A stretch of DNA of 64,000 nt from an uncultured Limimonas sp. (GTDB taxonomy: Bacteria; Pseudomonadota; Alphaproteobacteria; Kiloniellales; Rhodovibrionaceae), in the NCBI GenBank assembly GCA_913055855.1, contig CAJXKW010000002.1, forward strand, positions 9,150 through 73,149. The letters run 5' to 3'. This document shows, piece after piece, positions 1 through 64,000 of this stretch; position 1 is the first letter of the stretch; the number at the start of each line of letters is the position of its first letter. The notes beneath the pieces are model-generated. The model did not search any database. It worked only from the letters and a program-made list of their open reading frames with translations, and was not told where the DNA came from. A program made the position numbers and the translations under genes.

Positions 1-819
1 ATTGGCGAACGGCCCGCCGTGAATGAACGCCGGGTTGTGCTCCAGCGTCTGCACGATGTTCGGCATCATGGCGTCGCGCAGCAGCACGGAGAGCGGCCCC
101 GGCGCCTCGAGCTGCCCGGCCGTGATGGGTTCCTTCTTACGCGTATAGCCCACGATGATCTTGCCGATGCGCTCGGCCAGATCATTGAGGTCCGTGGCGA
201 GGCAGAAGATCGCCATGATCTCCGAAGCGACGGTGATGTCGAAGCCGTCCTCGCGGGTGAAGCCGTTGGCGACGCCGCCCTGCGCGATCGTGGTCTGGCG
301 CAGGGCGCGGTCGTTCATGTCCAGCACCCGGCGCCAGGCGATGCGGCGGGTGTCGAAGCCCAGCTCGTTGCCCCAGTGGATGTGGTTGTCGATGAGCGCG
401 GCGAGCAGGTTGTGCGCCGAGGTGATGGCGTGAAAGTCGCCGGTGAAGTGGAGGTTGATGTCCTCCATGGGCAGCACCTGCGCATAGCCGCCGCCCGCGG
501 CCCCGCCCTTGACGCCGAAGCAGGGGCCCAGGGACGGCTCGCGCAGACAGATCGCGGCTTTCTTGCCGATGCGGTTGAGCGCGTCGCCCAGGCCCACGGT
601 CGTGGTGGTCTTGCCCTCGCCCGCGGGCGTGGGGTTGATCGCGGTGACCAGGATCATCTTGCCGTCGGGGCGATTCCCGACGGACTTGAGGTAATCATAG
701 GACACTTTCCCTTTGTACGGGCCGTATTCGAGGATGGCGTCCTCGGGAATCTCCAGCTTCCCGGCAACCTCCTTGATCCGTTTCATCTCCGCCGCGCGGG
801 CGATCTCGATATCGCTCAT
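1..819 (-). CDS. fhs: formate--tetrahydrofolate ligase, N-terminal part (gene runs off the window's left edge)
   Basis: My reverse-strand translation from the ATG at 819-817 gives [39 protein letters not shown]...[19 protein letters not shown]...[13 protein letters not shown], the typical FTHFS N-terminus with its P-loop. It is absent from the ORF track because it is open-ended. The track ORF 19..855(+) is its antisense. Confidence 0.9.
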
Positions 820-1023
820 AGGCCGTGCCTCCCCAATACTGCTCGCAGTGCCTGATGGCGCCCGGAACGCGCGTCCAGACCGCCGACGTCCCGGCGCAAA
901 GCCGCGCAGAACGCTAACCCGCGGCCTCTCGTCGCAATGTCGTTACACCGACGGCGTTTCGGCAGGTTTCCGCCATTGTCCTCCCTGTCGACACCGGCGC
1001 CGGCACCGGCACACGCCGGCGGG

Positions 1024-1905
1024 TCAGATCTTCCGGCTTTCGCGCGGGATGCCGATGTTCCAGGCGAGCCGGCTGACCTCGCGGTGAATCAGGTCGAGGT
1101 TGGAATCGCGGACGGTGGGCAATTGATAGCGCGCGCGCTTGACCTGGCCGTAGTCGATGGTGGCGGTGATGAGTTCTTCGCCGGCCCCGGCCTGCGCCAG
1201 GTTCTCGCCGAAGGCGTCGACGATCCGGCTGCCGCCCCAGAACACGGCCTCGCCTTCCTGCACGGCGAGGTTGGCGACGAGCAGCGGCATGCCGTAGATC
1301 ATGGCGAAGAAGCGCAGCGCCAGCGTCCAGTTGTCCGGATTCGAGAACTCGCCGGAAACCGCGTTGTCCGCCGAGGCGATGGGGACGTTGAGCACGGTCG
1401 CGCCGTGCACGGCCGTAAGGTGCACCAGCGCCGGGTTCCACAGGTCGGCGCAGATCAGCGTGGCGGCGCGCCAGGGCGTGGCCGTCAGGTCGAAGGTGTC
1501 GACGTAGCGCCCTTCCGCGAAGTGCTTGTCCTCTTCCAGGTTGCCGTAGCTGGCGAGGTTGAGCTTGCGGTGGATGAACGCGATTTCGCCGTCGCGCACC
1601 GTGATCGCCGCGTTGTGGAGCTGCGCCGCGACCCCTTCCTCGATGAAACCGAAGGTGGTCCACATCGGCCCGGCCGCCCGGGCGATCTCGTCGATCACGG
1701 GATCATCGCGGTGCAGCGCCAGCTCGACCGCCTGCTGGCGCACCGAATAGCCGGTGAGGGACAGCTCGGCGAAAAGCAGCGCGTCCAGTCCCAGCGTACG
1801 CGCGCGCTGGATCATCTCCAGGTGCTTGGCCTTGTTGGCCTCGACATCACCCAGAACCGTCTCGATCTGGGCCACACCCACGCGTAGCTGCTCCGAACGC
1901 CCCAT
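1024..1905 (-). CDS. carbon-nitrogen hydrolase (nitrilase/amidohydrolase superfamily)
   Basis: The 293-aa ORF reads VGVAQIETVLGDVEANKAKHLEMIQRA...LLFAELSLTGY...ATLICADLWNP. This fits the CN-hydrolase Glu/Lys/Cys signature context. Confidence 0.75.
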   Translation of the reverse strand: MGRSEQLRVGVAQIETVLGDVEANKAKHLEMIQRARTLGLDALLFAELSLTGYSVRQQAVELALHRDDPVIDEIARAAGPMWTTFGFIEEGVAAQLHNAAITVRDGEIAFIHRKLNLASYGNLEEDKHFAEGRYVDTFDLTATPWRAATLICADLWNPALVHLTAVHGATVLNVPIASADNAVSGEFSNPDNWTLALRFFAMIYGMPLLVANLAVQEGEAVFWGGSRIVDAFGENLAQAGAGEELITATIDYGQVKRARYQLPTVRDSNLDLIHREVSRLAWNIGIPRESRKI

Positions 1906-2044
1906 CCCTTGGGTCCCTGTCTCGTTATGCCCGCCGTTGTCTGCGCGCGAGCCTGCGCCATGGGCGCGCGGAAGGCAAGGCCGCGCCGGCGTGCGCGCCA
2001 GGGCCAGATGCGATCAGGATGGGGGCACCGGATCGCAGCGCGCG

Positions 2045-2722
2045 CTAGCCGTCCGCGGATGCCAGGCGCTCGGCCGCGTAGGGCGAATGCCCGGGCGGCC
2101 GGTCGAGAATGTCCGGATCGGCCGGCGGCGCGCCGGCGCGTTCACATCCGTCAACATGTGTCGTCTTGGGCCGGCCCAACGCCCTGACCTGCCCGGATTC
2201 CGTGCCGTTGACGCGGGCCCGCACGGCGGGAGTCTCGCGGGCCACGGCGTCGGCCTGCGTCAACACCGCCGCATCGGCCGCGGCCGCATCGGAGTCCGCG
2301 GTCGCGGCCGAATTCTCGGCGGCATCGGACTCGCCATCGGCTTCATCCGCGTCCGCACCCTCGCAGGCGACGTCGAAGCTGTCCGCGGGCAACTCCGGCA
2401 GGCCGAACTGGCGCGCCAGGCGCATCTGGGTGTCCACGCTGCGCAGCACCATGCGGTCGTCGCCGCGTTCGACGGCGCGGGCGCGCACGGCCTCGACCTC
2501 GGCCATCAGGCGCGCGCTCAGTGCCGCTTGCGCGCGCGCGTGGTCGGCGCGCAGCGCGTCCACCCGGGCCATCACCGCGGGCGTGTGCAGCAGCCGCGAC
2601 GCCTGCGCCCGCGCGGTGTTCGGCGCATAGCCCGCCTGCCGCGCCGCCTCGGCCGCCGACCCGGCGCCGCCCACGAACGCGCGGCAGAACGCCTCCTGCC
2701 GCGCGGTCAACTGCTGTGTCAT
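2045..2722 (-). CDS. phage terminase small subunit-like protein (P27/Terminase_4-like N-domain) with an acidic low-complexity C-terminus
   Basis: MTQQLTARQEAFCRAFVGGAGSAAEAARQAGYAPNTARAQASRLLHTPAVMARV resembles the terminase small-subunit HTH motif. The start is set at the internal ATG (2722). No other phage genes are nearby. Confidence 0.55.
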   Translation of the reverse strand: MTQQLTARQEAFCRAFVGGAGSAAEAARQAGYAPNTARAQASRLLHTPAVMARVDALRADHARAQAALSARLMAEVEAVRARAVERGDDRMVLRSVDTQMRLARQFGLPELPADSFDVACEGADADEADGESDAAENSAATADSDAAAADAAVLTQADAVARETPAVRARVNGTESGQVRALGRPKTTHVDGCERAGAPPADPDILDRPPGHSPYAAERLASADG

Positions 2723-2902
2723 GGCGCGTCTCCGTTGTCCGTGAGAACACAACACGAACATTGTGGCACGAATGGGCGTTCCTCGTCAAAGTCCCGACCG
2801 ATGCGGAAGGTCAAAATCCGACGGCGCGCGCTCGGCAACGGGCGTAGTCACGACCAAAAGAAATACGCTTGACGTACCGCGTATCGCTCGCCAGTTTGCC
2901 GT

Positions 2903-3187
2903 ATGATCCGGAGCTACGGGGACAAACGCACGGCGCGCTTCGCCGAGGGTCACCGTGTTCCGGAATTCGAGGCATTCCGCCGTCAGGCGGAAAAGCGTCT
3001 GCGGCTCCTGGAATCCGCGACGTGCATCGCCGATCTGACACAACTCCGCGGGAACCGGCTTGAAGCGCTCAAAGGCGATCGTCGCGGCCAGTACAGCATC
3101 CGGATCAACGACCGCTGGCGGATTTGCTTTGAATGGCCGGACGGGTCCGACGGCCCCGAAAACGTCGAGATCGTGGATTACCATTAG
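2903..3187 (+). CDS. higB: HigB-type toxin (RelE/ParE superfamily, plasmid maintenance system killer)
   Basis: The 94-aa ORF reads MIRSYGDKRTARFAEG...LRGNRLEALKGDRRGQYSIRINDRWRICFEW, a typical HigB/killer-protein sequence. It sits 9 nt upstream of an XRE antitoxin gene. Confidence 0.85.
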   Translation: MIRSYGDKRTARFAEGHRVPEFEAFRRQAEKRLRLLESATCIADLTQLRGNRLEALKGDRRGQYSIRINDRWRICFEWPDGSDGPENVEIVDYH

Positions 3188-3196
3188 GAGAGGCAT

Positions 3197-3508
3197 ATGG
3201 CTCGTACGCCCATTCACCCCGGCGAGATCCTGGCCGACGAGCTGGCCGAGCTCGGCATGAGCGCGGCCGAGCTGGCCCGCCTCCTCGACGTCCCGGCGAA
3301 CCGGATCAGCCAGATCCTGGCCGGCAAGCGCCGGATCAGCGCGGACACGGCCCTGCGCCTCGGCCATTATTTCGGTACGTCCCCAGATCTCTGGATGAAC
3401 CTGCAGAAGACCTACGAGCTGGACACGGCCCGCGCGGCCATCGGCGCCGAACTCGCGCGGCTGCCGCGGCGGGCGGACGAGCATGCTGCGGAAGGCCCAG
3501 CGGGGTGA
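3197..3508 (+). CDS. higA: HigA-type antitoxin (XRE-family HTH)
   Basis: The 103-aa ORF reads IHPGEILADELAELGMSAAELARLLDVPANRISQILAGKRRISADTALRLGHYFGTSPDLWMNLQ, the canonical HigA/VapI HTH. Confidence 0.85.
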   Translation: MARTPIHPGEILADELAELGMSAAELARLLDVPANRISQILAGKRRISADTALRLGHYFGTSPDLWMNLQKTYELDTARAAIGAELARLPRRADEHAAEGPAG

Positions 3509-3680
3509 CCGCGAGTAGGTTGGGTCGCGGCAGCCGTCGCGCCGAAACCCGATGGATGGTCGGTGTCAGCAGCATGTCAGGTAACGCTCGCCCGCGACCC
3601 GATCCAAATCTTACCCATCTTCGTGGCCCGACCGCGTTCAAGCGAATGCCCGCGGCACCAACCATTAAAGGATCGAGGCG

Positions 3681-4946
3681 CTAGAATCTCTCCTTTGCGG
3701 GCGGCAGACGCGGCCGCGGCAGGCGCAGCTTGGCGCCGAACCAGAGCGCCGTGACAAGCGCCGGAATGGCCGCGGCGAGGAACATGGTCCGCGGCCCCGC
3801 CGCAGCCGCGAGGAGCCCGGCCAGCGCCGGCCCCACGACGCTGCCGATCGCCATGCTGAGCAGGGTCGCCGTGAAGCCGAGCGTGCTGCGCCCGGGAAAC
3901 AACCGGACGCTCCAGAACGAAAAGACAGCACTGACCATCATGATGGCGGCGCCGTGCAATCCCGAGGCTGCGACAACGCCGCCCCACGATGTCGGTGCGA
4001 GCGCGATCAGCCACAGGGACAGCGTCGCAGCGGTAAAGATGATGCAGAACAGCGGCGCCAGCCCGATCCGACCTTCGATCCGCCCCGTCGCAAGACCGAG
4101 CACGCCGAAGGCGGCATAGCCGAGAAAGATGACAACCGATGCGCTTTCATTCGAAAGCCCCGGGAGGCCGCCTGCGCTGACCACGCGATCGGCCGCGAAC
4201 GACAGAAAGATGGCGTTCGTCATCCCGAAACAGAGGGCCGTGGTGTAAAGCGGTATCGCCGCGCGCTGCATCAGGCGGTTCTCGACCGCGACCGTTTCGG
4301 GCGTGGGCGCCGGTGCCAGGTTCGCCGGCAGGCTCGCCTGCACGATCTCCTTGAGCGCCGTGCGCGTCGTGTGTTTGCCCCGGCTCGGCGGCAGCCCGGC
4401 TTGCGCGACCCCGGCCAGCACGAGACCGCCAAGGGCAAACCCAGCCCAGGCACCGCGCCAGTCCAGCACCCCCTGTGTGACGGCGAGCGCAAGTCCGGCC
4501 GCGGCGGCAACGCCGAAGGTCGTTCCGGTGGAAACCACGGACAGCGCCGTCGCCCGGGCATGTTCGGGCACGACGCGCTCGGCGGCATCATTGAACGGCG
4601 CCCAGCACAGCCCCGCACTGGTTCCCGCGAGCGCGATCCCAACCGCCAGCAGCGCCGGGTCTCCGGCCGCGGCGACCGCTGCGAAACCGGCGGACGCCGC
4701 CAGCGCACCCGAGGTGACGGACACCCGCTCGCCAAACCGGCGACCGGTCCAGGCGCTCACGAGAAGCGCGACAAGGAACGCAAGGAAACCGCCACTCGCG
4801 ATCACGCCGGCCGTGGCGGTCGAAAGCGCGAACTCTTCCCGGAAGGCCGGGAGGAAGAGGCCGAACCCCATGCGCGCGGGACCGAAAGCAACAGCTGTCG
4901 CAAGAAAACCGGCGGCCGTCAGTTGGATAACTGGTCTCATTTTCAT
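3681..4946 (-). CDS. MFS transporter (YbfB/YjiJ-like)
   Basis: The 421-aa ORF is about 12 hydrophobic segments rich in Gly/Ala. The N-terminus reads GPARMGFGLFLPAFREEF. Confidence 0.65.
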   Translation of the reverse strand: MKMRPVIQLTAAGFLATAVAFGPARMGFGLFLPAFREEFALSTATAGVIASGGFLAFLVALLVSAWTGRRFGERVSVTSGALAASAGFAAVAAAGDPALLAVGIALAGTSAGLCWAPFNDAAERVVPEHARATALSVVSTGTTFGVAAAAGLALAVTQGVLDWRGAWAGFALGGLVLAGVAQAGLPPSRGKHTTRTALKEIVQASLPANLAPAPTPETVAVENRLMQRAAIPLYTTALCFGMTNAIFLSFAADRVVSAGGLPGLSNESASVVIFLGYAAFGVLGLATGRIEGRIGLAPLFCIIFTAATLSLWLIALAPTSWGGVVAASGLHGAAIMMVSAVFSFWSVRLFPGRSTLGFTATLLSMAIGSVVGPALAGLLAAAAGPRTMFLAAAIPALVTALWFGAKLRLPRPRLPPAKERF

Positions 4947-5170
4947 CCTTCTCGGTCCCGGAGGGCATCTGTTTTTGGTAACGGAATTGCCGAAACACGG
5001 TGGTCGCTTGGGCTGCGGCCGCTAAACCGAAAACCAACCGGGCGGGGATACGTCGGCTCTCGCTCACGCGCGGGCCAACCTAGCGCGTGCGGCCAGGCGG
5101 GGCCAGCCGAGGGATCGGCGGACACCGTGCGCGCTTGTCTTGCGCCGCGCCATGCGCTACCTCCCGCGGT

Positions 5171-5638
5171 ATGGAGGCACAAGGGCAGGTTTGGCTGACA
5201 GTCGATCCGGATCAGGTGTGGTGGTCCATGACGGACCCCGAGGTGCTGCGCGTCTGCGTTCCGGGCTGCAAGCACGTCGACCGCGACGGCCCGTACGCGT
5301 ACCGCTTCACCCTCTCGGGCCGCTGGGGCGTCATCCACGCCGCCTTCCACGTCCACGTGACCATCCATGACCTGGAGCCCGCGGACGCCGAGACCCCGCG
5401 CCGCTACTGGCTGTCCGCGCACGGTGAGGGGCCGCTCGGCCTCGCCCGCGGCCGCTCCCACGTGGAACTGGCACCGAAGCCGGGCGGCACCTACCTGATC
5501 TACGACGCCGCCGGCGATCCCGACGACCGGCTGAGCCGCCTGGGCGGGCCGCTGCTGCGCAAGGTGGCGGACAGCCTCTCGCGCAAATTCTTTACCCGCT
5601 TCGCCAACGCCGTGAACGGTGCGCCCGTCTCGTCGTGA
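5171..5638 (+). CDS. SRPBCC/CoxG-family protein
   Basis: MEAQGQVWLTVDPDQVWWSMTDPEVLRVCVPGCKHVD...GTYLIYDAAGDP...KFFTRF follows the CoxG pattern. The start is set at an internal ATG of ORF 5087..5638. Confidence 0.6.
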   Translation: MEAQGQVWLTVDPDQVWWSMTDPEVLRVCVPGCKHVDRDGPYAYRFTLSGRWGVIHAAFHVHVTIHDLEPADAETPRRYWLSAHGEGPLGLARGRSHVELAPKPGGTYLIYDAAGDPDDRLSRLGGPLLRKVADSLSRKFFTRFANAVNGAPVSS

Positions 5639-5665
5639 CCGCGGCCCCGTGGGCGCAGCCCCCCG

Positions 5666-6382
5666 TCACGCCGTCAGGTCCAGGCCCATCTGCCAGAAAT
5701 CGGCCTCCAGGCGGGTGGCATTGCGGAAAATTGCCACCAGCCCCGACCAGCGCGGCGACGCCGCGGGATCGGACCCGAGCCGCTGTTCGGCCACACGGTC
5801 GATCTGGGTGACCGCGTTGCGCGAAACCTGCTGGAATTCCTCGCCGCCGTAGAGTTCGATCCAGGCGCGGTAGGGATTGTCCGCGAGCTTTGTCGCCGGG
5901 TCGGCGATCATACGCGCGCCGATCTCGCCGTAGCCACAGGCGCACGGCGAGAGCGCGACGAGCAGGTCCAGCAGATCGCCCGCCATGCCGGCCTCCAGGA
6001 CATAGCGCGTGTACGCCAGCGTGGCGCGCGACTCCGGTGTCGCAATCATGTCCTGCTCGTCCAGCCCCCACTTCGCGCAGTAATCGACGTGCAGTTGCAT
6101 CTCCGTCTGGAGCAGCGCCGTCACCGCAGCGGCTGCCTCGCGCATCTCGGCCAGACGGTCCGCCTTGTAGACCGCCAACGCATACGCGCGCGCGAACTGG
6201 ATCAGGAAGAGATAGTCCTGGACCAGATAGTGTCGGAAATTGCGCTCGGGTAGCGTACCCGCGGCCACCTGCGCCACAAACGCGTGCTGGGTATAGGCCG
6301 TCCAGTCCGACGCGCACGCGGCGCGCAACTGCCCCACCACGCTGGACGCCGGAATGGGGGATTCGGGAAACGCGGCCATCAT
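5666..6382 (-). CDS. tenA: TenA-family aminopyrimidine aminohydrolase (thiaminase II)
   Basis: The 238-aa ORF reads HAFVAQVAAGTLPERNFRHYLVQDYLFLIQFARAYALAVYK...SPCACGYGEIG, a TenA/PqqC-like signature. Confidence 0.75.
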   Translation of the reverse strand: MMAAFPESPIPASSVVGQLRAACASDWTAYTQHAFVAQVAAGTLPERNFRHYLVQDYLFLIQFARAYALAVYKADRLAEMREAAAAVTALLQTEMQLHVDYCAKWGLDEQDMIATPESRATLAYTRYVLEAGMAGDLLDLLVALSPCACGYGEIGARMIADPATKLADNPYRAWIELYGGEEFQQVSRNAVTQIDRVAEQRLGSDPAASPRWSGLVAIFRNATRLEADFWQMGLDLTA

Positions 6383-6404
6383 GTACGCCCCGCTCGTGCT
6401 TGGC

Positions 6405-6734
6405 CTATTCCATCCAGTTGGTGACCTGTTCGGGCAGCCGGACCACGAGCCCGTCCAGCTCGTCGCGCATGACGATCTGGCAGCCCAGCCGCGAGGTCTT
6501 GGTCAGCCCGAACGCGAGGTCGAGCATGTCCTCCTCGTCTTCCGACGGGGCGTCCAGCTTCTTGTACCACGCCTTGTCCACGATCACGTGGCAGGTCGAG
6601 CAGGCCAGCGAGCCCTCGCAGGCGCCCTCCATATCGATGTCATTGCGATGCGCGATCTCCAGCACGGACAGGCCGTTGGGCGCGTCCACCTCCTTGCGGC
6701 TGCCGTCCTTCTGGATGAACGTCATCTTGGGCAT
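6405..6734 (-). CDS. fdx: 2Fe-2S ferredoxin (adrenodoxin/Fdx type)
   Basis: [53 protein letters not shown]...LGCQI carries the CX5CX2C...C ligand pattern. Confidence 0.85.
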
Positions 6735-6790
6735 GGTATCGTGTTCCCCCGATCCTCCGCATGCGCGTCGCGCCAATCCGGCGGCGCGCG

Positions 6791-7993
6791 TTACGCCTGC
6801 AACCGGGTTGCGCCGCTGTCGCGCAGACGCTGTGCCGCGCCGGCGATCTCGGCAACCGCCCGGTCGACCTCGTCCGCCGTGGTATAGCGCCCCAGGCCGA
6901 TGCGCAAGCTGGCGGCCGCGTCGGCATCCGACAAGCCGAGCGCGCTGAGCACGTAGGACGGCTCGACCGCGGCCGAGGAACAGGCCGAGGCGGTGGAGAG
7001 CGCGAGCCCGGGCACGGCTTCGATCAGCGTCTCCGCGTCGAGACCCGGAATACAGATGTTCAAATTCCCTGGAATCCGTGCGGTTTCGTCCCCGTTAACG
7101 TACGCATCGGGCACACGTTCCATAAGCCCATCGCGCAGCCGGCGATACAGCGCGTCCAGGTGCGCCCGCTCATCCGCCATGACCTCGCCGGCGATCCGGC
7201 ACGCAGCCCCCAGCCCGACGGCCAGCGGCGCCGGAACGGTGCCCGAACGCAGGCCGCGCTCCTGCCCGCCCCCGTCCATGAGCGGCTCCAGGCGGGCGCG
7301 CGGCCGGCGGCGGACGTAAAGGGCGCCGATCCCCTTGGGGCCGTAGATCTTGTGCCCGGAAATCGACATCAGGTCGACGGGCAGCTCGGTCGTGTCGATG
7401 GGGATCTTCCCCGCCGCCTGCGCCGCGTCGACGTGGAACATCACACCCTTCTCGCGGCAGATCGCACCGATCTCGGCGAGCGGCTGGATCACCCCGATCT
7501 CGTTGTTCACCGCCATCACCGAGACCAGCGCCGTGTCCGGCCGGATGGCGTCGGCGACCGCCTGCGGATCCACGAGGCCGTTGGCCCGTACGGGCAGATA
7601 GGTGACGGCAAAGCCTTCCTGCTCCAGGCGCTGGCAACTCGCCAGGACGCACTTGTGCTCGGTAACCGGCGTGACGACGTGCTGCTTCCCGCGCGCGGCA
7701 TGAAAACGCGCCCCGCCCTTGATCGCGGTGTTGTTCGATTCGGTCGCGCCCGAGGTGAAGATCACCTCGCGCGGTTCGGCTTGGATCAGCGCCGCGACGT
7801 CACGCCGCGCCTGCGCCACCGCCGCCTCCGCATCGCGCCCGTAGCGGTGGTGGACGCTGTGCGGATTGCCGAAGGATGCCGCGAAGTACGGCCACATCGC
7901 CTCGCGCACCCGCGGATCGACCGGGGTCGTGGCCTGGTAGTCGAGGTAGATGGGCGCGGCCTCCGCCGCGGAATGGACAGCCGTGTCGGTCAT
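6791..7993 (-). CDS. iscS: cysteine desulfurase (IscS/NifS class I)
   Basis: [23 protein letters not shown]...[18 protein letters not shown]...SACSS are PLP-lysine and active-site Cys-loop motifs. The start is set at ATG 7993 because the track start at 8041 is a TTG abutting the upstream stop. Confidence 0.85.
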
Positions 7994-8041
7994 GGCTGGA
8001 GCCTCATCCGTCGCGCCGATACCGTACGGGGAAGATGGCAA

Positions 8042-9157
8042 TCACGCCGCCGCGTGGCGATGGGCACGGCGGCGTTCGGCGAGATCGCACCATACCGCCA
8101 GGAACCGGTCGAGGGCACATTCCCGGCTGTTCCAGCCCAGGCTGACCCGGATCGCCGATCCCGGCTCGCGCGCGCCCATCGCCGACAGCACGTGGGAATC
8201 CTGCACCTTGCCCGAGGAACAGGCCGAGCCCGAGGACACCGCGATTCCCGCCAGGTCGAGCTTCATGACCTGCGTCTCCGCGGGCACGCCGGGCAGGCCC
8301 AGACAACTCGTATTGGGCAGGCGCGGCGCTTCGGCGCCGTGAACGACGGCGTCGGGAACGTGCGCCGCGGCCGCCGCCTCCATGCGGTCGCGCCACGCCG
8401 CGACCGTGGCCATATGGCCGTCGTCCTCGGCGGCGCACGCCGCGGCCGCGCCGAAGCCCGCAATCGCCGGGACGTTCTCCGTCCCCGCCCGATAGCCGCG
8501 TTCCTGCCCGCCACCGCGCAGGTACGCCGGCACGGGCGCCGCGTCCGCGATGACCAGGGCGCCGGCGCCCTGCGGCCCGCCCAGCTTGTGCGCCGACAGG
8601 GTGAGCAGATCGACGCCCAGGGCTGCCATATCCACGGGGATCTTCCCCGCCGCCTGCACGGCGTCGCAGTGCACGCGCACGCCGTGGGCATGCGCGATCC
8701 GGGCGATTTCCGCCACCGGCTGGATCACGCCGGTCTCGTTGTTGGCGAGCATGACCGACACAAGGCCCGGTCGTGGCGGCGTGGCCAGCACCCGCCGAAG
8801 CGCCTCGGGATCCACGCGCCCCGCCGCGTCCACCGGAAGCGTCTCGGCGTGCGCCAGCGTGCGCCGGACGGACTCGTGCTCCACGGCCGAAACGAGCACG
8901 CGCTCGCCGGCGTGCGCGCACAGGGCCGTGTTGTTGGCCTCTGTGCCGCCGCCGGTGAAGACGACCTGCGCCGGATCGCCCCCGATGAGGCCCGCCACCC
9001 GCTCGCGCGCGGTTTCGACACGTCGCCGGGCGTCGCGGCCGAAGCGATGCACCGACGAGGCATTCCCCACCGCGCGCATCGCCTCGGCCGCAGCCTCGAC
9101 CGCAGCCGGCCGGAGCGGTGCGGTTGCATTGTGGTCGAGGTAGACCGGATCGGGCAT
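8042..9157 (-). CDS. second cysteine desulfurase (NifS-like aminotransferase class V)
   Basis: VYLDHNATAPLRPAAVEA...SAHKLGGPQGAGALVI...SSGSACSSGKV. It lies in tandem with the previous desulfurase. Confidence 0.8.
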   Translation of the reverse strand: MPDPVYLDHNATAPLRPAAVEAAAEAMRAVGNASSVHRFGRDARRRVETARERVAGLIGGDPAQVVFTGGGTEANNTALCAHAGERVLVSAVEHESVRRTLAHAETLPVDAAGRVDPEALRRVLATPPRPGLVSVMLANNETGVIQPVAEIARIAHAHGVRVHCDAVQAAGKIPVDMAALGVDLLTLSAHKLGGPQGAGALVIADAAPVPAYLRGGGQERGYRAGTENVPAIAGFGAAAACAAEDDGHMATVAAWRDRMEAAAAAHVPDAVVHGAEAPRLPNTSCLGLPGVPAETQVMKLDLAGIAVSSGSACSSGKVQDSHVLSAMGAREPGSAIRVSLGWNSRECALDRFLAVWCDLAERRRAHRHAAA

Positions 9158-9196
9158 GCGCCATCCGCCTTCACGCGGCGGCCGCTGGGCCGCCGC

Positions 9197-9673
9197 TCAT
9201 GACGTCACCAAGGTTTCCTTCATCTCCGCGCCGGGCACGCGCGGCTCCACACTGGAGAGCCCGATGCGCCCCTCGATGACGTCGGCCAGGGTCACCGAGG
9301 CCAGATACAGATAGATCTGGTTGCTCAGCTCCTCCCACAGGTCATGGGTCATGCATTGCGCCGCATTGTCCCGGCAACCGAAGGGCTGGCCCGGCGAGCA
9401 GCGCGTCGCGCGCACGGGCTCGTCCACAGCCATGATGATGTCGGACACGGGCATCTCCTCGGCGGGCCGCGCGAGCAGATAGCCGCCGCCGGGGCCGCGG
9501 ACGCTGTTGACCAGCCCGCCCCGGCGCAGCTTGGCAAAAAGCTGCTCCAGATAGGACAGGGAGATGTCCTGACGCTCGGCAATATCCGCCAGGGCAACGG
9601 GCCGGCCCGTACGGTGGCCGGCGAGGTCGCACATCGCCATGACGGCGTAGCGGCCCTTGGCACTCATCTTCAT
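9197..9673 (-). CDS. iscR: Rrf2-family transcriptional regulator (IscR-like)
   Basis: MKMSAKGRYAVMAMCDLA...ISLSYLEQLFAKLRRGGLVNSVRGPGGGYLLAR is the Rrf2 HTH. Cys residues are present in the C-terminal half. Confidence 0.8.
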   Translation of the reverse strand: MKMSAKGRYAVMAMCDLAGHRTGRPVALADIAERQDISLSYLEQLFAKLRRGGLVNSVRGPGGGYLLARPAEEMPVSDIIMAVDEPVRATRCSPGQPFGCRDNAAQCMTHDLWEELSNQIYLYLASVTLADVIEGRIGLSSVEPRVPGAEMKETLVTS

Positions 9674-9723
9674 CTCTCGACCGCCTCCACGCTCTCAAGC
9701 CTCGTGGTTGGACATACGCCGGA

Positions 9724-10506
9724 TCAGCACTTGCCCCGCAGGTGCTCGTGCCCATCGGCGGACTCGCTCTCGCCGCGCTGTTCGCCGTCCTCGACACCGT
9801 CCACGCCACTGTCCTGAGCCTGCGTCTCGAGTTCGTTCACCCGGGCGCGGAGCTGGTGAACCTCGTCCAGCAGCCCGTCGAGCGCGCGCGCAACCGGATC
9901 GGGGATATCGCCCGTGGGCGTGCCGTACGCGATGAACGGCGGCTCCTCCGCCGCGCGCCGCGGCTGCTGCTGGGCCGTGTTGATCGACTTGGCGGGAATG
10001 CCGACCATCGTGGCGCGCGCGGGCACGTCCTTGGCGACCACCGCGTTGGCGCCGATGCGCGCGCACTCGCCCACGGTGAACGGGCCCAGGACCTGTGCCC
10101 CCGAGCCCACGATGACGCCACGCTCCAGCGTGGGATGGCGCTTGGTGTTGCGCTGCGACTCGCTGTTCTCGCTGGGCGAGACGCCGCCCAGGGTGACGCC
10201 GTGGTACAGCGTCACATCGTCGCCGATCTCGCTCGTCTCGCCGATGACCACGCCCATGCCGTGGTCGATGAACAGGTTCCGGCCGATCGTCGCACCGGGG
10301 TGGATCTCGATACCCGTCAGAACCCGACCTATGTGCGACAGAAACCTGGCGGGAAGGCGCACGTCCCGGCGCCAGAGCCAGTTTGCCGCCCGGTAGATGA
10401 CCAGGGCCTGGAAACCGGGATAGCAAAGCACGACTTCCAGGCGTGAGCGGGCCGCCGGATCGCGGGCCATCATGCCGTCGATTTCGGCCCGGAGACTCTT
10501 GAACAT
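9724..10506 (-). CDS. cysE: serine O-acetyltransferase
   Basis: [21 protein letters not shown]...[44 protein letters not shown] shows hexapeptide repeats and the SATase N-domain. Confidence 0.85.
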
Positions 10507-10725
10507 GGCGTGCACCGTCGTGGTAGTTTCCGTTCCCGCTCAGCGACGGGTCCAGTGTGCACCGCGAGCCGAGCGCCGCTCCGAGCGATATAGTATGCCT
10601 GACCAAATCGATCAAGTTTTTGCCAGGCGCCGCCGCCGGTGCCCTCGCCACCGCCGCCACGAACGCCGCGTGCCACGGCGGCAAAGCCCGGCAACCACCA
10701 GGAGCCAGCGGAAAGACAGCCCACG

Positions 10726-11394
10726 ATGCCCGACGTGATCTTCGCCGGTCCCGAAGGCCGACTCGAAGGCCGATATCATCCCGCCAAGTCCAGCAAGGCG
10801 CCCATCGCCCTGATGCTGCATCCGCATCCGCAGCACGGCGGGACGATGAACAACAAGGTCGTCTACACGCTGTTCCACATCTTCGCGCGCCGCGGCTTTT
10901 CGGTGCTGCGCTTCAATTTTCGCGGTGTGGGCCGCTCCCAGGGCGAATTCGACCGCGGGGAAGGCGAGCTTTCCGACGCCGCCTCCGCGATGGACTGGCT
11001 GCAGCTCTACAACGAGGGCGCGCGCAGCTGCTGGCTGGCGGGCTTTTCCTTCGGCGCCTGGATCGGCATGCAGTTGCTCATGCGCCGGCCGGAGATCAAC
11101 GGCTTCGTCTCGGTCTCGCCGCCGGCGAACATGTTCGATTTCTCCTTCCTGGCGCCCTGCCCGTCCTCGGGCCTGATCGTCCATGGCGACCAGGACGACA
11201 TCGTCCCCGAGCCCTCGGTGTCCAAGCTGGTGAACAAGCTCGCCCAGCAGCAGGACATCAGCGTCGATTACAGCCTGATCCGCGGCGCCAACCACTTCTT
11301 CACCAACCGGTTGGAGAACCTGAACGAGGCTGTCGACTCCTATCTGGGCAAGCACGCCGAGGGTGCCGTCGACCCGGCGGAAACCGGGCGCTGA
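10726..11394 (+). CDS. alpha/beta-fold hydrolase (COG2945-like)
   Basis: PIALMLHPHPQHGGTMNNKVVY...WLAGFSFGAW (a GxSxG-like nucleophile elbow)...VHGDQDDIVP. The start is set at the internal ATG (MPDVIF). Confidence 0.65.
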   Translation: MPDVIFAGPEGRLEGRYHPAKSSKAPIALMLHPHPQHGGTMNNKVVYTLFHIFARRGFSVLRFNFRGVGRSQGEFDRGEGELSDAASAMDWLQLYNEGARSCWLAGFSFGAWIGMQLLMRRPEINGFVSVSPPANMFDFSFLAPCPSSGLIVHGDQDDIVPEPSVSKLVNKLAQQQDISVDYSLIRGANHFFTNRLENLNEAVDSYLGKHAEGAVDPAETGR

Positions 11395-11398
11395 AGGG

Positions 11399-12472
11399 TC
11401 AACCCGCGCGGTACAACACCCCGCCCGGGGTGGGCGCGGACACGCCCGTGGTCTCGGGCAGCGACAGCGGCAGGCCGGCCAGGCTGCGCACGGCCAGGTA
11501 GGCGAACGCGTCCGCCTCGATGGCGTCGCCGTTCCAGCCCACGGTCTCGACCGCGTCCACGGGCGCGCCCAGCCGGTCGCGCAGCGCCGCCATCATGGCC
11601 GGGTTATGCCGGCCGCCGCCGGCGACGAGCCAGCGCGTCGGGCGTTCGGGCATGTGATCCAGGGCGCGCGCGACCGTCTCGGCCGTGAAGGCCACCAGCG
11701 TGGCCGCCGCGTCGGGCGCGGTCAGCGCCGCCACGGGCGCCGGATCGAACGCGTCGCGGTCGAGCGACTTGGGCGGCGTGCGATCGAAGAACGGGTGCGC
11801 CAGCAGACGGTCGAGGACGGCCCGGTCCGCACGCCCGGCGCCGGCCAGCGCGCCGTCGCGATCGCAGGCCGCGCCCGTGCGCGCCAGCACCAGATCGTCG
11901 AGCAGGGCGTTCCCCGGTCCGGTGTCGAAGGCCAGAATGCCGTCCGCCGCGCCCAGCCAGGTCACGTTGCCCACACCGCCCAGGTTGAGCACCGCCAGCG
12001 GCCGCGCCATCCCGGCCGTGCGCACCCGGTGATAGAGCGGCGCCAGCGGCGCCCCCTGCCCGCCCGCGGCCACGTCGGCCTGACGGAAATCGGCCACCAC
12101 GTCGATCCCCGTGCGCGCCGCGAGCCGGGCGGCGTCGCCGATCTGGCGCGTGACCCGGCGCGCCGGGTCGTGGTGCAGGGTATGGCCGTGAAAGCCCACG
12201 AGCCGGACGTCGCGCGCATCGACCCCCGCGGCGTCGAGCAGGGCGGCGACGGCATCCGCGTGCCGGTCGGTGATTTCGCGCGCAACCGGGGCAACGTCGG
12301 CTTCGCCGCGCACCGCGGCGGCCAGGCGCGCGCGCGTCGCCGGCGGATATGCCAGACTCACGAAGTGTTCGGGCACCAGCGCGTCCCGGCCGTCGGTGCG
12401 CACGAGCGCGGCATCGACGCCGTCGCGGGAGGTGCCGCTCATCAGGCCGATCGCGCGGCGGAACTCGGGCAT
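11399..12472 (-). CDS. anmK: anhydro-N-acetylmuramic acid kinase
   Basis: AIGLMSGTSRDGVDAALV...FDTGPGNALLD...GGGRHNPAMM are typical AnmK motifs. Confidence 0.85.
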   Translation of the reverse strand: MPEFRRAIGLMSGTSRDGVDAALVRTDGRDALVPEHFVSLAYPPATRARLAAAVRGEADVAPVAREITDRHADAVAALLDAAGVDARDVRLVGFHGHTLHHDPARRVTRQIGDAARLAARTGIDVVADFRQADVAAGGQGAPLAPLYHRVRTAGMARPLAVLNLGGVGNVTWLGAADGILAFDTGPGNALLDDLVLARTGAACDRDGALAGAGRADRAVLDRLLAHPFFDRTPPKSLDRDAFDPAPVAALTAPDAAATLVAFTAETVARALDHMPERPTRWLVAGGGRHNPAMMAALRDRLGAPVDAVETVGWNGDAIEADAFAYLAVRSLAGLPLSLPETTGVSAPTPGGVLYRAG

Positions 12473-12565
12473 GGGCGACTCTCCCCCGGCACGTTTGGCA
12501 GCCTGCGGCCCATGTGGTACAGCCCGTCTCCGCAGCCGCGCAAAGCAATCGATCCGTAAAGGACC

Positions 12566-13822
12566 ATGAGCACGTTCCAGTCAAGCTTCCTGCGCGAGGC
12601 CGAGGCCCGCGGGTATATCCATCAGCTTACCGACACACAGGGTCTCGACGCCGTGCTCGCCGAGCGCGCGCCGGTGCCCGCCTACATCGGCTTCGACTGC
12701 ACGGCCGACTCGCTGCACGTGGGCTCGCTGGTCTCGATCATGCTGCTGCGCCGGCTCCAACAGCACGGGCACAAGCCCATCGTGCTCATGGGCGGCGGCA
12801 CGACGAAGGTGGGCGATCCCTCGTTCCGCGACGACCAGCGGCCGCTGCTCTCGGACGAACAGATCCAGGCCAACATGGCCGGGATCAAGACCATCTTCCA
12901 GCAGTTCCTGACCTTCGGCGACGGCCCCACCGACGCCGTCATGGTCAACAACGACGACTGGCTGCGCGAGCTGAACTACATCGCCTTCCTGCGCGACTTC
13001 GGCCGGCACTTCTCCGTGAACCGGATGCTCGCGTTCGACAGCGTGCGCCTGCGCCTGGACCGGGAGCAGCCGCTCACCTTCCTGGAGTTCAACTACATGA
13101 TCCTCCAGGCCTACGACTTCTACCAGCTCTATCGCACCCAGGGCTGCCGGCTGCAGATGGGCGGCTCGGACCAGTGGGGCAACATCGTCAACGGGATCGA
13201 GCTGACCCGCCGGCTTGAGAGCGTGGAGCTGTTCGGCCTGACCACACCGCTGCTCACCACCGCCTCGGGCCAGAAGATGGGCAAGACCGCCGACGGCGCG
13301 ATCTGGCTCAACGCCGAGAACCTGTCCGCGTACGACTACTACCAGTACTGGCGCAACACCGAGGACGCCGACGTCGGGCGCTTCCTGCGCCTGTTCACCG
13401 AGCTGCCCATGGACCGTGTCGCCGAGCTGGAGGCGCTGGAAGGCGCGGACATCAACGAGGCCAAGAAGGTGCTCGCTTTTGAAGCGACCAAACTCTGCCG
13501 CGGCGAGGCGGCCGCCGAGCACGCGGCCGAGACGACGCGCCGGGTCTTCGAGCAGGGCCAGCTCGATGCCGACCTGCCGCGCATCGAAATCGCACGCGAT
13601 CGTTTAACCGAGGGCGCGCCGCTGTACGCGCTGCTGCGCGAGGCCGGTTTCGCCGCCTCGAACGGCGAGGCACGGCGCTTCATCAAGGGCGGCGGCGCCA
13701 AGGTCAACGACGCCAAGATCACCGACCCGTACAGCGTGGTCACCACGGATGCCGTCACCGAGCAGGGTGTGATCAAGCTCTCGGCGGGCAAGAAACGGCA
13801 CGCGCTGATCGTGCCCGCGTGA
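12566..13822 (+). CDS. tyrS: tyrosine--tRNA ligase
   Basis: The 418-aa ORF reads [16 protein letters not shown] (HIGH-like)...KMGKTA (KMSKS-like) and has an S4-like C-terminus. Confidence 0.9.
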
Positions 13823-13896
13823 CCCGCTGCGGGCCGTGGGGGGCCGCCAAGCGTCGGCACGCGTGACCACGTACCGCATCCCTTGCCGCCGCGGGG

Positions 13897-13913
13897 TTGT
13901 TATTCTATAACGT
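13897..13913 (+). promoter_or_regulatory. Zur box-like operator upstream of zur-znuC
   Basis: The inverted repeat GTTAT-TCT-ATAAC (13899-13911) lies 27 nt upstream of the zur ATG. It matches the GTTAT-AWT-ATAAC core of described Zur boxes. Confidence 0.55.
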
Positions 13914-13937
13914 AGCCAAACCCGGACGATCGCATTC

Positions 13938-14462
13938 ATGACGGCAGCGACCACGGACCAGGGCAGCATCTTTCCAACGGCGTGCCACGATCACGACGCC
14001 TGCATCGCGTCGGCGCTGGCCACGGCGGAGGACCTGTGCCGGCGGCGCGGCGCGCGCCTGACGGCCCAGCGCCGGCGCGTGCTGGAGCTGATCTGGCAGC
14101 AGCACGCACCGGTGGGTGCGTACGATCTCATGGCGCGGCTTTCCGCGATGGAGGGGGGCAACGTCGCGCCGCCCACGATCTACCGCGCGCTCGACTTCCT
14201 GCTCGCGCACGGCCTGATCCACCGTATCGAGAGCCTGAACGCCTACATCGGCTGTTCCCGACCGGGCACGCGGCACGCGGGCCATTTCCTGATCTGCCGC
14301 GAGTGCCACGCCACCGCGGAGATCCGCGATCCCGAACTGGCCGAGGCGGTGCAGGCGAGCGCCAGCGCGCGCGGCTTCAGCCTGGAGCACGAAACCGTGG
14401 AGCTGCGCGGTCTCTGCCCGGCCTGCCAGACCCCGGAGGCCGAGGCCCATGGCGGCGAGTGA
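13938..14462 (+). CDS. zur: Fur-family zinc uptake regulator
   Basis: LTAQRRRVLELIWQQHAPVGAYDLMARL...PPTIYRALDFLLAHGLIHRIES...FLICRECH. It overlaps znuC by 14 nt. Confidence 0.8.
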   Translation: MTAATTDQGSIFPTACHDHDACIASALATAEDLCRRRGARLTAQRRRVLELIWQQHAPVGAYDLMARLSAMEGGNVAPPTIYRALDFLLAHGLIHRIESLNAYIGCSRPGTRHAGHFLICRECHATAEIRDPELAEAVQASASARGFSLEHETVELRGLCPACQTPEAEAHGGE

Positions 14463-15297
14463 CCCGCCCGACGGTGCCCTGGTCGCCGTACGCGACCTGC
14501 GCGTTCGCTTCGGCGAGACGCTCGCCTTGGACGGCGTCAACGTCGCCATCCACCCCGGCGAGATCCTCACGGTCATCGGCCCCAACGGCGCGGGCAAGAC
14601 CACCCTGGCGCGCATCATCCTGGGCCTGACCCGGCCGGAGTCGGGCAGCGTGCAGCGGCGCCGCGGGGTGACCTTCGGCTATGTGCCGCAGCGCTTCCAC
14701 GTCGACCCGACCCTGCCCATCACCGTCGGGCGCTTTCTGGCGCTCCCGGCGAACCCGGGGCGCACGGCGGTCGCCCGGGCGCTGACCGACGTGGGGGTTC
14801 CCAACCTGCTGGACCGGGCGCTCCAGCACCTCTCCGGCGGTGAGTTCCAGCGCGTGATGCTGGCGCGCGCGCTGCTCCGCCGGCCGGACATGCTGGTGCT
14901 GGACGAGCCGTTGCAGGGCGTGGACTTCGGCGGCCAGATCGCGCTGTTCGACCTGATCGGCGAGCTGCGCGACCGGCACGGTTTCGGTGTGCTCATGGTC
15001 AGCCACGATCTGCACATCGTCATGCGCGCGACCGACCGCGTGCTCTGTATCAACCGCCACGTCTGCTGCACCGGCGCCCCCGAGACGGTGAGCCGGCACC
15101 CCGAATACCTCCAGCTTTTCGGCCCCGACGCGGCACGCGCCCTTGCCGTCTATCCCCACCAGCATGACCACGCGCACGACGTCTCCGGCAACGTCCTCGC
15201 GCCGGACGCCGACGGTGTGCGTGTGGAAGGGGACGCGGCGGGACGCACCCGGCCGGATGCGCACGGCACCGAGGCCCCCGCGACGGAGGGTGGCTGA
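14449..15297 (+). CDS. znuC: zinc ABC transporter ATP-binding protein with a His-rich C-terminal tail
   Basis: GPNGAGKTTLARIILG (Walker A), LSGGEFQRVMLARAL (signature), MLVLDEP (Walker B). The tail reads YPHQHDHAHD. Confidence 0.85.
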   Translation: MAASDPPDGALVAVRDLRVRFGETLALDGVNVAIHPGEILTVIGPNGAGKTTLARIILGLTRPESGSVQRRRGVTFGYVPQRFHVDPTLPITVGRFLALPANPGRTAVARALTDVGVPNLLDRALQHLSGGEFQRVMLARALLRRPDMLVLDEPLQGVDFGGQIALFDLIGELRDRHGFGVLMVSHDLHIVMRATDRVLCINRHVCCTGAPETVSRHPEYLQLFGPDAARALAVYPHQHDHAHDVSGNVLAPDADGVRVEGDAAGRTRPDAHGTEAPATEGG

Positions 15298-15324
15298 CCG
15301 GGGATAACGCAACCGCGCGCCGGC

Positions 15325-18300
15325 TCAGCCCGTCTCGCCCTCGTCGATCTCCACGCTGACCTTTTCCAGCGTGCCCCCGATGCGCAGCGGCATCTCCATG
15401 GTTTCGGCGACGCTCTGGGCGGTTTTCCCGATGACGGGGATAGCGTTCACCCAGTCGGTGAGCGAGTCCAGTGGCTTGATGCTGCCCCGCCCGGCCAGCT
15501 TGCCTTCGGCCGGCGTGACCTCAAGCACGGCAAAGGCCAGGCCCAACGGCGTCTCGGCGAACAGCGGGTCGGCGGTGAGTTTGCCGTCGCGCAGCATGAC
15601 GCGCGCCACCACGCGATCCATGCGCAACTCGTCCAGGATGTCACCTTCCGGCCGATCCTTGGCCGCGGCGAACATGGCGGGAAGCAAACGCGCATCCCGG
15701 ACGTCGATGTCGCGCCCCTGCATGCGGAGCTGCCCGGTCAGCGCATCGATGCCATCGCGCCAGCGGCCGGCGAGCGACAGATCGGCCTCCAGCCGGCCGT
15801 TGAGGTCCGGGCCGCGGCCGGTCACCGTGCGCCAGAGGTCGTCCAGGGCGATGGCGCTGGTCGAGGCTTCGAGGCTTGCGCGCGGCGAGATCAGGTTGGG
15901 GTCGGTGCGCACCGTGGCGAGGGTGGACAGCAGAATGGTGCGCTCGTCCGCCGCGGCGCCCTGCTCCGCCACCTCGGCGGCGAGCCGGGTGCGCGTGTCG
16001 GTCCATGTCAGCGCGCCGTCCAGACCGGCCGTGCGCGGCCCCTTCCGGCCCGCCACCCGGATGTCGGTCGAGCGCAGCCGGAGATGTCCCTGCCCCGGCA
16101 GGCGCGGCACGGGCAGGCGCTGCAGGCGCTTGTCCAGGCGCGTCCAGGCCGCCGCGAGGCCGGGCTCGTCCGCGTCCCCGGCGGCGCCCCCGGCCGCGCC
16201 CTCGGCGGCGGTTTCATCCGCCCGGGGCTTGCGCGCGCCCAGAATGTTGCGGGCATCGGCGCGCTGAAGCGCAATCCTGCCGTGGGTGCGCGGCCCGGCT
16301 GCGCCGCGGCGCTGCGTGGTGACCTCCAGGTTCAGCTCGCCCACGTCGGGACCAAGGCTGGGCGTTGCCAGGCTCGCATCCACGCGCCGGGGCGAGGCCG
16401 TGACGCGCCCCTGCGCCGGATCCATGGCGGGCAGCAGGCCGGGCGTGCGCAGGCCGCCCAGGTTCAGCTCGGCGTCCCAGTCGAGCGGCCAGGCGATTTC
16501 CACCGTGCCGCCAACCGCACCCTCGATCGCGGGCAGCCAGCCCTGCGGCGCCCGCTCGCGCACCCAGGACAGCGGGATTTTCGCCAGATCGACCGTCGCG
16601 CGCGCCTCCAGCGGCTGCAGGCGGCCGCGCGCGTCGATGTCCGCGATCAGTATTCGGTCGCCCAGGCGTAAACCGCCCGTCTCGACCGACCAGGTGCGCG
16701 CACCGGGCATCACCGCCAGCTTCGCCGTCCCGGTCAGGGCCTCCTTGGCACAGCGTTTGATATCGAACGGACCCGCGGCCATTTCCCAGGACAGGCAGGC
16801 GTCCCCGCCGTCAAGGGCGACCTCGCCGGCGAGCCGGCCGGTCGCGTCGGCTTCGCCCTGCCAGGTCACGCCGATCGCGTCGTCGCTCCAGGCGAGCTTG
16901 TCGACGCCAAGCCGCTCGGCGAACGCGGGCGCGAAGCGTCCCGCCAGATCCACCGCCGTGGGCCGCAGCTTCGCCGGCGCGCCCGAGTCCGCCGCCAGGG
17001 CAACCTCCCCCGAGGCCTGCCACCCCTTCGCGCCGACGCGTTCCAGCGCGAGGTCGCCGGTGAGCGTGCCGTCTTCCGCCCAGTCGAGCCGCGCGGTACC
17101 GCCCCGGAGATCCACGCGACCGCCGTCCTCTCGCTTCAGCGCGGCCTCGACCACCTCGGCCGTGACCTCGCCGGTCTGCGCCGGCGTGCCGAACCGCCGC
17201 GTGCCCTCGGCCGTGAGCATGACCGTGCCCTCCGCCGACGCCAGGTTCAGCCGGTCGCGGATGTCGCGCCCGCGGCGCTCGGCCCAGGCGATCAGATCCG
17301 ACAGCGCCAGCCGCGCCCGCAAACGGCCGCTTGCCACCGGCTTGGCGCCGAAAAGCTCCTGGACCTCAACGCGTCCCTTCCGAATGGCGCTGGCCGGGGT
17401 ATCCGCGCCGGCCTTCCCGCCGTCAGCCGCGCCATCGCCCTCGGCGGCGGCCAGCTCGGCGGTGAGCGTGCCCTCGCGCAGCCTGGCCGTCAGGCCGTCC
17501 AGGGCGACCGGCCGCGAGCCCGCAACCGGCCGCAGGCGCAGATCCGCCAGGCGCAGGTCCGCCGCCAGCGCGCGCCCGTCACCGAGCTTGCGCAGGCAGA
17601 CCAGCGGATGCTGGCCGGGACAGGTCGTGCGCAGCGCCAAGGTCTCGACCGCGCCGCGGCGCAACTGGGCGCTGACCACGCGGCGCGACTGCCGCGGCAC
17701 CTTCGTGATGGGCACCAGCGCGGCGAAGTCCGACAGGGGCGCCGCCTCGGCCAGCGCCAGGCGCAGCGTGTGGTCGCCGGCCGATTCCGGGGCGCCGGCA
17801 TCCGCCTGTTCGCCCGCCGGGCCTTGCGTGTTCGCCGTGGGGGCGAAGGTGACCGCGATGCGCGCCGGATCCGTGGTCAGGCTGCCTTCGTAGCTCAGGC
17901 CGCCGCGCGCGATCCGCGCGGTGCCCTTGGCGCCCTGGACGCCCACGGCCTCGCGCAGCCCCGGATAGCGCAGAAACCCGTTGGTCGCCGAGGCCTGCCA
18001 CGCCAGCTCGGTCCCGCCGTCGCCGGCGCGCCGGGCGTCCACGGTGAGCTGGGCCGTTCCGCCCAGGGTCGCCGGGGCTTCCGCGGGCACCAGCGCGTCC
18101 AGCGGCACCGGCTCGACGGTCTCCAGCCGGGCATCCAGGCCCGACTCGCCGATTTCGCCGGAGATCGCGGCCCAGTGCGTGCCCTCGACCCGGACCTTGC
18201 CCGAAAGGGTCGTGGCGGCGTCCGGCGCAAACGTCGCCCCGAGTTCCAGGTCGGCGTTGGCGATGCGGTCGTACGGTGCCGGCCCGCGCGTGCGCACGCC

Positions 18301-21156
18301 CTCTACGCCCAGGGCGCCGTCCAGGCTCGCCGTCGCCTTGCCCTTGGGCGCCGCCAGCCGGACGAAGACGCTGCCCAATCCCGCCTTGGGCGCCGGGACA
18401 CCGAGTTCGTTGATGCGCGCCAGCGGAATGGGCGTGGACTGTACGGTGATTTCGCTCCAGTCCGCGCCGTAGCGCCCGCGCGCGTTGAACCTGGCGAGAT
18501 CGGCGAGCTGGATCCGGCCGTCCAGCATCAGGCCCGGCTTCTCCGATTCCGGCGTCAGCCGGAGGTCCACCGACACCGTCGGCTGCCCCGACGGTCCTAG
18601 GCGCGCATCGACCCCGCCCTTTGCGCCCGTCCAGCGCGCGGTGGCGCGGAAGGGCGCGCGGTTCCGGCCGTGCGCGGGCATCTCGATGCCGGGCAGGACG
18701 GCGACGGATTCCGGCGGCGCGGGGACGCTCGCCGGCGGAGTCAGGGCCACGGCGTCGCCCTCGGCATGGGCGCGCACGGCGAGGTCGCGGCGCAGGTCGC
18801 CGAGCCCGCCCCCCTGCGCGTCCGCGGTGACGGTCACGTCGACCGGGCCGTGCCACGCCCCGCGCGGCAGCTCGGGGTCCAGTCCCGTGGCCACGAGCGC
18901 GGCGGCCATGCGCAGATCGTCCTCGCCCGATGCCGGCGCGAGGTAGCCGGCGCCGGTCACCGCGCCCCCGCGCAGCCGGGCCCGGCGCAGGTCCAGGTCG
19001 AGCGCGCCCCGGCGCGCCGCGGCATCGAGCTTCACCGCCTTGAGGGGCGGCCGTCCAGGCAGGGTGACCGTGTCGGCCGCAAGCCGCACCGAGACGTCAA
19101 GCGCCGCGAGGCGTTCCAGCACCGCCGCCGGATGGCGCAACCGCCCCGGCTTCCCGGCATTTTCCGCGCCAGGGGCGGACGCGGACGCCGCCCCGTTGTC
19201 GCCGTCGGCGCCGCCGGCGTCGGTCTGCCCGCTGTCCAGGTACGGCCCCAGCGCGAGGGTCTCCGTCCGGAGCGCCAGATGCGCGCCGTCCAGCGGGGTA
19301 GCGCGCGGGATCGTCCCGGCGCCGGTGAGCTTCGTCTCGCCCAGGCGCAGCACGGCGTCGCGCAGGCGGAGGGTGTCCGCCTGCGCCCCCGGAACGAGTT
19401 CGCCCGCCACGCGCAACGGCTGCGCGGCCACGGCGGCCGGGGCGGCGGCGCCGAGCAGGTCGGCGACGCGCGCGACGTCGAGGGAGATCTCGGCCTGGGC
19501 GCCAGCGGTGCTGTCCCAGCCGGCGTCGAGGCGCAGCTCCGCGTCGTTCCGCGTCGCCGTGAGGTGGCCGCCCAGGCTGCGCCCGCGGCCGCGGATCAGC
19601 GGCGCGAGCGGCGCCATCTGGCCGGAAAGCTGCACCGTGCCCAGCCGCGGCGCCTCCAGCTCGCCGGCGATGTCCGCGGGGCGCGTCAGCGCGTCGGTCT
19701 GCAGCGTGAAGCCGCGCAGGGTCGCTTTTCCGCCGGTATGGGCCAGTTCCGGCGCGGCGATCCGGAGGGCACCGTCCAGGCTTTCGCGCAGCGCCCGGCG
19801 CGTGGCGCCCGTCCCGGTCACCTCGGCGGTGGCATCGACGCGGCCCTTCGCGCGCGCGGTGAACGCCGCCGCCGCGAGCCCTTCGCCCGCGAGCGACGCC
19901 CGGAGCTTCAGGCCGTCCGTTTCCGCCGGCGCGCGCACGGCCGCTTCGGCGTCCAGTTTGCCCTGCGCCCAGGGGCCAGCCCAGGTGACCTTGAGCGCCT
20001 TCTTGTCCATGGTCACCCGCGCGGTGCTGCCGGGAAGGCCGGGCAGCCGTCCGGGCGCGGCGAGGTCGGGCAGGTTCAGGGCCACATCGACGTCGGCGGC
20101 GCCGACCCACCCGGTGGGCAACCGGCGTGCATTTCGCCTCCCGTCCCGGGTGCCGGCGTCGCCGCCGTCCTTGCCGGCGCCGGATCCGAGCGCCCGGCGC
20201 AGGCGCGACGGTTGGAGCCGGTCGAGCGTGATCTCCCCCGTGATCCCGGCCCGTTCCGCGGCGTCGATGTCCAGATCGCCGTGAGCGCGCAGCGCCTTTC
20301 CGGCATCCAGTTCGAGGTTGCTCAGCGCCGCCTGCCGGCCTTCGACCCGGGCATCCGCGGTGATCGTGAGCGGCGCGCCGCCGGGGAGCGCCGCGAGCTT
20401 GCCGTCGAGTTCGCCGGACAGGCGCAGGGTTTCGCCGCCGCCCATGGTGCCGTCGAAGGTCAGCCGGCTTTCGGCGTTGCGCAGCGTAGCCTTCACCGCA
20501 CGCCGGCCGTCGGGATCGGCGGCGGTGGCCACGGCCGCGTCCACGGCAAAGGGAACGCCGGCGAGGGTGAGCTGGGCGCTGAACGCGACGGCGTTCTCGG
20601 GGGCACCGTCCGTGGCACCCTCGGCGCCGGCCGAAGGGGCGTCTTCCGCCGCCGGCTTCGACGCCGCCCGGCCCCCGTTTCCGCCCGGCGTCGCGGCGGC
20701 GAGCTGGATCGCGTGCGCGGCCAGGGCCGGCCGGTGCGTCCCGGCCCGCGGCCCCTGAAGCCGGCCACCATCGACGGCGACCGCGCCGGCCCAGGCGACC
20801 GGATCGCGTTCGCCGCGCCAGAGCATGCCCCAGCAATCGCCGCTCATGCGCACGCGCTTGGCCGCGAGCCGCATCGCCGGCCCGCCGGCGCCGCTTTCCA
20901 GCTCCGCCCGCGGCGCCGCGAGCGTCAGGGCGAAGTCCGCGTCGAAGCGCGCCCCGGCGACGTCCACGCGTTCGACCGGCAGCACCATCGGCCCCACGGT
21001 TTCCACCGCACGTGCGGTGACCGCGGGCACCGTGGCCACGGCGGCGACCCCGCCGCCGAGGGCAACGAAAAGCCCCGTGCCCAGGCCCAGGCCCCAGCGC
21101 AGCGGCCTAGACGCTTTGTTCGGCGAGCCGTTCGAGGAGGGATCGGGCTGTGACAT
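15325..21156 (-). CDS. giant AsmA-family (YhdP/TamB-like) envelope protein, about 1943 aa
   Basis: There is a single N-terminal TM anchor (WGLGLGTGLFVALGGGVAAVATV). A long Ala/Gly/Leu/Arg-rich beta-type body follows. The C-terminus (LRMQGRDIDVRDARLLP...PLRIGGTLEKVSVEI) resembles the AsmA_2/DUF3971 ends. The start is either 21156 (ATG) or 21180. Confidence 0.5.
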   Translation of the reverse strand: MSQPDPSSNGSPNKASRPLRWGLGLGTGLFVALGGGVAAVATVPAVTARAVETVGPMVLPVERVDVAGARFDADFALTLAAPRAELESGAGGPAMRLAAKRVRMSGDCWGMLWRGERDPVAWAGAVAVDGGRLQGPRAGTHRPALAAHAIQLAAATPGGNGGRAASKPAAEDAPSAGAEGATDGAPENAVAFSAQLTLAGVPFAVDAAVATAADPDGRRAVKATLRNAESRLTFDGTMGGGETLRLSGELDGKLAALPGGAPLTITADARVEGRQAALSNLELDAGKALRAHGDLDIDAAERAGITGEITLDRLQPSRLRRALGSGAGKDGGDAGTRDGRRNARRLPTGWVGAADVDVALNLPDLAAPGRLPGLPGSTARVTMDKKALKVTWAGPWAQGKLDAEAAVRAPAETDGLKLRASLAGEGLAAAAFTARAKGRVDATAEVTGTGATRRALRESLDGALRIAAPELAHTGGKATLRGFTLQTDALTRPADIAGELEAPRLGTVQLSGQMAPLAPLIRGRGRSLGGHLTATRNDAELRLDAGWDSTAGAQAEISLDVARVADLLGAAAPAAVAAQPLRVAGELVPGAQADTLRLRDAVLRLGETKLTGAGTIPRATPLDGAHLALRTETLALGPYLDSGQTDAGGADGDNGAASASAPGAENAGKPGRLRHPAAVLERLAALDVSVRLAADTVTLPGRPPLKAVKLDAAARRGALDLDLRRARLRGGAVTGAGYLAPASGEDDLRMAAALVATGLDPELPRGAWHGPVDVTVTADAQGGGLGDLRRDLAVRAHAEGDAVALTPPASVPAPPESVAVLPGIEMPAHGRNRAPFRATARWTGAKGGVDARLGPSGQPTVSVDLRLTPESEKPGLMLDGRIQLADLARFNARGRYGADWSEITVQSTPIPLARINELGVPAPKAGLGSVFVRLAAPKGKATASLDGALGVEGVRTRGPAPYDRIANADLELGATFAPDAATTLSGKVRVEGTHWAAISGEIGESGLDARLETVEPVPLDALVPAEAPATLGGTAQLTVDARRAGDGGTELAWQASATNGFLRYPGLREAVGVQGAKGTARIARGGLSYEGSLTTDPARIAVTFAPTANTQGPAGEQADAGAPESAGDHTLRLALAEAAPLSDFAALVPITKVPRQSRRVVSAQLRRGAVETLALRTTCPGQHPLVCLRKLGDGRALAADLRLADLRLRPVAGSRPVALDGLTARLREGTLTAELAAAEGDGAADGGKAGADTPASAIRKGRVEVQELFGAKPVASGRLRARLALSDLIAWAERRGRDIRDRLNLASAEGTVMLTAEGTRRFGTPAQTGEVTAEVVEAALKREDGGRVDLRGGTARLDWAEDGTLTGDLALERVGAKGWQASGEVALAADSGAPAKLRPTAVDLAGRFAPAFAERLGVDKLAWSDDAIGVTWQGEADATGRLAGEVALDGGDACLSWEMAAGPFDIKRCAKEALTGTAKLAVMPGARTWSVETGGLRLGDRILIADIDARGRLQPLEARATVDLAKIPLSWVRERAPQGWLPAIEGAVGGTVEIAWPLDWDAELNLGGLRTPGLLPAMDPAQGRVTASPRRVDASLATPSLGPDVGELNLEVTTQRRGAAGPRTHGRIALQRADARNILGARKPRADETAAEGAAGGAAGDADEPGLAAAWTRLDKRLQRLPVPRLPGQGHLRLRSTDIRVAGRKGPRTAGLDGALTWTDTRTRLAAEVAEQGAAADERTILLSTLATVRTDPNLISPRASLEASTSAIALDDLWRTVTGRGPDLNGRLEADLSLAGRWRDGIDALTGQLRMQGRDIDVRDARLLPAMFAAAKDRPEGDILDELRMDRVVARVMLRDGKLTADPLFAETPLGLAFAVLEVTPAEGKLAGRGSIKPLDSLTDWVNAIPVIGKTAQSVAETMEMPLRIGGTLEKVSVEIDEGETG

Positions 21157-23728
21157 CGCTCTCGTCCAGTTCGAGCGCACGCTTCAGGGCCTTCCGCGCG
21201 GCGTCGTCGCGGCCCTGGCGCATCAGGATCATGCCATGCGTCCGGTGGAAATTGACGGACATGGGGTTGGCCTCGACCGCCGCCTTGGCGGCCGCGGCGG
21301 CTTTCTCGATCCGGCCGTCCTCGAAGTAGAGCAGCGCCAGGGCGTATTGCAGCGACGGGTTGCCCTTGGCCTTCTCGCGTAGCGGTGCCAGAAGCTTCAG
21401 CGCCTTGTTGTTGGCCCCGTCCTTCCAGGCGCCGATGCCGCGCTGGAGCCGTTGCACCGTGGTTTGCGCCACCCCGTCCGGATCGCCGACCGGTGTGCCG
21501 CTGCCACCGGACGCGCCGCTGCCCGCGCCGGCATCACGGCCGCCGGATCCGCCGCTACCGGCGGCGTTGCCGCCGCTGGCGGAGGCCTTGCGCACCGGCC
21601 CTTCCGGCGCAACCGCTTGTCCGCCGGGCGGCGGCGCGTCGAGCACCGGCTTGAACCTCACCGGGCCGGTCAGACGATCCTTGATCGCGGCGACCCGTGT
21701 GGCCCCCCACCAGTTGCGCGAGGCCTCCACAATGCTGCTGCGCATGCCGCCGGCGACCTGCACGGCCGTGGGCGCGCCCTTGGCGAAGTCGTTCTCGCGC
21801 AGCAGCGGTGCCGCAGCATCGAGGGCGACGTCGACCCGGCTGTTCAGGCGGAACGTGTTCCCCACGACCTTGGGGTCGGCGGCCGCGACCTTCATCCCGA
21901 CCGCGTTGTTGCGCAGCGTGCTCCCCGCGAGCTTGGGATAGGCGTTGTTCTCGACGGCAAGCCCGACGGTGTTGCCCGTGAGCGTCGCACGGCGGATCCG
22001 CGGATCGGCATTTTTCACCGTGATGCCGGTCGCCGCGCCGGTCACTTCGACGTGGCGCAGCCGCGAGGGCGCGCCCGCCCCGGCAACGATGGCGACGCCC
22101 TTCCAGGAATCGGCCTCGCCGCGCGGCTTGAAGCGGATGGGCCGGTCCGCCCGCCCCTCGGCGATCAAACGCCCGCGCACCTTCAGGCGGCCCGCCGCTT
22201 TGGCGGCGATGGTCGTGCCCGGCTGGATCGTCAGTTCCACACCCCGGGGGACGGTCACCGGCCCGTCGAGCACGTAGGGCGAGGCGCCGGCCAGCCACGT
22301 GGTATCGGACTCGATCGTTTCGGGCACCTTGGTCGGCCCCGGCTCGACCGCGTGCACGGCATGGGCCTCACCCGTCGGGGAAAGCTGGTCCGCGCGGTCG
22401 CGCGCCCGGACGCGATAGTAGCCCACGGGGGCGAGCGGATCGGGGTCGATGAAGCGTTGTTTCTTCGTGGTGCCCACGCGTTCGAAGCCATCCAGCGCGC
22501 TCGGGCTGCGCTCGACCACGTAGCCGGTAACGTCCGGCGCATCCGCCGCGTCCCACGCCAGGCGCACCTTTCCGTCGGTGTAGCGCGTGCGCATCCCGCC
22601 CGGCCGGGCGGGCCGCTCGGCGTCGATGCCGACGCGCCCGCCCGGGAACAGGGCATCCAGTTCATACCCGTCGGCGTCCGCACCTGTTACGCGCACCGCG
22701 CTGCGCGGACACCGTTCAGCCCCGGCGAGGTCGCGCTCGGCGACGTAGACGTAGGGCGCACTGTCCTGTGCCGGTTCGCGCGGCGTCAGGGGAATGCGCA
22801 GGTCGTCGCACAGGGTTACCGACCCGCGGGTCAGCGGCTTGTCGGTGTGCACCTCGAAGGTGACCGTCTGGCGCGTGCCCAGCCACGGCCCGGACGGCTG
22901 CATGCCCGCCTTGAGCAGCTCCGGCCCGAAGTGTTCCGGCGCGTCCTCCGGCGCGGGGATCGCGTCGACGAGTTCGCGTGCGAGCCGGTCGATGACCACG
23001 AGGCGGTTGCTCTCGTTGAGACTGGTCAGGGACTTGAGCACCTGGAACGCCGTGCCAACGGGATCCAGGGTGAAGCCGCCGTGGTGCCCGCGGGCGACGT
23101 GCTTGCCGCGCCAGCGCGGACAGCCGCTGGCCACGTCGAGCATGCGCAGGTCGACCTCGACGGAGATCTGCGAGTACGCCACCAGAAAGAGCTGGTCCAC
23201 GCCCTTGACGCGTCCGAGCACCACGGCGTCCGCGCCCACGGCGCGCCCGATTTTCAGCGCCGTGGCCTTGTCGATCCGGTCGCCGGGTTGGAGGTCCTTG
23301 CCCGGAAGGTTCTTGAGCGCGTCGATCACCGCGGCGCGCTCGACATCGCCGAAGGGAAGCTGGCTCAGCCGGTTGCGGAACGCGGCCGTGACCAGGTAGC
23401 TCGCGCGCTCGGGCTCGGCGCCGCCGGTGAATTCCTTCTCCGTCGGCCAGAACGGAAGCACCGCAACCTGCTGCGGCGGCTTCGCGCGCATCCGGCTGTC
23501 CGACCACGCGCGCGCGCCGCTCTCGCGCTCAACGAGCTGAACCGAAGGACAGCCGCCCTTGCGCGCCTGAAGATCCGACACGCTCTCCGCGCCTTCCGCG
23601 CGATCCGGCGTGCCCGTCCCGCCGGCGCCGGGCGCCTGATGGCCCGAGGTCACGCACCCCGCCAGGACGAGCGCAAGCGCCGCCGCGCAGACGGACAAGC
23701 GACGCACCGGGCGCGCACCCTGCACCAT
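21107..23728 (-). CDS. multidomain lipoprotein: DUF799/LpoB/CsgG-like module + Ig/FN3 + right-handed parallel beta-helix (PbH1) + TPR
   Basis: The lipobox is LVLAGC after ATG 23728, with an AAGGAGA SD. VAVLPFWP...GADAVVLGRV...LRMLDVASG is the DUF799/LpoB-type module. VRLAWDAADAPDVTGYVVERS...YYRVRA is FN3. The repeated GNTVGLAVENN/NNAVGMKV turns are beta-helix. The C-terminus has TPRs (ALALLYFEDGRIEKA...). Confidence 0.55.
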   Translation of the reverse strand: MVQGARPVRRLSVCAAALALVLAGCVTSGHQAPGAGGTGTPDRAEGAESVSDLQARKGGCPSVQLVERESGARAWSDSRMRAKPPQQVAVLPFWPTEKEFTGGAEPERASYLVTAAFRNRLSQLPFGDVERAAVIDALKNLPGKDLQPGDRIDKATALKIGRAVGADAVVLGRVKGVDQLFLVAYSQISVEVDLRMLDVASGCPRWRGKHVARGHHGGFTLDPVGTAFQVLKSLTSLNESNRLVVIDRLARELVDAIPAPEDAPEHFGPELLKAGMQPSGPWLGTRQTVTFEVHTDKPLTRGSVTLCDDLRIPLTPREPAQDSAPYVYVAERDLAGAERCPRSAVRVTGADADGYELDALFPGGRVGIDAERPARPGGMRTRYTDGKVRLAWDAADAPDVTGYVVERSPSALDGFERVGTTKKQRFIDPDPLAPVGYYRVRARDRADQLSPTGEAHAVHAVEPGPTKVPETIESDTTWLAGASPYVLDGPVTVPRGVELTIQPGTTIAAKAAGRLKVRGRLIAEGRADRPIRFKPRGEADSWKGVAIVAGAGAPSRLRHVEVTGAATGITVKNADPRIRRATLTGNTVGLAVENNAYPKLAGSTLRNNAVGMKVAAADPKVVGNTFRLNSRVDVALDAAAPLLRENDFAKGAPTAVQVAGGMRSSIVEASRNWWGATRVAAIKDRLTGPVRFKPVLDAPPPGGQAVAPEGPVRKASASGGNAAGSGGSGGRDAGAGSGASGGSGTPVGDPDGVAQTTVQRLQRGIGAWKDGANNKALKLLAPLREKAKGNPSLQYALALLYFEDGRIEKAAAAAKAAVEANPMSVNFHRTHGMILMRQGRDDAARKALKRALELDESDVTARSLLERLAEQSV

Positions 23729-23771
23729 GCCCCGTCTCCTTCGTGCTCGGCCGGTCGCGGCCCAACCCGCG

Positions 23772-24950
23772 TCAGCCCGGCCCCATATCGCGATAGCGCC
23801 GCCGATCGCGGACGACGCGCTTGAGGTAGTGTTTGGTCTCCGCATAAGGCAGATCGGCACGCAGGCGGTGATAGACCTGTTGCGGGTTCATCCGGTTGAT
23901 CTGCCGTGCCGCCGCCGAGACGTTGGTGTCCCCGGTAAACGTCTTGGCCACGTTCCCGGCCCCCGTGTTGTAGGCGGCGATGGCACAGTATTCCCGGCTT
24001 TCCCGGTCGCGCACCGGCTCCAGATAGCGCGCCATCAGGATGTGCAGATAAGCGCTGCCCAGCTCGACATTCTGCTCGGGCTCGAAGAGGTATTCGGGTG
24101 AGGGCGCCCGGTCCTTGCCCTTGACGAACTTGTAGGCATCGCGCCCGCCGGTCGCGGGCACGATCTGCATCAGTCCGAACGCGGGAATGTGGCTCTGCGC
24201 GCGCGGGTTGAAGGAACTCTCGTTCTTCATGATGGAAAGCAGCAGCGCGGTATCCACCATGTATTTGCGCGCATACGCCTTGGCCAGCGGCGCCACGCGC
24301 TCCGCCGAAAGCCGCTTGTGGTCGGGGAGCATCGGGATGGTCACGCGCCCGACCTTGTGTTGGCGCCCCTTCGAGTCCGTCACCGTCCGGGTGTCGAAAT
24401 CGGGCTCGGCATCTTTGTCGGCGAGACGGCCCAGCTCGGCCTCGCGGCTGGCCGCCTTCTGCCCGCCCCCGCTGACGGCCTTGTCGCCGGCCTCCCGCGC
24501 CTTCCGGTCGACGTAATCGCCCACCACGTCCTGCTGGTCGAGTTCCCGGGAACTCGCCCCCAGGGTTTCGTTGAGCGTGCGCTTGAGCGCGTCCCGGTCG
24601 GTTGTTTCCTGCGCCTCGACCGTGATCGTGCCGTCTTCGTAATCCACGATAACGCGCCGACCACGATCGTCGGTATAGCCGACCCAGGTGTGCTTCGACG
24701 GCATTTTCGCCGCCTCGCCCCAGCGCTTTTGCAGATCGCGCTTCATCGCCTTGAACGCCTGGTCGATGGCGCGGTCCATGGCGGCGAAGCGGGCGTCCAT
24801 CCGCGCGTCGAACGCCTCGAACTCCTTGTCGATCTCCTCGCCGAAGGATTCGAAGCTGTCGTCGTCGAGCAGGTCGGCCCGGCCCGGCCGCGCGCCCGCC
24901 GTCAGCAATGTGGCGGCAGACAGGCCGGTGAGCAGCGTCCGGCGGTTCAT
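23772..24950 (-). CDS. MltC-like lytic murein transglycosylase (DUF3393-like N-domain + SLT domain)
   Basis: LLLSIMKNESSFNPRAQSHIPAFGLMQIVPATGGRDAY...AIAAYNTGAGNV carries the SLT catalytic Glu-Ser motif. The N-terminus has an RRTLL Tat-like signal. Confidence 0.75.
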   Translation of the reverse strand: MNRRTLLTGLSAATLLTAGARPGRADLLDDDSFESFGEEIDKEFEAFDARMDARFAAMDRAIDQAFKAMKRDLQKRWGEAAKMPSKHTWVGYTDDRGRRVIVDYEDGTITVEAQETTDRDALKRTLNETLGASSRELDQQDVVGDYVDRKAREAGDKAVSGGGQKAASREAELGRLADKDAEPDFDTRTVTDSKGRQHKVGRVTIPMLPDHKRLSAERVAPLAKAYARKYMVDTALLLSIMKNESSFNPRAQSHIPAFGLMQIVPATGGRDAYKFVKGKDRAPSPEYLFEPEQNVELGSAYLHILMARYLEPVRDRESREYCAIAAYNTGAGNVAKTFTGDTNVSAAARQINRMNPQQVYHRLRADLPYAETKHYLKRVVRDRRRYRDMGPG

Positions 24951-24957
24951 GACCACC

Positions 24958-26100
24958 TCACCCGTGCTGTGCCACCGCGACTTTGGCTTGCTTGAGCACG
25001 CCCGACTGCCCGTTGGCAGCGCGCAGGACGGCCGCGTCGGCGTTGGAGATCACGATCTGGCCGTCCGAGGTGACCCGCTGAACCGCCACGACGTAGGGCT
25101 GTTTCCCCATCATGTTCAGCGACTTCGCCTGCTGGACGTTCGTCGTGTATTGCAGCGGCCCCCGCTTGAACAGCGCCGCCTTCTCGACCTTCGCGTTCTC
25201 GTAGACGACGTTACCGTTCTCGTCGCGCACCGTCGGCGACAGGCTCGGCGTGTACTGGAAGGCACCGCGCAGGTTGAGGATCACGCCCGTGGCCTTCTGC
25301 GCCTTGTCGGCGAGGTTGCCGCTCTCCGCCGAGACAGCCTGGACGTTGTCGCTGCCGCCCGAACCGGCGCCGCCGCCGGTCACGGCCCCGGTGCCGTCGC
25401 CCGGCGTCTGGCCGCCGGCGCCGCTGCCGCCGCGCTTCGAGCGGCCGTCGCTCCCGGCGTTGCCGCCCTGTGTCCCGCCATCCGTGCTGCCGCGCTCATT
25501 CTTCTGCAGCACGGGCTGCATTTGCTGGTACAGGCCGGCGCCGCCGCCGCCGTGCTGCTGACAGGCCTTGGCGAAGTTCTCCATGCACACGCGCAGGGTT
25601 ACCTTCGCCTTTGGGAAGCGCTTGCCGCTGCCGTAGCTGCCGCCCGAGACCCACTCGACGGACTTGTCGACCGTCACGGCCCCCTGAACGCTGCCCTTGG
25701 CCTTGCTCTCGATGAGCTGCTTGTTCAGGCTCGCGTCCTCGACCACGCTGCGGCTGCGGATCGCCACGCCGGAAATCAGCTTGACCAGCCGCGCCTGCGC
25801 CACGACGCGCGCGGCCTGAAGCGCCATGGCCTCGGCCTGGACCGGGTTCTCCTTGGGCTCGCTGGTGCCGATGCCCGTCGCCTGCAGAAAGCCGCGTTGC
25901 CAGTTCTCGACGGAGCGGCCCTGCTGCGTCTCGGACGTGCGGGTGAATGCGCCCTGGGATTGCGCGTGCGCCGCCGCTGGCATCACCACGGCCGCAACGG
26001 CGGCGACCAGAAGCACACGCGGCATGCCGCGGCGCTGCAGGGCCTGGCCGGCGGACTGGCCGGACGCCGGGCGGGTGCGGCGCGGGGCGTGTCGAAACAT
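24958..26100 (-). CDS. secreted LPP20/FlgP-like domain protein with a long Gly/Ser/Thr linker and an unassigned C-domain
   Basis: FLQATGIGTSEPKENPVQAEAMALQAARVVAQARLVKLISGVAIRSRSVVED follows the LPP20 pattern. An approximately 90-aa G-rich linker follows. The start ATG at 26100 has a GGAGAGG SD. Confidence 0.5.
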   Translation of the reverse strand: MFRHAPRRTRPASGQSAGQALQRRGMPRVLLVAAVAAVVMPAAAHAQSQGAFTRTSETQQGRSVENWQRGFLQATGIGTSEPKENPVQAEAMALQAARVVAQARLVKLISGVAIRSRSVVEDASLNKQLIESKAKGSVQGAVTVDKSVEWVSGGSYGSGKRFPKAKVTLRVCMENFAKACQQHGGGGAGLYQQMQPVLQKNERGSTDGGTQGGNAGSDGRSKRGGSGAGGQTPGDGTGAVTGGGAGSGGSDNVQAVSAESGNLADKAQKATGVILNLRGAFQYTPSLSPTVRDENGNVVYENAKVEKAALFKRGPLQYTTNVQQAKSLNMMGKQPYVVAVQRVTSDGQIVISNADAAVLRAANGQSGVLKQAKVAVAQHG

Positions 26101-26132
26101 GGGCAAAACCTCTCCTCTCGCTTGGCGCATCT

Positions 26133-27284
26133 TCAGGCCTGGCCGGGCGAGACCCGGCGAAGCTGGCGCAGCGCCTCGATGGCCACGCTGCCGCTGACCG
26201 GTTCGGTGGGCTTGAACGCGCCGTTGCTGTCGCTCTCCATGAGGCCGCGGCTGACAGCCGTCATGATGGCGCTGAAGCTCACGCGCGTGGACGCGACGTC
26301 CGGGAAGGGCGAGCTGTTCCCGAAGTGCTTCGTCGCCATGTCGCCGTCGGCCGTCCGCGTGCGGATGAGATCCTGGAGCACCATGGCGAAGCGCTCGCGC
26401 GTGACCTCGCGCTTGGGGCGGAAGCGTCCCTTTTCGATATCCAGGCCGCGCAGGGGCGCCCGGCTGACATGGCGGATCGCCGTGGCCTCGGGCAGATGGG
26501 CGTAGTCGCTCTCGCCCTGCGGATTGGTCTCGCCGTCACGCGGGCGATTGAAGGCCACACCGTCGAGATAGGCCGTGACCTTGAGCACCCGGTCCAGGAG
26601 CAGCGCGAGCTGGCGCCGCGTCACCGCCTCCTCGGTCGCGATCCGTTTCACCTTGGCGTCGCCCTGGACCTGGGCGCGCTCGATCCGGTCCAGGCGGGTC
26701 AGCATTTCCTGGCCCTGTGCGCTCTGCGGGCTGTCCGTCCTGGTCAGCCGACGGGCGTACGCGCGCGCCTCGCCCAGCCGCTCCGGCGTGCGCTCGGCCC
26801 GATAGGCGGCCATCGCCGTCCGCGCGATCGCCCGGAGCAGCTCCGGATCCGTTTTTGCACCCTCGACATCCGCTTCGGCGTCGGCGAAGACGTCCTTCGC
26901 CTCGGCGTACCAGTCCTCGCCCCGCTCGCTGCGCAGGAGCCGGATCTCCAGCGTCGCGAGCCGGCGCCGCTGCGCCGGCGTCGGTTCCGCATCGCGCCCC
27001 TTCGCCAGGGCCTCCCGCGCCTCGTCGTAGCGACCGGTTTCGATCCGGAGGGCGACCTGCCCGGCGTAGGCCGGGACGTGGCCCGGCGCCAGCTCGAGCG
27101 CACGCTCGAACGCCTTTTCCGCGACCAGGTAATTCCCCTTTTCGATATTCGTCATGCCCTTGGACACGTGCGACTCGGGTGTGTCCATGGGCGACTGCGG
27201 CTCCGCGGGCTCGGGGGTCGAGCCGCAGGCCGCCAGCACCAGGCTACCGGCGAGGATGGCCGCCCGGCCGAGATATCCCATCAT
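26133..27284 (-). CDS. lipoprotein with N-terminal TPRs and C-terminal SLH-like repeats
   Basis: The lipobox is LVLAAC (start ATG 27284, GGAGG SD). The TPRs read GNYLVAEKAFERALELAPGHVPAY. The SLH-like repeats read VTRRQLALLLDRVL, GRFRPKREVTRERFAMVL and FPDVASTRVSFSAIMTAVSRGLM..GAFKPTEPVSG. Confidence 0.5.
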   Translation of the reverse strand: MMGYLGRAAILAGSLVLAACGSTPEPAEPQSPMDTPESHVSKGMTNIEKGNYLVAEKAFERALELAPGHVPAYAGQVALRIETGRYDEAREALAKGRDAEPTPAQRRRLATLEIRLLRSERGEDWYAEAKDVFADAEADVEGAKTDPELLRAIARTAMAAYRAERTPERLGEARAYARRLTRTDSPQSAQGQEMLTRLDRIERAQVQGDAKVKRIATEEAVTRRQLALLLDRVLKVTAYLDGVAFNRPRDGETNPQGESDYAHLPEATAIRHVSRAPLRGLDIEKGRFRPKREVTRERFAMVLQDLIRTRTADGDMATKHFGNSSPFPDVASTRVSFSAIMTAVSRGLMESDSNGAFKPTEPVSGSVAIEALRQLRRVSPGQA

Positions 27285-27363
27285 GGATCCTCCCTCGGGT
27301 GTGCCGCGCCCTGCGGTGCCGGCCCACAACCGCATACCGGCCCGGCCGCGGCGCGGATTCCGT

Positions 27364-28704
27364 TTAGAAATCGAGACCGCCCGTGTCGCCGCCCGTATCG
27401 CCGCCGGTGCCGCCCGAGGCGCCGGCGTGTGCGCCACCGCCGGCATCCGCCAGGCGCGCTTCCAGACGCCGTTTCACCGCCGTGCGCAGTTTCTGCGCGA
27501 GCACCGCCATCTGCTTCTTGACGTAGGTTTCCTGCGTCAGGCGCGCGTCCTGGCTCGCCGGAACGAGGTCCTGCGCGTCCACCTGCTTGGTAATGCGGGC
27601 GCCGTTGACGTTCATGGTCGCGCTGCCCGCGAGCGTGGCGACCATCCGATAGTATTTGCCCGCAAGCGCCGCCTTGCCCTCGGGCAAGTCGTCGGCGCTC
27701 ACGCGTTTCTTGAACATGCCGACGTTGATGATGTTCGCGCGGACGGCGATGTCGTGCCGCTGCTCGCGATCGACCACGGAGAACGTCGAATCCGAGCCGA
27801 ACGCGGCGGCCAGCTCGTTGCGCAGCTCGGGAACCGGCCGGCCATCCGTCGCCTTTGCGGCGACCACCGCAACCGTACGGGCCAGGGGCTCACGCGGGAC
27901 GCAGACCCGGGCATCCAGCGTCATGGCCAGCACGTCCTGCCCGCGCTCGGTCACCACCTCGTTGCGCACGACCGAATATTTGACGAACCCGCGCGCCTGG
28001 GCGGAAAAGCGCGACATGAAGCGCTCTTTGACGTTGCCGTTCTTCGATGCGACGAGCGACTTGCTCGCACCCTCCACGAGGGCACCACTGCGCTGGCGCG
28101 CGGCTTCCATCATCAGCCGCCCGACCAGCTTTTCGCGCGCCTGGGCGCGGGTTTCCACCTCGGCCAGCGGCTGTTTGCCCCGGACGGTCGCCGGGAGATA
28201 CGCCGAACAGCGCGCGTCCCCTTCGAGCTTTTTGCGCTCGCCTTGATCGGTTTCGCGCCGCGCCTTCACCTCTTCCCGCTGACGCATGCGTTCCAGTCGC
28301 GCGCGCGCTTCCTCGATCGCCCGGTCGACCTGATCCGGGTCGACCTTCCCCTTAACGCGCACGCAGATCTCGCGCCCGCTCTCGTTCTCCTGGACCACGC
28401 GCATGTTCGTCAGCGCGCCGGCGACGACGGTCTCCACCACGTCGCCCTTGAGTTCAAAATCCTCGACGGCCGATACGGCGCGAACCACGGACTTGTGACT
28501 CGCCACAGCCCGTCGCTTCGCCTGGGCCAGGGCCGCTTCCCGGCCCTGCGCCGGGGTCTCGCTGTCGCCGTAGGTGTAGCACCCCTGCCCCGAGACCGGT
28601 TCCAGCGCGGCCGCGGCCGCACCGTTTGCGTTGGCGGCAAGGAGACCGCCCAGGCATGCCGCCAGGGCCGCGGTCAGCGCGCGGCGTCCGGATGCACGTG
28701 CCAT
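27364..28704 (-). CDS. exported (possible lipoprotein) multi-LPP20-like/LpoB-like protein with a Gly-rich C-terminal tail ending GGLDF
   Basis: The signal is RRALTAALAAC. Two LPP20-like stretches follow, then a VAVVAAKATDG...FSVVDRE module. The tail reads GGGAHAGASGGTGGDTGGDTGGLDF-stop. Confidence 0.4.
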   Translation of the reverse strand: MARASGRRALTAALAACLGGLLAANANGAAAAALEPVSGQGCYTYGDSETPAQGREAALAQAKRRAVASHKSVVRAVSAVEDFELKGDVVETVVAGALTNMRVVQENESGREICVRVKGKVDPDQVDRAIEEARARLERMRQREEVKARRETDQGERKKLEGDARCSAYLPATVRGKQPLAEVETRAQAREKLVGRLMMEAARQRSGALVEGASKSLVASKNGNVKERFMSRFSAQARGFVKYSVVRNEVVTERGQDVLAMTLDARVCVPREPLARTVAVVAAKATDGRPVPELRNELAAAFGSDSTFSVVDREQRHDIAVRANIINVGMFKKRVSADDLPEGKAALAGKYYRMVATLAGSATMNVNGARITKQVDAQDLVPASQDARLTQETYVKKQMAVLAQKLRTAVKRRLEARLADAGGGAHAGASGGTGGDTGGDTGGLDF

Positions 28705-28744
28705 GCTCACCCCCATGGTTCGCGCCGAGTGCGCCCGGAACCTG

Positions 28745-30142
28745 TTAGAAGTTGCTCACGTTGCTGCCCGCGCCGCTCTCGGCCGGCGAGGCGACATTGC
28801 CGGAGCCGGAGCCGGAACCGGAACCGCCGGTGTTGAAATCGCCGCTGCTTCTACGACCCTGGCGCGTGGCCTCCGCGCCACTGGCCTCCTCCGCGAGGGA
28901 CTCCAGCTCCTGCGCCATCTGCCGGCTCTCCGGCGACCAGACGTAGACGTCCGTCTGCATCGGCACGTTCGCAGCCGGATGCTGGCCCTTCCAGGTATAG
29001 GCGCGCGTGGCCCCCTTGAGCTCGATCTTCTTGGCCTTGGCGCGGATCAGCGACTTGAACTCCTGGTTGTTGAAGCTCTTGCTCGACCCGTCGGCGTAGG
29101 CGCGGAAGGTGTTGGTGCTGTCCGACATCTGCCGGCTCGCGACGTCCTCCGCGACGAACTGCGCGATCTGGCTGCGGCCGATCAGGGCTGCCTTCTGCTC
29201 GTTCACCATTGAGGACTGCGTGCGATACACCGGGGCGAAGCTGACCAGCACCTTGGTGCCGTCCGCCTTGTTCCACACGCGCACGCCCTGGCTCAGCGCG
29301 AGGAAATTGGGGTTGTTCTGCAGCTTGCGCTTGATCTTCTGAACCACCGGCTGGCCCTTGGGACCTTTCTCGATGGGCACATTCTCGTTGTAGATGCTCT
29401 CCGCCAGGGCGGCCATGCGCGGCGACCACACGATGCCCACCAGCACCGTGTAGTTCTGGTCCATGTTGTCGCCTTCCGCGTTAAATATGGGGACGGCCCC
29501 GTTGAGCAGCAGCCGGGCGCCGGAAGCGACTTTCTCCTGGTATTTCTCCTGGATCTGGACCCGCTTGCGCTGGCGCGCCTGCTTGTTGCCGCCCTTCCAG
29601 TCCGGATCGAACTTGCGGATCTGGGCGTCCAGCGCCTCGTTGGTGAGCTTCTGCATGCGCTGGACCGTGGAGACGTTGTCGCGCGCCTTCTTGAGCTGCG
29701 GCGGCACCTGATCCCCGCCCTGCTGCAGAACCTCAAACGCGCGATCGGAACGGATGACGCTGCCCACGGTGTTGGCCATCTCGCTCTTGGCCTTGAGCAG
29801 CGCCGCGTTGAACGCGGTCTGGCGCGCATTGACCCAGTTCTTGCTGCCGAAGTCCGCGCGCACCTGGGCCTTCCCGCTGGCGACAAAGAAGGTGCGCCCC
29901 TGGCCCACGTCGTTGATGCCCTCGGTGATCCCCTTCTTGCTGAGCCACGCCTGCCAAAGCCGCGTGGGCGTCTCGCGCTGGCTTTGCCGCGCGGCCTGCT
30001 CCTTGCTCTGGGTGGCGACGTCGCTCGGCTTGGGTTGGGTTACCTTTTCGCCAACCTCCTGCGCGCTGGGCGTGCCCGCCGGCACGACCGCCAGCGCGGC
30101 GATCACCACGGCGGCGCGTGCAGGTGTCCGGCTGGTCCTCAT
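28745..30142 (-). CDS. secreted LPP20-like protein with a (GS)n tail ending SGAGSNVSNF
   Basis: The signal is ARAAVVIAALAVVPAGTPSAQ (ATG 30142, AAGGGGGG SD). FFVASGKAQVRADFGSKNWVNARQTAFNAALLKAKSEMANTVGSVI is an LPP20-type pattern. The tail reads GGSGSGSGSGNVASPAESGAGSNVSNF-stop. Confidence 0.4.
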   Translation of the reverse strand: MRTSRTPARAAVVIAALAVVPAGTPSAQEVGEKVTQPKPSDVATQSKEQAARQSQRETPTRLWQAWLSKKGITEGINDVGQGRTFFVASGKAQVRADFGSKNWVNARQTAFNAALLKAKSEMANTVGSVIRSDRAFEVLQQGGDQVPPQLKKARDNVSTVQRMQKLTNEALDAQIRKFDPDWKGGNKQARQRKRVQIQEKYQEKVASGARLLLNGAVPIFNAEGDNMDQNYTVLVGIVWSPRMAALAESIYNENVPIEKGPKGQPVVQKIKRKLQNNPNFLALSQGVRVWNKADGTKVLVSFAPVYRTQSSMVNEQKAALIGRSQIAQFVAEDVASRQMSDSTNTFRAYADGSSKSFNNQEFKSLIRAKAKKIELKGATRAYTWKGQHPAANVPMQTDVYVWSPESRQMAQELESLAEEASGAEATRQGRRSSGDFNTGGSGSGSGSGNVASPAESGAGSNVSNF

Positions 30143-30197
30143 CGTGTGCCCCCCTTGTTTCGTCGCGTACATGCGCGGCCGGCAACGCGGCCGAGAC

Positions 30198-30758
30198 CTA
30201 GAAAACCGTGTTGTCCTTCTGCAGGGTCAGGGTCTCGCTGACATTGCCGATCACCTTCTCGCCCACGGCCGGCTGATCGGGGTCGTCGCTGAGAACCAGC
30301 TTCATCACCTGCACGCGTGCCTCGTAATCCGCCTGCGCGGTGCCGTCGTCCCCGTAACGCCGCGTTTCGTTCAGGAAGAAGCGCATCTTCAGGTGCGGAT
30401 TGGGCATGTTGCGCGTGAACGCGACCTTATCGGTGGTGTAGAACGCTTCCTGAAAGCCGCGATAGGCCTGCGCCATATTGATGTCGTCGTAGGTGGTGTT
30501 GTTTCGGACCCGAACGAGTCCCGCATTCGGTGTCTGGTCCAGCTTGCCGCGCATATTTGAAACGGCCTTGATGAAAAAGTTCTCGCCGCGCAGCTTGTTT
30601 GCCAAATCATTCGAGAGCTGACGGAGTTGCGGTCCGGTAATCTGGAGTCCCACTGGCTCAGCCGACTTGTCCGGATCCATGACTTTCGTCTTGCCACCAC
30701 AACCCGCAACGCTCACGGCAAGTACCATGCCCAGCAACGCTTTGAGCCAAACTCGCAT
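30198..30758 (-). CDS. LpoB-like (COG3417) lipoprotein
   Basis: MRVWLKALLGMVLAVSVAGC is the lipobox. LVRVRNNTTYDDINMAQAYRGFQEAFYTTDKVAFT parallels the LpoB core (VDSVNNRTNGSLN...). The protein ends in NTVF. Confidence 0.45.
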   Translation of the reverse strand: MRVWLKALLGMVLAVSVAGCGGKTKVMDPDKSAEPVGLQITGPQLRQLSNDLANKLRGENFFIKAVSNMRGKLDQTPNAGLVRVRNNTTYDDINMAQAYRGFQEAFYTTDKVAFTRNMPNPHLKMRFFLNETRRYGDDGTAQADYEARVQVMKLVLSDDPDQPAVGEKVIGNVSETLTLQKDNTVF

Positions 30759-30814
30759 CCGTTTGCATCTCCTCCATGTTTTCAATTCAGCCCGGCGCCT
30801 CGCCGCCCCCCAGG

Positions 30815-31246
30815 CTAGCGCTCGGCACGAACCTGAAGGACGACCTGGCGTCCGCCCGGCGACGGCGCGGCAAGCTTGATGTTTTCCACCTCACCGGAAT
30901 CCAGGAACAGCTTTTGCCATGCGCCCGGATCGCCGACCTGGAATCCGTCCCCGTCCTTCCAGGTTGCCTGATAGCGAAGAACCCGCTTGGCATTGGTGAC
31001 GTTGCGCAGGCTGACGTTCGCCTGCATCAAGCCCTCGAACTTGCGCGACGCCGCACGCTCCACCCGGAGATCGCCGCGTAGCGAGGTGGGGGAATAGCGC
31101 ACCTGAACATTCGGGTCCTTGGCCGCCGGCCCGGTGGTAACGGGGTCGCCCGGCTGGGCGCACCCCGCAACAATGCCCGCAAGGGCGAGGCCGGCACCAA
31201 TTCGGCCGAAGCGGCGCGTCCGCTTTTCCGAATCCATCCGGTTCAC
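30815..31246 (-). CDS. YcfL-like (DUF1425) lipoprotein
   Basis: The lipobox is LAGIVAGC. LMQANVSLRNVTNAKRVLRYQATWKDGDGFQV matches the DUF1425 N-x-[ST]...Y-[RQ]-x-x-W-x-D-x-x-G pattern. The GTG start overlaps the upstream stop (GTGA); an alternative ATG is at 31237. Confidence 0.55.
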   Translation of the reverse strand: MNRMDSEKRTRRFGRIGAGLALAGIVAGCAQPGDPVTTGPAAKDPNVQVRYSPTSLRGDLRVERAASRKFEGLMQANVSLRNVTNAKRVLRYQATWKDGDGFQVGDPGAWQKLFLDSGEVENIKLAAPSPGGRQVVLQVRAER

Positions 31247-33120
31247 GTCGTCTCGTCCTCCGTCGTCTGTCGCTTCACCGTCTGCGCCCCGCCGGCACCA
31301 TCAGCCGGCTCGGACGCCTGAACCTCAAGATGGTCGCGGATCCCGCGACCGTAGACGAAGACCGGCCCATTCCCGCGAAGCCGCACCGTTTCTGTCGCGA
31401 GCGTGGTGCCGTCGGCGTTGTAACTTGCCAGTTCCAGGGTGCGCATGTTTTCCGGCACGCGCAACCGTGCCACGCCCACGGTATGCGGCAGCGTAACCCA
31501 GGACTCGGTTCCGGGCTCGGTGAGTTCGCTGACGGCGATTCCTGTCGCCAACCCCGCGACATCGCCCAACAAGCCGCCGCCGGCGGCCTTGCGCGCCTGG
31601 ACCTGGGCCATGTAGTTGCCCACCGCGCTCAGCGCCGCTTTCGTCATGTGGATAGGGAACTTGTCGTTGAAGTGGCTGAGCGCCATGGCCTCGACGTCGG
31701 CGAGCGGGGTCACGCGCGCCAGGGATTCGCCGTCCGCGCCGTGGATGCGAACACGGTCGATGGTCCGCTCCACGGGTTTGTAGAACGGGATCTGGAGCGG
31801 CACGAAATTGCGCAGACCGGTGGGCAGGATCAGCTTCGCCACGCGCCGCTCCGGCGCCCGCCCGACGTCCAGGACGACGTGAACCAGACGACCGTCGCGC
31901 TCACCCGCCGGCCGCTTGTCATCCAGCGCGTCGATGGCCGCCTGCACGGTCGCGTTGTCCGGACGCAGATCCTGCGCGTCCTGGTACGCCTTGCGCGCCT
32001 TATTCCACTCCTTGTCGGAAACCCGAGTCTTGCCATTTGCGGCCGCAAGTTCCGCCCTGCGCTCGGACCACACCGCGGAGAGGAAATCGCCCAGCGGGTT
32101 CACGTACGGCGTCGGCACCCGGTCCGCCGCGTCATCGCAGACAACGCAGGCCTCTTGTTCGAATTTGTTCTTGAACGTGCTGGTTAGCTTGGAGAACGCC
32201 TCTTCTTGTTGCCCGGAGAGGTTCTTGTTCTGCTTGTTCTCGAACTTGTCCTGGGCCTCCGCGATTTCGCGGCCATAGGCAGCCTGCATGCTGCTCTGCC
32301 AGGCACGCGCGAGTTTGATGTTGTTGCGCACGCCGTCGTCGCCGTTGAGGATTCCGGCCATGGCCTTGTAATCGATGGCCATGATCGCCTCGAAACCCGT
32401 TGCGGCATAGGCGTCCGTAACGGTGTTGATGATCTGATCGTCCACCGACTTGTTCTGCTTGGCCTTGCGCAGATCCGTCACGGCGTGGTCGAAGAATTTC
32501 CGCGCGCAGTCCAGGTTGCCGGCGGCCAAGTGGACACTCCCGCGCTCCAGGAGGCCGAGCGTGCCAAGGCCATCCGCGAGCTCGCGCGGCTTGTCGATCT
32601 TGGTCGCGCCCTGGGCCGCGCTTGCCGCCAGGTACTTCCCGGCGTCGGCCACCGCGCCCTCGTCGAGCTTGTCCAACAGGGGCGCAACGTCCGCCGTGTA
32701 GTCCGAACGGCCCGAGCGGAACGCGGCGTACTTCAGGCTCAGCGCGACCATCTGGACCAGATTCACCTGATCCCCGGCCATCGCCCGCTTCCACGGGTTG
32801 CCCGTCACCTGCGCCTCAATCTGCTCGGTGATGTCCGAATATTCGCCGAACGCACTGTCCAGCTCCAGTGCCCTTTCACGCGCGTCTGCCACATCAAGGT
32901 CGCTCGACATCGGGAACCCCGTGTCCTTCGCCAGCGGCGTGACCGTGCAGCGATGGAGCTTGCTCGCGTCCTCGGGCAGCTTGACCGGTTTCGTCACGCC
33001 CGGTCCTTCTCTCGGCGGCGGCGGTTCCAAACTTCCGGTCGTACACCCGGCGAGGATGAGCGCACCGACGGCGCCCGACACGGCGGTCGCAATCCGCCGC
33101 GTGTGTCTCTGGTCCGACAT
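31243..33120 (-). CDS. large helical/TPR-like lipoprotein (COG3014-like), 625 aa
   Basis: The lipobox is ALILAGC after ATG 33120. The body is helical and Ala/Lys/Asp-rich, with a beta-rich C-terminus. It sits upstream of the YcfL-like and LpoB-like genes, as in the conserved lipoprotein trio. Confidence 0.4.
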   Translation of the reverse strand: MSDQRHTRRIATAVSGAVGALILAGCTTGSLEPPPPREGPGVTKPVKLPEDASKLHRCTVTPLAKDTGFPMSSDLDVADARERALELDSAFGEYSDITEQIEAQVTGNPWKRAMAGDQVNLVQMVALSLKYAAFRSGRSDYTADVAPLLDKLDEGAVADAGKYLAASAAQGATKIDKPRELADGLGTLGLLERGSVHLAAGNLDCARKFFDHAVTDLRKAKQNKSVDDQIINTVTDAYAATGFEAIMAIDYKAMAGILNGDDGVRNNIKLARAWQSSMQAAYGREIAEAQDKFENKQNKNLSGQQEEAFSKLTSTFKNKFEQEACVVCDDAADRVPTPYVNPLGDFLSAVWSERRAELAAANGKTRVSDKEWNKARKAYQDAQDLRPDNATVQAAIDALDDKRPAGERDGRLVHVVLDVGRAPERRVAKLILPTGLRNFVPLQIPFYKPVERTIDRVRIHGADGESLARVTPLADVEAMALSHFNDKFPIHMTKAALSAVGNYMAQVQARKAAGGGLLGDVAGLATGIAVSELTEPGTESWVTLPHTVGVARLRVPENMRTLELASYNADGTTLATETVRLRGNGPVFVYGRGIRDHLEVQASEPADGAGGAQTVKRQTTEDETT

Positions 33121-33131
33121 GTCACCCCCCG

Positions 33132-33137
33132 ATTATA
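33132..33137 (-). promoter_or_regulatory. possible -10 hexamer (TATAAT) in an AT-rich 225-bp gap
   Basis: The reverse strand reads CAGTATAATCGGGGGGTGACATG. A perfect TATAAT lies 11 nt upstream of the 33120 ATG. That is too close for a normal leader plus SD, so it is doubtful. Confidence 0.2.
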
Positions 33138-33345
33138 CTGACACCCCGGGTGCCCACGCCGGCCGCCCGTGGCGGCGCACGGCGCAGCGCGTTATCCCCA
33201 ACCCATCACCCCGAACATCGGGAGGTTACCCCAAAATTTCTGGGAGGTTCAAGGCGAAACTACAATTTGCGTCTGTTTCATCGAGAAGGCGATATATACG
33301 TTTTGACCCGCCCACAACGCGGGCCACCAAAACCCGGCCGTCTAC

Positions 33346-34212
33346 CTAATCATCGCTTCGGAGGACATCGCCACGCTCGATGGGTGCACTCTGTTCAACA
33401 ATTTTCGCAACACTGTACTTCGGATTCACTTGGGTAACCTTCACTGTCCCTTTGCGAAGACCACCCTCAATGGTTTCACTCGTATCGACGCCCTCCAGCT
33501 TCAGGCCCGTTCCATACACGTCGAAGACCTGGCCCTCGGACAGCGAATCCCCGCCGTAATTGAGAAACGCAAAGCCTTGCTTGGTTTTCAACACCGTGAT
33601 CGGGAACACGTTGTTCAGAAATCCGCTCACCAATTTGTCCGCGGCCTTGCGGGTCACCTTGCTCAGCAACGAGATATCGGGCCGGCCGCCCGGCTGCGTG
33701 ACGAGCTTCGGATCGGTGGAGATCTCTTCGGTGACCTGATCGTGGAAGGCGATCCGGTCGTTGGCCACTTTCAGAACCTGTGTTTCGATCGTCACCCGTG
33801 CGATATCGATGCGCCGATACCGGTCCACATTCGGAGCGGCATCTTCGTCACGCCGAAACTTCAGGTCGTGCAGTGAAATCGACATGATATACTGCACGGG
33901 CTTGCTGGGCTCGAACGAAACGTTGCCCGCCTCGCGAAAAGGCGAACTCTTGAGTTTTTGCTCGCTCGCCGTCTGGGCCCGGATGTCCCCGCGGCGCGAA
34001 TAAAGCTCGAACTTCCGGCTGCTGCGCAGGGCGCCCTCGAAGGGGCCGACGATGAGCGACGGCTCGATCCGTTCGCGGTCGCGATGGGGCACCGTATCGC
34101 TGATCAGAATCGGCGACTGCACGGCCACGCGCACTTTCTCCGCAAGGGCCGCACCGCCGGCTGCGCCCATAATCACCACGACGGCCAGTAAACCCGCTGC
34201 TATCCGCCGCAT
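33346..34212 (-). CDS. secreted CsgG/FlgO/LpoB-superfamily protein with a C-terminal small beta-barrel (FlgT_C-like)
   Basis: The start ATG at 34212 has an AGGAGGA SD. The signal is AAGLLAVVVIMGAAGGAALA. The core reads KVRVAVQSPIL...LIVGPFEGALRSSRKFELYSRR. The C-terminus reads GDSLSEGQVFDVY...GTVKVTQVNPKYSVAKIV...IERGDVLR. Confidence 0.4.
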   Translation of the reverse strand: MRRIAAGLLAVVVIMGAAGGAALAEKVRVAVQSPILISDTVPHRDRERIEPSLIVGPFEGALRSSRKFELYSRRGDIRAQTASEQKLKSSPFREAGNVSFEPSKPVQYIMSISLHDLKFRRDEDAAPNVDRYRRIDIARVTIETQVLKVANDRIAFHDQVTEEISTDPKLVTQPGGRPDISLLSKVTRKAADKLVSGFLNNVFPITVLKTKQGFAFLNYGGDSLSEGQVFDVYGTGLKLEGVDTSETIEGGLRKGTVKVTQVNPKYSVAKIVEQSAPIERGDVLRSDD

Positions 34213-34282
34213 CCGCGTCCTCCTGCCCATGCCGTTTCGTCGGGGCGGGCCACCGCAGCGCACCGCCCCCCTCTTCGCTGCT

Positions 34283-34438
34283 TTAGAAATCCGTGAGATT
34301 GCTGCCGGCACCGCTGTCGCCCGCCGGGCTACCCGTGCCGGCGCAACGCGTCGGATCGACCGAACGCGCCGCCGCGCCATTGCCGGCCGCGAGCGCGATC
34401 ACCACACCTGTCACGAATATCCCGACCCGGCGCCGCAC
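34283..34438 (-). CDS. small secreted peptide precursor (about 51 aa) ending SGAGSNLTDF
   Basis: A putative GTG start at 34438 gives VRRRVGIFVTGVVIALAAGNGAAA (signal-like) + RSVDPTRCAGTGSPAGDSGAGSNLTDF. The last 11 codons, including the stop, match the 3' end of the 28745 gene at 24 of 33 nt, and eight of the ten tail residues are conserved. Confidence 0.5.
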   Translation of the reverse strand: MRRRVGIFVTGVVIALAAGNGAAARSVDPTRCAGTGSPAGDSGAGSNLTDF

Positions 34439-34551
34439 CCTTGCAACCCCTTTCTGCCGAAAGGTGTTTGAAGGATGAGCTTGGACGCCGCGATCTGTCA
34501 ACCGAATCGGGAGGCATTCAACCGAGCAGTCGGCGCTACGGCGCGCCGGTC

Positions 34552-34968
34552 CTAACCCCCGACGATCACCTTGCTCTGCGAGGGCGAGACAATGGTGCCC
34601 GCCGGCACGTTGGCGCTGCTGCCGTTGTGCTTGGTCGGACAGGTCTGGTGCACGGCCGCCTGCCCCTCGACCTTCACCTTGCTGCTGCCCTTGCTGATGC
34701 TCACCGGGCCCTTGATCATGTTCGACACCACGCCGCCGCCGGCCGTGCCCGCTTCATCGCCGGTGGACATCGTGATTTGCGTGCTCTTGGTCACCACGCC
34801 CTGGTTCAGCACCTTCACGCGCTTGGACAGGGTGCCGGGATTGGCCTGCATCAGCATCGTGGTGTTCGGATAGGGCATGGGCGTGGGCCCCGCCGGCGTG
34901 GGGGTCTTGCAGGTATCCGGCCCGCTGGCGACGGCGTTGCCGCCCTGCTTCGTCGATATGGGAAACAC
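34552..34968 (-). CDS. DUF4150 PAAR-like protein (T6SS spike tip), stand-alone 138 aa
   Basis: DTCKTPTPAGPTPMPYPNTTMLMQANPGTLSKRVKVLNQGVV...STGDEAGTAGGGVVSN...VKVEGQAAVHQTCPTKHNG is the DUF4150 signature. Confidence 0.8.
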   Translation of the reverse strand: MFPISTKQGGNAVASGPDTCKTPTPAGPTPMPYPNTTMLMQANPGTLSKRVKVLNQGVVTKSTQITMSTGDEAGTAGGGVVSNMIKGPVSISKGSSKVKVEGQAAVHQTCPTKHNGSSANVPAGTIVSPSQSKVIVGG

Positions 34969-34986
34969 GTGCGTCTCCTCCCCGCG

Positions 34987-35769
34987 TCAGCCCAGGCGGA
35001 TCTGCTCGCCGTCCAGCTTCGCCTCGCCCTTGGCGCGAAGATCCAGCTTGTCCGCGCCCAGATCGCAGGTCTCGTCCACGACCACCCGCATGCGCCCGGC
35101 GTCCTGGCGGTACAGGCCGCTCGCCCGGCGGAAGACACTGCCCGCGCGCTCGACGATGCGACCGGCGCTAACCTCCAGGCGGGACGAAGCCTGGCGCACC
35201 CGCCGGATCGTCGCGGTGAGCGCGTCGGCCCGGACGATCGCCGCGGTCACCGCGAACAGCGCCGAGCGCGCGCGCAGGGTCAGGCGATCCGTCTCCAGAT
35301 GGGCGCTCGCCGTGCTCTCGAAGCGCAGGTTCCGGCCCGCGCGCAGGGCGATGTCCCCGTCCGGCGCCGCGAGCGCCAGGTTCGCCACCGCCCCGGGGCT
35401 CAGGACAAGCTCACCCGTCGCCGGGTCATAGGCGACCACGAGCCCGCGGTCCGGATCGCGGAGCACCAGCCGGCCGCCCTCTTCCTCAGGCCCCGCGGCG
35501 GCGCGCGCGCCCGCTTCCGCGCCGGCGTGGTCGAGCACGCCGATGACATAGGCGCCACCGGCGCCGTCGTCCGCAAGGAGCACCCGGCTCCCGACGGCGC
35601 AGCGGCCGGCCTGCGCCAGGGCGTGCTGCGCCGGCCGGACCGAGCGGCCCGGCGCACCCGCCGGGCGCACGCGATACCCGCCGTCCGCCGTCACCGCCAC
35701 GACCTCCGCCGGCCGGAACGGTGCCGCCGGCTGCGTTGGCGCCGACGCCCGTTCGAGGGTTTCCACCAT
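34987..35769 (-). CDS. DUF3540-like protein
   Basis: This is a 260-aa Ala/Arg-rich beta protein. It occupies the position between the pentapeptide proteins and the PAAR-like gene that DUF3540 holds in vgrG-DUF2169 modules. The call is mainly by context. Confidence 0.45.
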   Translation of the reverse strand: MVETLERASAPTQPAAPFRPAEVVAVTADGGYRVRPAGAPGRSVRPAQHALAQAGRCAVGSRVLLADDGAGGAYVIGVLDHAGAEAGARAAAGPEEEGGRLVLRDPDRGLVVAYDPATGELVLSPGAVANLALAAPDGDIALRAGRNLRFESTASAHLETDRLTLRARSALFAVTAAIVRADALTATIRRVRQASSRLEVSAGRIVERAGSVFRRASGLYRQDAGRMRVVVDETCDLGADKLDLRAKGEAKLDGEQIRLG

Positions 35770-35806
35770 GGCGTCTCTCCCCTTCCCTGTCTGGTGTCAT
35801 GGCGCC

Positions 35807-37810
35807 TCACGGTCGCGGCGGCCGGTACGCTTCCGCCGCGGCGAGGTCCGCATCGGTTCCGCGGGCGCCCTCGCGCCGGGCGCTGCCCCAGCGCGTGTCC
35901 GTCTCGGTGAGCGCGTGCAGGTTGGCGCCGCTCAGGTCGGCCCCGTCGAAACGGGCCCACGACACGTCTGCGCCGTCGAGCTGGGCGTAGGGCATGCGCG
36001 CCCCGTCGAACACGGCCGCGACGGCAACCGCCCGGCTGAGCACGGCTTCATCCAGGCGCGCCCGTGCCAACCGGGCGCCGCGTAGGTTCGCGTCGGCAAA
36101 TGTGGCGATGCGCAGATCCGCGCCGCTCAGGTCGGCACCGGCCAGGCATGTCCCCGCCGCGTCCAGCGCCATCGCCGACGCGGCCTTCAGGTTCGCGCCG
36201 GAGAGATCGGCCCCGCTGACATCGGCGCGCAGCAGGTCCGCCCCGTCGAGCCGGGCGTTTACCAGCACCGCCCCGGCCAGGCACGCGTCGACCAGGCAAC
36301 AGCCGGAAAGCGCCTGTCCGGACAGGTCGCTGCCGGCAAAATCCGCCTGCCGGTAGTGCCCGCCCGCGAGCCGCGCCGTGGTCAGGTCGCAACCCTTCGC
36401 CGTCAGGCCCGCCGCCGAGGCACCGCGCAGATCCAACCCGTCTGCACCCGCCCCGCCGATATCCGCGTGGTCAAGGCACGCCTCGCGCAGGTCGGTCCCG
36501 TCGAGGACCGCGGCGTCGAGCCGGGCGGCCGCGAGCTGTGCCCGGCCCGCGCGCGCCCCGGTCAGGTCGGCGCCGCTGAGCGTGCTCTCGCGCAGATCCG
36601 CCCCGGTCAGATCGCACGCCGCCAGACGCGCCTTGGACATATCTCCGCGGGGCCAAACCGCATGGGCCAGACCCGCCTTGGCGAAGTCGGCGCCGGCCGC
36701 GATCGCGCCGGTCAGCGCCGCGCAGTCGAGCTGCGCCGCGACCAGCCGCGCGCCGCTCAGGTCCGCGTGCGCAAGCCGGGCGTCGCGCAGGTCGGCATCG
36801 CTCAGGTCGGTTCCGCGCAGATCCGCCCCGTCCAGGTCCACGCCCCGGAGCCGCGCCCCCGCAAGCTTCGTCCCAGCGAGATCCGCCGCCGCGAAGCGAC
36901 AGCCGGTGAGATCCATCCCGGCGAAATCCGCGCCGGCGAGCGCCTGCCCCGAAAAGTCGCCGGCAAGGCGGCCAAAGGCGCGCACGTCCAGGTCGCCCAG
37001 GGCCACGCCCCGGCACTGTGCCCGGCTCAGGTCGAGCTGGCGCGGCTGCGTACGGTCGAAGTGAACGCCTGACAGCGCCGCGCCGGCAAAGTCCGCGTCG
37101 GCCAGGAAGCACAGCGTATAGCCCACGTCGCGCTGCGCGCTCCCGGCGAATGATGCCGCCGAGAGCATGCACGCCTCGAACCGCACATCGCATACCTGTG
37201 CCCGGGCCATGCCCAGGTCCGCCGCCACGCAGCGCTCGGCGAGCAAATCCGTCAGCGCCGCTCCCGCCAGCGACGTCCGCGCGAGGTTGCACGCATCGAA
37301 TACCACATCCGTCAGATCGGCCCCGTCGAGCACGGCGTCCGCAATGTAGGCGCCGATGAAGCTCGTCCCGGCGACGCAGGCGCCCGCAAGATCCGCCTCG
37401 CCCAGATCCATCTCCCCCCGTACCGGGATCCCCACCCCGACGGCCCGGAGCTCCGCCGCCAGCGCCGGGTCCAGGCCGAGTTCGGCGAACCCGCCGCCAT
37501 CCAACGGCCGCTCGGCGTCGTCCGGCCCGGTCCGGAGGAAAAGACAATCCCGGAGCGTCGCACCCGCGAGGCGCGCGCCGGCGAGATTGACGCGAACGCC
37601 CACGACGCCGGTCAGAACGGCTGCGCCGAGATCCGCGCCGGTGAGATCCACGTCCTGGAAGACGAGGCGGTCGAGCCGCGCGCCCGCCAGGGCAGCGCCC
37701 CTGAGATCGAGGCCGCGGAGCAGGGTGTGGGGCGGAAGCGTCCCCGCGGCGAGCTCGGCAATCGCCGTCTCGCGGGTCAACGGGCCGTGTGCCGTCGCCG
37801 CCTCCGCCAT
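35807..37810 (-). CDS. pentapeptide-repeat protein (667 aa, almost entirely A(D/N)LXX repeats)
   Basis: Examples are GADLRGTDLSDADLRDARLAHADLSGARLVAAQLDCAALTGA. The start ATG at 37810 lies 4 nt after the upstream TAG. Confidence 0.85.
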   Translation of the reverse strand: MAEAATAHGPLTRETAIAELAAGTLPPHTLLRGLDLRGAALAGARLDRLVFQDVDLTGADLGAAVLTGVVGVRVNLAGARLAGATLRDCLFLRTGPDDAERPLDGGGFAELGLDPALAAELRAVGVGIPVRGEMDLGEADLAGACVAGTSFIGAYIADAVLDGADLTDVVFDACNLARTSLAGAALTDLLAERCVAADLGMARAQVCDVRFEACMLSAASFAGSAQRDVGYTLCFLADADFAGAALSGVHFDRTQPRQLDLSRAQCRGVALGDLDVRAFGRLAGDFSGQALAGADFAGMDLTGCRFAAADLAGTKLAGARLRGVDLDGADLRGTDLSDADLRDARLAHADLSGARLVAAQLDCAALTGAIAAGADFAKAGLAHAVWPRGDMSKARLAACDLTGADLRESTLSGADLTGARAGRAQLAAARLDAAVLDGTDLREACLDHADIGGAGADGLDLRGASAAGLTAKGCDLTTARLAGGHYRQADFAGSDLSGQALSGCCLVDACLAGAVLVNARLDGADLLRADVSGADLSGANLKAASAMALDAAGTCLAGADLSGADLRIATFADANLRGARLARARLDEAVLSRAVAVAAVFDGARMPYAQLDGADVSWARFDGADLSGANLHALTETDTRWGSARREGARGTDADLAAAEAYRPPRP

Positions 37811-37814
37811 TGCC

Positions 37815-40328
37815 CTAGGCCCCCGCCAGAAAGCCGGCCAGCTTGGTGCGACCGAGATTGGCGCCCGCAAGCCGCGTCCGCCGAGTCACCACGACATTAA
37901 GGAACTCCGCCTCGAAGGCGTTGCAGGCGCTCAGGTCCGCGTCCGACAAATCGGTCCCTTCCAGGTCGGCGCGGAACAGGTCCGCCGCGGCCAGGCGCGC
38001 CCGCGCCGCTTGCACGCCGTTCAGCCGCCCCTCGCGCAGGTCCGCGGCGTACAGGTCGGCGTCCGTCAGATCCGCCGCCGATAGGTCGGCGCGCGCCATG
38101 TCCGCGTAGGCCAGCACCGCGCCCGCGAGCTGCGCCCCGGCCAGGACGGCCCCCGGGGCCGTCACCTGGCGCAGGTCCGCCGCCGGCAGGCGAACGCGGG
38201 CCCCCATCCTGGCCTTGGTCAGGTCGGCACCGGCGAGGCACACGGACTCGCCGTGCGCCCCCTCCAGCAGCGCCTCGACCAGGGACGCGCGCAGGAAATC
38301 CGCCCGGTCCAACAGGGCATCCGACAGGTCCGCACCGTCCAGGACGGCGCCGGCGAGCGCGCCGTCGGTGAAGTCCGCCCCGGCGAAGCGGCAACCCGCC
38401 GCCGCCGCGCCGGCCAGACGAACGCGCGCGGCCCGGACGCGCTCGCCGGTGGCGTTGCCGAGCTGGGCTTCCGTCAGATCGGTTTCGACGAGCCGGGCAT
38501 CCGTAAGATCGGCGCCCTCGAGCCGGGCACCGGCGAGGCGGGCGCGGCTCAGCTCTGCGCCGGCGAGCGTGGCCCCCGTCAGCTCCGCACCGCTCAGATC
38601 GGCTGCCGTGAGGATGGCGTCCTGCAGAATCGCCCCGGGGAGGCGGGCGCCCGCGAGAACGGCGCCGGTCAGGTCGGCGCCGCTCAGGTCCGTCTCCGCC
38701 AGGTCTGCCCCCTGGAGATCCGCGCCCGAAAGCTCCGCACCGCCCATGTCGGCGGCTGCCAGCCGGGCCCGGCACAGCTTGGCGCCGGCGAGACCCGCCC
38801 CCGCCAGCGCCGCGCCGGCAAGGTTCAGCCCCGTCAGGTCCATCGCGCCCAGCTTCGCGCCCGCGAGGCTCGTCCCCTCGGCGACGCGGGCGGCCACGGC
38901 GGCGCCGTCCTCGGGCTGCGGAACCCCATCCGCCGCCGCCTCGACCGGGTCGAGCAGCGACGGGTCAAGCCCGAGCTTTTCCAGCTTGCTCCGCGTCCGG
39001 GCGCGCACCCGGTCGAGTTCCGCCTGCGCGGCATCCGCATCGACCCCCATCTCGGCGTAGAATCCCGCCAGGGCCGTGCCCGGATCCTCGCCCGCCTCCA
39101 TCCGGTCGAGGAACGCCGAACTCACGCCCAGCGCCGTGCACCGGGCACGGACCTCGGCGAAGGCCTTGGCGAGATGGGCGGCCAGCTCCGGGTCGGTCTC
39201 GGCTTCCCCCTCCCCTTCCGCGTCCGGGGGCGGATCCGGCTGATCGGGCGCGGGCACCGGCGCCGCGTCGGCAGCTTCCGCCGCAGCCAGTTTGGCGCGA
39301 TACGCCGCTTCGGGCAGCGGCGCCTCGTCCAGCGGCTCGGCGCCCAGCACGATCTCGGTCAGCTCGCCGGCATCGGGCGTTGCCACGGCAACGTGGCCGC
39401 GCCAGAGCAGCACCAGGGTCTGCGCATCGACGTCCACCCAGAGCGTATCCAGGCGCAGCGGCACTTCGCGCATGGGCCCGGCGCTTCCGTCCGCTTCGCC
39501 GGCGTGCAGCCACGCGCGGGCGCGAAGGCCGGGCAACCGGGCGCGGTAATACGCCCGATCGGGGTGCATGTGCTCCATGACCAGCGGCTCGTCGCCGCGC
39601 AAGGGGACGGCCCGGCGCTGGTCCGGCGGCGCCGAGCTGAAGTGCACCCAGTCGAAGTCGTCCGGAAACCACGGCCAGCGCTCGGCCAGCCACGCCGCGT
39701 CGTAGGTGCCGGTCATGCGGCGCTGCGGCCAGGTGCGGGCGATGGGGGCGAAGCCGGCCACGGGCTGGACCTCGCCCGGCTGGCCCATCGGCGCGCGCGG
39801 GTCGACGACGTTGGGCAGCGGCCAAACCTCGCCGCCGTCCGCCCCGGTTCGCGGCGAGGCCCCGCGGCCAAGGGGATTTTCCGGCACCCCGGGGCCGCCG
39901 AAAGCGCGCTCGTAGGTCAACGGCATGGCCGTGAACGCCTGCGGCTCCGTCGTCCGCGCGCCGCGTCCACGCCCCAGCCAGTAGCGGTCGCCGAACACGG
40001 ACAACCGCTTGTGCCAGCCGCCCACGCCGAAGCCCACCGTCAGGGCCGGCACCGGCCAGGCCTCGGGCGCGCGGGCGTGGCCGACGAGGGTGATGTCCAG
40101 GCCCGGCTTGTGCGGCACCAGATCCGTGGCATACCGCAGGCTCGCCTCGGGATCGTCGCCGTGGAACAGGTCGCCGGCGAGCAGCGGGCGCTCGGCCAGG
40201 GGCTGCGCCGGCGCATCCGGCTGCAGCGCGAAGGCGCCCTTCACCACGACCGTCAGCCCCGGCTGTGGCGGCGCGACCCGGCAGGGCATCCAGCCCACCG
40301 CAAAGGGGGTGTCGTTGACAATGCGCAT
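37815..40328 (-). CDS. DUF2169 (T6SS adaptor family) fused to a C-terminal pentapeptide-repeat domain, 837 aa
   Basis: The N-terminus MRIVNDTPFAVGWMPCRVAPPQPGLTVVVKGAF...DLVPHKPGLDITLVGHA is DUF2169-like. The C-terminal ~370 aa are repeats of the type GADLSGADLQGADLAETDLSGADLTGAVLAGARL. Confidence 0.7.
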   Translation of the reverse strand: MRIVNDTPFAVGWMPCRVAPPQPGLTVVVKGAFALQPDAPAQPLAERPLLAGDLFHGDDPEASLRYATDLVPHKPGLDITLVGHARAPEAWPVPALTVGFGVGGWHKRLSVFGDRYWLGRGRGARTTEPQAFTAMPLTYERAFGGPGVPENPLGRGASPRTGADGGEVWPLPNVVDPRAPMGQPGEVQPVAGFAPIARTWPQRRMTGTYDAAWLAERWPWFPDDFDWVHFSSAPPDQRRAVPLRGDEPLVMEHMHPDRAYYRARLPGLRARAWLHAGEADGSAGPMREVPLRLDTLWVDVDAQTLVLLWRGHVAVATPDAGELTEIVLGAEPLDEAPLPEAAYRAKLAAAEAADAAPVPAPDQPDPPPDAEGEGEAETDPELAAHLAKAFAEVRARCTALGVSSAFLDRMEAGEDPGTALAGFYAEMGVDADAAQAELDRVRARTRSKLEKLGLDPSLLDPVEAAADGVPQPEDGAAVAARVAEGTSLAGAKLGAMDLTGLNLAGAALAGAGLAGAKLCRARLAAADMGGAELSGADLQGADLAETDLSGADLTGAVLAGARLPGAILQDAILTAADLSGAELTGATLAGAELSRARLAGARLEGADLTDARLVETDLTEAQLGNATGERVRAARVRLAGAAAAGCRFAGADFTDGALAGAVLDGADLSDALLDRADFLRASLVEALLEGAHGESVCLAGADLTKARMGARVRLPAADLRQVTAPGAVLAGAQLAGAVLAYADMARADLSAADLTDADLYAADLREGRLNGVQAARARLAAADLFRADLEGTDLSDADLSACNAFEAEFLNVVVTRRTRLAGANLGRTKLAGFLAGA

Positions 40329-40362
40329 GGGCGCGGCCCTCGTCTCGCCGGCGCGTTCGGCG

Positions 40363-47808: not shown

Positions 47809-49392
47809 ATGGCCTTGGACCAGGCGGTAGCGCTTACCTTCACCGTGGACGGCGGTCCCGAGGACCAGTTCCGCGTCTTCCACTTCCGCGGCGAGGAGGA
47901 AATCGCGGCGCTCTACCGCTTCGAGGTCGACGCGGTGGCCCGGGATTCCGACATCGCCCTCGAAACCCTGCTGCACCGCCGGGCGCGCCTTACCATCGCC
48001 GACCGGCGCGCCACCCGGCACGTGCCAGGCATGATTGCGGCCGTGGAACAGCGCGGCGAAACGCACACCCACGCCTTCATCTACCGCTTCACCCTGGTCC
48101 CGCGCGCGGCCAAACTCGACCTGAGCCGGCAGAACCAGATCTACGGCACGCTGGAGGGCGTTAATCTTCTCGATGTCGCGCGCGCGGAATTGACCGGCGA
48201 GGGCGTGCGCGGTCCAGCCGTCGAGGCGGCGAGCTACCTGGCCGCGCACGAGGTGGACTTCGACCGCGTGTGGGAAACCGACAGCTACCCCAAGCGCGAC
48301 TACATCGTGCAGTATGCGGAATCCGACTGGGCGTTCATTTCCCGCCTTCTGGAACACTGGGGGATCTTCCACTACTTCCGTCCCGAGGAAGCGGGCGAGA
48401 TCCTGGTGCTGGGCGACGGCAACCACGCCTTCGCCAACGCCGCCGGCTCGGGCGACGCCGCGGGCGGAAGCGGGGGCGACGCGCCGCCGGCGTTTCCCTA
48501 CCGGCCCCATTCGGGCCTGGGCGCCGCCGACGCCCAGGCCGTGCACCGTTTCAGCGCGCGCGCCAAGGGCCTGCCCAAGAAGCTGGTGCTCAAGGACTAC
48601 AACTGGCGCAACCCCAACATCCCGCTCCAGGCCGAGGCCGAGGTCGACCCGGAGGGGCACGGCGTCGTCGCGGAATACGGCGACCATTTCCGCACCCCAA
48701 TGGAGGGCCAGACCCTGGCGCGGATCCGCGCCGAGGAGCTGCGCGCGCAAAAGCGCGTCTTCGACGGCGCCAGCGACTGTGTGCCCTTCGTTCCCGGGCA
48801 TCGCATCGCGCTCACCGAGCACTTCCGCAGCGACTACAACCGGAGCTACGTCCTCGTCTCGGTCGTCCACGAGGGGCGCCAGCCCCTGGGCGACGCCGCG
48901 GTCGATCCCGAGACGAGCGGCCCCGATTACCGCAACACCTTCGTCGCCATCCCGGACGATGTGCCCTACCGCCCGCCGCGGCGCACGCCCAAGCCCCGGG
49001 TGCCGGGCCTGTTCACAGCGCACGTGGACGCCGCCGGCGCCGGCACGCGGGCGGAAATCGACGGCGATGGCTGCTACAAGGTTCGGGTGCCCTTCGACCT
49101 GGCAGGCAGCCCCGAGGGCAAGGCGTCGCGTTTCGTGCGCCGGTCCCAGCCCTACGGCGGCCGCATCGACCAGGAGGGCAACGGCGAGCCCGTCAGCGGC
49201 TTCCATTTCCCCCTGCTCAAGGGCACCGAAGTGGTCTGCGCCTGCATCAACGGCGACCCCGACCGCCCGGTCATCGTCGGGGCGATGCCCAACCGCCTGG
49301 GCCCGAGCGTGGTGCAGAGCGGCTCGCAGACGCGCAACCGCGTGAAGACCGCCAGCGGCATCGTCATGCAGTTCGAGGACAGCACGGCATAA
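47809..49392 (+). CDS. vgrG: VgrG N-terminal core (gp27 + gp5-OB), truncated at 527 aa with no beta-helical spike
   Basis: FRVFHFRGEEEIAALYRFEVDAVA..., DYIVQYAESDWAFISRLLEHWGIFHYF and GTEVVCACINGDPDRPVIVGAMPN are canonical VgrG motifs. The ORF stops about 30 aa after the OB fold. Confidence 0.85.
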   Translation: MALDQAVALTFTVDGGPEDQFRVFHFRGEEEIAALYRFEVDAVARDSDIALETLLHRRARLTIADRRATRHVPGMIAAVEQRGETHTHAFIYRFTLVPRAAKLDLSRQNQIYGTLEGVNLLDVARAELTGEGVRGPAVEAASYLAAHEVDFDRVWETDSYPKRDYIVQYAESDWAFISRLLEHWGIFHYFRPEEAGEILVLGDGNHAFANAAGSGDAAGGSGGDAPPAFPYRPHSGLGAADAQAVHRFSARAKGLPKKLVLKDYNWRNPNIPLQAEAEVDPEGHGVVAEYGDHFRTPMEGQTLARIRAEELRAQKRVFDGASDCVPFVPGHRIALTEHFRSDYNRSYVLVSVVHEGRQPLGDAAVDPETSGPDYRNTFVAIPDDVPYRPPRRTPKPRVPGLFTAHVDAAGAGTRAEIDGDGCYKVRVPFDLAGSPEGKASRFVRRSQPYGGRIDQEGNGEPVSGFHFPLLKGTEVVCACINGDPDRPVIVGAMPNRLGPSVVQSGSQTRNRVKTASGIVMQFEDSTA

Positions 49393-49520
49393 CCCGGCGC
49401 GGTTGCGCCCCGGCTGCGGCGTCGCACACACCTTCCCGCACCTCCGGCGCCGCGACCACCCGCGGAATCGGAAAAGCCGGCCACGGCGTAGCCGCCGCGA
49501 CCGGCCCATCACTGTTCCCC

Positions 49521-49543
49521 GCCGGCGCGCTTGCAACGCCGGC
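49521..49543. terminator. GC-rich hairpin between the convergent vgrG and rplQ genes
   Basis: GCCGGCG-cgcttgcaa-CGCCGGC forms a perfect 7-bp stem. There is no U-tract on either strand, so terminator function is uncertain. Confidence 0.3.
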
Positions 49544-49573
49544 TGGCCGCGCCCTACACGGCGCGGCTACGAC

Positions 49574-49993
49574 TCAATCCGCGTCTTCCTCATCGTTTTC
49601 CGCGGTCGGGCCGCTGTCCTGGCCCTTCGCGTCGGGATCGCGGTCGACCAGCTCGATCACTGCCATGGGCGCCATGTCGCCCTGACGGAAGCCGGCCTTG
49701 AGCACGCGCGTGTAGCCGCCGGGCCGGTTCTGGTACCGGGGGCCGAGGACGTCGAAGAGCTTGCGCGTCATCGCCTCGTCGCGGAGCTTGCTCGCCGCGC
49801 GCCGGCGGTTCGCCAGATCGCCCTTCTTGCCCATGGTGATGAGGCGCTCGGTAACCCGGCGCAGCTCTTTCGCCTTGGGCAGTGTGGTCACGATCTGCTC
49901 GTGTTTGATCAGCGACCCGGCCATGTTGGCGAACATCGCCTGGCGATGGCTGCTTGTGCGGTTGAGTTTGCGGCCGGCCTTGGCGTGACGCAT
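49574..49993 (-). CDS. rplQ: 50S ribosomal protein L17
   Basis: [46 protein letters not shown]. Confidence 0.95.
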
Positions 49994-50222
49994 AGCACTA
50001 TCTCCTTATCGTGGCCGCGCCCCTTTTCCGGGGGGCGGCGCGACGTCGCTCGGATCGTCCTCCCGGTTGAACCTCTGGTCCCGCGCACGGAACCGATTGC
50101 GCTGCGCGACGCCGCGCTCCGCCGTGGGGAGCGGGTACGCCGCGGGGGAGCCGGACCTGGCTCCGACCGGGGCCGCGCGCACGGCCCCTTGCCCTTGATG
50201 CAGGTGTCGGGCGACGCGCTGG

Positions 50223-51239
50223 CTAGTACGGCTCCTCGAGCCTCTTCGCCAGCTCCTCGATGTTCTCCGGCGGCCAGCCCGGAACGTCCATGCCCAGGCT
50301 CAGCCCCATCTGGGAGAGCACTTCCTTGATCTCATTCAGCGACTTGCGCCCGAAGTTGGGCGTGCGCAGCATCTCGCCCTCGGTCTTCTGGACGAGGTCG
50401 CCGATGTAGACGATGTTGTCGTTCTTCAGGCAGTTCGCCGAACGCACCGACAGCTCGAGTTCGTCCACCTTGCGCAGGAGGTTCTTGTTGAACGGCAGCT
50501 CGCTGCCCGCCTCCTCGTCGCGGCCGAGCTGCGGCTCCTCGAAGTTGATGAAGAGCTGCAACTGATCCTGCAGGATGCGCGCCGCCAGAGCCACGGCGTC
50601 CTCGGGCTTGGTCGCGCCGTTCGTCTCCACGTCGATGGTGAGCTTGTCGTAGTCGGTGACCTGCCCGACGCGCGAGTTCTCCACGCGGTAGGCGACCTTG
50701 CGGACCGGCGAGAACACCGCGTCCACCGGGATGAGCCCGATCGGCGCGTCGTCCGGGCGGTTCTGCGAGCCCGGGACGTAGCCCTTCCCGGTCTCGACGG
50801 TCATCTCCATGTCGAAGCGCGCGCCGTCGTCAAGGGTGCAGATCACGAGGCTCGGGTTCATCACCTCGATGTCGTGGCCCGTCTCGATCTGACGCGCACG
50901 GACCTCGCCCGGGCCTTCGGCGCGCAGCCGCATGCGCTTGGGCCCGTCGCCGTGCATGCGCAGGGCCAGCGCCTTGACGTTGAGCACGATGTCGGTGACG
51001 TCCTCGCGTACACCCGGGATCGACGAGAACTCGTGCAGCACCCCGTCGATCTGGATCGCCGTCACGGCCGCGCCCTGCAGCGAGCTGAGCAGGATGCGGC
51101 GCAAGGCGTTGCCCAGCGTCAGCCCGAAGCCGCGCTCGAGCGGCTCGGCCACCACCTGCGCCGCGCGGCGGGGGTCGGTGCCGCCCTTGATATCAAGCTT
51201 GTTGGGCTTGATGAGATCCGTCCAGTTCTTCTGAAGCAC
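50223..51239 (-). CDS. rpoA: DNA-directed RNA polymerase alpha subunit
   Basis: (V)[16 protein letters not shown]...; the C-terminal domain reads [24 protein letters not shown]. The start is set at GTG 51239 by analogy with the M-x-QKNW N-termini. Confidence 0.95.
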
Positions 51240-51308
51240 GACTGCGCCTCTCACGCTTGCCTGGTCTGGATATAGGCCGGCTGCGCCGCGTGCGTGCCGG
51301 CCGGAGGC

Positions 51309-51701
51309 TTACACCCGGCGGCGCTTGGGCGGCCGGCAGCCGTTGTGCGGGATGGGCGTGACGTCGCGGATCGCGGTGATGGAGAAGCCGCAGCCCTGAA
51401 GCGCGCGCAGCGCCGACTCGCGCCCCGACCCGGGTCCCTTCACGTTGACCTCGAGGGTCTTCATGCCGTGCTCCTGCGCCTTCCGGCCGGCGTTTTCCGC
51501 CGCCACCTGCGCCGCATAGGGCGTGGACTTGCGCGAGCCCTTGAAGCCCATCATCCCCGACGTGGCCCAGGAGATCGCGTTCCCCTGCACGTCGGTAATG
51601 GTCACCATCGTGTTGTTGAAACTCGCGTTCACGTGGGCAATGCCCGACGAGATATTTTTGCGTTCGCGCTTGCGCAGACGTCCTTGGGTCGCTTTCGCCA
51701 T
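51309..51701 (-). CDS. rpsK: 30S ribosomal protein S11
   Basis: [30 protein letters not shown]... Confidence 0.95.
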
Positions 51702-51776
51702 GTCGTCTCGGATCCGCCGTTGTCGCTGTCGCCGCGTCCGGCGCGCGGCGCGCGCCCGCTTCGCGGCGTGTGGGTT

Positions 51777-52157
51777 CTACTTCTTGCCGCCCTTCTTCTT
51801 CCCGGCGATCGCCTTGGCCGGCCCCTTGCGCGTGCGCGCATTGGTGTGCGTGCGCTGGCCGTTGACGGGCAGCCCCTTGCGATGCCGCAGGCCGCGGTAG
51901 CAGCCCAGGTCCATCAGGCGCTTGATGTTCATGGCCACCTCGCGCCGGAGGTCGCCCTCGACCGTGTAGTCCCGGTCGATGGCCTCACGGATGCGCACGA
52001 TCTCGTCCTCCGTGAGATCGTTTACCCGGCGCGAGACGGGGATGTTCAGCGTCTGGCAGATGGTGTTCGCCTGCGTGTGCCCGATCCCGTGGATGTAGGT
52101 CAGGGCGATGGGCACCCGCTTCTGCGTGGGAATGTTAACGCCCGCAATGCGTGCCAC
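51777..52157 (-). CDS. rpsM: 30S ribosomal protein S13
   Basis: [26 protein letters not shown]... Confidence 0.95.
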
Positions 52158-52210
52158 GTGCGGTCTCCTTCGTCGTGTCTCGCCGCTTTGTGTTCGCGAA
52201 AAAGATCGGA

Positions 52211-52246
52211 CAAACGCAAAACGCCGGGCCGCCTCAGCGCCCGGGG
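52211..52246 (-). terminator. intrinsic terminator-like hairpin after adk
   Basis: The minus strand reads CCCCGGGC-gctgaggcg-GCCCGGCG followed by TTTTGCGTTTG. It lies in the 135-nt adk-rpsM spacer. Confidence 0.5.
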
Positions 52247-52292
52247 AGGTTGCGGCACTATACGTACCGCAATCCCCGTGTCAAGCGCCGTC

Positions 52293-52964
52293 TCAAGCGC
52301 CGCCGTCCAGCGCGCCCGCGCGCCGGAGCACGTCGTCGATCTGCCGTGTGACCTCGTCGATATCCGCCATACCGTCGACCCGCCACAGGATTCCGGCGGT
52401 CTCGTAGTACGGCAGGATGGGCGCGGTCTGCTCCCGGTACGCTTCCATGCGCGAGCGCACCGTCGCCTCGTTGTCGTCGTCACGGCGGCGGAACTCGGTC
52501 CCGCCGCAGGCGTCGCAGACGCCCGGTGTCTGCGGATTGTGGAACTCGTCGTGGTAGCCCGCCCCGCACTTGGCGCAGGAATAGCGCCCGGTGATGCGCC
52601 GGACCAGGGCCTCCTCGTCCACCTTCAGCTCGATCACCGCATCCAGCTTCGTGCCATGGCGCGTCAGCATGGAGTCCAGCGCCTCGGCCTGTGCCGTGGT
52701 ACGGGGGAACCCGTCCAGGATAAAGCCCTTCGCGCAGTCCGGCTGCTGGATACGCTCCTCGATCATCTGCACCATGAGGTCATCGGGCATCAGCTCGCCC
52801 GCGTCCATGACGCGCTTGGCCTGCTGGCCCAGCTCGCTGCCCGACTTCACGGCCGCACGGAGCATGTCGCCGGTGGCGAGTTGGGGCACGCCGTAGGTCT
52901 GCTCCAAGCGCTTCGCCTGCGTGCCCTTACCCGCACCCGGCGGCCCGAGGAGAATGATGTTCAT
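52293..52964 (-). CDS. adk: adenylate kinase (long form with a Cys4 lid)
   Basis: MNIILLGPPGAGKGTQAKRL...; the lid reads CAKCGAGYH...CDACGG. Confidence 0.95.
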   Translation of the reverse strand: MNIILLGPPGAGKGTQAKRLEQTYGVPQLATGDMLRAAVKSGSELGQQAKRVMDAGELMPDDLMVQMIEERIQQPDCAKGFILDGFPRTTAQAEALDSMLTRHGTKLDAVIELKVDEEALVRRITGRYSCAKCGAGYHDEFHNPQTPGVCDACGGTEFRRRDDDNEATVRSRMEAYREQTAPILPYYETAGILWRVDGMADIDEVTRQIDDVLRRAGALDGGA

Positions 52965-54307
52965 CTGCGGCTCCCCTTCAACTTGGCTTTCTTGATGAGG
53001 CCCTCGTACTGGTGCGCCATCAGGTGCGAGTGAACCTGCGCCACCGTGTCCATGGTCACGGACACCACGATCAGAAGGCTCGTTCCGCCGAAGTAGAAGG
53101 GCACGTTGTACTGCGAGATCAGAATCTCGGGCAGGAGCGCCACGAGCGCCAGGTAAATCGCGCCAACCGTGGTGAGGCGCATCAGCACGTAGTTGATGTA
53201 GTTGGCCGTGTTCTTACCGGGCCGGATACCCGGAATAAACCCGCCGTTCTTCTTCAGGTTCTCCGCCGTGTCCTCCGGATTGAAGACGATGGAGGTGTAG
53301 AAGAACGCGAAGAAGACGATCATGGTGACGTAGAACAGCAGGTGCAGCGGCTGTCCGCGGCCCAGCAGCGCGGTCACGCCGGTCAGCCAGTCCGGCCCGC
53401 CGCTGCCCGAGAAACCGGCCACCGTCAGCGGCATCAGCAGCAGCGAGGAGGCAAAGATCAGCGGGATCACACCGGCCGAGTTGAGCTTGATGGGCAGGTG
53501 CGACTTCTCCCCGCCGAACATCTTATTGCCCACCTGGCGCTTGGGATACTGCACCACCAGGCGCCGCTGCGCGCGCTCCATGAACACGATGAAGGCGATC
53601 ACCGCCACCGCCATGATCATGACGAAGATGATTACGCCGGTGGAGAGCGCACCCGTGCGCCCGAGCTCCAGCGTGCTCGCCACGGCCTGGGGCAGGTTCG
53701 CCACGATGCCGGAGAAGATGATCAGCGAGATGCCGTTGCCCACGCCGCGCTGGGTGATCTGCTCGCCCAGCCACATCAGGAAAATCGTCCCGCCGGCGAG
53801 CGTGACCACCGTGGTGAAGCGGAAGAACCAGCCGGGATCGATGACCGCCGACTCGCCGCCGGGGCCGCGCATCCCCTCCAGGCCCACGGCGATCCCGTAC
53901 GCCTGAACCGCCGCCAGCAGCACCGTCCCGTAGCGGGTGTACTGGTTGATTTTCTTCCGGCCGCTCTCGCCCTCTTTCTTGAGCTGGTCCAGCGTGGGCG
54001 AGACGGCCGTCATGAGCTGCATGATAATGGCCGCGGAAATGTAGGGCATGATGCTGAGCGCGAAGATCGTCATGCGCCCGAGCGAGCCGCCCGAGAACAT
54101 GTTGAACATGCCCAGCATGCCCTGGGACTGCTGCTCGAAGATCTGCGACAGCGCGGCCGGATCGATCCCGGGCACGGGGATGTAGGTGCCCAGCCGATAG
54201 ATCACCAGCGCGCCCAAAGTGAACCAGATCCGCTTCTTCAGCTCGGTCGCCTTGGCGAACGCGCCGAAGTTCAGATTGCTGGCAAGTTGTTCCGCGGCCG
54301 AAGCCAT
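52961..54307 (-). CDS. secY: preprotein translocase subunit SecY
   Basis: The 448-aa ORF has 10 TM segments. Motifs include LKKRIWFTLGALVIYRLGTYIPVPGID and GGFIPGIRPGKNTA. Confidence 0.95.
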   Translation of the reverse strand: MASAAEQLASNLNFGAFAKATELKKRIWFTLGALVIYRLGTYIPVPGIDPAALSQIFEQQSQGMLGMFNMFSGGSLGRMTIFALSIMPYISAAIIMQLMTAVSPTLDQLKKEGESGRKKINQYTRYGTVLLAAVQAYGIAVGLEGMRGPGGESAVIDPGWFFRFTTVVTLAGGTIFLMWLGEQITQRGVGNGISLIIFSGIVANLPQAVASTLELGRTGALSTGVIIFVMIMAVAVIAFIVFMERAQRRLVVQYPKRQVGNKMFGGEKSHLPIKLNSAGVIPLIFASSLLLMPLTVAGFSGSGGPDWLTGVTALLGRGQPLHLLFYVTMIVFFAFFYTSIVFNPEDTAENLKKNGGFIPGIRPGKNTANYINYVLMRLTTVGAIYLALVALLPEILISQYNVPFYFGGTSLLIVVSVTMDTVAQVHSHLMAHQYEGLIKKAKLKGSRR

Positions 54308-54395
54308 GTCGCGATGCTCTCCTTAGCGCCGGCGGGTCACGCACGCGCGCAGCCGGGCGCGGTGCACCCACCGCGCCCGGCGCGCCGAAAGGACG

Positions 54396-54923
54396 TCAGC
54401 CCTGCTCACTCGACGCCGCCTTGCCGCGCTTGGTCTTGCGCGCCTCGGCCGCGGCGAGCTTCTCGGCGTTCTCGATGGTCACCGAGCCGCCCGCGGCCTC
54501 GACGGCCTGGCGCGCGCTCTTCGACGCGCCGGCGACGACCAGATCCAGTTTGGCGTTCAGCTCGCCCCGGCCGAGGACGCGTACGCCGTCGTGCGTACGC
54601 TTCACGATCCCGGCCCCGCGTACGGCCGCGGCGTCGACGGGCTGCGCCGTATCCAGGCGCCCATTGTCCACGGCCTTCTGGAGCTGGTCCAGATTCACCT
54701 CGGCGAAGGTCTTGGCCCACTTGTTGGTGAAGCCGCGCTTGGGCAGCCGCCGGTGAAGCGGCATCTGGCCGCCCTCGAACGCACCCAGCGCCTTGCCGCG
54801 CCGGGACTTCTGGCCCTTGTGGCCACGCCCGCAGGTCTTGCCCAGACCGGAACCGATGCCCCGGCCGACGCGCTTGCGATAATGCGTCGCGCCTTCGTTG
54901 TCGCGAATCTCGTTGTGTTTCAT
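54396..54923 (-). CDS. rplO: 50S ribosomal protein L15
   Basis: [28 protein letters not shown]... Confidence 0.95.
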
Positions 54924-54944
54924 CGCCTCGCCTTTTCACGCACG

Positions 54945-55051
54945 GACCGGCCCGCACCGGGGCCGGTCGCCGTTTGCCTCGTCTCGACTCTGCGGCGAGG
55001 CCCGGGCCTCGCCGCGGCGGCGGTTGTCGCCGGCGCCTGTCTCGGGCGCCG
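54945..55051 (-). other. three GC-rich hairpins filling the 128-nt rpmD-rplO spacer
   Basis: GACCGGCCC/GGGCCGGTC lies at 54945-54968. A perfect 20-nt palindrome, GGCGAGGCCCGGGCCTCGCC, lies at 54994-55013. CGGCGCC/GGCGCCG lies at 55031-55051. Confidence 0.45.
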
Positions 55052-55258
55052 TCAGCCCGCGTCTTCCTCGACGCGAATCAGATGCTGCACCTTCCGGACC
55101 ATGCCGCGCACGGCCGGCGTGTCCTCGAGCACGCGGCTCCGGCCAATGCGGGTCAAGCCCAGCCCGCGCAGCGTCTCGCGCTGCCGCCGGCCACGATGGT
55201 CGCCGGCGCGCACCTGAGTCACGCGGATCTTGCCGTTGGACTGCGCCATGGTTGTCAC
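55052..55258 (-). CDS. rpmD: 50S ribosomal protein L30
   Basis: [53 protein letters not shown]. Confidence 0.9.
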
Positions 55259-55797
55259 TCCCCGCTGCTGTGCGCGGATTCGCGGCGGCTGACGATGTCG
55301 GAGACCTTCTTGCCGCGCTTCTGGGCCACCTGGCGCGGGCTGCGCGTGCCGCGCAGGCCCTCGATGGAAGCCTTGATCATGTTGTGCGGGTTCTGCGTGC
55401 CGTGGGACTTCGCCACCACGTCCTGCACGCCCAGGGCCTCGAAGATCGCGCGCATGGGACCGCCCGCGATGATGCCGGTGCCCGGCGGCGCCGCGCGGAT
55501 CGTGACGTGGCCCGCGCCGTAACGGCCCTTGGCATCGTGGTGCAGCGTCCGGCCCTCGCGCAACGGCACCCGGACCATGTTGCGCTTGGCCTGGTCCGTC
55601 GCCTTGCGGATCGCCTCCGGCACCTCGCGCGCCTTGCCGTTGCCGTAGCCGACCCGGCCCTTGCCGTCGCCCACGATCATCAGCGCGGCGAAGCCAAAAC
55701 GCCGGCCACCCTTCACCACCTTGGCCACACGGTTGATGTGGACCAGCTTTTCGATCAGCTCGCTATCCTCGCGGCGATCTTGCTTTTCGCGTGCCAT
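55255..55797 (-). CDS. rpsE: 30S ribosomal protein S5
   Basis: [46 protein letters not shown]... Confidence 0.95.
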
Positions 55798-55812
55798 CTC
55801 GTTTCGTCCCGC

Positions 55813-56175
55813 TTAGAACTGCAGGCCGCTCTCGCGCGCCGCCTCGGCGAGCGCCTTGACACGGCCGTGGTACAGGTAGCCACCGCGGTCGAAGACGACC
55901 TGGGTCACACCGGCCTGGACGGCGCGCTCGGCAACCGTCTTGCCCACCTGCGCGGCCGCGTCGGCATCGCCGCTCTTGGTCAGCGAACCGCGCAGGTTCC
56001 GATCGACCGTGGAGGCCTGCGCCAGGGTGTGGCCCTGGCGGTCGTCGATGACCTGGGCATAAATGTGCTTGTTCGACCGGAACACGGACAGCCGAGGCCG
56101 ATCGCCCGCCTTCTGGCGCAGGCTCGTACGAACCCGCCGCTTGCGGCGCTGCTGAAGCTCGCGTGCGCTGAGCAT
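55813..56175 (-). CDS. rplR: 50S ribosomal protein L18
   Basis: [20 protein letters not shown]...[26 protein letters not shown]. Confidence 0.95.
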
Positions 56176-56177
56176 GG

Positions 56178-56711
56178 CTATTTCTTCTTGCCTTCTTTCC
56201 GCAGGATCGTCTCGTCCACGTACTTGATCCCCTTGCCCTTGTACGGCTCGGGCGCCTTTTGCTGGCGGATCTCCGCCGCGACCTGGCCGACCTGCTGCTT
56301 GCTCGCGCCCGATACCTTGATGGAGGTGGGCTTGTCACACTGAATCGTGATGCCCTCCGGGATCGGGTAGTAGATGTCGTGGCTGTAGCCGAGCTCCATG
56401 CGCAGGTAGCCGCCCTTGACCTCGGCGCGGAAACCCACGCCGACGATCTCCAGCTCCTTCGTGAAGCCCGTCGACACGCCCGTGACCATGTTCTGCACAA
56501 CCGCGCGGGTGGTGCCCCACATGGCGCGGGCGTCGTTGCTCTCGTCCACCGGGCGCACGCGGAACTGGCCGTCGCGGATCTCCGTGTTGACGAGGCCGTT
56601 CACCGGCGTGGACAGCTCGCCCAGCTTGCCCTTGGCCGTGATCGCCGACTCCCCGATTTCCAGCTCGACGCCGTCGGGGATGTCGACCGGTTTGGTGCCT
56701 ACGCGGGACAT
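56178..56711 (-). CDS. rplF: 50S ribosomal protein L6
   Basis: [19 protein letters not shown]...[13 protein letters not shown]. Confidence 0.95.
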
Positions 56712-56729
56712 CGTCTCTCGTCTCCTCGC

Positions 56730-57128
56730 CTAGAATACCCGGCAGAGGACCTCGCCGCCGACGTTCGCGGCGCGCGCCTCCGCGTCCGAGAGCACGCCCT
56801 GGGGCGTGGACAGGATGGTGATGCCCAGGCCGTTGTAGACGCGCGGGAGTTCGCGGATCTTCGAGTACACGCGCCGGCCCGGCGTGGACACGCGCGAGAT
56901 CTCCCGGATCACCGGCGTACCCTCGGCGTACTTGAGTTCGATCTCGACCTCGCGCACGCCCTTGCGCAGCTCCCGGTCCGTGTAGCCGCGGATGTAGCCC
57001 TCACGCTCCAGCACCGCGAGCACATTCCGGTGCAGACGCGAGCTGGGGGCCTGGATGGATTTCTTGTTGGCCTGCTGCCCGTTGCGGATCCGGGTCAGCA
57101 GATCCCCGAGCGGATCGCTCATCGCCAT
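56730..57128 (-). CDS. rpsH: 30S ribosomal protein S8
   Basis: MAMSDPLGDLLTRIRNGQQANKK...GGEVLCRVF. Confidence 0.95.
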   Translation of the reverse strand: MAMSDPLGDLLTRIRNGQQANKKSIQAPSSRLHRNVLAVLEREGYIRGYTDRELRKGVREVEIELKYAEGTPVIREISRVSTPGRRVYSKIRELPRVYNGLGITILSTPQGVLSDAEARAANVGGEVLCRVF

Positions 57129-57146
57129 GGCGCGGCGCTCCTTCCC

Positions 57147-57452
57147 TTACCAGCTCGACTTCGTCACGCCGGGGAGCTGCCCCGAGGACGCCAGCTCGCG
57201 AAGCGCGATGCGTGAGACCCGGAACTTGCGATGAAAGCTGCGCGGACGGCCGGTCATCTCGCACCGGTTCACGATGCGGGTGGGCGACGCGTTGCGCGGC
57301 AGCTTCGCCAGCTCCAGCGACGCCTGGAAGCGCTCCTCCTGCGGCAGGGAGGCGTCGTGGAGCTTGGCCTTGAGCGCCTTGCGCTTCTCGGCGTACTTGC
57401 TGGCCAGGCGCTGGCGCTTCTTGTTCTGCTGGACCTTGCCCTTGTTGGCCAT
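57147..57452 (-). CDS. rpsN: 30S ribosomal protein S14 (long, 101 aa form)
   Basis: ...[40 protein letters not shown]. Confidence 0.95.
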
Positions 57453-57476
57453 CTCGAACCTCTCCTCGTGCGCCGA

Positions 57477-58019
57477 TCACTGCCGGAACGGCATGTCGAA
57501 ACCCTTCAGGAGGGCGTGCGCCTCCTTGTCGGATTCCGCGGTTGTGCAAATCACGATGTCCATGCCCCGGATTTCGTCCACGGAGTCGTAATCGACCTCC
57601 GGAAAGACGATCTGCTCGCGCAGGCCCATGGTGAAGTTGCCGCGACCGTCGAAGCTCTTCGGGCTGACGCCGCGAAAATCGCGCACGCGCGGCAGGGCGA
57701 TCGTCACCAGCCGGTCCAGGAACTCGTACATGCGGTCCCGGCGCAGCGTGACCTTGGCGCCGATGGGCATGTTCTGGCGAACGCGGAAGCCGGCAATCGA
57801 CTTTTTCGCGCGCGTCAGGACCGCCCGCTGACCGGACAGCCGGGTGAGCTGCTCCTGCGCGGCCTGGACCTTCTTCTGGTCGCGCACGGCCTCGCCCACG
57901 CCCATGTTGATGACGATCTTCTCCAGCTTGGGTACCTGCATGGGATTGGCGTACTCGAACGCCTGTTGCAGGTCGGAGCGGACCTTGTCCTCGTAGTGTT
58001 TTTTCAGTCGCGCCGCCAT
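57477..58019 (-). CDS. rplE: 50S ribosomal protein L5
   Basis: [44 protein letters not shown]... The start is set at the internal ATG. Confidence 0.95.
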
Positions 58020-58039
58020 GGTTTCAACTACTCCATCCA

Positions 58040-58357
58040 TCAGCGGTCGATGGTCTCGCCGGAGCGCCGGGCGATGCGCACCTTGCGCCCGTCCTCGAGA
58101 CGCTTGAAGCCGACGCGCGTGGGCAGGCCGTCCTTCGGATCGGCCACGGCGACGTTGGAGACGTGGATCGGCGCCTCCTTTTCCTGAATGCCGCCCTGGC
58201 TGCGCATGGAGGGCTTCTCGTGGCGCTTGACCACGTTCACCCCCTGGACGATCACCCGGCTCTCCTTGGGAAGAACGCGAAGGACCTCGCCGCGCTTGCC
58301 GCGATCGCGGCCGGTCCGGACAATGACGTTGTCGCCTTTCTTGATCTTGGCGGCCAT
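58040..58357 (-). CDS. rplX: 50S ribosomal protein L24
   Basis: [28 protein letters not shown]... (105 aa). The start shares one nt with the rplN stop (TGATG). The 259-aa track ORF is an upstream extension. Confidence 0.95.
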
Positions 58358-58725
58358 CACAGCACCTCGGGGGCGAGCGAAATGATCTTCATGAACCGCT
58401 TGGCCCGGAGCTCGCGCGTCACGGGGCCGAAGATACGCGTGCCGATCGGCTCGTGCTGCCGGTTGAGCAGCACCGCCGCATTGCGGTCGAAGCGGATGCA
58501 GGTCCCGTCGGGGCGCTTGATCTCCTTGGCCGTGCGCACGATCACGGCGCGCCGGACGTCGCCCTTCTTGACGCGGCCCCGCGGGATCGCCTCCTTCACG
58601 GTGACGACGATGATGTCGCCGATGGACGCGGACTTTCGGCCCGAACCGCCCAGTACCTTGATGCACTGCACCCTGCGGGCGCCGGAGTTGTCGGCGACGT
58701 CCAGGTTCGTTTGCATCTGGATCAT
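58357..58725 (-). CDS. rplN: 50S ribosomal protein L14
   Basis: [28 protein letters not shown]... Confidence 0.95.
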
Positions 58726-58755
58726 GGCGAGACTTCCTTTTGTGTGCCTGGGCGT

Positions 58756-59001
58756 CTAGCCGTTGCGTTCGCTCTCGGGCAGCACTTCCCAGCGCTTGCG
58801 CTTGGAGTGCGGCGCGCACTCGCGAATCTTGACGAAATCGCCCACTTTGAAGCGGTTGTCCGCGTCGTGCGCGGCGTAGCGCTTCGAGTTTTTCACGAAC
58901 TTCTTGTACAGCGGGTGCTTGACGCGGCGCTCGACAAGCACGGTGACCGTCTTGTCCGCCTTGTCCGAAACCACCCGGCCCTGAAGGATGCGGCGGGGCA
59001 T
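58756..59001 (-). CDS. rpsQ: 30S ribosomal protein S17
   Basis: [32 protein letters not shown]... Confidence 0.95.
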
Positions 59002-59004
59002 GCC

Positions 59005-59211
59005 TTAGGTCTCCTCGTTGTTGGCCCGACGCTTTTCCGTCAGCAGCGTCTTGATCCGCGCGATATCGCGGCGGACCTGGCCGACGCGTGCGGTGTTCTC
59101 GAGCTGTCCGCTCGCCTGCTGGAAGCGCAGGTTGAACTGTTCCTTCTTCAGCGTGACGAGCTGATCCTTCAGCTCATCCACCGTTTTCGTCCGGAGATCT
59201 TCGGCCTTCAT
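59005..59211 (-). CDS. rpmC: 50S ribosomal protein L29
   Basis: [43 protein letters not shown]... Confidence 0.95.
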
Positions 59212-59215
59212 GGTC

Positions 59216-59641
59216 TCAGCCCTCCAGCCGGCGGATGAACTTCGTCTTCACCGGAAGCTTCGCCGACGCCAGGCGGAACGCCTCCTCGGCGACCTCTTCG
59301 GAGACGCCATCCAGCTCGAAGATCACGCGGCCCGGATGAACGCGGGTGGCCCACCATTCGACGGTGCCCTTGCCCTTGCCCATGCGCACCTCGGCGGGCT
59401 TCTCCGTGACCGGCACGTCCGGGAAGACGCGGATCCAGAGCTTACCGATACGGCGCATGCGGCGCGTCACCGAGCGCCGGGCGGCCTCGATCTGGCGGGC
59501 CGAAACGCGCCCGCCCGTCTCCGCCTTCAGGCCGTACTGCCCGAAATTCATCCGGGTTCCGCCCTTGGCGACGCCGCGGATCTTGGTCTTGTCTTTCTGC
59601 TGCTTGCGGTACTTCGTGCGTTTCGGCTGTCGCATCGACAT
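59216..59641 (-). CDS. rplP: 50S ribosomal protein L16
   Basis: (MS)[16 protein letters not shown]...; the true start is possibly the ATG at 59635. Confidence 0.95.
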
Positions 59642-59689
59642 GGTCGCCGGTCCCTAATTCTCGCGTGGCGGGTCGCCGAACCGGCCGGC

Positions 59690-60370
59690 TCAGCGCCCCG
59701 GCTGGTTCTCCTGCATCCGCTTGTCCTGCGCCATGGGGTCGTGTTCCAGGATCTCGCCCTTGAACACCCAGACCTTCACGCCGCAACTGCCGTACGCGGT
59801 CTTCGCCGTCGCGTCGCCGTAGTCAATGTCCGCGCGCAGCGTGTGCAGCGGCACCCGGCCCTCGTGGTACCATTCCGTGCGCGCGATCTCGGCACCGCCC
59901 AGTCGGCCGGCGCAGGTGATGCGGATCCCCTGCGCACCCAGGCGCTGGGCCGACTGCACCGCGCGCTTCATCGCCCGGCGGAAGGCCACACGGCGCTCGA
60001 GCTGGCTGGCGATGTTCTCCGCGACCAGTGTCGCCTCCAGCTCGGGCTTGCGGATCTCGACGATGTTCAGGTTCACCTCGGAACCCGTCATCTTCTGCAG
60101 ATCCTTGCGCAGGCGCTCGATGTCCTGGCCCTTCTTGCCGATGATCACGCCCGGCCGCGCGGTGTGGATCGTGATCCGCGCCTTCTTCGTCGGCCGCTCG
60201 ATGATCACGCGCGAGACGCCGGCCTGCGCGCAGCGCTGCTTGAGGTAGCGGCGCAGCCGCAGGTCCTCGTGCAACAGATCGGCATAGTGGTATTTGTTGG
60301 CGAACCAGCGCGAATCCCAGGTGCGGTTGATCCCGAGGCGCAGGCCCGTCGGATTGACTTTGTGACCCAT
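59690..60370 (-). CDS. rpsC: 30S ribosomal protein S3
   Basis: [24 protein letters not shown]... Confidence 0.95.
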
Positions 60371-60372
60371 CG

Positions 60373-60753
60373 CTAGACGCTCTCCTCGCGCTCGCGCACC
60401 ACGATCGTCAGCCGGCTGAACGGCTTGTCGATGCGGCCGACGCGACCCCGGGCGCGCGGACGCATGCGCTTCATCGTCAGGCTCTTGCCCACCGACGCCT
60501 CGGCCACGTACAGCCGGTCGACGTCGAGCTGATGGTTGTTCTCCGCGTTGGCGATCGCGGACTGCAGCACCTTCTTGACCTCGCCGGCGATGCGGCGCTT
60601 GGTGAACGAAAGCTCCGCCAGCGCGGTCTCGGCGTCCTTGCCCCGGATCAGGCCGCAGACGACGTTGAGCTTGCGCGGGCTCGTGCGCAGGGTGCGCGCC
60701 CTGGCGTGCGCCTCGTTCTCCGCGACCGGCCGGGCCGCCTTGGCCTTACCCAT
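60373..60753 (-). CDS. rplV: 50S ribosomal protein L22
   Basis: ...[36 protein letters not shown]... Confidence 0.95.
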
Positions 60754-60756
60754 CGC

Positions 60757-61035
60757 CTATCTCCTCTTCGCCTTCTTGTCCGCGGCGTGGCCGTGGAACG
60801 TGCGCGTCGGGGCGAACTCGCCGAACTTGTGCCCGACCATGTGCTCCGTCACCAGCACGGGGATGAACTTCTTCCCGTTATGCACCCCGAAGGTCAGCCC
60901 GACAAACTGGGGCATGATAGTCGAGCGCCGCGACCACGTCTTGATGATTTCCTTCCGGCCCGACTCGCGCGCCGCCTCTGCCTTCTTGAGCAGATGGCCG
61001 TCGACGAACGGGCCCTTCCAAACCGAGCGCGCCAA
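60757..61035 (-). CDS. rpsS: 30S ribosomal protein S19
   Basis: [20 protein letters not shown]...[15 protein letters not shown]. Confidence 0.95.
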
Positions 61036-61047
61036 AATGGGCCTCCG

Positions 61048-61884
61048 TTACTTGCGCTTCTTCTTCTGACGACGCCGTACGATCATCGAATCGTTGCGCG
61101 TGTTCTTGCGCGTCTTTGCACCCTTGGTCGGCTTGCCCCAGGGGCTTACGGGATGGCGCCCGCCCGAGGTGCGGCCCTCGCCGCCGCCGTGCGGGTGGTC
61201 GATCGGGTTCATCGCCACGCCGCGCACGCTCGGCCGCTTGCCCTTCCAGCGGCTGCGGCCCGCCTTGCCGTCGTTGCGGTTCGCGTGATCCGAGTTGGAG
61301 ACGGCGCCGACCGTCGCCATGCAACCGCCCGGAACCATGCGCACCTCGCCCGATGCCAGGCGCAACAGCGAGAACCCGGCGTCCCGGCCGACCAGTTGGA
61401 CGTAACTGCCCGCGGCGCGCGCCATCTGCGCACCCTTGCCCGGCTTCAGCTCGACGTTGTGGACGATCGTACCGACGGGCACGTTGCGCAGCGGCATGGC
61501 GTTGCCCGGCTTGATGTCCGTCTTCTCGCCCGCCACCACGCGGTCGCCGACCTTCAGGCGCTGCGGCGCGACGATGTAGGACAGCTCGTCGTCCTCGTAG
61601 CGCAGCAACGCGATGAACGCCGTCCGGTTCGGGTCGTACTCGATCCGCTCCACCGTCGCCGGCACGTCGCGCTTGCGCCGCTTGAAGTCGATGATGCGGT
61701 ACGTGCGCTTGTGCCCGCCGCCGCGCCGGCGCGTGGTCATGCGGCCCAGGTTGTTCCGGCCGCCGCTCTTGGTCAGCCCGTGGGTAAGGCTCTTGACCGG
61801 CTTGCCGCTCCAGAGCTCGCGCCGGCTGACGGTCACAAGCTGGCGCTGCGAGGGCGTGACCGGATTGTACGTCTTGAGCGCCAT
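61048..61884 (-). CDS. rplB: 50S ribosomal protein L2
   Basis: [17 protein letters not shown]...[25 protein letters not shown]. Confidence 0.95.
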
Positions 61885-61887
61885 GGC

Positions 61888-62223
61888 TTAGGACACCCCC
61901 GTCGTCACGTCGATGTGGTAGCCTTCCGCGAGGGTCACGTAGGCCTTCTTGCTGTCCGACCGACGGCCGCGGATGCCGCGGAAGCGCTTCACCTTGCCCT
62001 TGAGGCGGAGCGTGTTCACCGAGGTCACCTTGACGTCGAAGAGCTGCTCCACCGCATGGCGGATCTCCGGCTTCGACGCCTCCAGCGGGACCTGGAACGC
62101 GACCTGGTTGTTTTCCGAGGCCATGGTCGCCTTCTCGGTGATCACCGGGGCGCGCACGATGTCGTACATGCGCTCCCGGCTCATCGCGACCTCGCTCGGC
62201 TTGTGGATGCGACGCTTGCTCAT
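61888..62223 (-). CDS. rplW: 50S ribosomal protein L23
   Basis: ...[19 protein letters not shown]... The ATG at 62223 overlaps the rplD stop (ATGA). The alternative start at 62184 would give the usual ~98-aa length. Confidence 0.9.
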
Positions 62224-62840
62224 GTCAGCCGCGCCTCCAGCGCTTCCACCGCGTCCTTGGTCAGCACCAGCTGGTCGTGGCGCAGGATGTCGTGGACGTT
62301 CGCCCCGATCTGCGGCAGCACATCGATGCCCACGATGTTGCGCACGGCGAGCGAGAAATTCGGGTCCAGCTCGCCGCCCGCGACGACCAGCGCGTCATTG
62401 AGGCCCAACGCGGCCAGCTTCTTCTTCGCCTCGCGCGTCTTGGGCGTGTCCAGCGCCGCGGAGTCCAGCACGACCAGCTTGCCCTCGGCCGCCTTCGCCG
62501 AAAGCGCCGATTTCAGGCCCAGCCGGCGCACCTTCTTGGGAAGGTCGTGGGCATGGCTGCGCGGGTGCGGCCCGTGCGCAATGCCACCGCCGCGGAAGAT
62601 CGGCGCCTTGCGCGCCCCGTGGCGGGCGCGGCCGGTGCCCTTCTGGCGGTAGATCTTCGTCGTGGAACCCTTGATCTCACTGCGCGTCTTGGTGTCGTGC
62701 GTGCCCGCCCGGCGCTTGGCGAGCTGCCACTTGACCACGCGCGCCAGGATATCCTGGCGCACGGGCGCGCCGAAGACGCTGTCGCTAAGCTCGATTTCGC
62801 CGTTCGGCTGATTGTCGAGCGTGGTGACCTGGCACTTCAT
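62220..62840 (-). CDS. rplD: 50S ribosomal protein L4
   Basis: ...[25 protein letters not shown]... Confidence 0.95.
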
Positions 62841-63556
62841 TGTTCGTTGCCCTCGTTCGCTGCCGCGGCGTCACCCTCGCCGGTGCCGCGCAGCCCCGCC
62901 GGAAACGGCGCGGACTCGGGCAGCGGCCGTTTCACCGCGTCGCTGAGCCGGACCCAGGCGCCGTCGTAGCCGGGCACGTGCCCCTTCACCAGGACGAGGT
63001 TCCGCTCACCGTCCACGCGCACCACCTCGAGGTTCTGCTTGCTCACCTTCCGGTTGCCCATGCGCCCCGGCATCTTCTTGCCCTTGAAGACCTTGCCCGG
63101 GTCCTGCATCTGGCCCGTGGAGCCCGGCGCGCGGTGCACCGCCGAGACACCGTGGGTGGCGCGCATGCCGGTGAAGCCGTGCCGCTTGATGACGCCCTGG
63201 AAGCCGCGACCCTTCGACAGGCCGCGCACATCCACCCGCTGGCCCGTGACGAAGTGCTCGGCCGTGATCTCCTGCCCGGGCTCCAGCATCGCCTCCTCGG
63301 AGACGCGGAACTCCGCCAGCTTCGCCTTCGGCTTCACCTTCGCCTTGGCATAGTGCCCGCGCAGCGGGCGCGGCGTGTTCTTCGGCTTGGCGCTGCCCGC
63401 ACCGATCTGGAGCGCGGTGTAGCCGTCGCGCTCCGTCGTGCGCTGCGCGACCACCTGGCACTCTTCCAGCGAGAGCACCGTCACCGGCACGTGGCGCCCC
63501 TCGTCGTCGAAGATGCGGGTCATGCCGACCTTCTTCGCGATGACACCGGTCCGCAT
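62837..63556 (-). CDS. rplC: 50S ribosomal protein L3
   Basis: [28 protein letters not shown]... Confidence 0.95.
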
Positions 63557-63560
63557 CGCC

Positions 63561-63875
63561 TTATCCTTTCAGCTTGATCTCGACGTCGACGCCGGCCGCG
63601 AGGTCGAGCTTCATCAGCGCGTCCACCGTTTGCGGCGTGGGGTCGACGATGTCGAGCAACCGCTTGTGCGTCCGCATCTCGAACTGCTCGCGGCTCTTCT
63701 TATCGATGTGCGGCGAACGCAGCACCGTGAACCGCTCGATGCGCGTGGGCAGCGGGATGGGCCCGCGAACCCGGGCGCCGGTGCGCTTGGCCGTGTTGAC
63801 GATCTCCGACGTCGACTGGTCCAGCACCCGATGCTCGAACGCCTTCAAGCGGATGCGAATGTTCTGGCTTTCCAT
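63561..63875 (-). CDS. rpsJ: 30S ribosomal protein S10
   Basis: [41 protein letters not shown]... Confidence 0.95.
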
Positions 63876-63897
63876 GGATCGCCACCTGCTTGGGACG

Positions 63898-63940
63898 ACA
63901 GGGCCGCGGTTCCCGCACGTGCGGGCGCGCCGCGGCCCTG
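63898..63940 (-). promoter_or_regulatory. nested GC-rich stem-loop in the tuf-rpsJ spacer (terminator/attenuator candidate)
   Basis: GGGCCGCGG (63901-09) pairs with CCGCGGCCC (63930-38). They enclose the 14-nt palindrome CCCGCACGTGCGGG. No U-tract follows on the minus strand. Confidence 0.35.
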
Positions 63941-63957
63941 GTTCCGCGTTGTCGGGT

Positions 63958-64000
63958 TACTCGATGATTTTGGAGACGACGCCGGCGCCGACGGTCTTGC
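63958..64000 (-). CDS. tuf: elongation factor Tu, extreme C-terminus (gene runs off the window's right edge)
   Basis: Reverse translation gives ...[13 protein letters not shown]-stop, the conserved EF-Tu C-terminus. Its position upstream of rpsJ is the canonical one. Confidence 0.8.

Follow-up and report, generated by a model that had tools for sequence, protein, structure and literature searches.

In Campylobacter jejuni, the tightly spaced genes cj0089-cj0090-cj0091 encode a TPR lipoprotein, a small Ig-like lipoprotein of the DUF1425 type and an LpoB-like lipoprotein. The Cj0089–Cj0091 lipoproteins and Helicobacter pylori HP0018 and HP1457 have already been studied, and HP0018, a TPR lipoprotein homologous to Cj0089, has been linked to the lytic transglycosylase MltD and the amidase AmiA. 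Francisella tularensis FTT_1539c, a DUF6844 protein (PDB 4QVR), adjoins FTT_1540c (annotated K07337, LpoB-type). Vibrio FlgT (3W1E; LPHT ring, 8Z5N) is a multidomain protein of the flagellar H-ring, and TsaP (6VE2, 3JC8) forms a ring about PilQ, the secretin of type IV pili. The cluster described here combines a module in the gene order of Cj0089–91 (module A) with one that holds a member of the FTT_1539c family (module B), and the view of the first-pass annotation that the assembly has no counterpart system was therefore not sustained.

The window, which is the whole 64-kb stretch of DNA analyzed, comes from a Rhodovibrio-type alphaproteobacterium and carries on its minus strand, at 21107–34438, an operon-like cluster of eleven co-directional genes, labelled G0–G10. 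Ten are large ORFs within 21107–34380, and the eleventh, G0 (34283–34438), is a 51-aa ORF with a GTG start and a signal-peptide-like N-terminus. When starts supported by homologues are used, successive genes between G1 and G10 are 225, −4, 56, 55, 28, 79, 32, 7 and 43 bp apart; the 225 bp separate G1 from G2, and the −4 is a 4-bp overlap of the end of G2 with the beginning of G3. No terminator-like site was found on the minus strand within the cluster. GC3 is 0.73–0.78 in G1, G3 and G4 and 0.84–0.92 in the other genes. A hydrophobic stretch is present at the N-terminus of all eleven products, and G9 has a twin-arginine motif (RR-T-L-L) that is kept in two homologues (comparison loci, labelled L0nn, L004 and L002). 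Lipoboxes of the form [LVI]-x-[GAS]-C occur in G2 (LAGC), G3 (VAGC), G4 (VAGC), G7 (LAAC), G10 (LAGC) and G6 (LAAC). The first-pass annotation had read the region as eleven consecutive minus-strand genes, each with a Sec, Tat or lipobox signal and all closely spaced or overlapping except at one 225-bp gap; this description holds, with the G0 start at its outer boundary. Its count of six lipoboxes is correct by motif, but five are solid, because the G6 cysteine is missing in four of six homologues.

Module A consists of G1–G4. G1 (33346–34212; 288 aa) is a Sec-exported protein in which an LpoB/CsgG/FlgT_M-like α/β domain is followed by a β-barrel of the FlgT_C/TsaP type, both detected only via G1 homologues: a scan of six family members (A5) gave FlgT_C in three, CsgG in two, and LpoB and FlgT_M in one each. 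Against the PDB, the family profile matched TsaP (6ve2_O, 3.7e-9; 3jc8, 8e-6), its C-terminal β-barrel aligning with the FlgT_C-type domains of TsaP; in contrast to TsaP, G1 has no LysM domain, and no secretin or pilus gene lies nearby. G2 (31243–33120) is a 625-aa lipoprotein with a helical, TPR-like N-terminal half and a conserved C-terminal domain. Its profile retrieved 543 representative clusters at E ≤ 1e-3, and the only Pfam matches among its relatives were TPR, apart from an SH3_3 fusion carried by 5 of 50 members. G3 (30815–31246; 143 aa) is a lipoprotein of the DUF1425/YcfL family (PF07233, E 2.8e-15, above the Pfam cut-off) that aligns with E. coli YcfL in hhalign (probability 91%, E 9e-7) and whose profile matched 3o0l (1.4e-7) and the Cj0090 crystal structure 4GIO (2.9e-4). 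The 186-aa lipoprotein G4 (30198–30758) is LpoB-like at the superfamily level only, with an E-value of 5e-5 against TIGR02722 (LpoB; 23 bits, where the cut-off is 110) and an hhalign probability of 13% against E. coli LpoB; the L044 gene at the corresponding position matches Pfam LpoB weakly. Thus, of the large helical lipoprotein proposed to precede a YcfL–LpoB-like pair, the arrangement and the DUF1425 member stand, whereas G4 falls below the LpoB family cut-off.

The neighbourhood of G1-like, G2-like, DUF1425 and LpoB-like genes is found again in three distant lineages, whose GC contents are 0.41, 0.48 and 0.58. G1 homologues adjoin G2-like genes in L043 and L044 and share a cluster with the triad in L050, and a DUF1425 gene directly follows the G2-like gene in these three loci as well as in L004, L047 and L049, which are of the Rhodovibrio type. 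Gene order and the kinship of G3 with Cj0090 liken G2–G4 to cj0089–cj0091 and make G2 a putative homologue of HP0018 and of the shorter Cj0089 (453 aa). No G1-like FlgT_M+C protein has been described for the Campylobacter operon, whereas the triads here and in L043, L044 and L050 have one; here, unlike in cj0089–91, the triad is also joined to module B and to a lytic transglycosylase gene within the cluster, an enzyme type to which HP0018 is linked through MltD. E. coli K-12 has the same DUF1425–LpoB adjacency in ycfL-lpoB, as had been pointed out, without a G2-like or G1-like partner and with only marginal similarity between LpoB and G4.

Module B consists of G5, G6 and a TPR lipoprotein, here G7. 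G5 (28745–30142; 465 aa) is a Sec-exported DUF6844 protein (PF20891 in precomputed Pfam) with a conserved C-terminal tail, and its profile (A1) matched Francisella FTT_1539c (4QVR) over nearly the full length with an E-value of 1.3e-13. FTT_1539c has its LpoB-type neighbour; here G5 has G4 on its upstream side and, on its downstream side, G6 with LptE/CsgG-type domains. Where 900 nt or more of sequence is available downstream of G5 (31 loci), the next gene is always a TPR or G6/G1-like gene, and where 2 kb or more is available (19 loci), a G6- or G1-like gene always follows. G6 is a constant companion of G5; in marine loci the TPR lipoprotein sits between the two, and in L003 a G1 homologue adjoins the G5-like gene. 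G7 (26133–27284) is a lipoprotein with an N-terminal TPR region (TPR_19, 3.9e-8) and a C-terminal SLH repeat (1.4e-7; 31.8 bits, with the cut-off at 20.8), and its homologue in L045 is 67% identical.

G6 (27364–28716; 450 aa) is an exported, FlgT-like multidomain protein. Its AF2 model (pLDDT 75) comprises an SHS2/FlgT_N-like N-domain, a long helix and two α/β domains of the LptE/CsgG/PelC type, and Foldseek matched it to the LPHT ring (8z5n, 9.5e-8) and to FlgT (3w1e, 3.1e-7, over ~300 columns), with LptE, CsgG, PelC, TraT and HpaA further down. TM-scores with FlgT are low (0.21–0.29), because domain orientations differ, and FlgT_N matched the isolated N-domain with an E-value of 0.031. Unlike in Vibrio, the FlgT domains are divided between G6 and G1, all Pfam FlgT matches are below cut-off, neither a FlgO nor a FlgP orthologue was recognised and there is no flagellar context, although both sets of proteins are periplasmic and proximal to the outer membrane. 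In the FlgP/FlgT family the literature ties an insert to ring formation; no β-hairpin was seen at this position in the G6 model.

The C-terminal tail shared by the G5 family and G0 is a new observation. G5 ends in SGAGSNVSNF and G0 in SGAGSNLTDF (7 of 10 residues identical), and all complete G5 relatives end in S-[ND]-x-x-[DNEK]-[FY]-COOH; in six frames of the window and loci L002–L044, S[ND]xx[DNEK][FY]-stop at ORF ends was confined to the G5 family and G0. G6 ends in a looser form, GGLDF. The G0 and G5 tails differ in DNA largely at third codon positions and are therefore not the product of a recent duplication. G0 has an in-frame GC3 of 0.77 and is nested in a 72-aa TTG ORF, and the other loci yielded no homologue of it.

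The remaining genes encode two exported proteins and a lipoprotein. G8 (24958–26100; 380 aa), with two domains separated by a Gly/Ser-rich linker, has no match in Pfam, NCBIfam or PADLOC; its homologue in L045 is 55% identical. G9 (23772–24950) is a Tat-exported, family-1 lytic transglycosylase with SLT (8.3e-28) and MltC_N (3.4e-10) domains and the catalytic motifs ES, GLMQ and AYN, in common with E. coli MltC. MltC is a lipoprotein, whereas G9 has no lipobox, and its match to the NCBIfam MltC equivalog (1.6e-61) is below the cut-off. In the 873-aa lipoprotein G10 (21107–23728), an isolated segment matched LpoB (22.4 bits against a cut-off of 22.3) and a GNA1162-like family (7.4e-5), a possible β-helix matched NosD below cut-off (E 2.6e-4), and the C-terminus has TPR repeats (TPR_16, 4e-10); none of the related loci fetched contained a homologue. 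Of the domains that the first-pass annotation had read from motifs, the MltC-like transglycosylase, the TPR scaffolds (G7 and G10) and the SLH element, as one repeat, were recovered by Pfam, and the ring-scaffold-type folds were borne out in G6, similar to FlgT and to an LPHT-ring chain, and G1, similar to FlgT_C/TsaP. The FN3 domain assigned to G10 was not detected, and its β-helix is below cut-off. LPP20/FlgP-type domains, claimed for at least three genes, were not confirmed: PF02169 matched none of the cluster genes, G8 included. CsgG/FlgO/LpoB/DUF799-type modules survive as weak LpoB/CsgG/GNA1162-like matches in G1, G4, G6 and G10, a fold-level resemblance that does not imply a CsgG channel.

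The cluster is real and co-conserved, and chance is ruled out. The order G2 to G8 is kept in L045 at 51–74% identity, and in Rhodovibrio salinarum and one Rhodovibrio MAG G1–G6 plus G9 are syntenic at 35–73% identity, in agreement with the expected co-occurrence of the gene set across genomes. G7, G8 and G10, which are not at the R. salinarum locus, are lineage-specific additions. Modules A and B are linked via G1-like proteins and joined in Rhodovibrio with the Tat-exported MltC-like transglycosylase; a 579-aa metagenomic protein in L020, in which a G6-like half is fused to a G1-like half, ties them together. The two were found joined solely in Rhodovibrio-type genomes and may therefore work independently.

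We tentatively propose, at slightly less than an even chance, that the cluster products form an outer-membrane-tethered, peptidoglycan-associated scaffold for envelope maintenance, a role that would likely involve local peptidoglycan remodelling and coupling of the outer membrane to the cell wall. The fold similarities of G6 and G1 to outer-membrane-tethered periplasmic ring proteins support this reading, and the conserved transglycosylase with intact catalytic motifs, the SLH repeat of G7 and SH3_3 in G2 relatives suggest links to peptidoglycan. The lipoproteins G2, G3, G4, G7 and G10 would be suspended from the membrane, the FlgT-like G1 and G6 would oligomerise on them, G9 would open the sacculus locally, and the G7 SLH repeat and the SH3b domains of some G2 relatives would anchor the complex to the wall. 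More speculatively, the tail of G5, shared with G0 and looser on G6, might be a peptide that docks onto the co-conserved TPR lipoprotein. The lack of an interpretable fold for G8 and most of G5 counts against a scaffold, as do the sub-cut-off LpoB score of G4, the low TM-scores between G6 and FlgT, the G6 model without the hairpin and the joining of the two modules in Rhodovibrio-type genomes only.

The first-pass annotation had instead envisaged a candidate envelope machine built from periplasmic ring-scaffold modules. Spelled out, this would be a non-flagellar ring or cage organelle, tethered to the outer membrane and spanning peptidoglycan, in which G1, G6 and possibly G5 and G8 polymerise and G9 makes the hole, in support of some envelope structure. 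The best structural and profile matches of G6 and G1 are ring formers (FlgT and TsaP), PelC, CsgG and TraT are ring oligomers, TPR scaffolds are present and a dedicated transglycosylase is conserved with the core. We nevertheless consider such an organelle unlikely: no secretin, β-barrel, inner-membrane component or ATPase was found in or beside the conserved core, the ring-forming hairpin is not evident in G6, and G9 is absent from marine module-B loci and from L043, L044 and L050. With no membrane pore, inner-membrane platform or energy source in the cluster, a peptidoglycan-crossing machine exceeds the evidence and a scaffold or regulator fits better; a machine for secretion or transport is improbable.

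Somewhat less probable still is a side-by-side arrangement of unrelated envelope lipoprotein operons with no common function, with which the separation of modules A and B in most lineages, the G1–G2 gap and the distinct GC3 of G1, G3 and G4 would agree. Against it, G1-like proteins occur alongside either module, with a fusion to a G6-like protein in L020, Rhodovibrio lineages preserve the joined order even where identity falls to 35%, and DUF6844 adjoins an LpoB-type gene in Francisella.

The resemblance of G6 to FlgT and an LPHT-ring chain, and the FlgT_N, FlgT_M and FlgT_C matches scattered over G6 and G1, could also point to an H-ring or basal-disk type accessory locus of the flagellar motor, apart from the flagellar genes of a polar-flagellated alphaproteobacterium; in Helicobacter, the occurrence of HP0018 follows that of sheathed flagella, and there are contacts of Lpp20 and HP1454 with FlgP and FapH. 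This seems improbable, since the FlgT matches are all sub-cut-off, neither the 64-kb window nor the 21 kb surrounding the locus in R. salinarum holds a flagellar gene, and marine module B lies beside housekeeping-type genes, as judged from N-terminal sequences. DUF6844 is also present in Francisella, which is not known to have flagella. Flagellar, curli and pilus genes are absent near the cluster both here, as originally observed, and in R. salinarum.

Finally, the cluster could be an island of cargo or immunity genes that belongs to the neighbouring type VI spike locus (VgrG, DUF2169, pentapeptide, DUF3540, PAAR-like), but this is very improbable and largely refuted. On the strand that it shares with the PAAR-like gene, the cluster begins 113 bp downstream of that gene, and signal peptides or lipoboxes are common on periplasmic immunity proteins, but ten large conserved proteins are atypical for immunity genes, type VI effectors are not known to carry signal peptides, and the Rhodovibrio genomes have the core without the spike island, that of R. 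salinarum being flanked by a siderophore NRPS cluster on one side and by a Liv-type ABC transporter on the other, where VgrG is missing. The scaffold that we favour would not be a new kind of machine, because its parts belong to known, poorly understood families, and the cluster is a good lead.

Within 21107–34438, the minus strand holds ten large ORFs with coding-type GC3 (G1 to G10, numbered from high to low coordinates) and one small ORF of 51 aa (G0, 34283–34438). As the first-pass annotation described, these are eleven co-directional genes for exported products: all 11 products have a hydrophobic segment at the N-terminus, the G1–G2 gap is 225 bp, and the other gaps are short or negative, with start codons chosen from metagenome gene calls and homologues. 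Of six lipoboxes originally counted, five stand (G2, G3, G4, G7, and G10), whereas the lipobox-like LAAC of G6 is not conserved among its homologues. No terminator-like site was found on the minus strand inside the cluster, and a promoter scan returned no sigma-70-like sites, a result that is uninformative for an alphaproteobacterium of 70% GC. The source contig (ENA ERZ27241914:k141_346604, 73.6 kb) has a GC content of ~70%, with a dip to 0.62–0.65 at 30–34 kb of the window; GC3 of G1, G3, and G4 (window 30198–34212) is 0.73–0.78 versus 0.84–0.92 in the other cluster genes and flanks.

A neighborhood survey bore out the suggestion that these genes co-occur. The best relatives of window proteins come from Rhodovibrio salinarum (identity up to 73%), which marks the host as a Rhodovibrio-like alphaproteobacterium. 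R. salinarum and a Rhodovibrio MAG (L002/L049) carry a seven-gene core, G1-G2-G3-G4-G5-G6-G9, in the same order at 35–73% identity, and parts of the cluster, which we call module A (G1 to G4) and module B (G5, G6, and a TPR lipoprotein, here G7), recur beyond Rhodovibrio. A nearer relative (L045/L046) has retained the stretch G2 to G8, so that the TPR-SLH protein G7 and G8 are both present there. With G1–G6 plus G9 in the Rhodovibrio loci and G2–G8 in the closer relative, G7, G8, and G10 are, as judged from gene content, additions to the core. On one side of the R. salinarum locus lies a siderophore NRPS cluster and on the other a Liv-type ABC transporter. With G5 as the seed, a scan of the genome collection yielded no more than two loci.

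Several products belong to recognizable families. G3 is a DUF1425/YcfL protein (PF07233; Pfam E 2.8e-15, 56.4 bits versus a gathering score of 28.3); hhalign pairs it with E. coli YcfL at a probability of 91%, and its family profile matches the Cj0090 structure 4GIO (E 2.9e-4). G9 shares the MltC_N plus SLT architecture of the lytic transglycosylase MltC, with the ES/GLMQ/AYN motifs intact, including the catalytic Glu-Ser, which agrees with the dedicated MltC-like enzyme reported earlier, and it scores below the NCBIfam MltC equivalog cut-off (208.5 bits versus 375). While MltC has an outer-membrane lipoprotein anchor, G9 has a twin-arginine signal, kept in two homologues, without a lipobox, and is predicted to be Tat-exported. 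Pfam identifies G7 as a TPR plus SLH lipoprotein and finds C-terminal TPR repeats in G10, confirming the TPR scaffolds; of the SLH-like repeats claimed, one in G7 exceeds the Pfam cut-off (PF00395, 31.8 bits versus 20.8), and further degenerate ones are seen by eye only. G5 is a DUF6844 protein (precomputed PF20891 on G5 and homologues) related to FTT_1539c: a ten-sequence G5 profile matches the FTT_1539c structure 4QVR at E 1.3e-13 over residues 4–430, almost full length, and a fold search with its poor AF2 model (pLDDT 45) gave only 4QVR. G2 belongs to a sizeable TPR lipoprotein family for which Pfam has no model and which comprises 543 representative clusters; the relatives looked up are without a name or named only as TPR proteins, and some carry SH3b domains (Pfam SH3_3).

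The remaining proteins resemble known scaffolds at lower levels of similarity. G4 falls short of the LpoB family cut-off (23.3 bits against TIGR02722, cut-off 110.55) and aligned with E. coli LpoB at an hhalign probability of 13%, and an N-terminal segment of G10 lies at the Pfam LpoB cut-off (PF13036, 22.4 versus 22.3), so that for both the likeness to LpoB stays at or under the family thresholds. LpoB is a PBP1B activator, stimulating the enzyme and binding its UB2H domain; no PBP gene lies inside the cluster. For G8, no family assignment was obtained. G1 itself has no Pfam match, and among six of its homologues the profile hits are to FlgT_C (3/6), CsgG (2/6), LpoB (1/6), and FlgT_M (1/6), with family E-values, from homologues only, of 1.2e-4 for FlgT_C and 0.014 for FlgT_M. 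The G1 family profile aligns with the beta-domains of TsaP (E 3.7e-9). Queried with G1, with G4, or with the G4 family, PDB sequences yielded no useful match, and profile–profile comparisons of G5 with G6, G8 with G6 or G5, and G1 with G6 were insignificant. CsgG matches (PF03783) occur only in G1 homologues (E 2.6e-3 to 4.9e-3), and no curli partners CsgA/B/E/F were found; the CsgG-type modules of the first-pass annotation are supported as a weak likeness of fold and not as a channel. Of the FN3 plus beta-helix module assigned to G10, FN3 was undetected and the beta-helix was sub-threshold.

G6 yielded an AF2 model (pLDDT 75) whose best Foldseek matches are the LPHT flagellar ring chain 8Z5N (9.5e-8) and the Vibrio FlgT crystal structure 3W1E (E 3.1e-7), over ~300 aligned columns but with TM-scores of 0.21–0.29, followed by LptE, CsgG (mid-rank), PelC, TraT, and HpaA. 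FlgT_N falls on the N-domain of G6 at a sub-threshold E of 0.031; FlgT combines FlgT_N, FlgT_M, and FlgT_C in one protein, whereas here they are split, below cut-off, over G6 and G1. LPP20/FlgP domains had been read in at least three genes, and Pfam found no PF02169 at E<=0.1 in whole proteins G1–G10 (the only LPP20 scan made of G5) or at E<=10 in isolated domains of G6, G8, and G10, so the assignment was dropped. Support for LPP20 consists of the UniRef naming of the R. salinarum G5 and G6 orthologues, beside the SHS2-type fold that FlgT, FlgP, and Lpp20 are reported to share (PMC12222027), through which the idea is partly rescued for the FlgT-like G6 alone. One alternative is that the locus builds a true ring organelle. 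Ring formation in the FlgP/FlgT family is associated with a beta-hairpin insert (PMC12222027), and the G6 model has no beta-hairpin at that position; we consider a ring organelle unlikely.

Outside Rhodovibrio the cluster splits into modules A and B, each with its own conserved associations. Immediately after G5 comes a gene for a TPR lipoprotein or for a G6- or G1-like protein in 31/31 loci with >=900 nt downstream, and a G6-like gene lies downstream of the G5 homologue in 19/19 loci with >=2 kb (a G1-like gene instead in one locus), both counts including some duplicates from the same organism. The order G2-like, DUF1425, ~180-aa lipoprotein was found, from distant G2 relatives, in three lineages (L043, L044, and L050; GC 0.48, 0.58, and 0.41), each with at least one G1-like gene in the same cluster. 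The two modules could be independent operons lying side by side. Counting against such chance adjacency, besides the shared neighborhoods, are a 579-aa protein in L020 that joins a G6-like N-half to a G1-like C-half, a spirochaete locus (L003) in which a G5-like gene adjoins a G1-like one, and Francisella, where the DUF6844 gene FTT_1539c adjoins FTT_1540c, annotated as LpoB-type (K07337). These linkages argue for a functional connection behind the Rhodovibrio arrangement, and we regard independent operons as the less likely reading, with a rather low probability.

These loci showed other features. A cytoplasmic-looking TIR_2 protein (MADIFISY...) directly follows module A in L043 (9840–10703) and L044 (8357–9265), from genomes unrelated to each other; a defense-system reading prompted by these TIR genes was rejected, PADLOC being empty for G1–G10. 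Around the triad in L050 (200–10810), twelve co-directional genes extend over ~10 kb, and almost every product has an N-terminus of the signal-peptide or lipoprotein type. Among the genes are a G2-like one fused to SH3_3, one for a 590-aa protein that has two domains resembling FlgT_C, one for an M48 peptidase whose N-terminus (MDRRTFL...) is of the twin-arginine type, and, last in the series, a G1-like gene. In marine L025 (2819–3736 and 3909–5105; also L011, L023, and L026), the TPR lipoprotein and the next, G6-like protein share an N-terminal region of ~70 aa (51–64% identity, motif DDWTDE.LCGWM), and marine TPR proteins have a Cys-rich C-terminus (CSLGNC...GYC).

The surroundings bear on two further alternatives. 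That the FlgT-like proteins serve as flagellar accessories is improbable, since flagellar genes are absent from the window, as first reported, and from the surroundings of the R. salinarum locus as well. Directly upstream of the cluster is a type VI spike island on the minus strand, comprising VgrG (40363–43143), a DUF2169 plus pentapeptide protein (37815–40328), a 687-aa pentapeptide-repeat protein (35807–37870), DUF3540 (34987–35769), and a 138-aa Tox-PAAR-like protein (34552–34968). We rejected the notion that the cluster is cargo or immunity of this island, also a less likely reading and a highly improbable one, on the ground that no VgrG lies within 10 kb of the core in R. salinarum; the island is absent from that locus, and its adjacency here is therefore incidental. 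No recognizable effector gene follows the island, the next genes all encoding signal-peptide proteins. On the other side, an Ala/Gly/Arg-rich 1951-aa ORF with one N-terminal membrane segment (15325–21180, minus strand) overlaps the G10 stop by 74 bp in its longest reading; it has no Pfam or NCBIfam match and was left out of the system, and its C-terminus recalls, by eye only, AsmA/TamB-type proteins. Beyond the island, the plus strand encodes a 270-aa ORF without an NCBIfam match (43090–43902), for which the contig's own gene calls give a 270-aa transglutaminase-type product at about the same position, an autotransporter beta-domain protein (44100–45296), a 791-aa Big_9/cadherin/Calx-beta protein (45321–47696), and a second, shorter VgrG-like gene (47809–49392). 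The minus strand of 49500–64000 is densely filled with small ORFs of very high GC3, a long series that resembles ribosomal-protein operons by ORF sizes and order alone.

We favor, tentatively and with slightly less than even confidence, the reading that the locus encodes a peptidoglycan-associated, outer-membrane-tethered scaffold, which would organize local wall remodeling and outer-membrane/wall coupling. We prefer it because known relatives are linked to the wall and because the locus has a lytic transglycosylase gene, an SLH domain, and, in G2 relatives, SH3b domains; no beta-barrel, secretin, inner-membrane platform, or ATPase is encoded in the cluster. The order G2-G3-G4 equals that of Cj0089–Cj0091 (TPR, DUF1425, and LpoB-like lipoproteins), an operon of membrane lipoproteins (PMC3100323). 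HP0018, a homologue of Cj0089, co-purifies with MltD and AmiA and shows synteny with HP1457, an LpoB homologue; the authors of that study propose that it helps to maintain the cell envelope (PMC11394524). The same paper cites the activation of PBP1B by LpoB. The first-pass annotation recognized no known system. The closest are Cj0089–91/HP0018–HP1457, FTT_1539c/FTT_1540c, FlgT, TsaP, MltC, and ycfL-lpoB, whose adjacency, noted earlier, we confirmed in E. coli K-12; the composite of these is new.

A conserved C-terminal tail suggests how such a scaffold might assemble. All complete members of the G5 family terminate in S-[ND]-x-x-[DNEK]-[FY], preceded by a low-complexity linker; marine forms end ...GLEGVSSDPDDF and Rhodovibrio forms ...SGAGSNVSNF. 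In six-frame translations of the window and L002–L044, the motif at ORF ends is confined to the G5 family and G0, a predicted signal peptide followed by ~25 residues ending ...SGAGSNLTDF (7/10 identical to the G5 tail). The DNA of the two tails differs largely at third codon positions, which points to selection on the peptide rather than recent duplication. G6-family proteins in several lineages end ...GGLDF, ...GGLNH, or ...LLDF. No PDB match was obtained for a 28-aa peptide representing the G5 tail of the marine type. C-terminal peptides are commonly bound by TPR domains, and a TPR lipoprotein is co-conserved with G5; our leading idea is that the tail may dock into this lipoprotein. A fuller version, which we consider speculative and doubtful, is a previously undescribed, non-flagellar periplasmic assembly in which G1, G6, and G5 would oligomerize under the outer membrane, recruited by docking of the ...S-[ND]-x-x-D-F tail into the TPR lipoprotein, with G0 as a competitor or primer.

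The locus falls outside the flagellar H-ring, curli, and LpoB families by their definitions and is a new composite of partly known parts. New here are the linkage of modules A and B, including a natural fusion, the recurrent G1-like partner of a Cj0089–91-type triad, the predicted Tat-exported lytic transglycosylase in the core, and the conserved tail with its G0 copy. Outer-membrane-tethered periplasmic scaffolds, such as LpoB, FlgT/FlgP rings, TsaP, and PelC, are recurrent building blocks of the envelope. The locus connects three orphan families, the HP0018/Cj0089–91 type, YcfL/DUF1425, and DUF6844/FTT_1539c, which to our knowledge have been studied separately in pathogens, without a mechanism; HP0018 has reportedly been studied as a cell-envelope factor, Cj0091 as an adhesin or colonization factor, and FTT_1539c as an immunogenic antigen. 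Shared neighborhoods, the fusion, and the dedicated lytic transglycosylase provide testable hypotheses for the functions of HP0018, Cj0091, and FTT_1539c, and the G5-family tail, copied on the 51-aa predicted secreted G0 peptide, offers a new and simple experimental handle. If the docking idea is true, envelope proteins would have in this tail a new C-terminal docking code, one that Rhodospirillales share with marine bacteria and possibly with Francisella.

What the first reader, a model, noticed from the sequence alone, without database searches (positions are those of the whole stretch)
27364..34438. Shared Gly-rich C-terminal tail ending in Phe on three proteins of the cluster
Three otherwise dissimilar ORFs end with a flexible Gly/Ser/Asp stretch followed by a short polar motif and a terminal Phe.
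- The 28745 gene ends ...GGSGSGSGSGNVASPAESGAGSNVSNF-stop.
- The 34283 peptide ends ...GTGSPAGDSGAGSNLTDF-stop.
- The 27364 gene ends ...GGTGGDTGGDTGGLDF-stop.

The first two share SGAGSN-[VL]-[ST]-[ND]-F. Their last 33 nt are identical at 24 positions, and eight of the ten tail residues are conserved. That argues for selection on the peptide.

The LpoB-like gene ends ...DNTVF, which is a weaker match. There is no downstream TM helix, so this is unlike PEP-CTERM, GlyGly-CTERM or LPXTG sorting tags.

A free C-terminal aromatic residue is the kind of ligand read by PDZ domains or by beta-augmentation sites. It could be a docking, sorting or secretion tag for the CsgG-like component.

The (GS)4 tract is encoded by (GGAGCC)2(GGAACC)2 at 28802-28825, a short tandem repeat that could vary in length.
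Basis: seen in the sequence. Interest (0 to 1): 0.75.

Follow-up and report, generated by a model that had tools for sequence, protein, structure and literature searches.

The report
Conserved C-terminal docking tail, DUF6844 proteins
A floppy Gly/Ser-rich stretch ending in a short acidic/polar tip with a terminal phenylalanine is a strongly conserved and apparently undescribed hallmark of a widespread family of periplasmic proteins (DUF6844), and it most likely works as a tethered latch that clips onto the protein's own fold rather than as a secretion tag.

Summary
In detail: three minus-strand ORFs (28745-30172, 27364-28716, 34283-34438) end in a Gly-rich stretch plus [DN]-F.

- **475-aa protein.** It belongs to DUF6844, with 882 clusters at 50% identity. 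Of 128 full-length representatives, 108 end in F/Y/W. The tip reads G-x3-[DN]-x-[DS]-[DA]-[FYW]-COOH and follows a variable 9-55 aa linker.
- **Docking evidence.** AlphaFold2 on two subfamilies only 25% identical left the linker disordered and placed the tip confidently (pLDDT 81-89) as a short strand plus a C-terminal turn. Tail position -1 co-varies with core residue 301 in the conserved beta-hairpin (A with I/V/L, D with T/R, N with N). Seven of 17 changes fall on the same tree branch.
- **450-aa protein.** Its family is confined to Rhodovibrio relatives and has its own conserved tip, G-L-D-F or G-L-N-H.
- **51-aa ORF.** It is a signal peptide fused to a diverged copy of the DUF6844 linker and tip. 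It was found only in this genome.
- **LpoB-like protein.** Its terminal Phe is not conserved.
- **Distant DUF6844 loci.** Neighbouring proteins also tend to end in acidic plus aromatic or hydrophobic residues (19/101 vs 1/94).

My best reading is a tethered beta-augmentation latch for assembling a periplasmic scaffold. A CsgG-type secretion tag is not supported. I found no description of the motif in the literature I could search.

The parts
28745..30172 (-). DUF6844-family periplasmic protein. The ORF is 475 aa; the likely start is M11 at 30142, giving 465 aa. It has a Sec signal peptide and no lipobox Cys.
   Evidence: Homologues carry precomputed PF20891. The profile search found 882 family clusters. 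The fold matches PDB 4QVR, FTT_1539c (E 4.9e-12, E 1.2e-41). Local hmmscan of this protein itself gave no Pfam hit.
28784..28858 (-). Disordered Gly/Ser-rich linker of the DUF6844 protein, residues 439-463 (GRRSSGDFNTGGSGSGSGSGNVASP). It includes the 6-nt tandem repeat at 28799-28826.
   Evidence: AF2 pLDDT is below 50 for residues 439-459. The linker varies in length and sequence among homologues. TRF.
28748..28783 (-). Conserved C-terminal tip of DUF6844, residues 464-475 (AESGAGSNVSNF-COOH).
   Evidence: G467 and S470 are invariant and F475 nearly so. Family logo G(-8), D/N(-4), D/S(-2), D/A(-1), F/Y/W(0), with 108/128 ending aromatic. AF2 pLDDT is 81-83, with a strand at 465-466 and a turn at 472-474.
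29225..29287 (-). Conserved beta-hairpin of the DUF6844 core, residues 296-316 (GVRVWNKADGTKVLVSFAPVY). This is the proposed docking site for the tip.
   Evidence: Strands 296-301 and 307-316 in the AF2 model. Residue 301 is the top co-varying partner of tail position -1 (z 7.3), and residue 308 co-varies with tail position -8. Seven of 17 changes are co-located on the tree. The docking itself is inferred; model coordinates could not be inspected.
27364..28716 (-). 450-aa exported protein of a small family restricted to Rhodovibrio relatives. Its linker is at 27382-27447 (DAGGGAHAGASGGTGGDTGGDT) and its tip GGLDF at 27367-27381.
   Evidence: Only 6 homologues were found among 5.8 billion proteins. 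G447 and L448 are invariant, and the end is LDF or LNH. There are no Pfam or PDB sequence hits. A 12-nt repeat lies at 27377-27414.
34283..34438 (-). Candidate 51-aa 'tail-only' gene. It has a GTG start preceded by AAAGGGG, a signal-peptide-like N-terminus at 34367-34438 (VRRRVGIFVTGVVIALAAGNGAAA), a predicted mature 27-mer at 34286-34366, and the tip SGAGSNLTDF at 34286-34315.
   Evidence: Sequence. Its 3' ~90 nt are homologous to the DUF6844 3' end: score 24 against shuffles of 11.4 +/- 1.5, with homology ending at the stop codon. It is the only non-DUF6844 ORF matching the tip regex. It is absent from R. salinarum. Expression is unproven, and the GC3 of 0.77 is only a weak coding signal.
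33346..34230 (-). Protein with a CsgG/LpoB-like fold and a TsaP-like C-terminal domain (294 aa). It has a signal peptide but is not a lipoprotein, and it is the conserved partner of DUF6844 across phyla. Here it ends ...RSDD, with no aromatic tip.
   Evidence: BLASTP E 1e-12 to L049 6679-7974, which has Pfam CsgG, LpoB and LPP20 hits and ends RDDDW. The C-terminal domain hits TsaP 6VE2_O at E 2e-6. The window protein has no Pfam hit.
30198..30785 (-). LpoB-like lipoprotein ending DNTVF. It is not part of the tail phenomenon.
   Evidence: Weak TIGR02722 hit. The C-termini in five loci are DNTVF, DKTVF, DKAVLW, DKSVL and RMVRGG, and there is no Gly-rich linker.
23772..33120 (-). The other genes co-oriented with the two tail-bearing genes in this span: a 625-aa lipoprotein with weak TPR hits (31243-33120), a DUF1425/YcfL-like lipoprotein (30815-31246), a TPR+SLH lipoprotein (26133 to about 27284), a 390-aa protein (24958-26130) and an MltC-like lytic transglycosylase (23772-24956). 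None carries the tail.
   Evidence: Pfam and NCBIfam. Synteny in R. salinarum and three metagenome contigs. The TPR+SLH and 390-aa genes are present only in loci whose 450-aa homologue ends LDF (window, L009; L010 shows the start of the TPR gene). They are absent where it ends LNH (L003, L011).

Best explanation
The Gly/Ser-rich stretch plus terminal [DN]-F is a two-part module. A disordered tether of variable length carries a conserved tip of about 10-12 residues, G-x3-[DN]-x-[DST]-[DAN]-[FYW]-COOH. The module is a family-wide hallmark of DUF6844 periplasmic proteins.

**Proposed mechanism.** The tip docks onto the conserved beta-hairpin (residues 296-316) at the sheet of a DUF6844 core. A short strand pairs with the sheet, and the terminal aromatic residue and carboxylate tuck in as a turn. 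The tether would allow docking in cis, as a cap or autoinhibitory pseudo-ligand, or in trans, on a neighbouring subunit. I infer that it works as a latch in the assembly of a periplasmic, peptidoglycan-associated scaffold. The cluster encodes CsgG/LpoB/TsaP-like, DUF1425, LpoB-like, TPR-SLH and lytic-transglycosylase proteins.

**Other tails.**
- The 51-aa ORF is a signal peptide fused to a diverged copy of the DUF6844 linker and tip. If expressed, it would release a free tip that could occupy the same site.
- The 450-aa protein has its own conserved tip of the same style, G-L-[DN]-[FH]. Its receptor is unknown.

**Shown.** Conservation of the tips, the disordered linker, the confident modelling of the tip, and the tail-core covariation.

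**Inferred.** Physical docking, cis versus trans, the role in assembly, and any function of the peptide.
For: - **Conservation.** The tip is kept down to 24-28% identity and across phyla, in Rhodovibrio, a Spirochaetia MAG and marine and rumen metagenomes. 108 of 128 full-length representatives end in F/Y/W, against a 3% Phe background.
- **Linker.** It varies from 9 to 55 aa and is S/G/P/T-rich.
- **Structure prediction.** In two independent AF2 runs on members 25% identical, the linker had pLDDT 41-54 and the tip 81-89, with DSSP strand and turn.
- **Covariation.** Tail position -1 against core residue 301 is the strongest of 4,392 tail-core pairs (z 7.3). The pairings are physically sensible: A with I/V/L, D with T/R/K, N with N. 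Seven of 17 inferred changes fall on the same branch, where about 1 would be expected.
- **Peptide.** Its tip is a specific copy of the DUF6844 tip.
- **Neighbours.** Acidic plus aromatic or hydrophobic ends are enriched in same-strand neighbours of DUF6844 in distant loci: 19/101 against 1/94, Fisher p 2e-5.
- **Cluster content.** The proteins resemble ring or scaffold proteins: TsaP-like, FlgT_N in L014, and SLT and SLH domains.
Against: - I could not inspect model coordinates, so the docking site rests on DSSP, pLDDT and covariation only.
- AF2 and the covariation analysis draw on the same co-evolution signal, so they are not fully independent.
- The covariation test uses a UPGMA tree and 148 sequences.
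- No multimer prediction was possible, so cis versus trans, and binding of the peptide or of the 450-aa tail, are untested.
- The neighbour enrichment is not phylogenetically independent, and it rests on my own greedy ORF calls.
- The peptide was found in one genome only and has a weak coding signal.
- About 16% of family representatives (20/128) do not end in an aromatic residue.
- I could not read the last 15 residues of the only solved family member, 4QVR.
Confidence: 0.55

Rival explanations
1. The tail is a sorting or secretion tag. An outer-membrane export machine, either the CsgG-like component or another one, reads it and takes the tagged proteins to the cell surface or into vesicles.
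For: - Several different protein families in DUF6844 clusters carry similar ends.
- A CsgG/LpoB-like protein is the commonest neighbour of DUF6844.
- The Francisella family member FTT_1539c is found in OMV and capsule-like fractions and is immunoreactive.
Against: - The window's CsgG-like protein has no lipobox and no Pfam CsgG hit. Its C-terminal domain resembles the periplasmic ring protein TsaP.
- In some lineages that protein itself carries the same kind of tip, which would be odd for a receptor.
- In the marine L006-L008 loci and the rumen loci, DUF6844 keeps the tail although I found no recognisable CsgG-like gene beside it.
- AF2 and the covariation place the partner site on the DUF6844 core.
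Confidence: 0.12
2. The free aromatic C-terminus is a ligand for a separate C-terminus-binding module. Candidates are a PDZ protease (of the DegS, DegP or Prc type) or one of the TPR proteins of the cluster, using a carboxylate clamp as for EEVD or PTS1 peptides.
For: - The terminal Phe plus carboxylate is the classical PDZ ligand, and TPR proteins are encoded nearby: the TPR+SLH lipoprotein and the 625-aa lipoprotein here, and a TPR protein next to DUF6844 in L006.
- Among the five loci with readable downstream context, the 450-aa family ends LDF where the TPR+SLH gene is present (window, L009, L010) and LNH where it is absent (L003, L011).
Against: - Positions -1 to -4 are acidic or polar, unlike the Y-x-F that activates DegS.
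- AF2 models the last residues as a turn and positions about -10 to -7 as the strand, which is unlike PDZ binding.
- DUF6844 keeps its tip in R. salinarum and L011, which lack the TPR+SLH gene.
- The LDF/TPR association rests on five loci in two clades.
Confidence: 0.15
3. The acidic tip binds divalent cations and bridges the protein to LPS, the outer membrane or peptidoglycan, with the terminal aromatic residue acting as a membrane anchor.
For: - Many family tips are D/E-rich, for example GDDDAF, GDEDAF and ADADAF.
- The Spirochaetia partner protein ends in D-rich repeats, DGDGDGLPDYLNRD, that look calcium-binding.
Against: - The window's own tips (SNVSNF, SNLTDF, GGLDF) have one acidic residue or none. 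They are nonetheless conserved within the Rhodovibrio clade.
- Covariation with a specific core residue argues for a protein contact.
Confidence: 0.08
4. The resemblance is a compositional coincidence of a GC-rich genome, in which Gly/Ala/Ser-rich ends are common.
For: - The genome is about 70% GC.
- Other proteins in the window also end in Phe.
- The LpoB-like Phe is indeed not conserved.
Against: - The tip is conserved in low-GC organisms as well, at 38-45% GC.
- 108 of 128 family members end aromatic.
- The DNA and protein motif searches gave no unrelated hits.
Confidence: 0.02

Closest known systems
DUF6844 (Pfam PF20891); solved member FTT_1539c of Francisella tularensis (PDB 4QVR)
   Same: The 475-aa protein is a member by sequence profile and by fold. 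FTT_1539c is known only as an immunoreactive hypothetical envelope protein.
   Different: In the hits I obtained, the Pfam model matched about 97 residues in the middle of the protein and not the tail. I found no description of the C-terminal motif in the searchable literature. I could not determine whether FTT_1539c itself carries the tip.
SSB C-terminal tip (disordered Gly/Gln/Pro-rich linker plus acidic D-D-D-I-P-F-COOH); from my own knowledge
   Same: The architecture is the same: a flexible, low-complexity linker followed by an acidic tip ending in Phe with a free carboxylate. The SSB tip docks on partner proteins and on SSB's own core. Many DUF6844 tips read G-D-D-D-A-F.
   Different: The proteins are unrelated and sit in different compartments (cytoplasm versus periplasm). 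There is no sequence homology. This is an analogy of mechanism only, and it was not tested here.
Donor-strand complementation or beta-augmentation in chaperone-usher pili and other periplasmic assemblies; from my own knowledge
   Same: A terminal peptide of one subunit is predicted to add a strand to the sheet of a core. The terminal aromatic residue and carboxylate matter in PapD-type recognition.
   Different: Here the donor is a C-terminal tip on a long disordered tether. There is no chaperone or usher gene. Whether complementation is in cis or in trans is unknown.
C-terminal beta-signal of outer-membrane beta-barrel proteins, and the Y-x-F ligand of the DegS PDZ domain; from my own knowledge
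   Same: A terminal aromatic residue, usually Phe, in an exported protein.
   Different: The tail lacks the alternating hydrophobic pattern and has no Tyr at -2. The AF2 model of the protein is an alpha/beta fold and not a barrel.
PEP-CTERM, GlyGly-CTERM and LPXTG sorting signals
   Same: A C-terminal tag shared by several proteins of a locus, preceded by low-complexity sequence.
   Different: Those signals have a TM helix and a basic cluster after the motif. Here each protein ends at the aromatic residue.
Type I secretion C-terminal motif of the protease and lipase substrates (acidic residue followed by hydrophobic residues at the extreme C-terminus); from my own knowledge
   Same: The +1 neighbour family in the rumen loci ends DEDLVL, DEDIVL, DEEMML or NEDLML, and the 450-aa tail has Gly/Asp repeats.
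   Different: All these proteins start with N-terminal Sec-type signal peptides. No ABC, MFP or TolC genes lie in the clusters. The GGDT repeats are not RTX nonapeptides.

Membership tests
DUF6844 (PF20891) | Significant match to the family profile | tested here: met
   Close and distant homologues carry PF20891. The profile of the window protein's family retrieves 882 clusters and the solved member 4QVR at E 1.2e-41. Direct hmmscan of the window protein gave no hit at E <= 0.1, so membership rests on transitive homology.
DUF6844 (PF20891) | Same fold as the solved member FTT_1539c | tested here: met
   Foldseek of the AF2 model against PDB gave 4QVR as the only significant hit, with E 4.9e-12 and a TM-score of 0.64 normalised to the target.
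PEP-CTERM / GlyGly-CTERM / LPXTG sorting signals | Motif followed by a hydrophobic TM helix and a basic cluster at the C-terminus | tested here: not met
   All three ORFs stop directly after Phe.
Outer-membrane beta-barrel C-terminal beta-signal | Terminal aromatic residue | tested here: met
   F/Y/W in 108 of 128 family members.
Outer-membrane beta-barrel C-terminal beta-signal | Alternating hydrophobic residues in the last strand of a beta-barrel protein | tested here: not met
   Positions -1 to -4 are D/A, D/S, D/E/P and D/N. The AF2 model is an alpha/beta fold with long helices.
DegS-type PDZ ligand (Y-x-F-COOH) | Tyr at -2 and Phe at the C-terminus | tested here: not met
   Position -2 is D, S or T in the family and S, T or L in the window tails.
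CsgG curli-type secretion channel (for the 33346-34230 protein, the proposed receptor) | Match to Pfam CsgG (PF03783) | tested here: inconclusive
   The window protein has no hit at E <= 0.1. Its homologue L049 6679-7974 (BLASTP E 1e-12) hits CsgG at 3.6e-11, and also hits LpoB and LPP20.
CsgG curli-type secretion channel (for the 33346-34230 protein, the proposed receptor) | Outer-membrane lipoprotein (lipobox Cys) | tested here: not met
   The N-terminus is MGRRTRMRRIAAGLLAVVVIMGAAGGAALAEK, with no Cys.
CsgG curli-type secretion channel (for the 33346-34230 protein, the proposed receptor) | Transmembrane hairpins that form an oligomeric barrel | not tested
   No structure prediction was run for this protein.
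Type I secretion substrates | No N-terminal signal peptide, and ABC/MFP/OMP genes nearby | tested here: not met
   The N-termini look like Sec signal peptides. The cluster genes give no such Pfam hits.

The most novel reading that the evidence does not exclude
Acidic or polar tips ending in an aromatic residue, carried on disordered tethers, are a previously unrecognised assembly code of a widespread periplasmic scaffold built from DUF6844 proteins and proteins with CsgG/LpoB/TsaP-like folds. Several unrelated components use such tips to plug into one another. This genome has additionally evolved a secreted 'tail-only' mimic, a 27-residue mature peptide, that regulates or caps the assembly by competing for the docking site.
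Probability: 0.2. Interest if true: 0.7.

Novelty: new variant of a known kind. Interest (0 to 1): 0.55.

Why it matters
DUF6844 is a large family with no known function. It comprises 882 clusters at 50% identity and occurs in Alphaproteobacteria, Francisella, spirochaetes and many gut, rumen and marine bacteria. Its only studied member is an immunodominant Francisella antigen.

A near-universal C-terminal tip with a candidate docking site gives a first concrete, testable handle on the family. Tail deletion, an F-to-A mutation and peptide competition are all direct experiments. The same handle applies to the poorly understood lipoprotein clusters it sits in, which include DUF1425 and LpoB-like genes of the kind found in the Campylobacter Cj0089-91 operon and its Helicobacter relatives. 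The motif is also a highly specific sequence signature that could improve annotation.

If the tail-only peptide is real, it would be a natural competitor peptide for a periplasmic protein-protein interface.

Tried and rejected
**Searches that gave little**
- The genome-contig scan with alignment A1 found only 2 loci.
- The third homologue search, with the diverse alignment A4, returned only one new protein because of the candidate cap.
A narrower subfamily alignment worked.
- The look-up of the window's own protein P0001 found nothing on record, so I could not see whether the 51-aa ORF was ever called as a gene.
- Two padded queries failed to reveal the last 15 residues of 4QVR.
- Literature searches for DUF6844, FTT_1539c, LPP20/CsgG/LpoB, Cj0089/HP1457 and 'C-terminal phenylalanine' found nothing on the motif.
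- No sigma-70-like promoter was found upstream of the peptide ORF. That scan is uninformative for this organism.
- Model coordinates are not exposed, so the docking site could not be read directly.

**Ideas considered and rejected**
- *The LpoB-like DNTVF is part of the tag.* Rejected because the Phe is not conserved.
- *The 450-aa protein is the equivalent of the 'LPP20+CsgG' partner seen in marine loci.* Rejected by hhalign (probability 1.5%). The true equivalent is the 33346-34230 protein.
- *The cluster is linked to the adjacent T6SS island.* Rejected because in R. salinarum the cluster lies next to siderophore and MatE genes.
- *The tail is a type I secretion signal.* Rejected because the proteins have Sec-type signal peptides and there are no transporter genes.
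- *The peptide ORF is a simple leftover of a gene's 3' end.* This is less likely, because homology stops exactly at the stop codon and the ORF has its own Shine-Dalgarno-like site and signal-peptide-like N-terminus. It is not excluded.

Full report
**1. What is there**

The window is about 70% GC. The region at 28-34 kb is lower, at 0.62-0.67.

Between 23772 and 34438, ten co-oriented minus-strand ORFs form a cluster:
- a 51-aa ORF (34283-34438);
- a CsgG/LpoB-like protein (33346-34230);
- a 625-aa lipoprotein with weak TPR hits;
- a DUF1425/YcfL-like lipoprotein;
- an LpoB-like lipoprotein;
- a 475-aa protein (28745-30172);
- a 450-aa protein (27364-28716);
- a TPR+SLH lipoprotein;
- a 390-aa protein;
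- an MltC-like lytic transglycosylase.

The 6-nt repeat encoding (GS)4 is confirmed, and a 12-nt repeat encodes the GGDT repeats of the 450-aa tail.

**2. The 475-aa protein and its tail**

Its few close homologues come from Rhodovibrio salinarum, a Rhodovibrio MAG and metagenomes. They carry Pfam DUF6844.

In an alignment reaching down to 28% identity, the linker is unalignable. The last ten residues, however, are among the best conserved in the protein: [SE]-G-[AV]-[GS]-S-[ND]-[PV]-x-[ND]-[FY]. A Spirochaetia homologue at 24% identity ends ...MDASDF.

An exhaustive profile search found 882 family clusters at 50% identity. Among the best 150, 128 are full length. Of these, 108 end in F (89), Y (15) or W (4), and 11 more end in L. 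Phe makes up 3.1% of residues in these proteins. The logo is G(-8), D/N(-4), D/S(-2), D/A(-1), aromatic(0), with typical ends GDDDAF, GDEDAF, SDPDDF and SNPTDF.

The linker between the last helix and the tip is 9-55 aa long (median 21) and is enriched in S, G, P and T.

The tail is therefore neither a coincidence of a GC-rich genome nor a peculiarity of this locus. It is a hallmark of the family.

**3. Where the tip goes**

AlphaFold2 with a 40-sequence alignment gave a confident alpha/beta core (mean pLDDT 76.6, pTM 0.70). The linker was disordered (residues 439-459 below 50). The tip was confident again, at 81-83 for residues 461-475, with a DSSP strand at 465-466 and a turn at 472-474.

A second run used a member only 25% identical (P0137, ending GDEDAF). 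It reproduced the pattern: linker about 48-54, tip 89, strand at 468-471 and turn at 477-479.

I could not read the coordinates, so I tested for contacts by covariation on 148 sequences with the tails right-aligned. Of 12 x 366 tail-core pairs, the strongest links tail position -1 to window residue 301 (z 7.3). That residue ends strand 296-301 of the most conserved hairpin, GVRVWNKADGTKVLVSFA. The pairings are Ala with Ile/Val/Leu, Asp with Thr/Arg/Lys, and Asn with Asn; the window protein is N/N. The second-ranked pair links tail position -8 to residue 308, in the next strand.

On a UPGMA tree with Fitch parsimony, each trait changed 17 times. Seven of those changes fell on the same branch, where about one would be expected.

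AF2 and covariation share their underlying signal. Even so, they agree that the tip contacts this hairpin of a DUF6844 core. Whether it is the protein's own core or a neighbour's cannot be told from a monomer model.

**4. The fold and what is known about it**

The only structural relative in the PDB is 4QVR, the hypothetical protein FTT_1539c of Francisella tularensis (Foldseek E 4.9e-12; profile E 1.2e-41).

In the literature this protein appears only as an immunoreactive hypothetical protein found in vesicle and capsule-like fractions, and as a 'DUF6844 domain-containing protein'.

In the hits I obtained, the Pfam model matched about 97 central residues, not the tail. I found no mention of the C-terminal motif.

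**5. The 450-aa protein**

Only six homologues exist among 5.8 billion proteins, all Rhodovibrio-like.

Its linker is variable, but G447 and L448 are invariant. In the eight-sequence alignment the end is L-D-F in four sequences (two of them near-identical, P0013 and the L010 gene) and L-N-H in four.

This is a conserved tip of the same general style, but it is a different motif from the DUF6844 tip.

Downstream context is readable in five loci. The three LDF loci (window, L009, L010) carry the TPR+SLH gene downstream. The two LNH loci (R. salinarum L003 and L011) go straight to the transglycosylase. This is an interesting association, but it rests on five loci in two clades.

**6. The 51-aa ORF**

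With a GTG start at 34438, seven bases after AAAGGGG, it reads VRRRVGIFVTGVVIALAAGNGAAA | RSVDPTRCAGTGSPAGDSGAGSNLTDF. That is a plausible Sec signal peptide followed by a 27-mer.

Its last ~90 nt align with the last ~90 nt of the DUF6844 gene. The score is 24, against 11.4 +/- 1.5 (maximum 17) for shuffles, and the homology ends at the stop codon. Within SGAGSN there are three synonymous differences, and the three amino-acid changes in the tip are conservative.

It matches the family logo at G(-8), N(-4), D(-1) and F(0). It is the only ORF outside DUF6844 that matches the tip pattern among 31,904 segments.

It is absent from R. salinarum and from the other loci. The one other contig reaching this position (L010) begins with an Illumina adapter, followed by ...PDLTDLRAR at a comparable distance upstream of the CsgG-like start. 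That is too little to judge.

GC3 is 0.77, a weak coding signal. I put the chance that it is a real gene at roughly one half. If it is real, it is a 'tail-only' paralogue.

**7. The LpoB-like Phe**

The ends are DNTVF, DKTVF, DKAVLW, DKSVL and RMVRGG in five loci, and there is no linker. This protein is not part of the phenomenon.

**8. Wider context**

A metagenome scan with a DUF6844 subfamily gave 54 loci from rumen, gut and marine samples, at 38-69% GC.

Using my own ORF calls, same-strand neighbours within four genes end in acidic plus aromatic or hydrophobic residues in 19 of 101 dereplicated cases. The figure for other ORFs is 1 of 94 (Fisher p 2e-5). The cases are not phylogenetically independent.

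Examples:
- The upstream partner ends RLEDDF, RLEDDY, RDDDW or RDSDW.
- Paralogues in the marine loci end KLSDAF, KLANAF or QLANKF.
- The downstream ~220-aa family in the rumen loci ends DEDLVL, DEDIVL, DEEMML or NEDLML.

The upstream partner has Pfam CsgG, LpoB and LPP20 hits. It is homologous to the window's 33346-34230 protein (BLASTP E 1e-12). In Rhodovibrio that protein lacks the aromatic end, ending RSDD, RRTR or RQADR.

The window protein has no lipobox and no Pfam CsgG hit. Its C-terminal domain matches TsaP, the protein that forms a ring around the PilQ secretin (6VE2, E 2e-6). In L014 the upstream neighbour has FlgT_N.

Together with the SLH, TPR and SLT domains, this points to a periplasmic, wall-associated scaffold and not to a curli-type secretion channel. 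That reading of the whole cluster is an inference.

**9. Mechanism and rivals**

My best reading, at confidence 0.55, is a tethered latch. The disordered linker lets the tip reach the conserved hairpin of a DUF6844 core. The tip binds there by beta-augmentation, with the aromatic end and the carboxylate tucked in. This would either cap the sheet edge in cis or link subunits in trans.

The architecture is that of the SSB C-terminal tip (linker plus DDDIPF) and recalls donor-strand complementation. Both comparisons come from my own knowledge and are analogies, not homology.

The rivals are:
- an export tag (0.12);
- a ligand for a separate PDZ or TPR module (0.15);
- a cation-bridging acidic anchor (0.08);
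- coincidence (0.02).

The CsgG-receptor idea is weakened on three counts. The candidate receptor lacks the defining features of CsgG. In some lineages it carries such a tip itself. And DUF6844 keeps the tail where I found no such gene beside it.

**10. Verdict**

The motif is a strongly conserved and apparently undescribed feature of a large family of unknown function, and it now has a testable docking model. It is a new variant of a known kind of device, not a new category.

Noticed in passing
window 34552-43143 (-): A T6SS spike and accessory gene set lies directly upstream of the cluster on the same strand: VgrG-like (Phage_GPD), DUF2169 plus pentapeptide repeats, a 687-aa pentapeptide-repeat protein, DUF3540 and a Tox-PAAR-like protein. 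The adjacency is not conserved. In R. salinarum the cluster sits next to NRPS/siderophore and MatE genes.
   Followed up: partly
window 15325-21180 (-) and 21107-23860 (-): A 1951-aa ORF with no Pfam hit and a 917-aa protein with C-terminal TPRs follow the transglycosylase on the same strand. They are absent from the R. salinarum locus. It is not known whether they belong to the cluster.
   Followed up: no
window 44094-47843 (-) and 47689-49536 (-): Two further large ORFs (1249 aa and 615 aa) have no Pfam hit at E <= 0.001.
   Followed up: no
window 28000-34000: The core of the cluster has lower GC (0.62-0.67) than the flanks (0.70-0.76). GC3 of the LpoB-like, DUF1425 and peptide ORFs is 0.76-0.78, against 0.84-0.91 for the larger cluster genes measured. 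This could mean horizontal acquisition.
   Followed up: no
window 27367-27381; L003 12689-12700; L011 6109-6120: The 450-aa family ends in either L-D-F or L-N-H. D/N and F/H switch together, and F to H needs two nucleotide changes. In the five loci with readable context, LDF goes with the presence of the TPR+SLH gene downstream and LNH with its absence. The 390-aa gene is also visible downstream in the window and L009.
   Followed up: partly
L010 1-135: This ENA metagenome contig begins with an Illumina adapter sequence (GTGACTGGAGTTCAGACGTGTGCTCTTCCGATCT). The following bases read ...PDLTDLRAR at about the position where the window has ...SNLTDF-stop. This could be a decayed or truncated relative of the peptide gene.
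   Followed up: partly
window 33346-34230 (-): The C-terminal ~80 residues of the 'CsgG-like' protein match TsaP, the LysM protein that rings the type IV pilus secretin (6VE2_O at E 2e-6; 3JC8 at E 0.5). Nothing else in the cluster resembles pilus genes.
   Followed up: partly
window 30198-33120 (-): The triad of a TPR-like lipoprotein, a DUF1425 lipoprotein and an LpoB-like lipoprotein recalls the Campylobacter Cj0089-Cj0090-Cj0091 operon and Helicobacter HP0018/HP1457. HP0018 loss causes hypervesiculation, and HP0018 co-purifies with MltD and AmiA (PMC11394524). I could not test the homology by sequence.
   Followed up: partly
L052 10561-12234; L050 3890-5563; L059 3480-5168: In the marine DUF6844 loci a protein with a caspase (Peptidase_C14) domain and an FGE-sulfatase domain lies two or three genes downstream.
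   Followed up: no
L002 11214-12686: In the Spirochaetia MAG, the partner protein next to the DUF6844 homologue ends in Asp-rich repeats (DGDGDGLPDYLNRD ... DQDGLPDYLNRD) where other lineages have an aromatic tip. The repeats resemble thrombospondin type 3 calcium-binding repeats.
   Followed up: no
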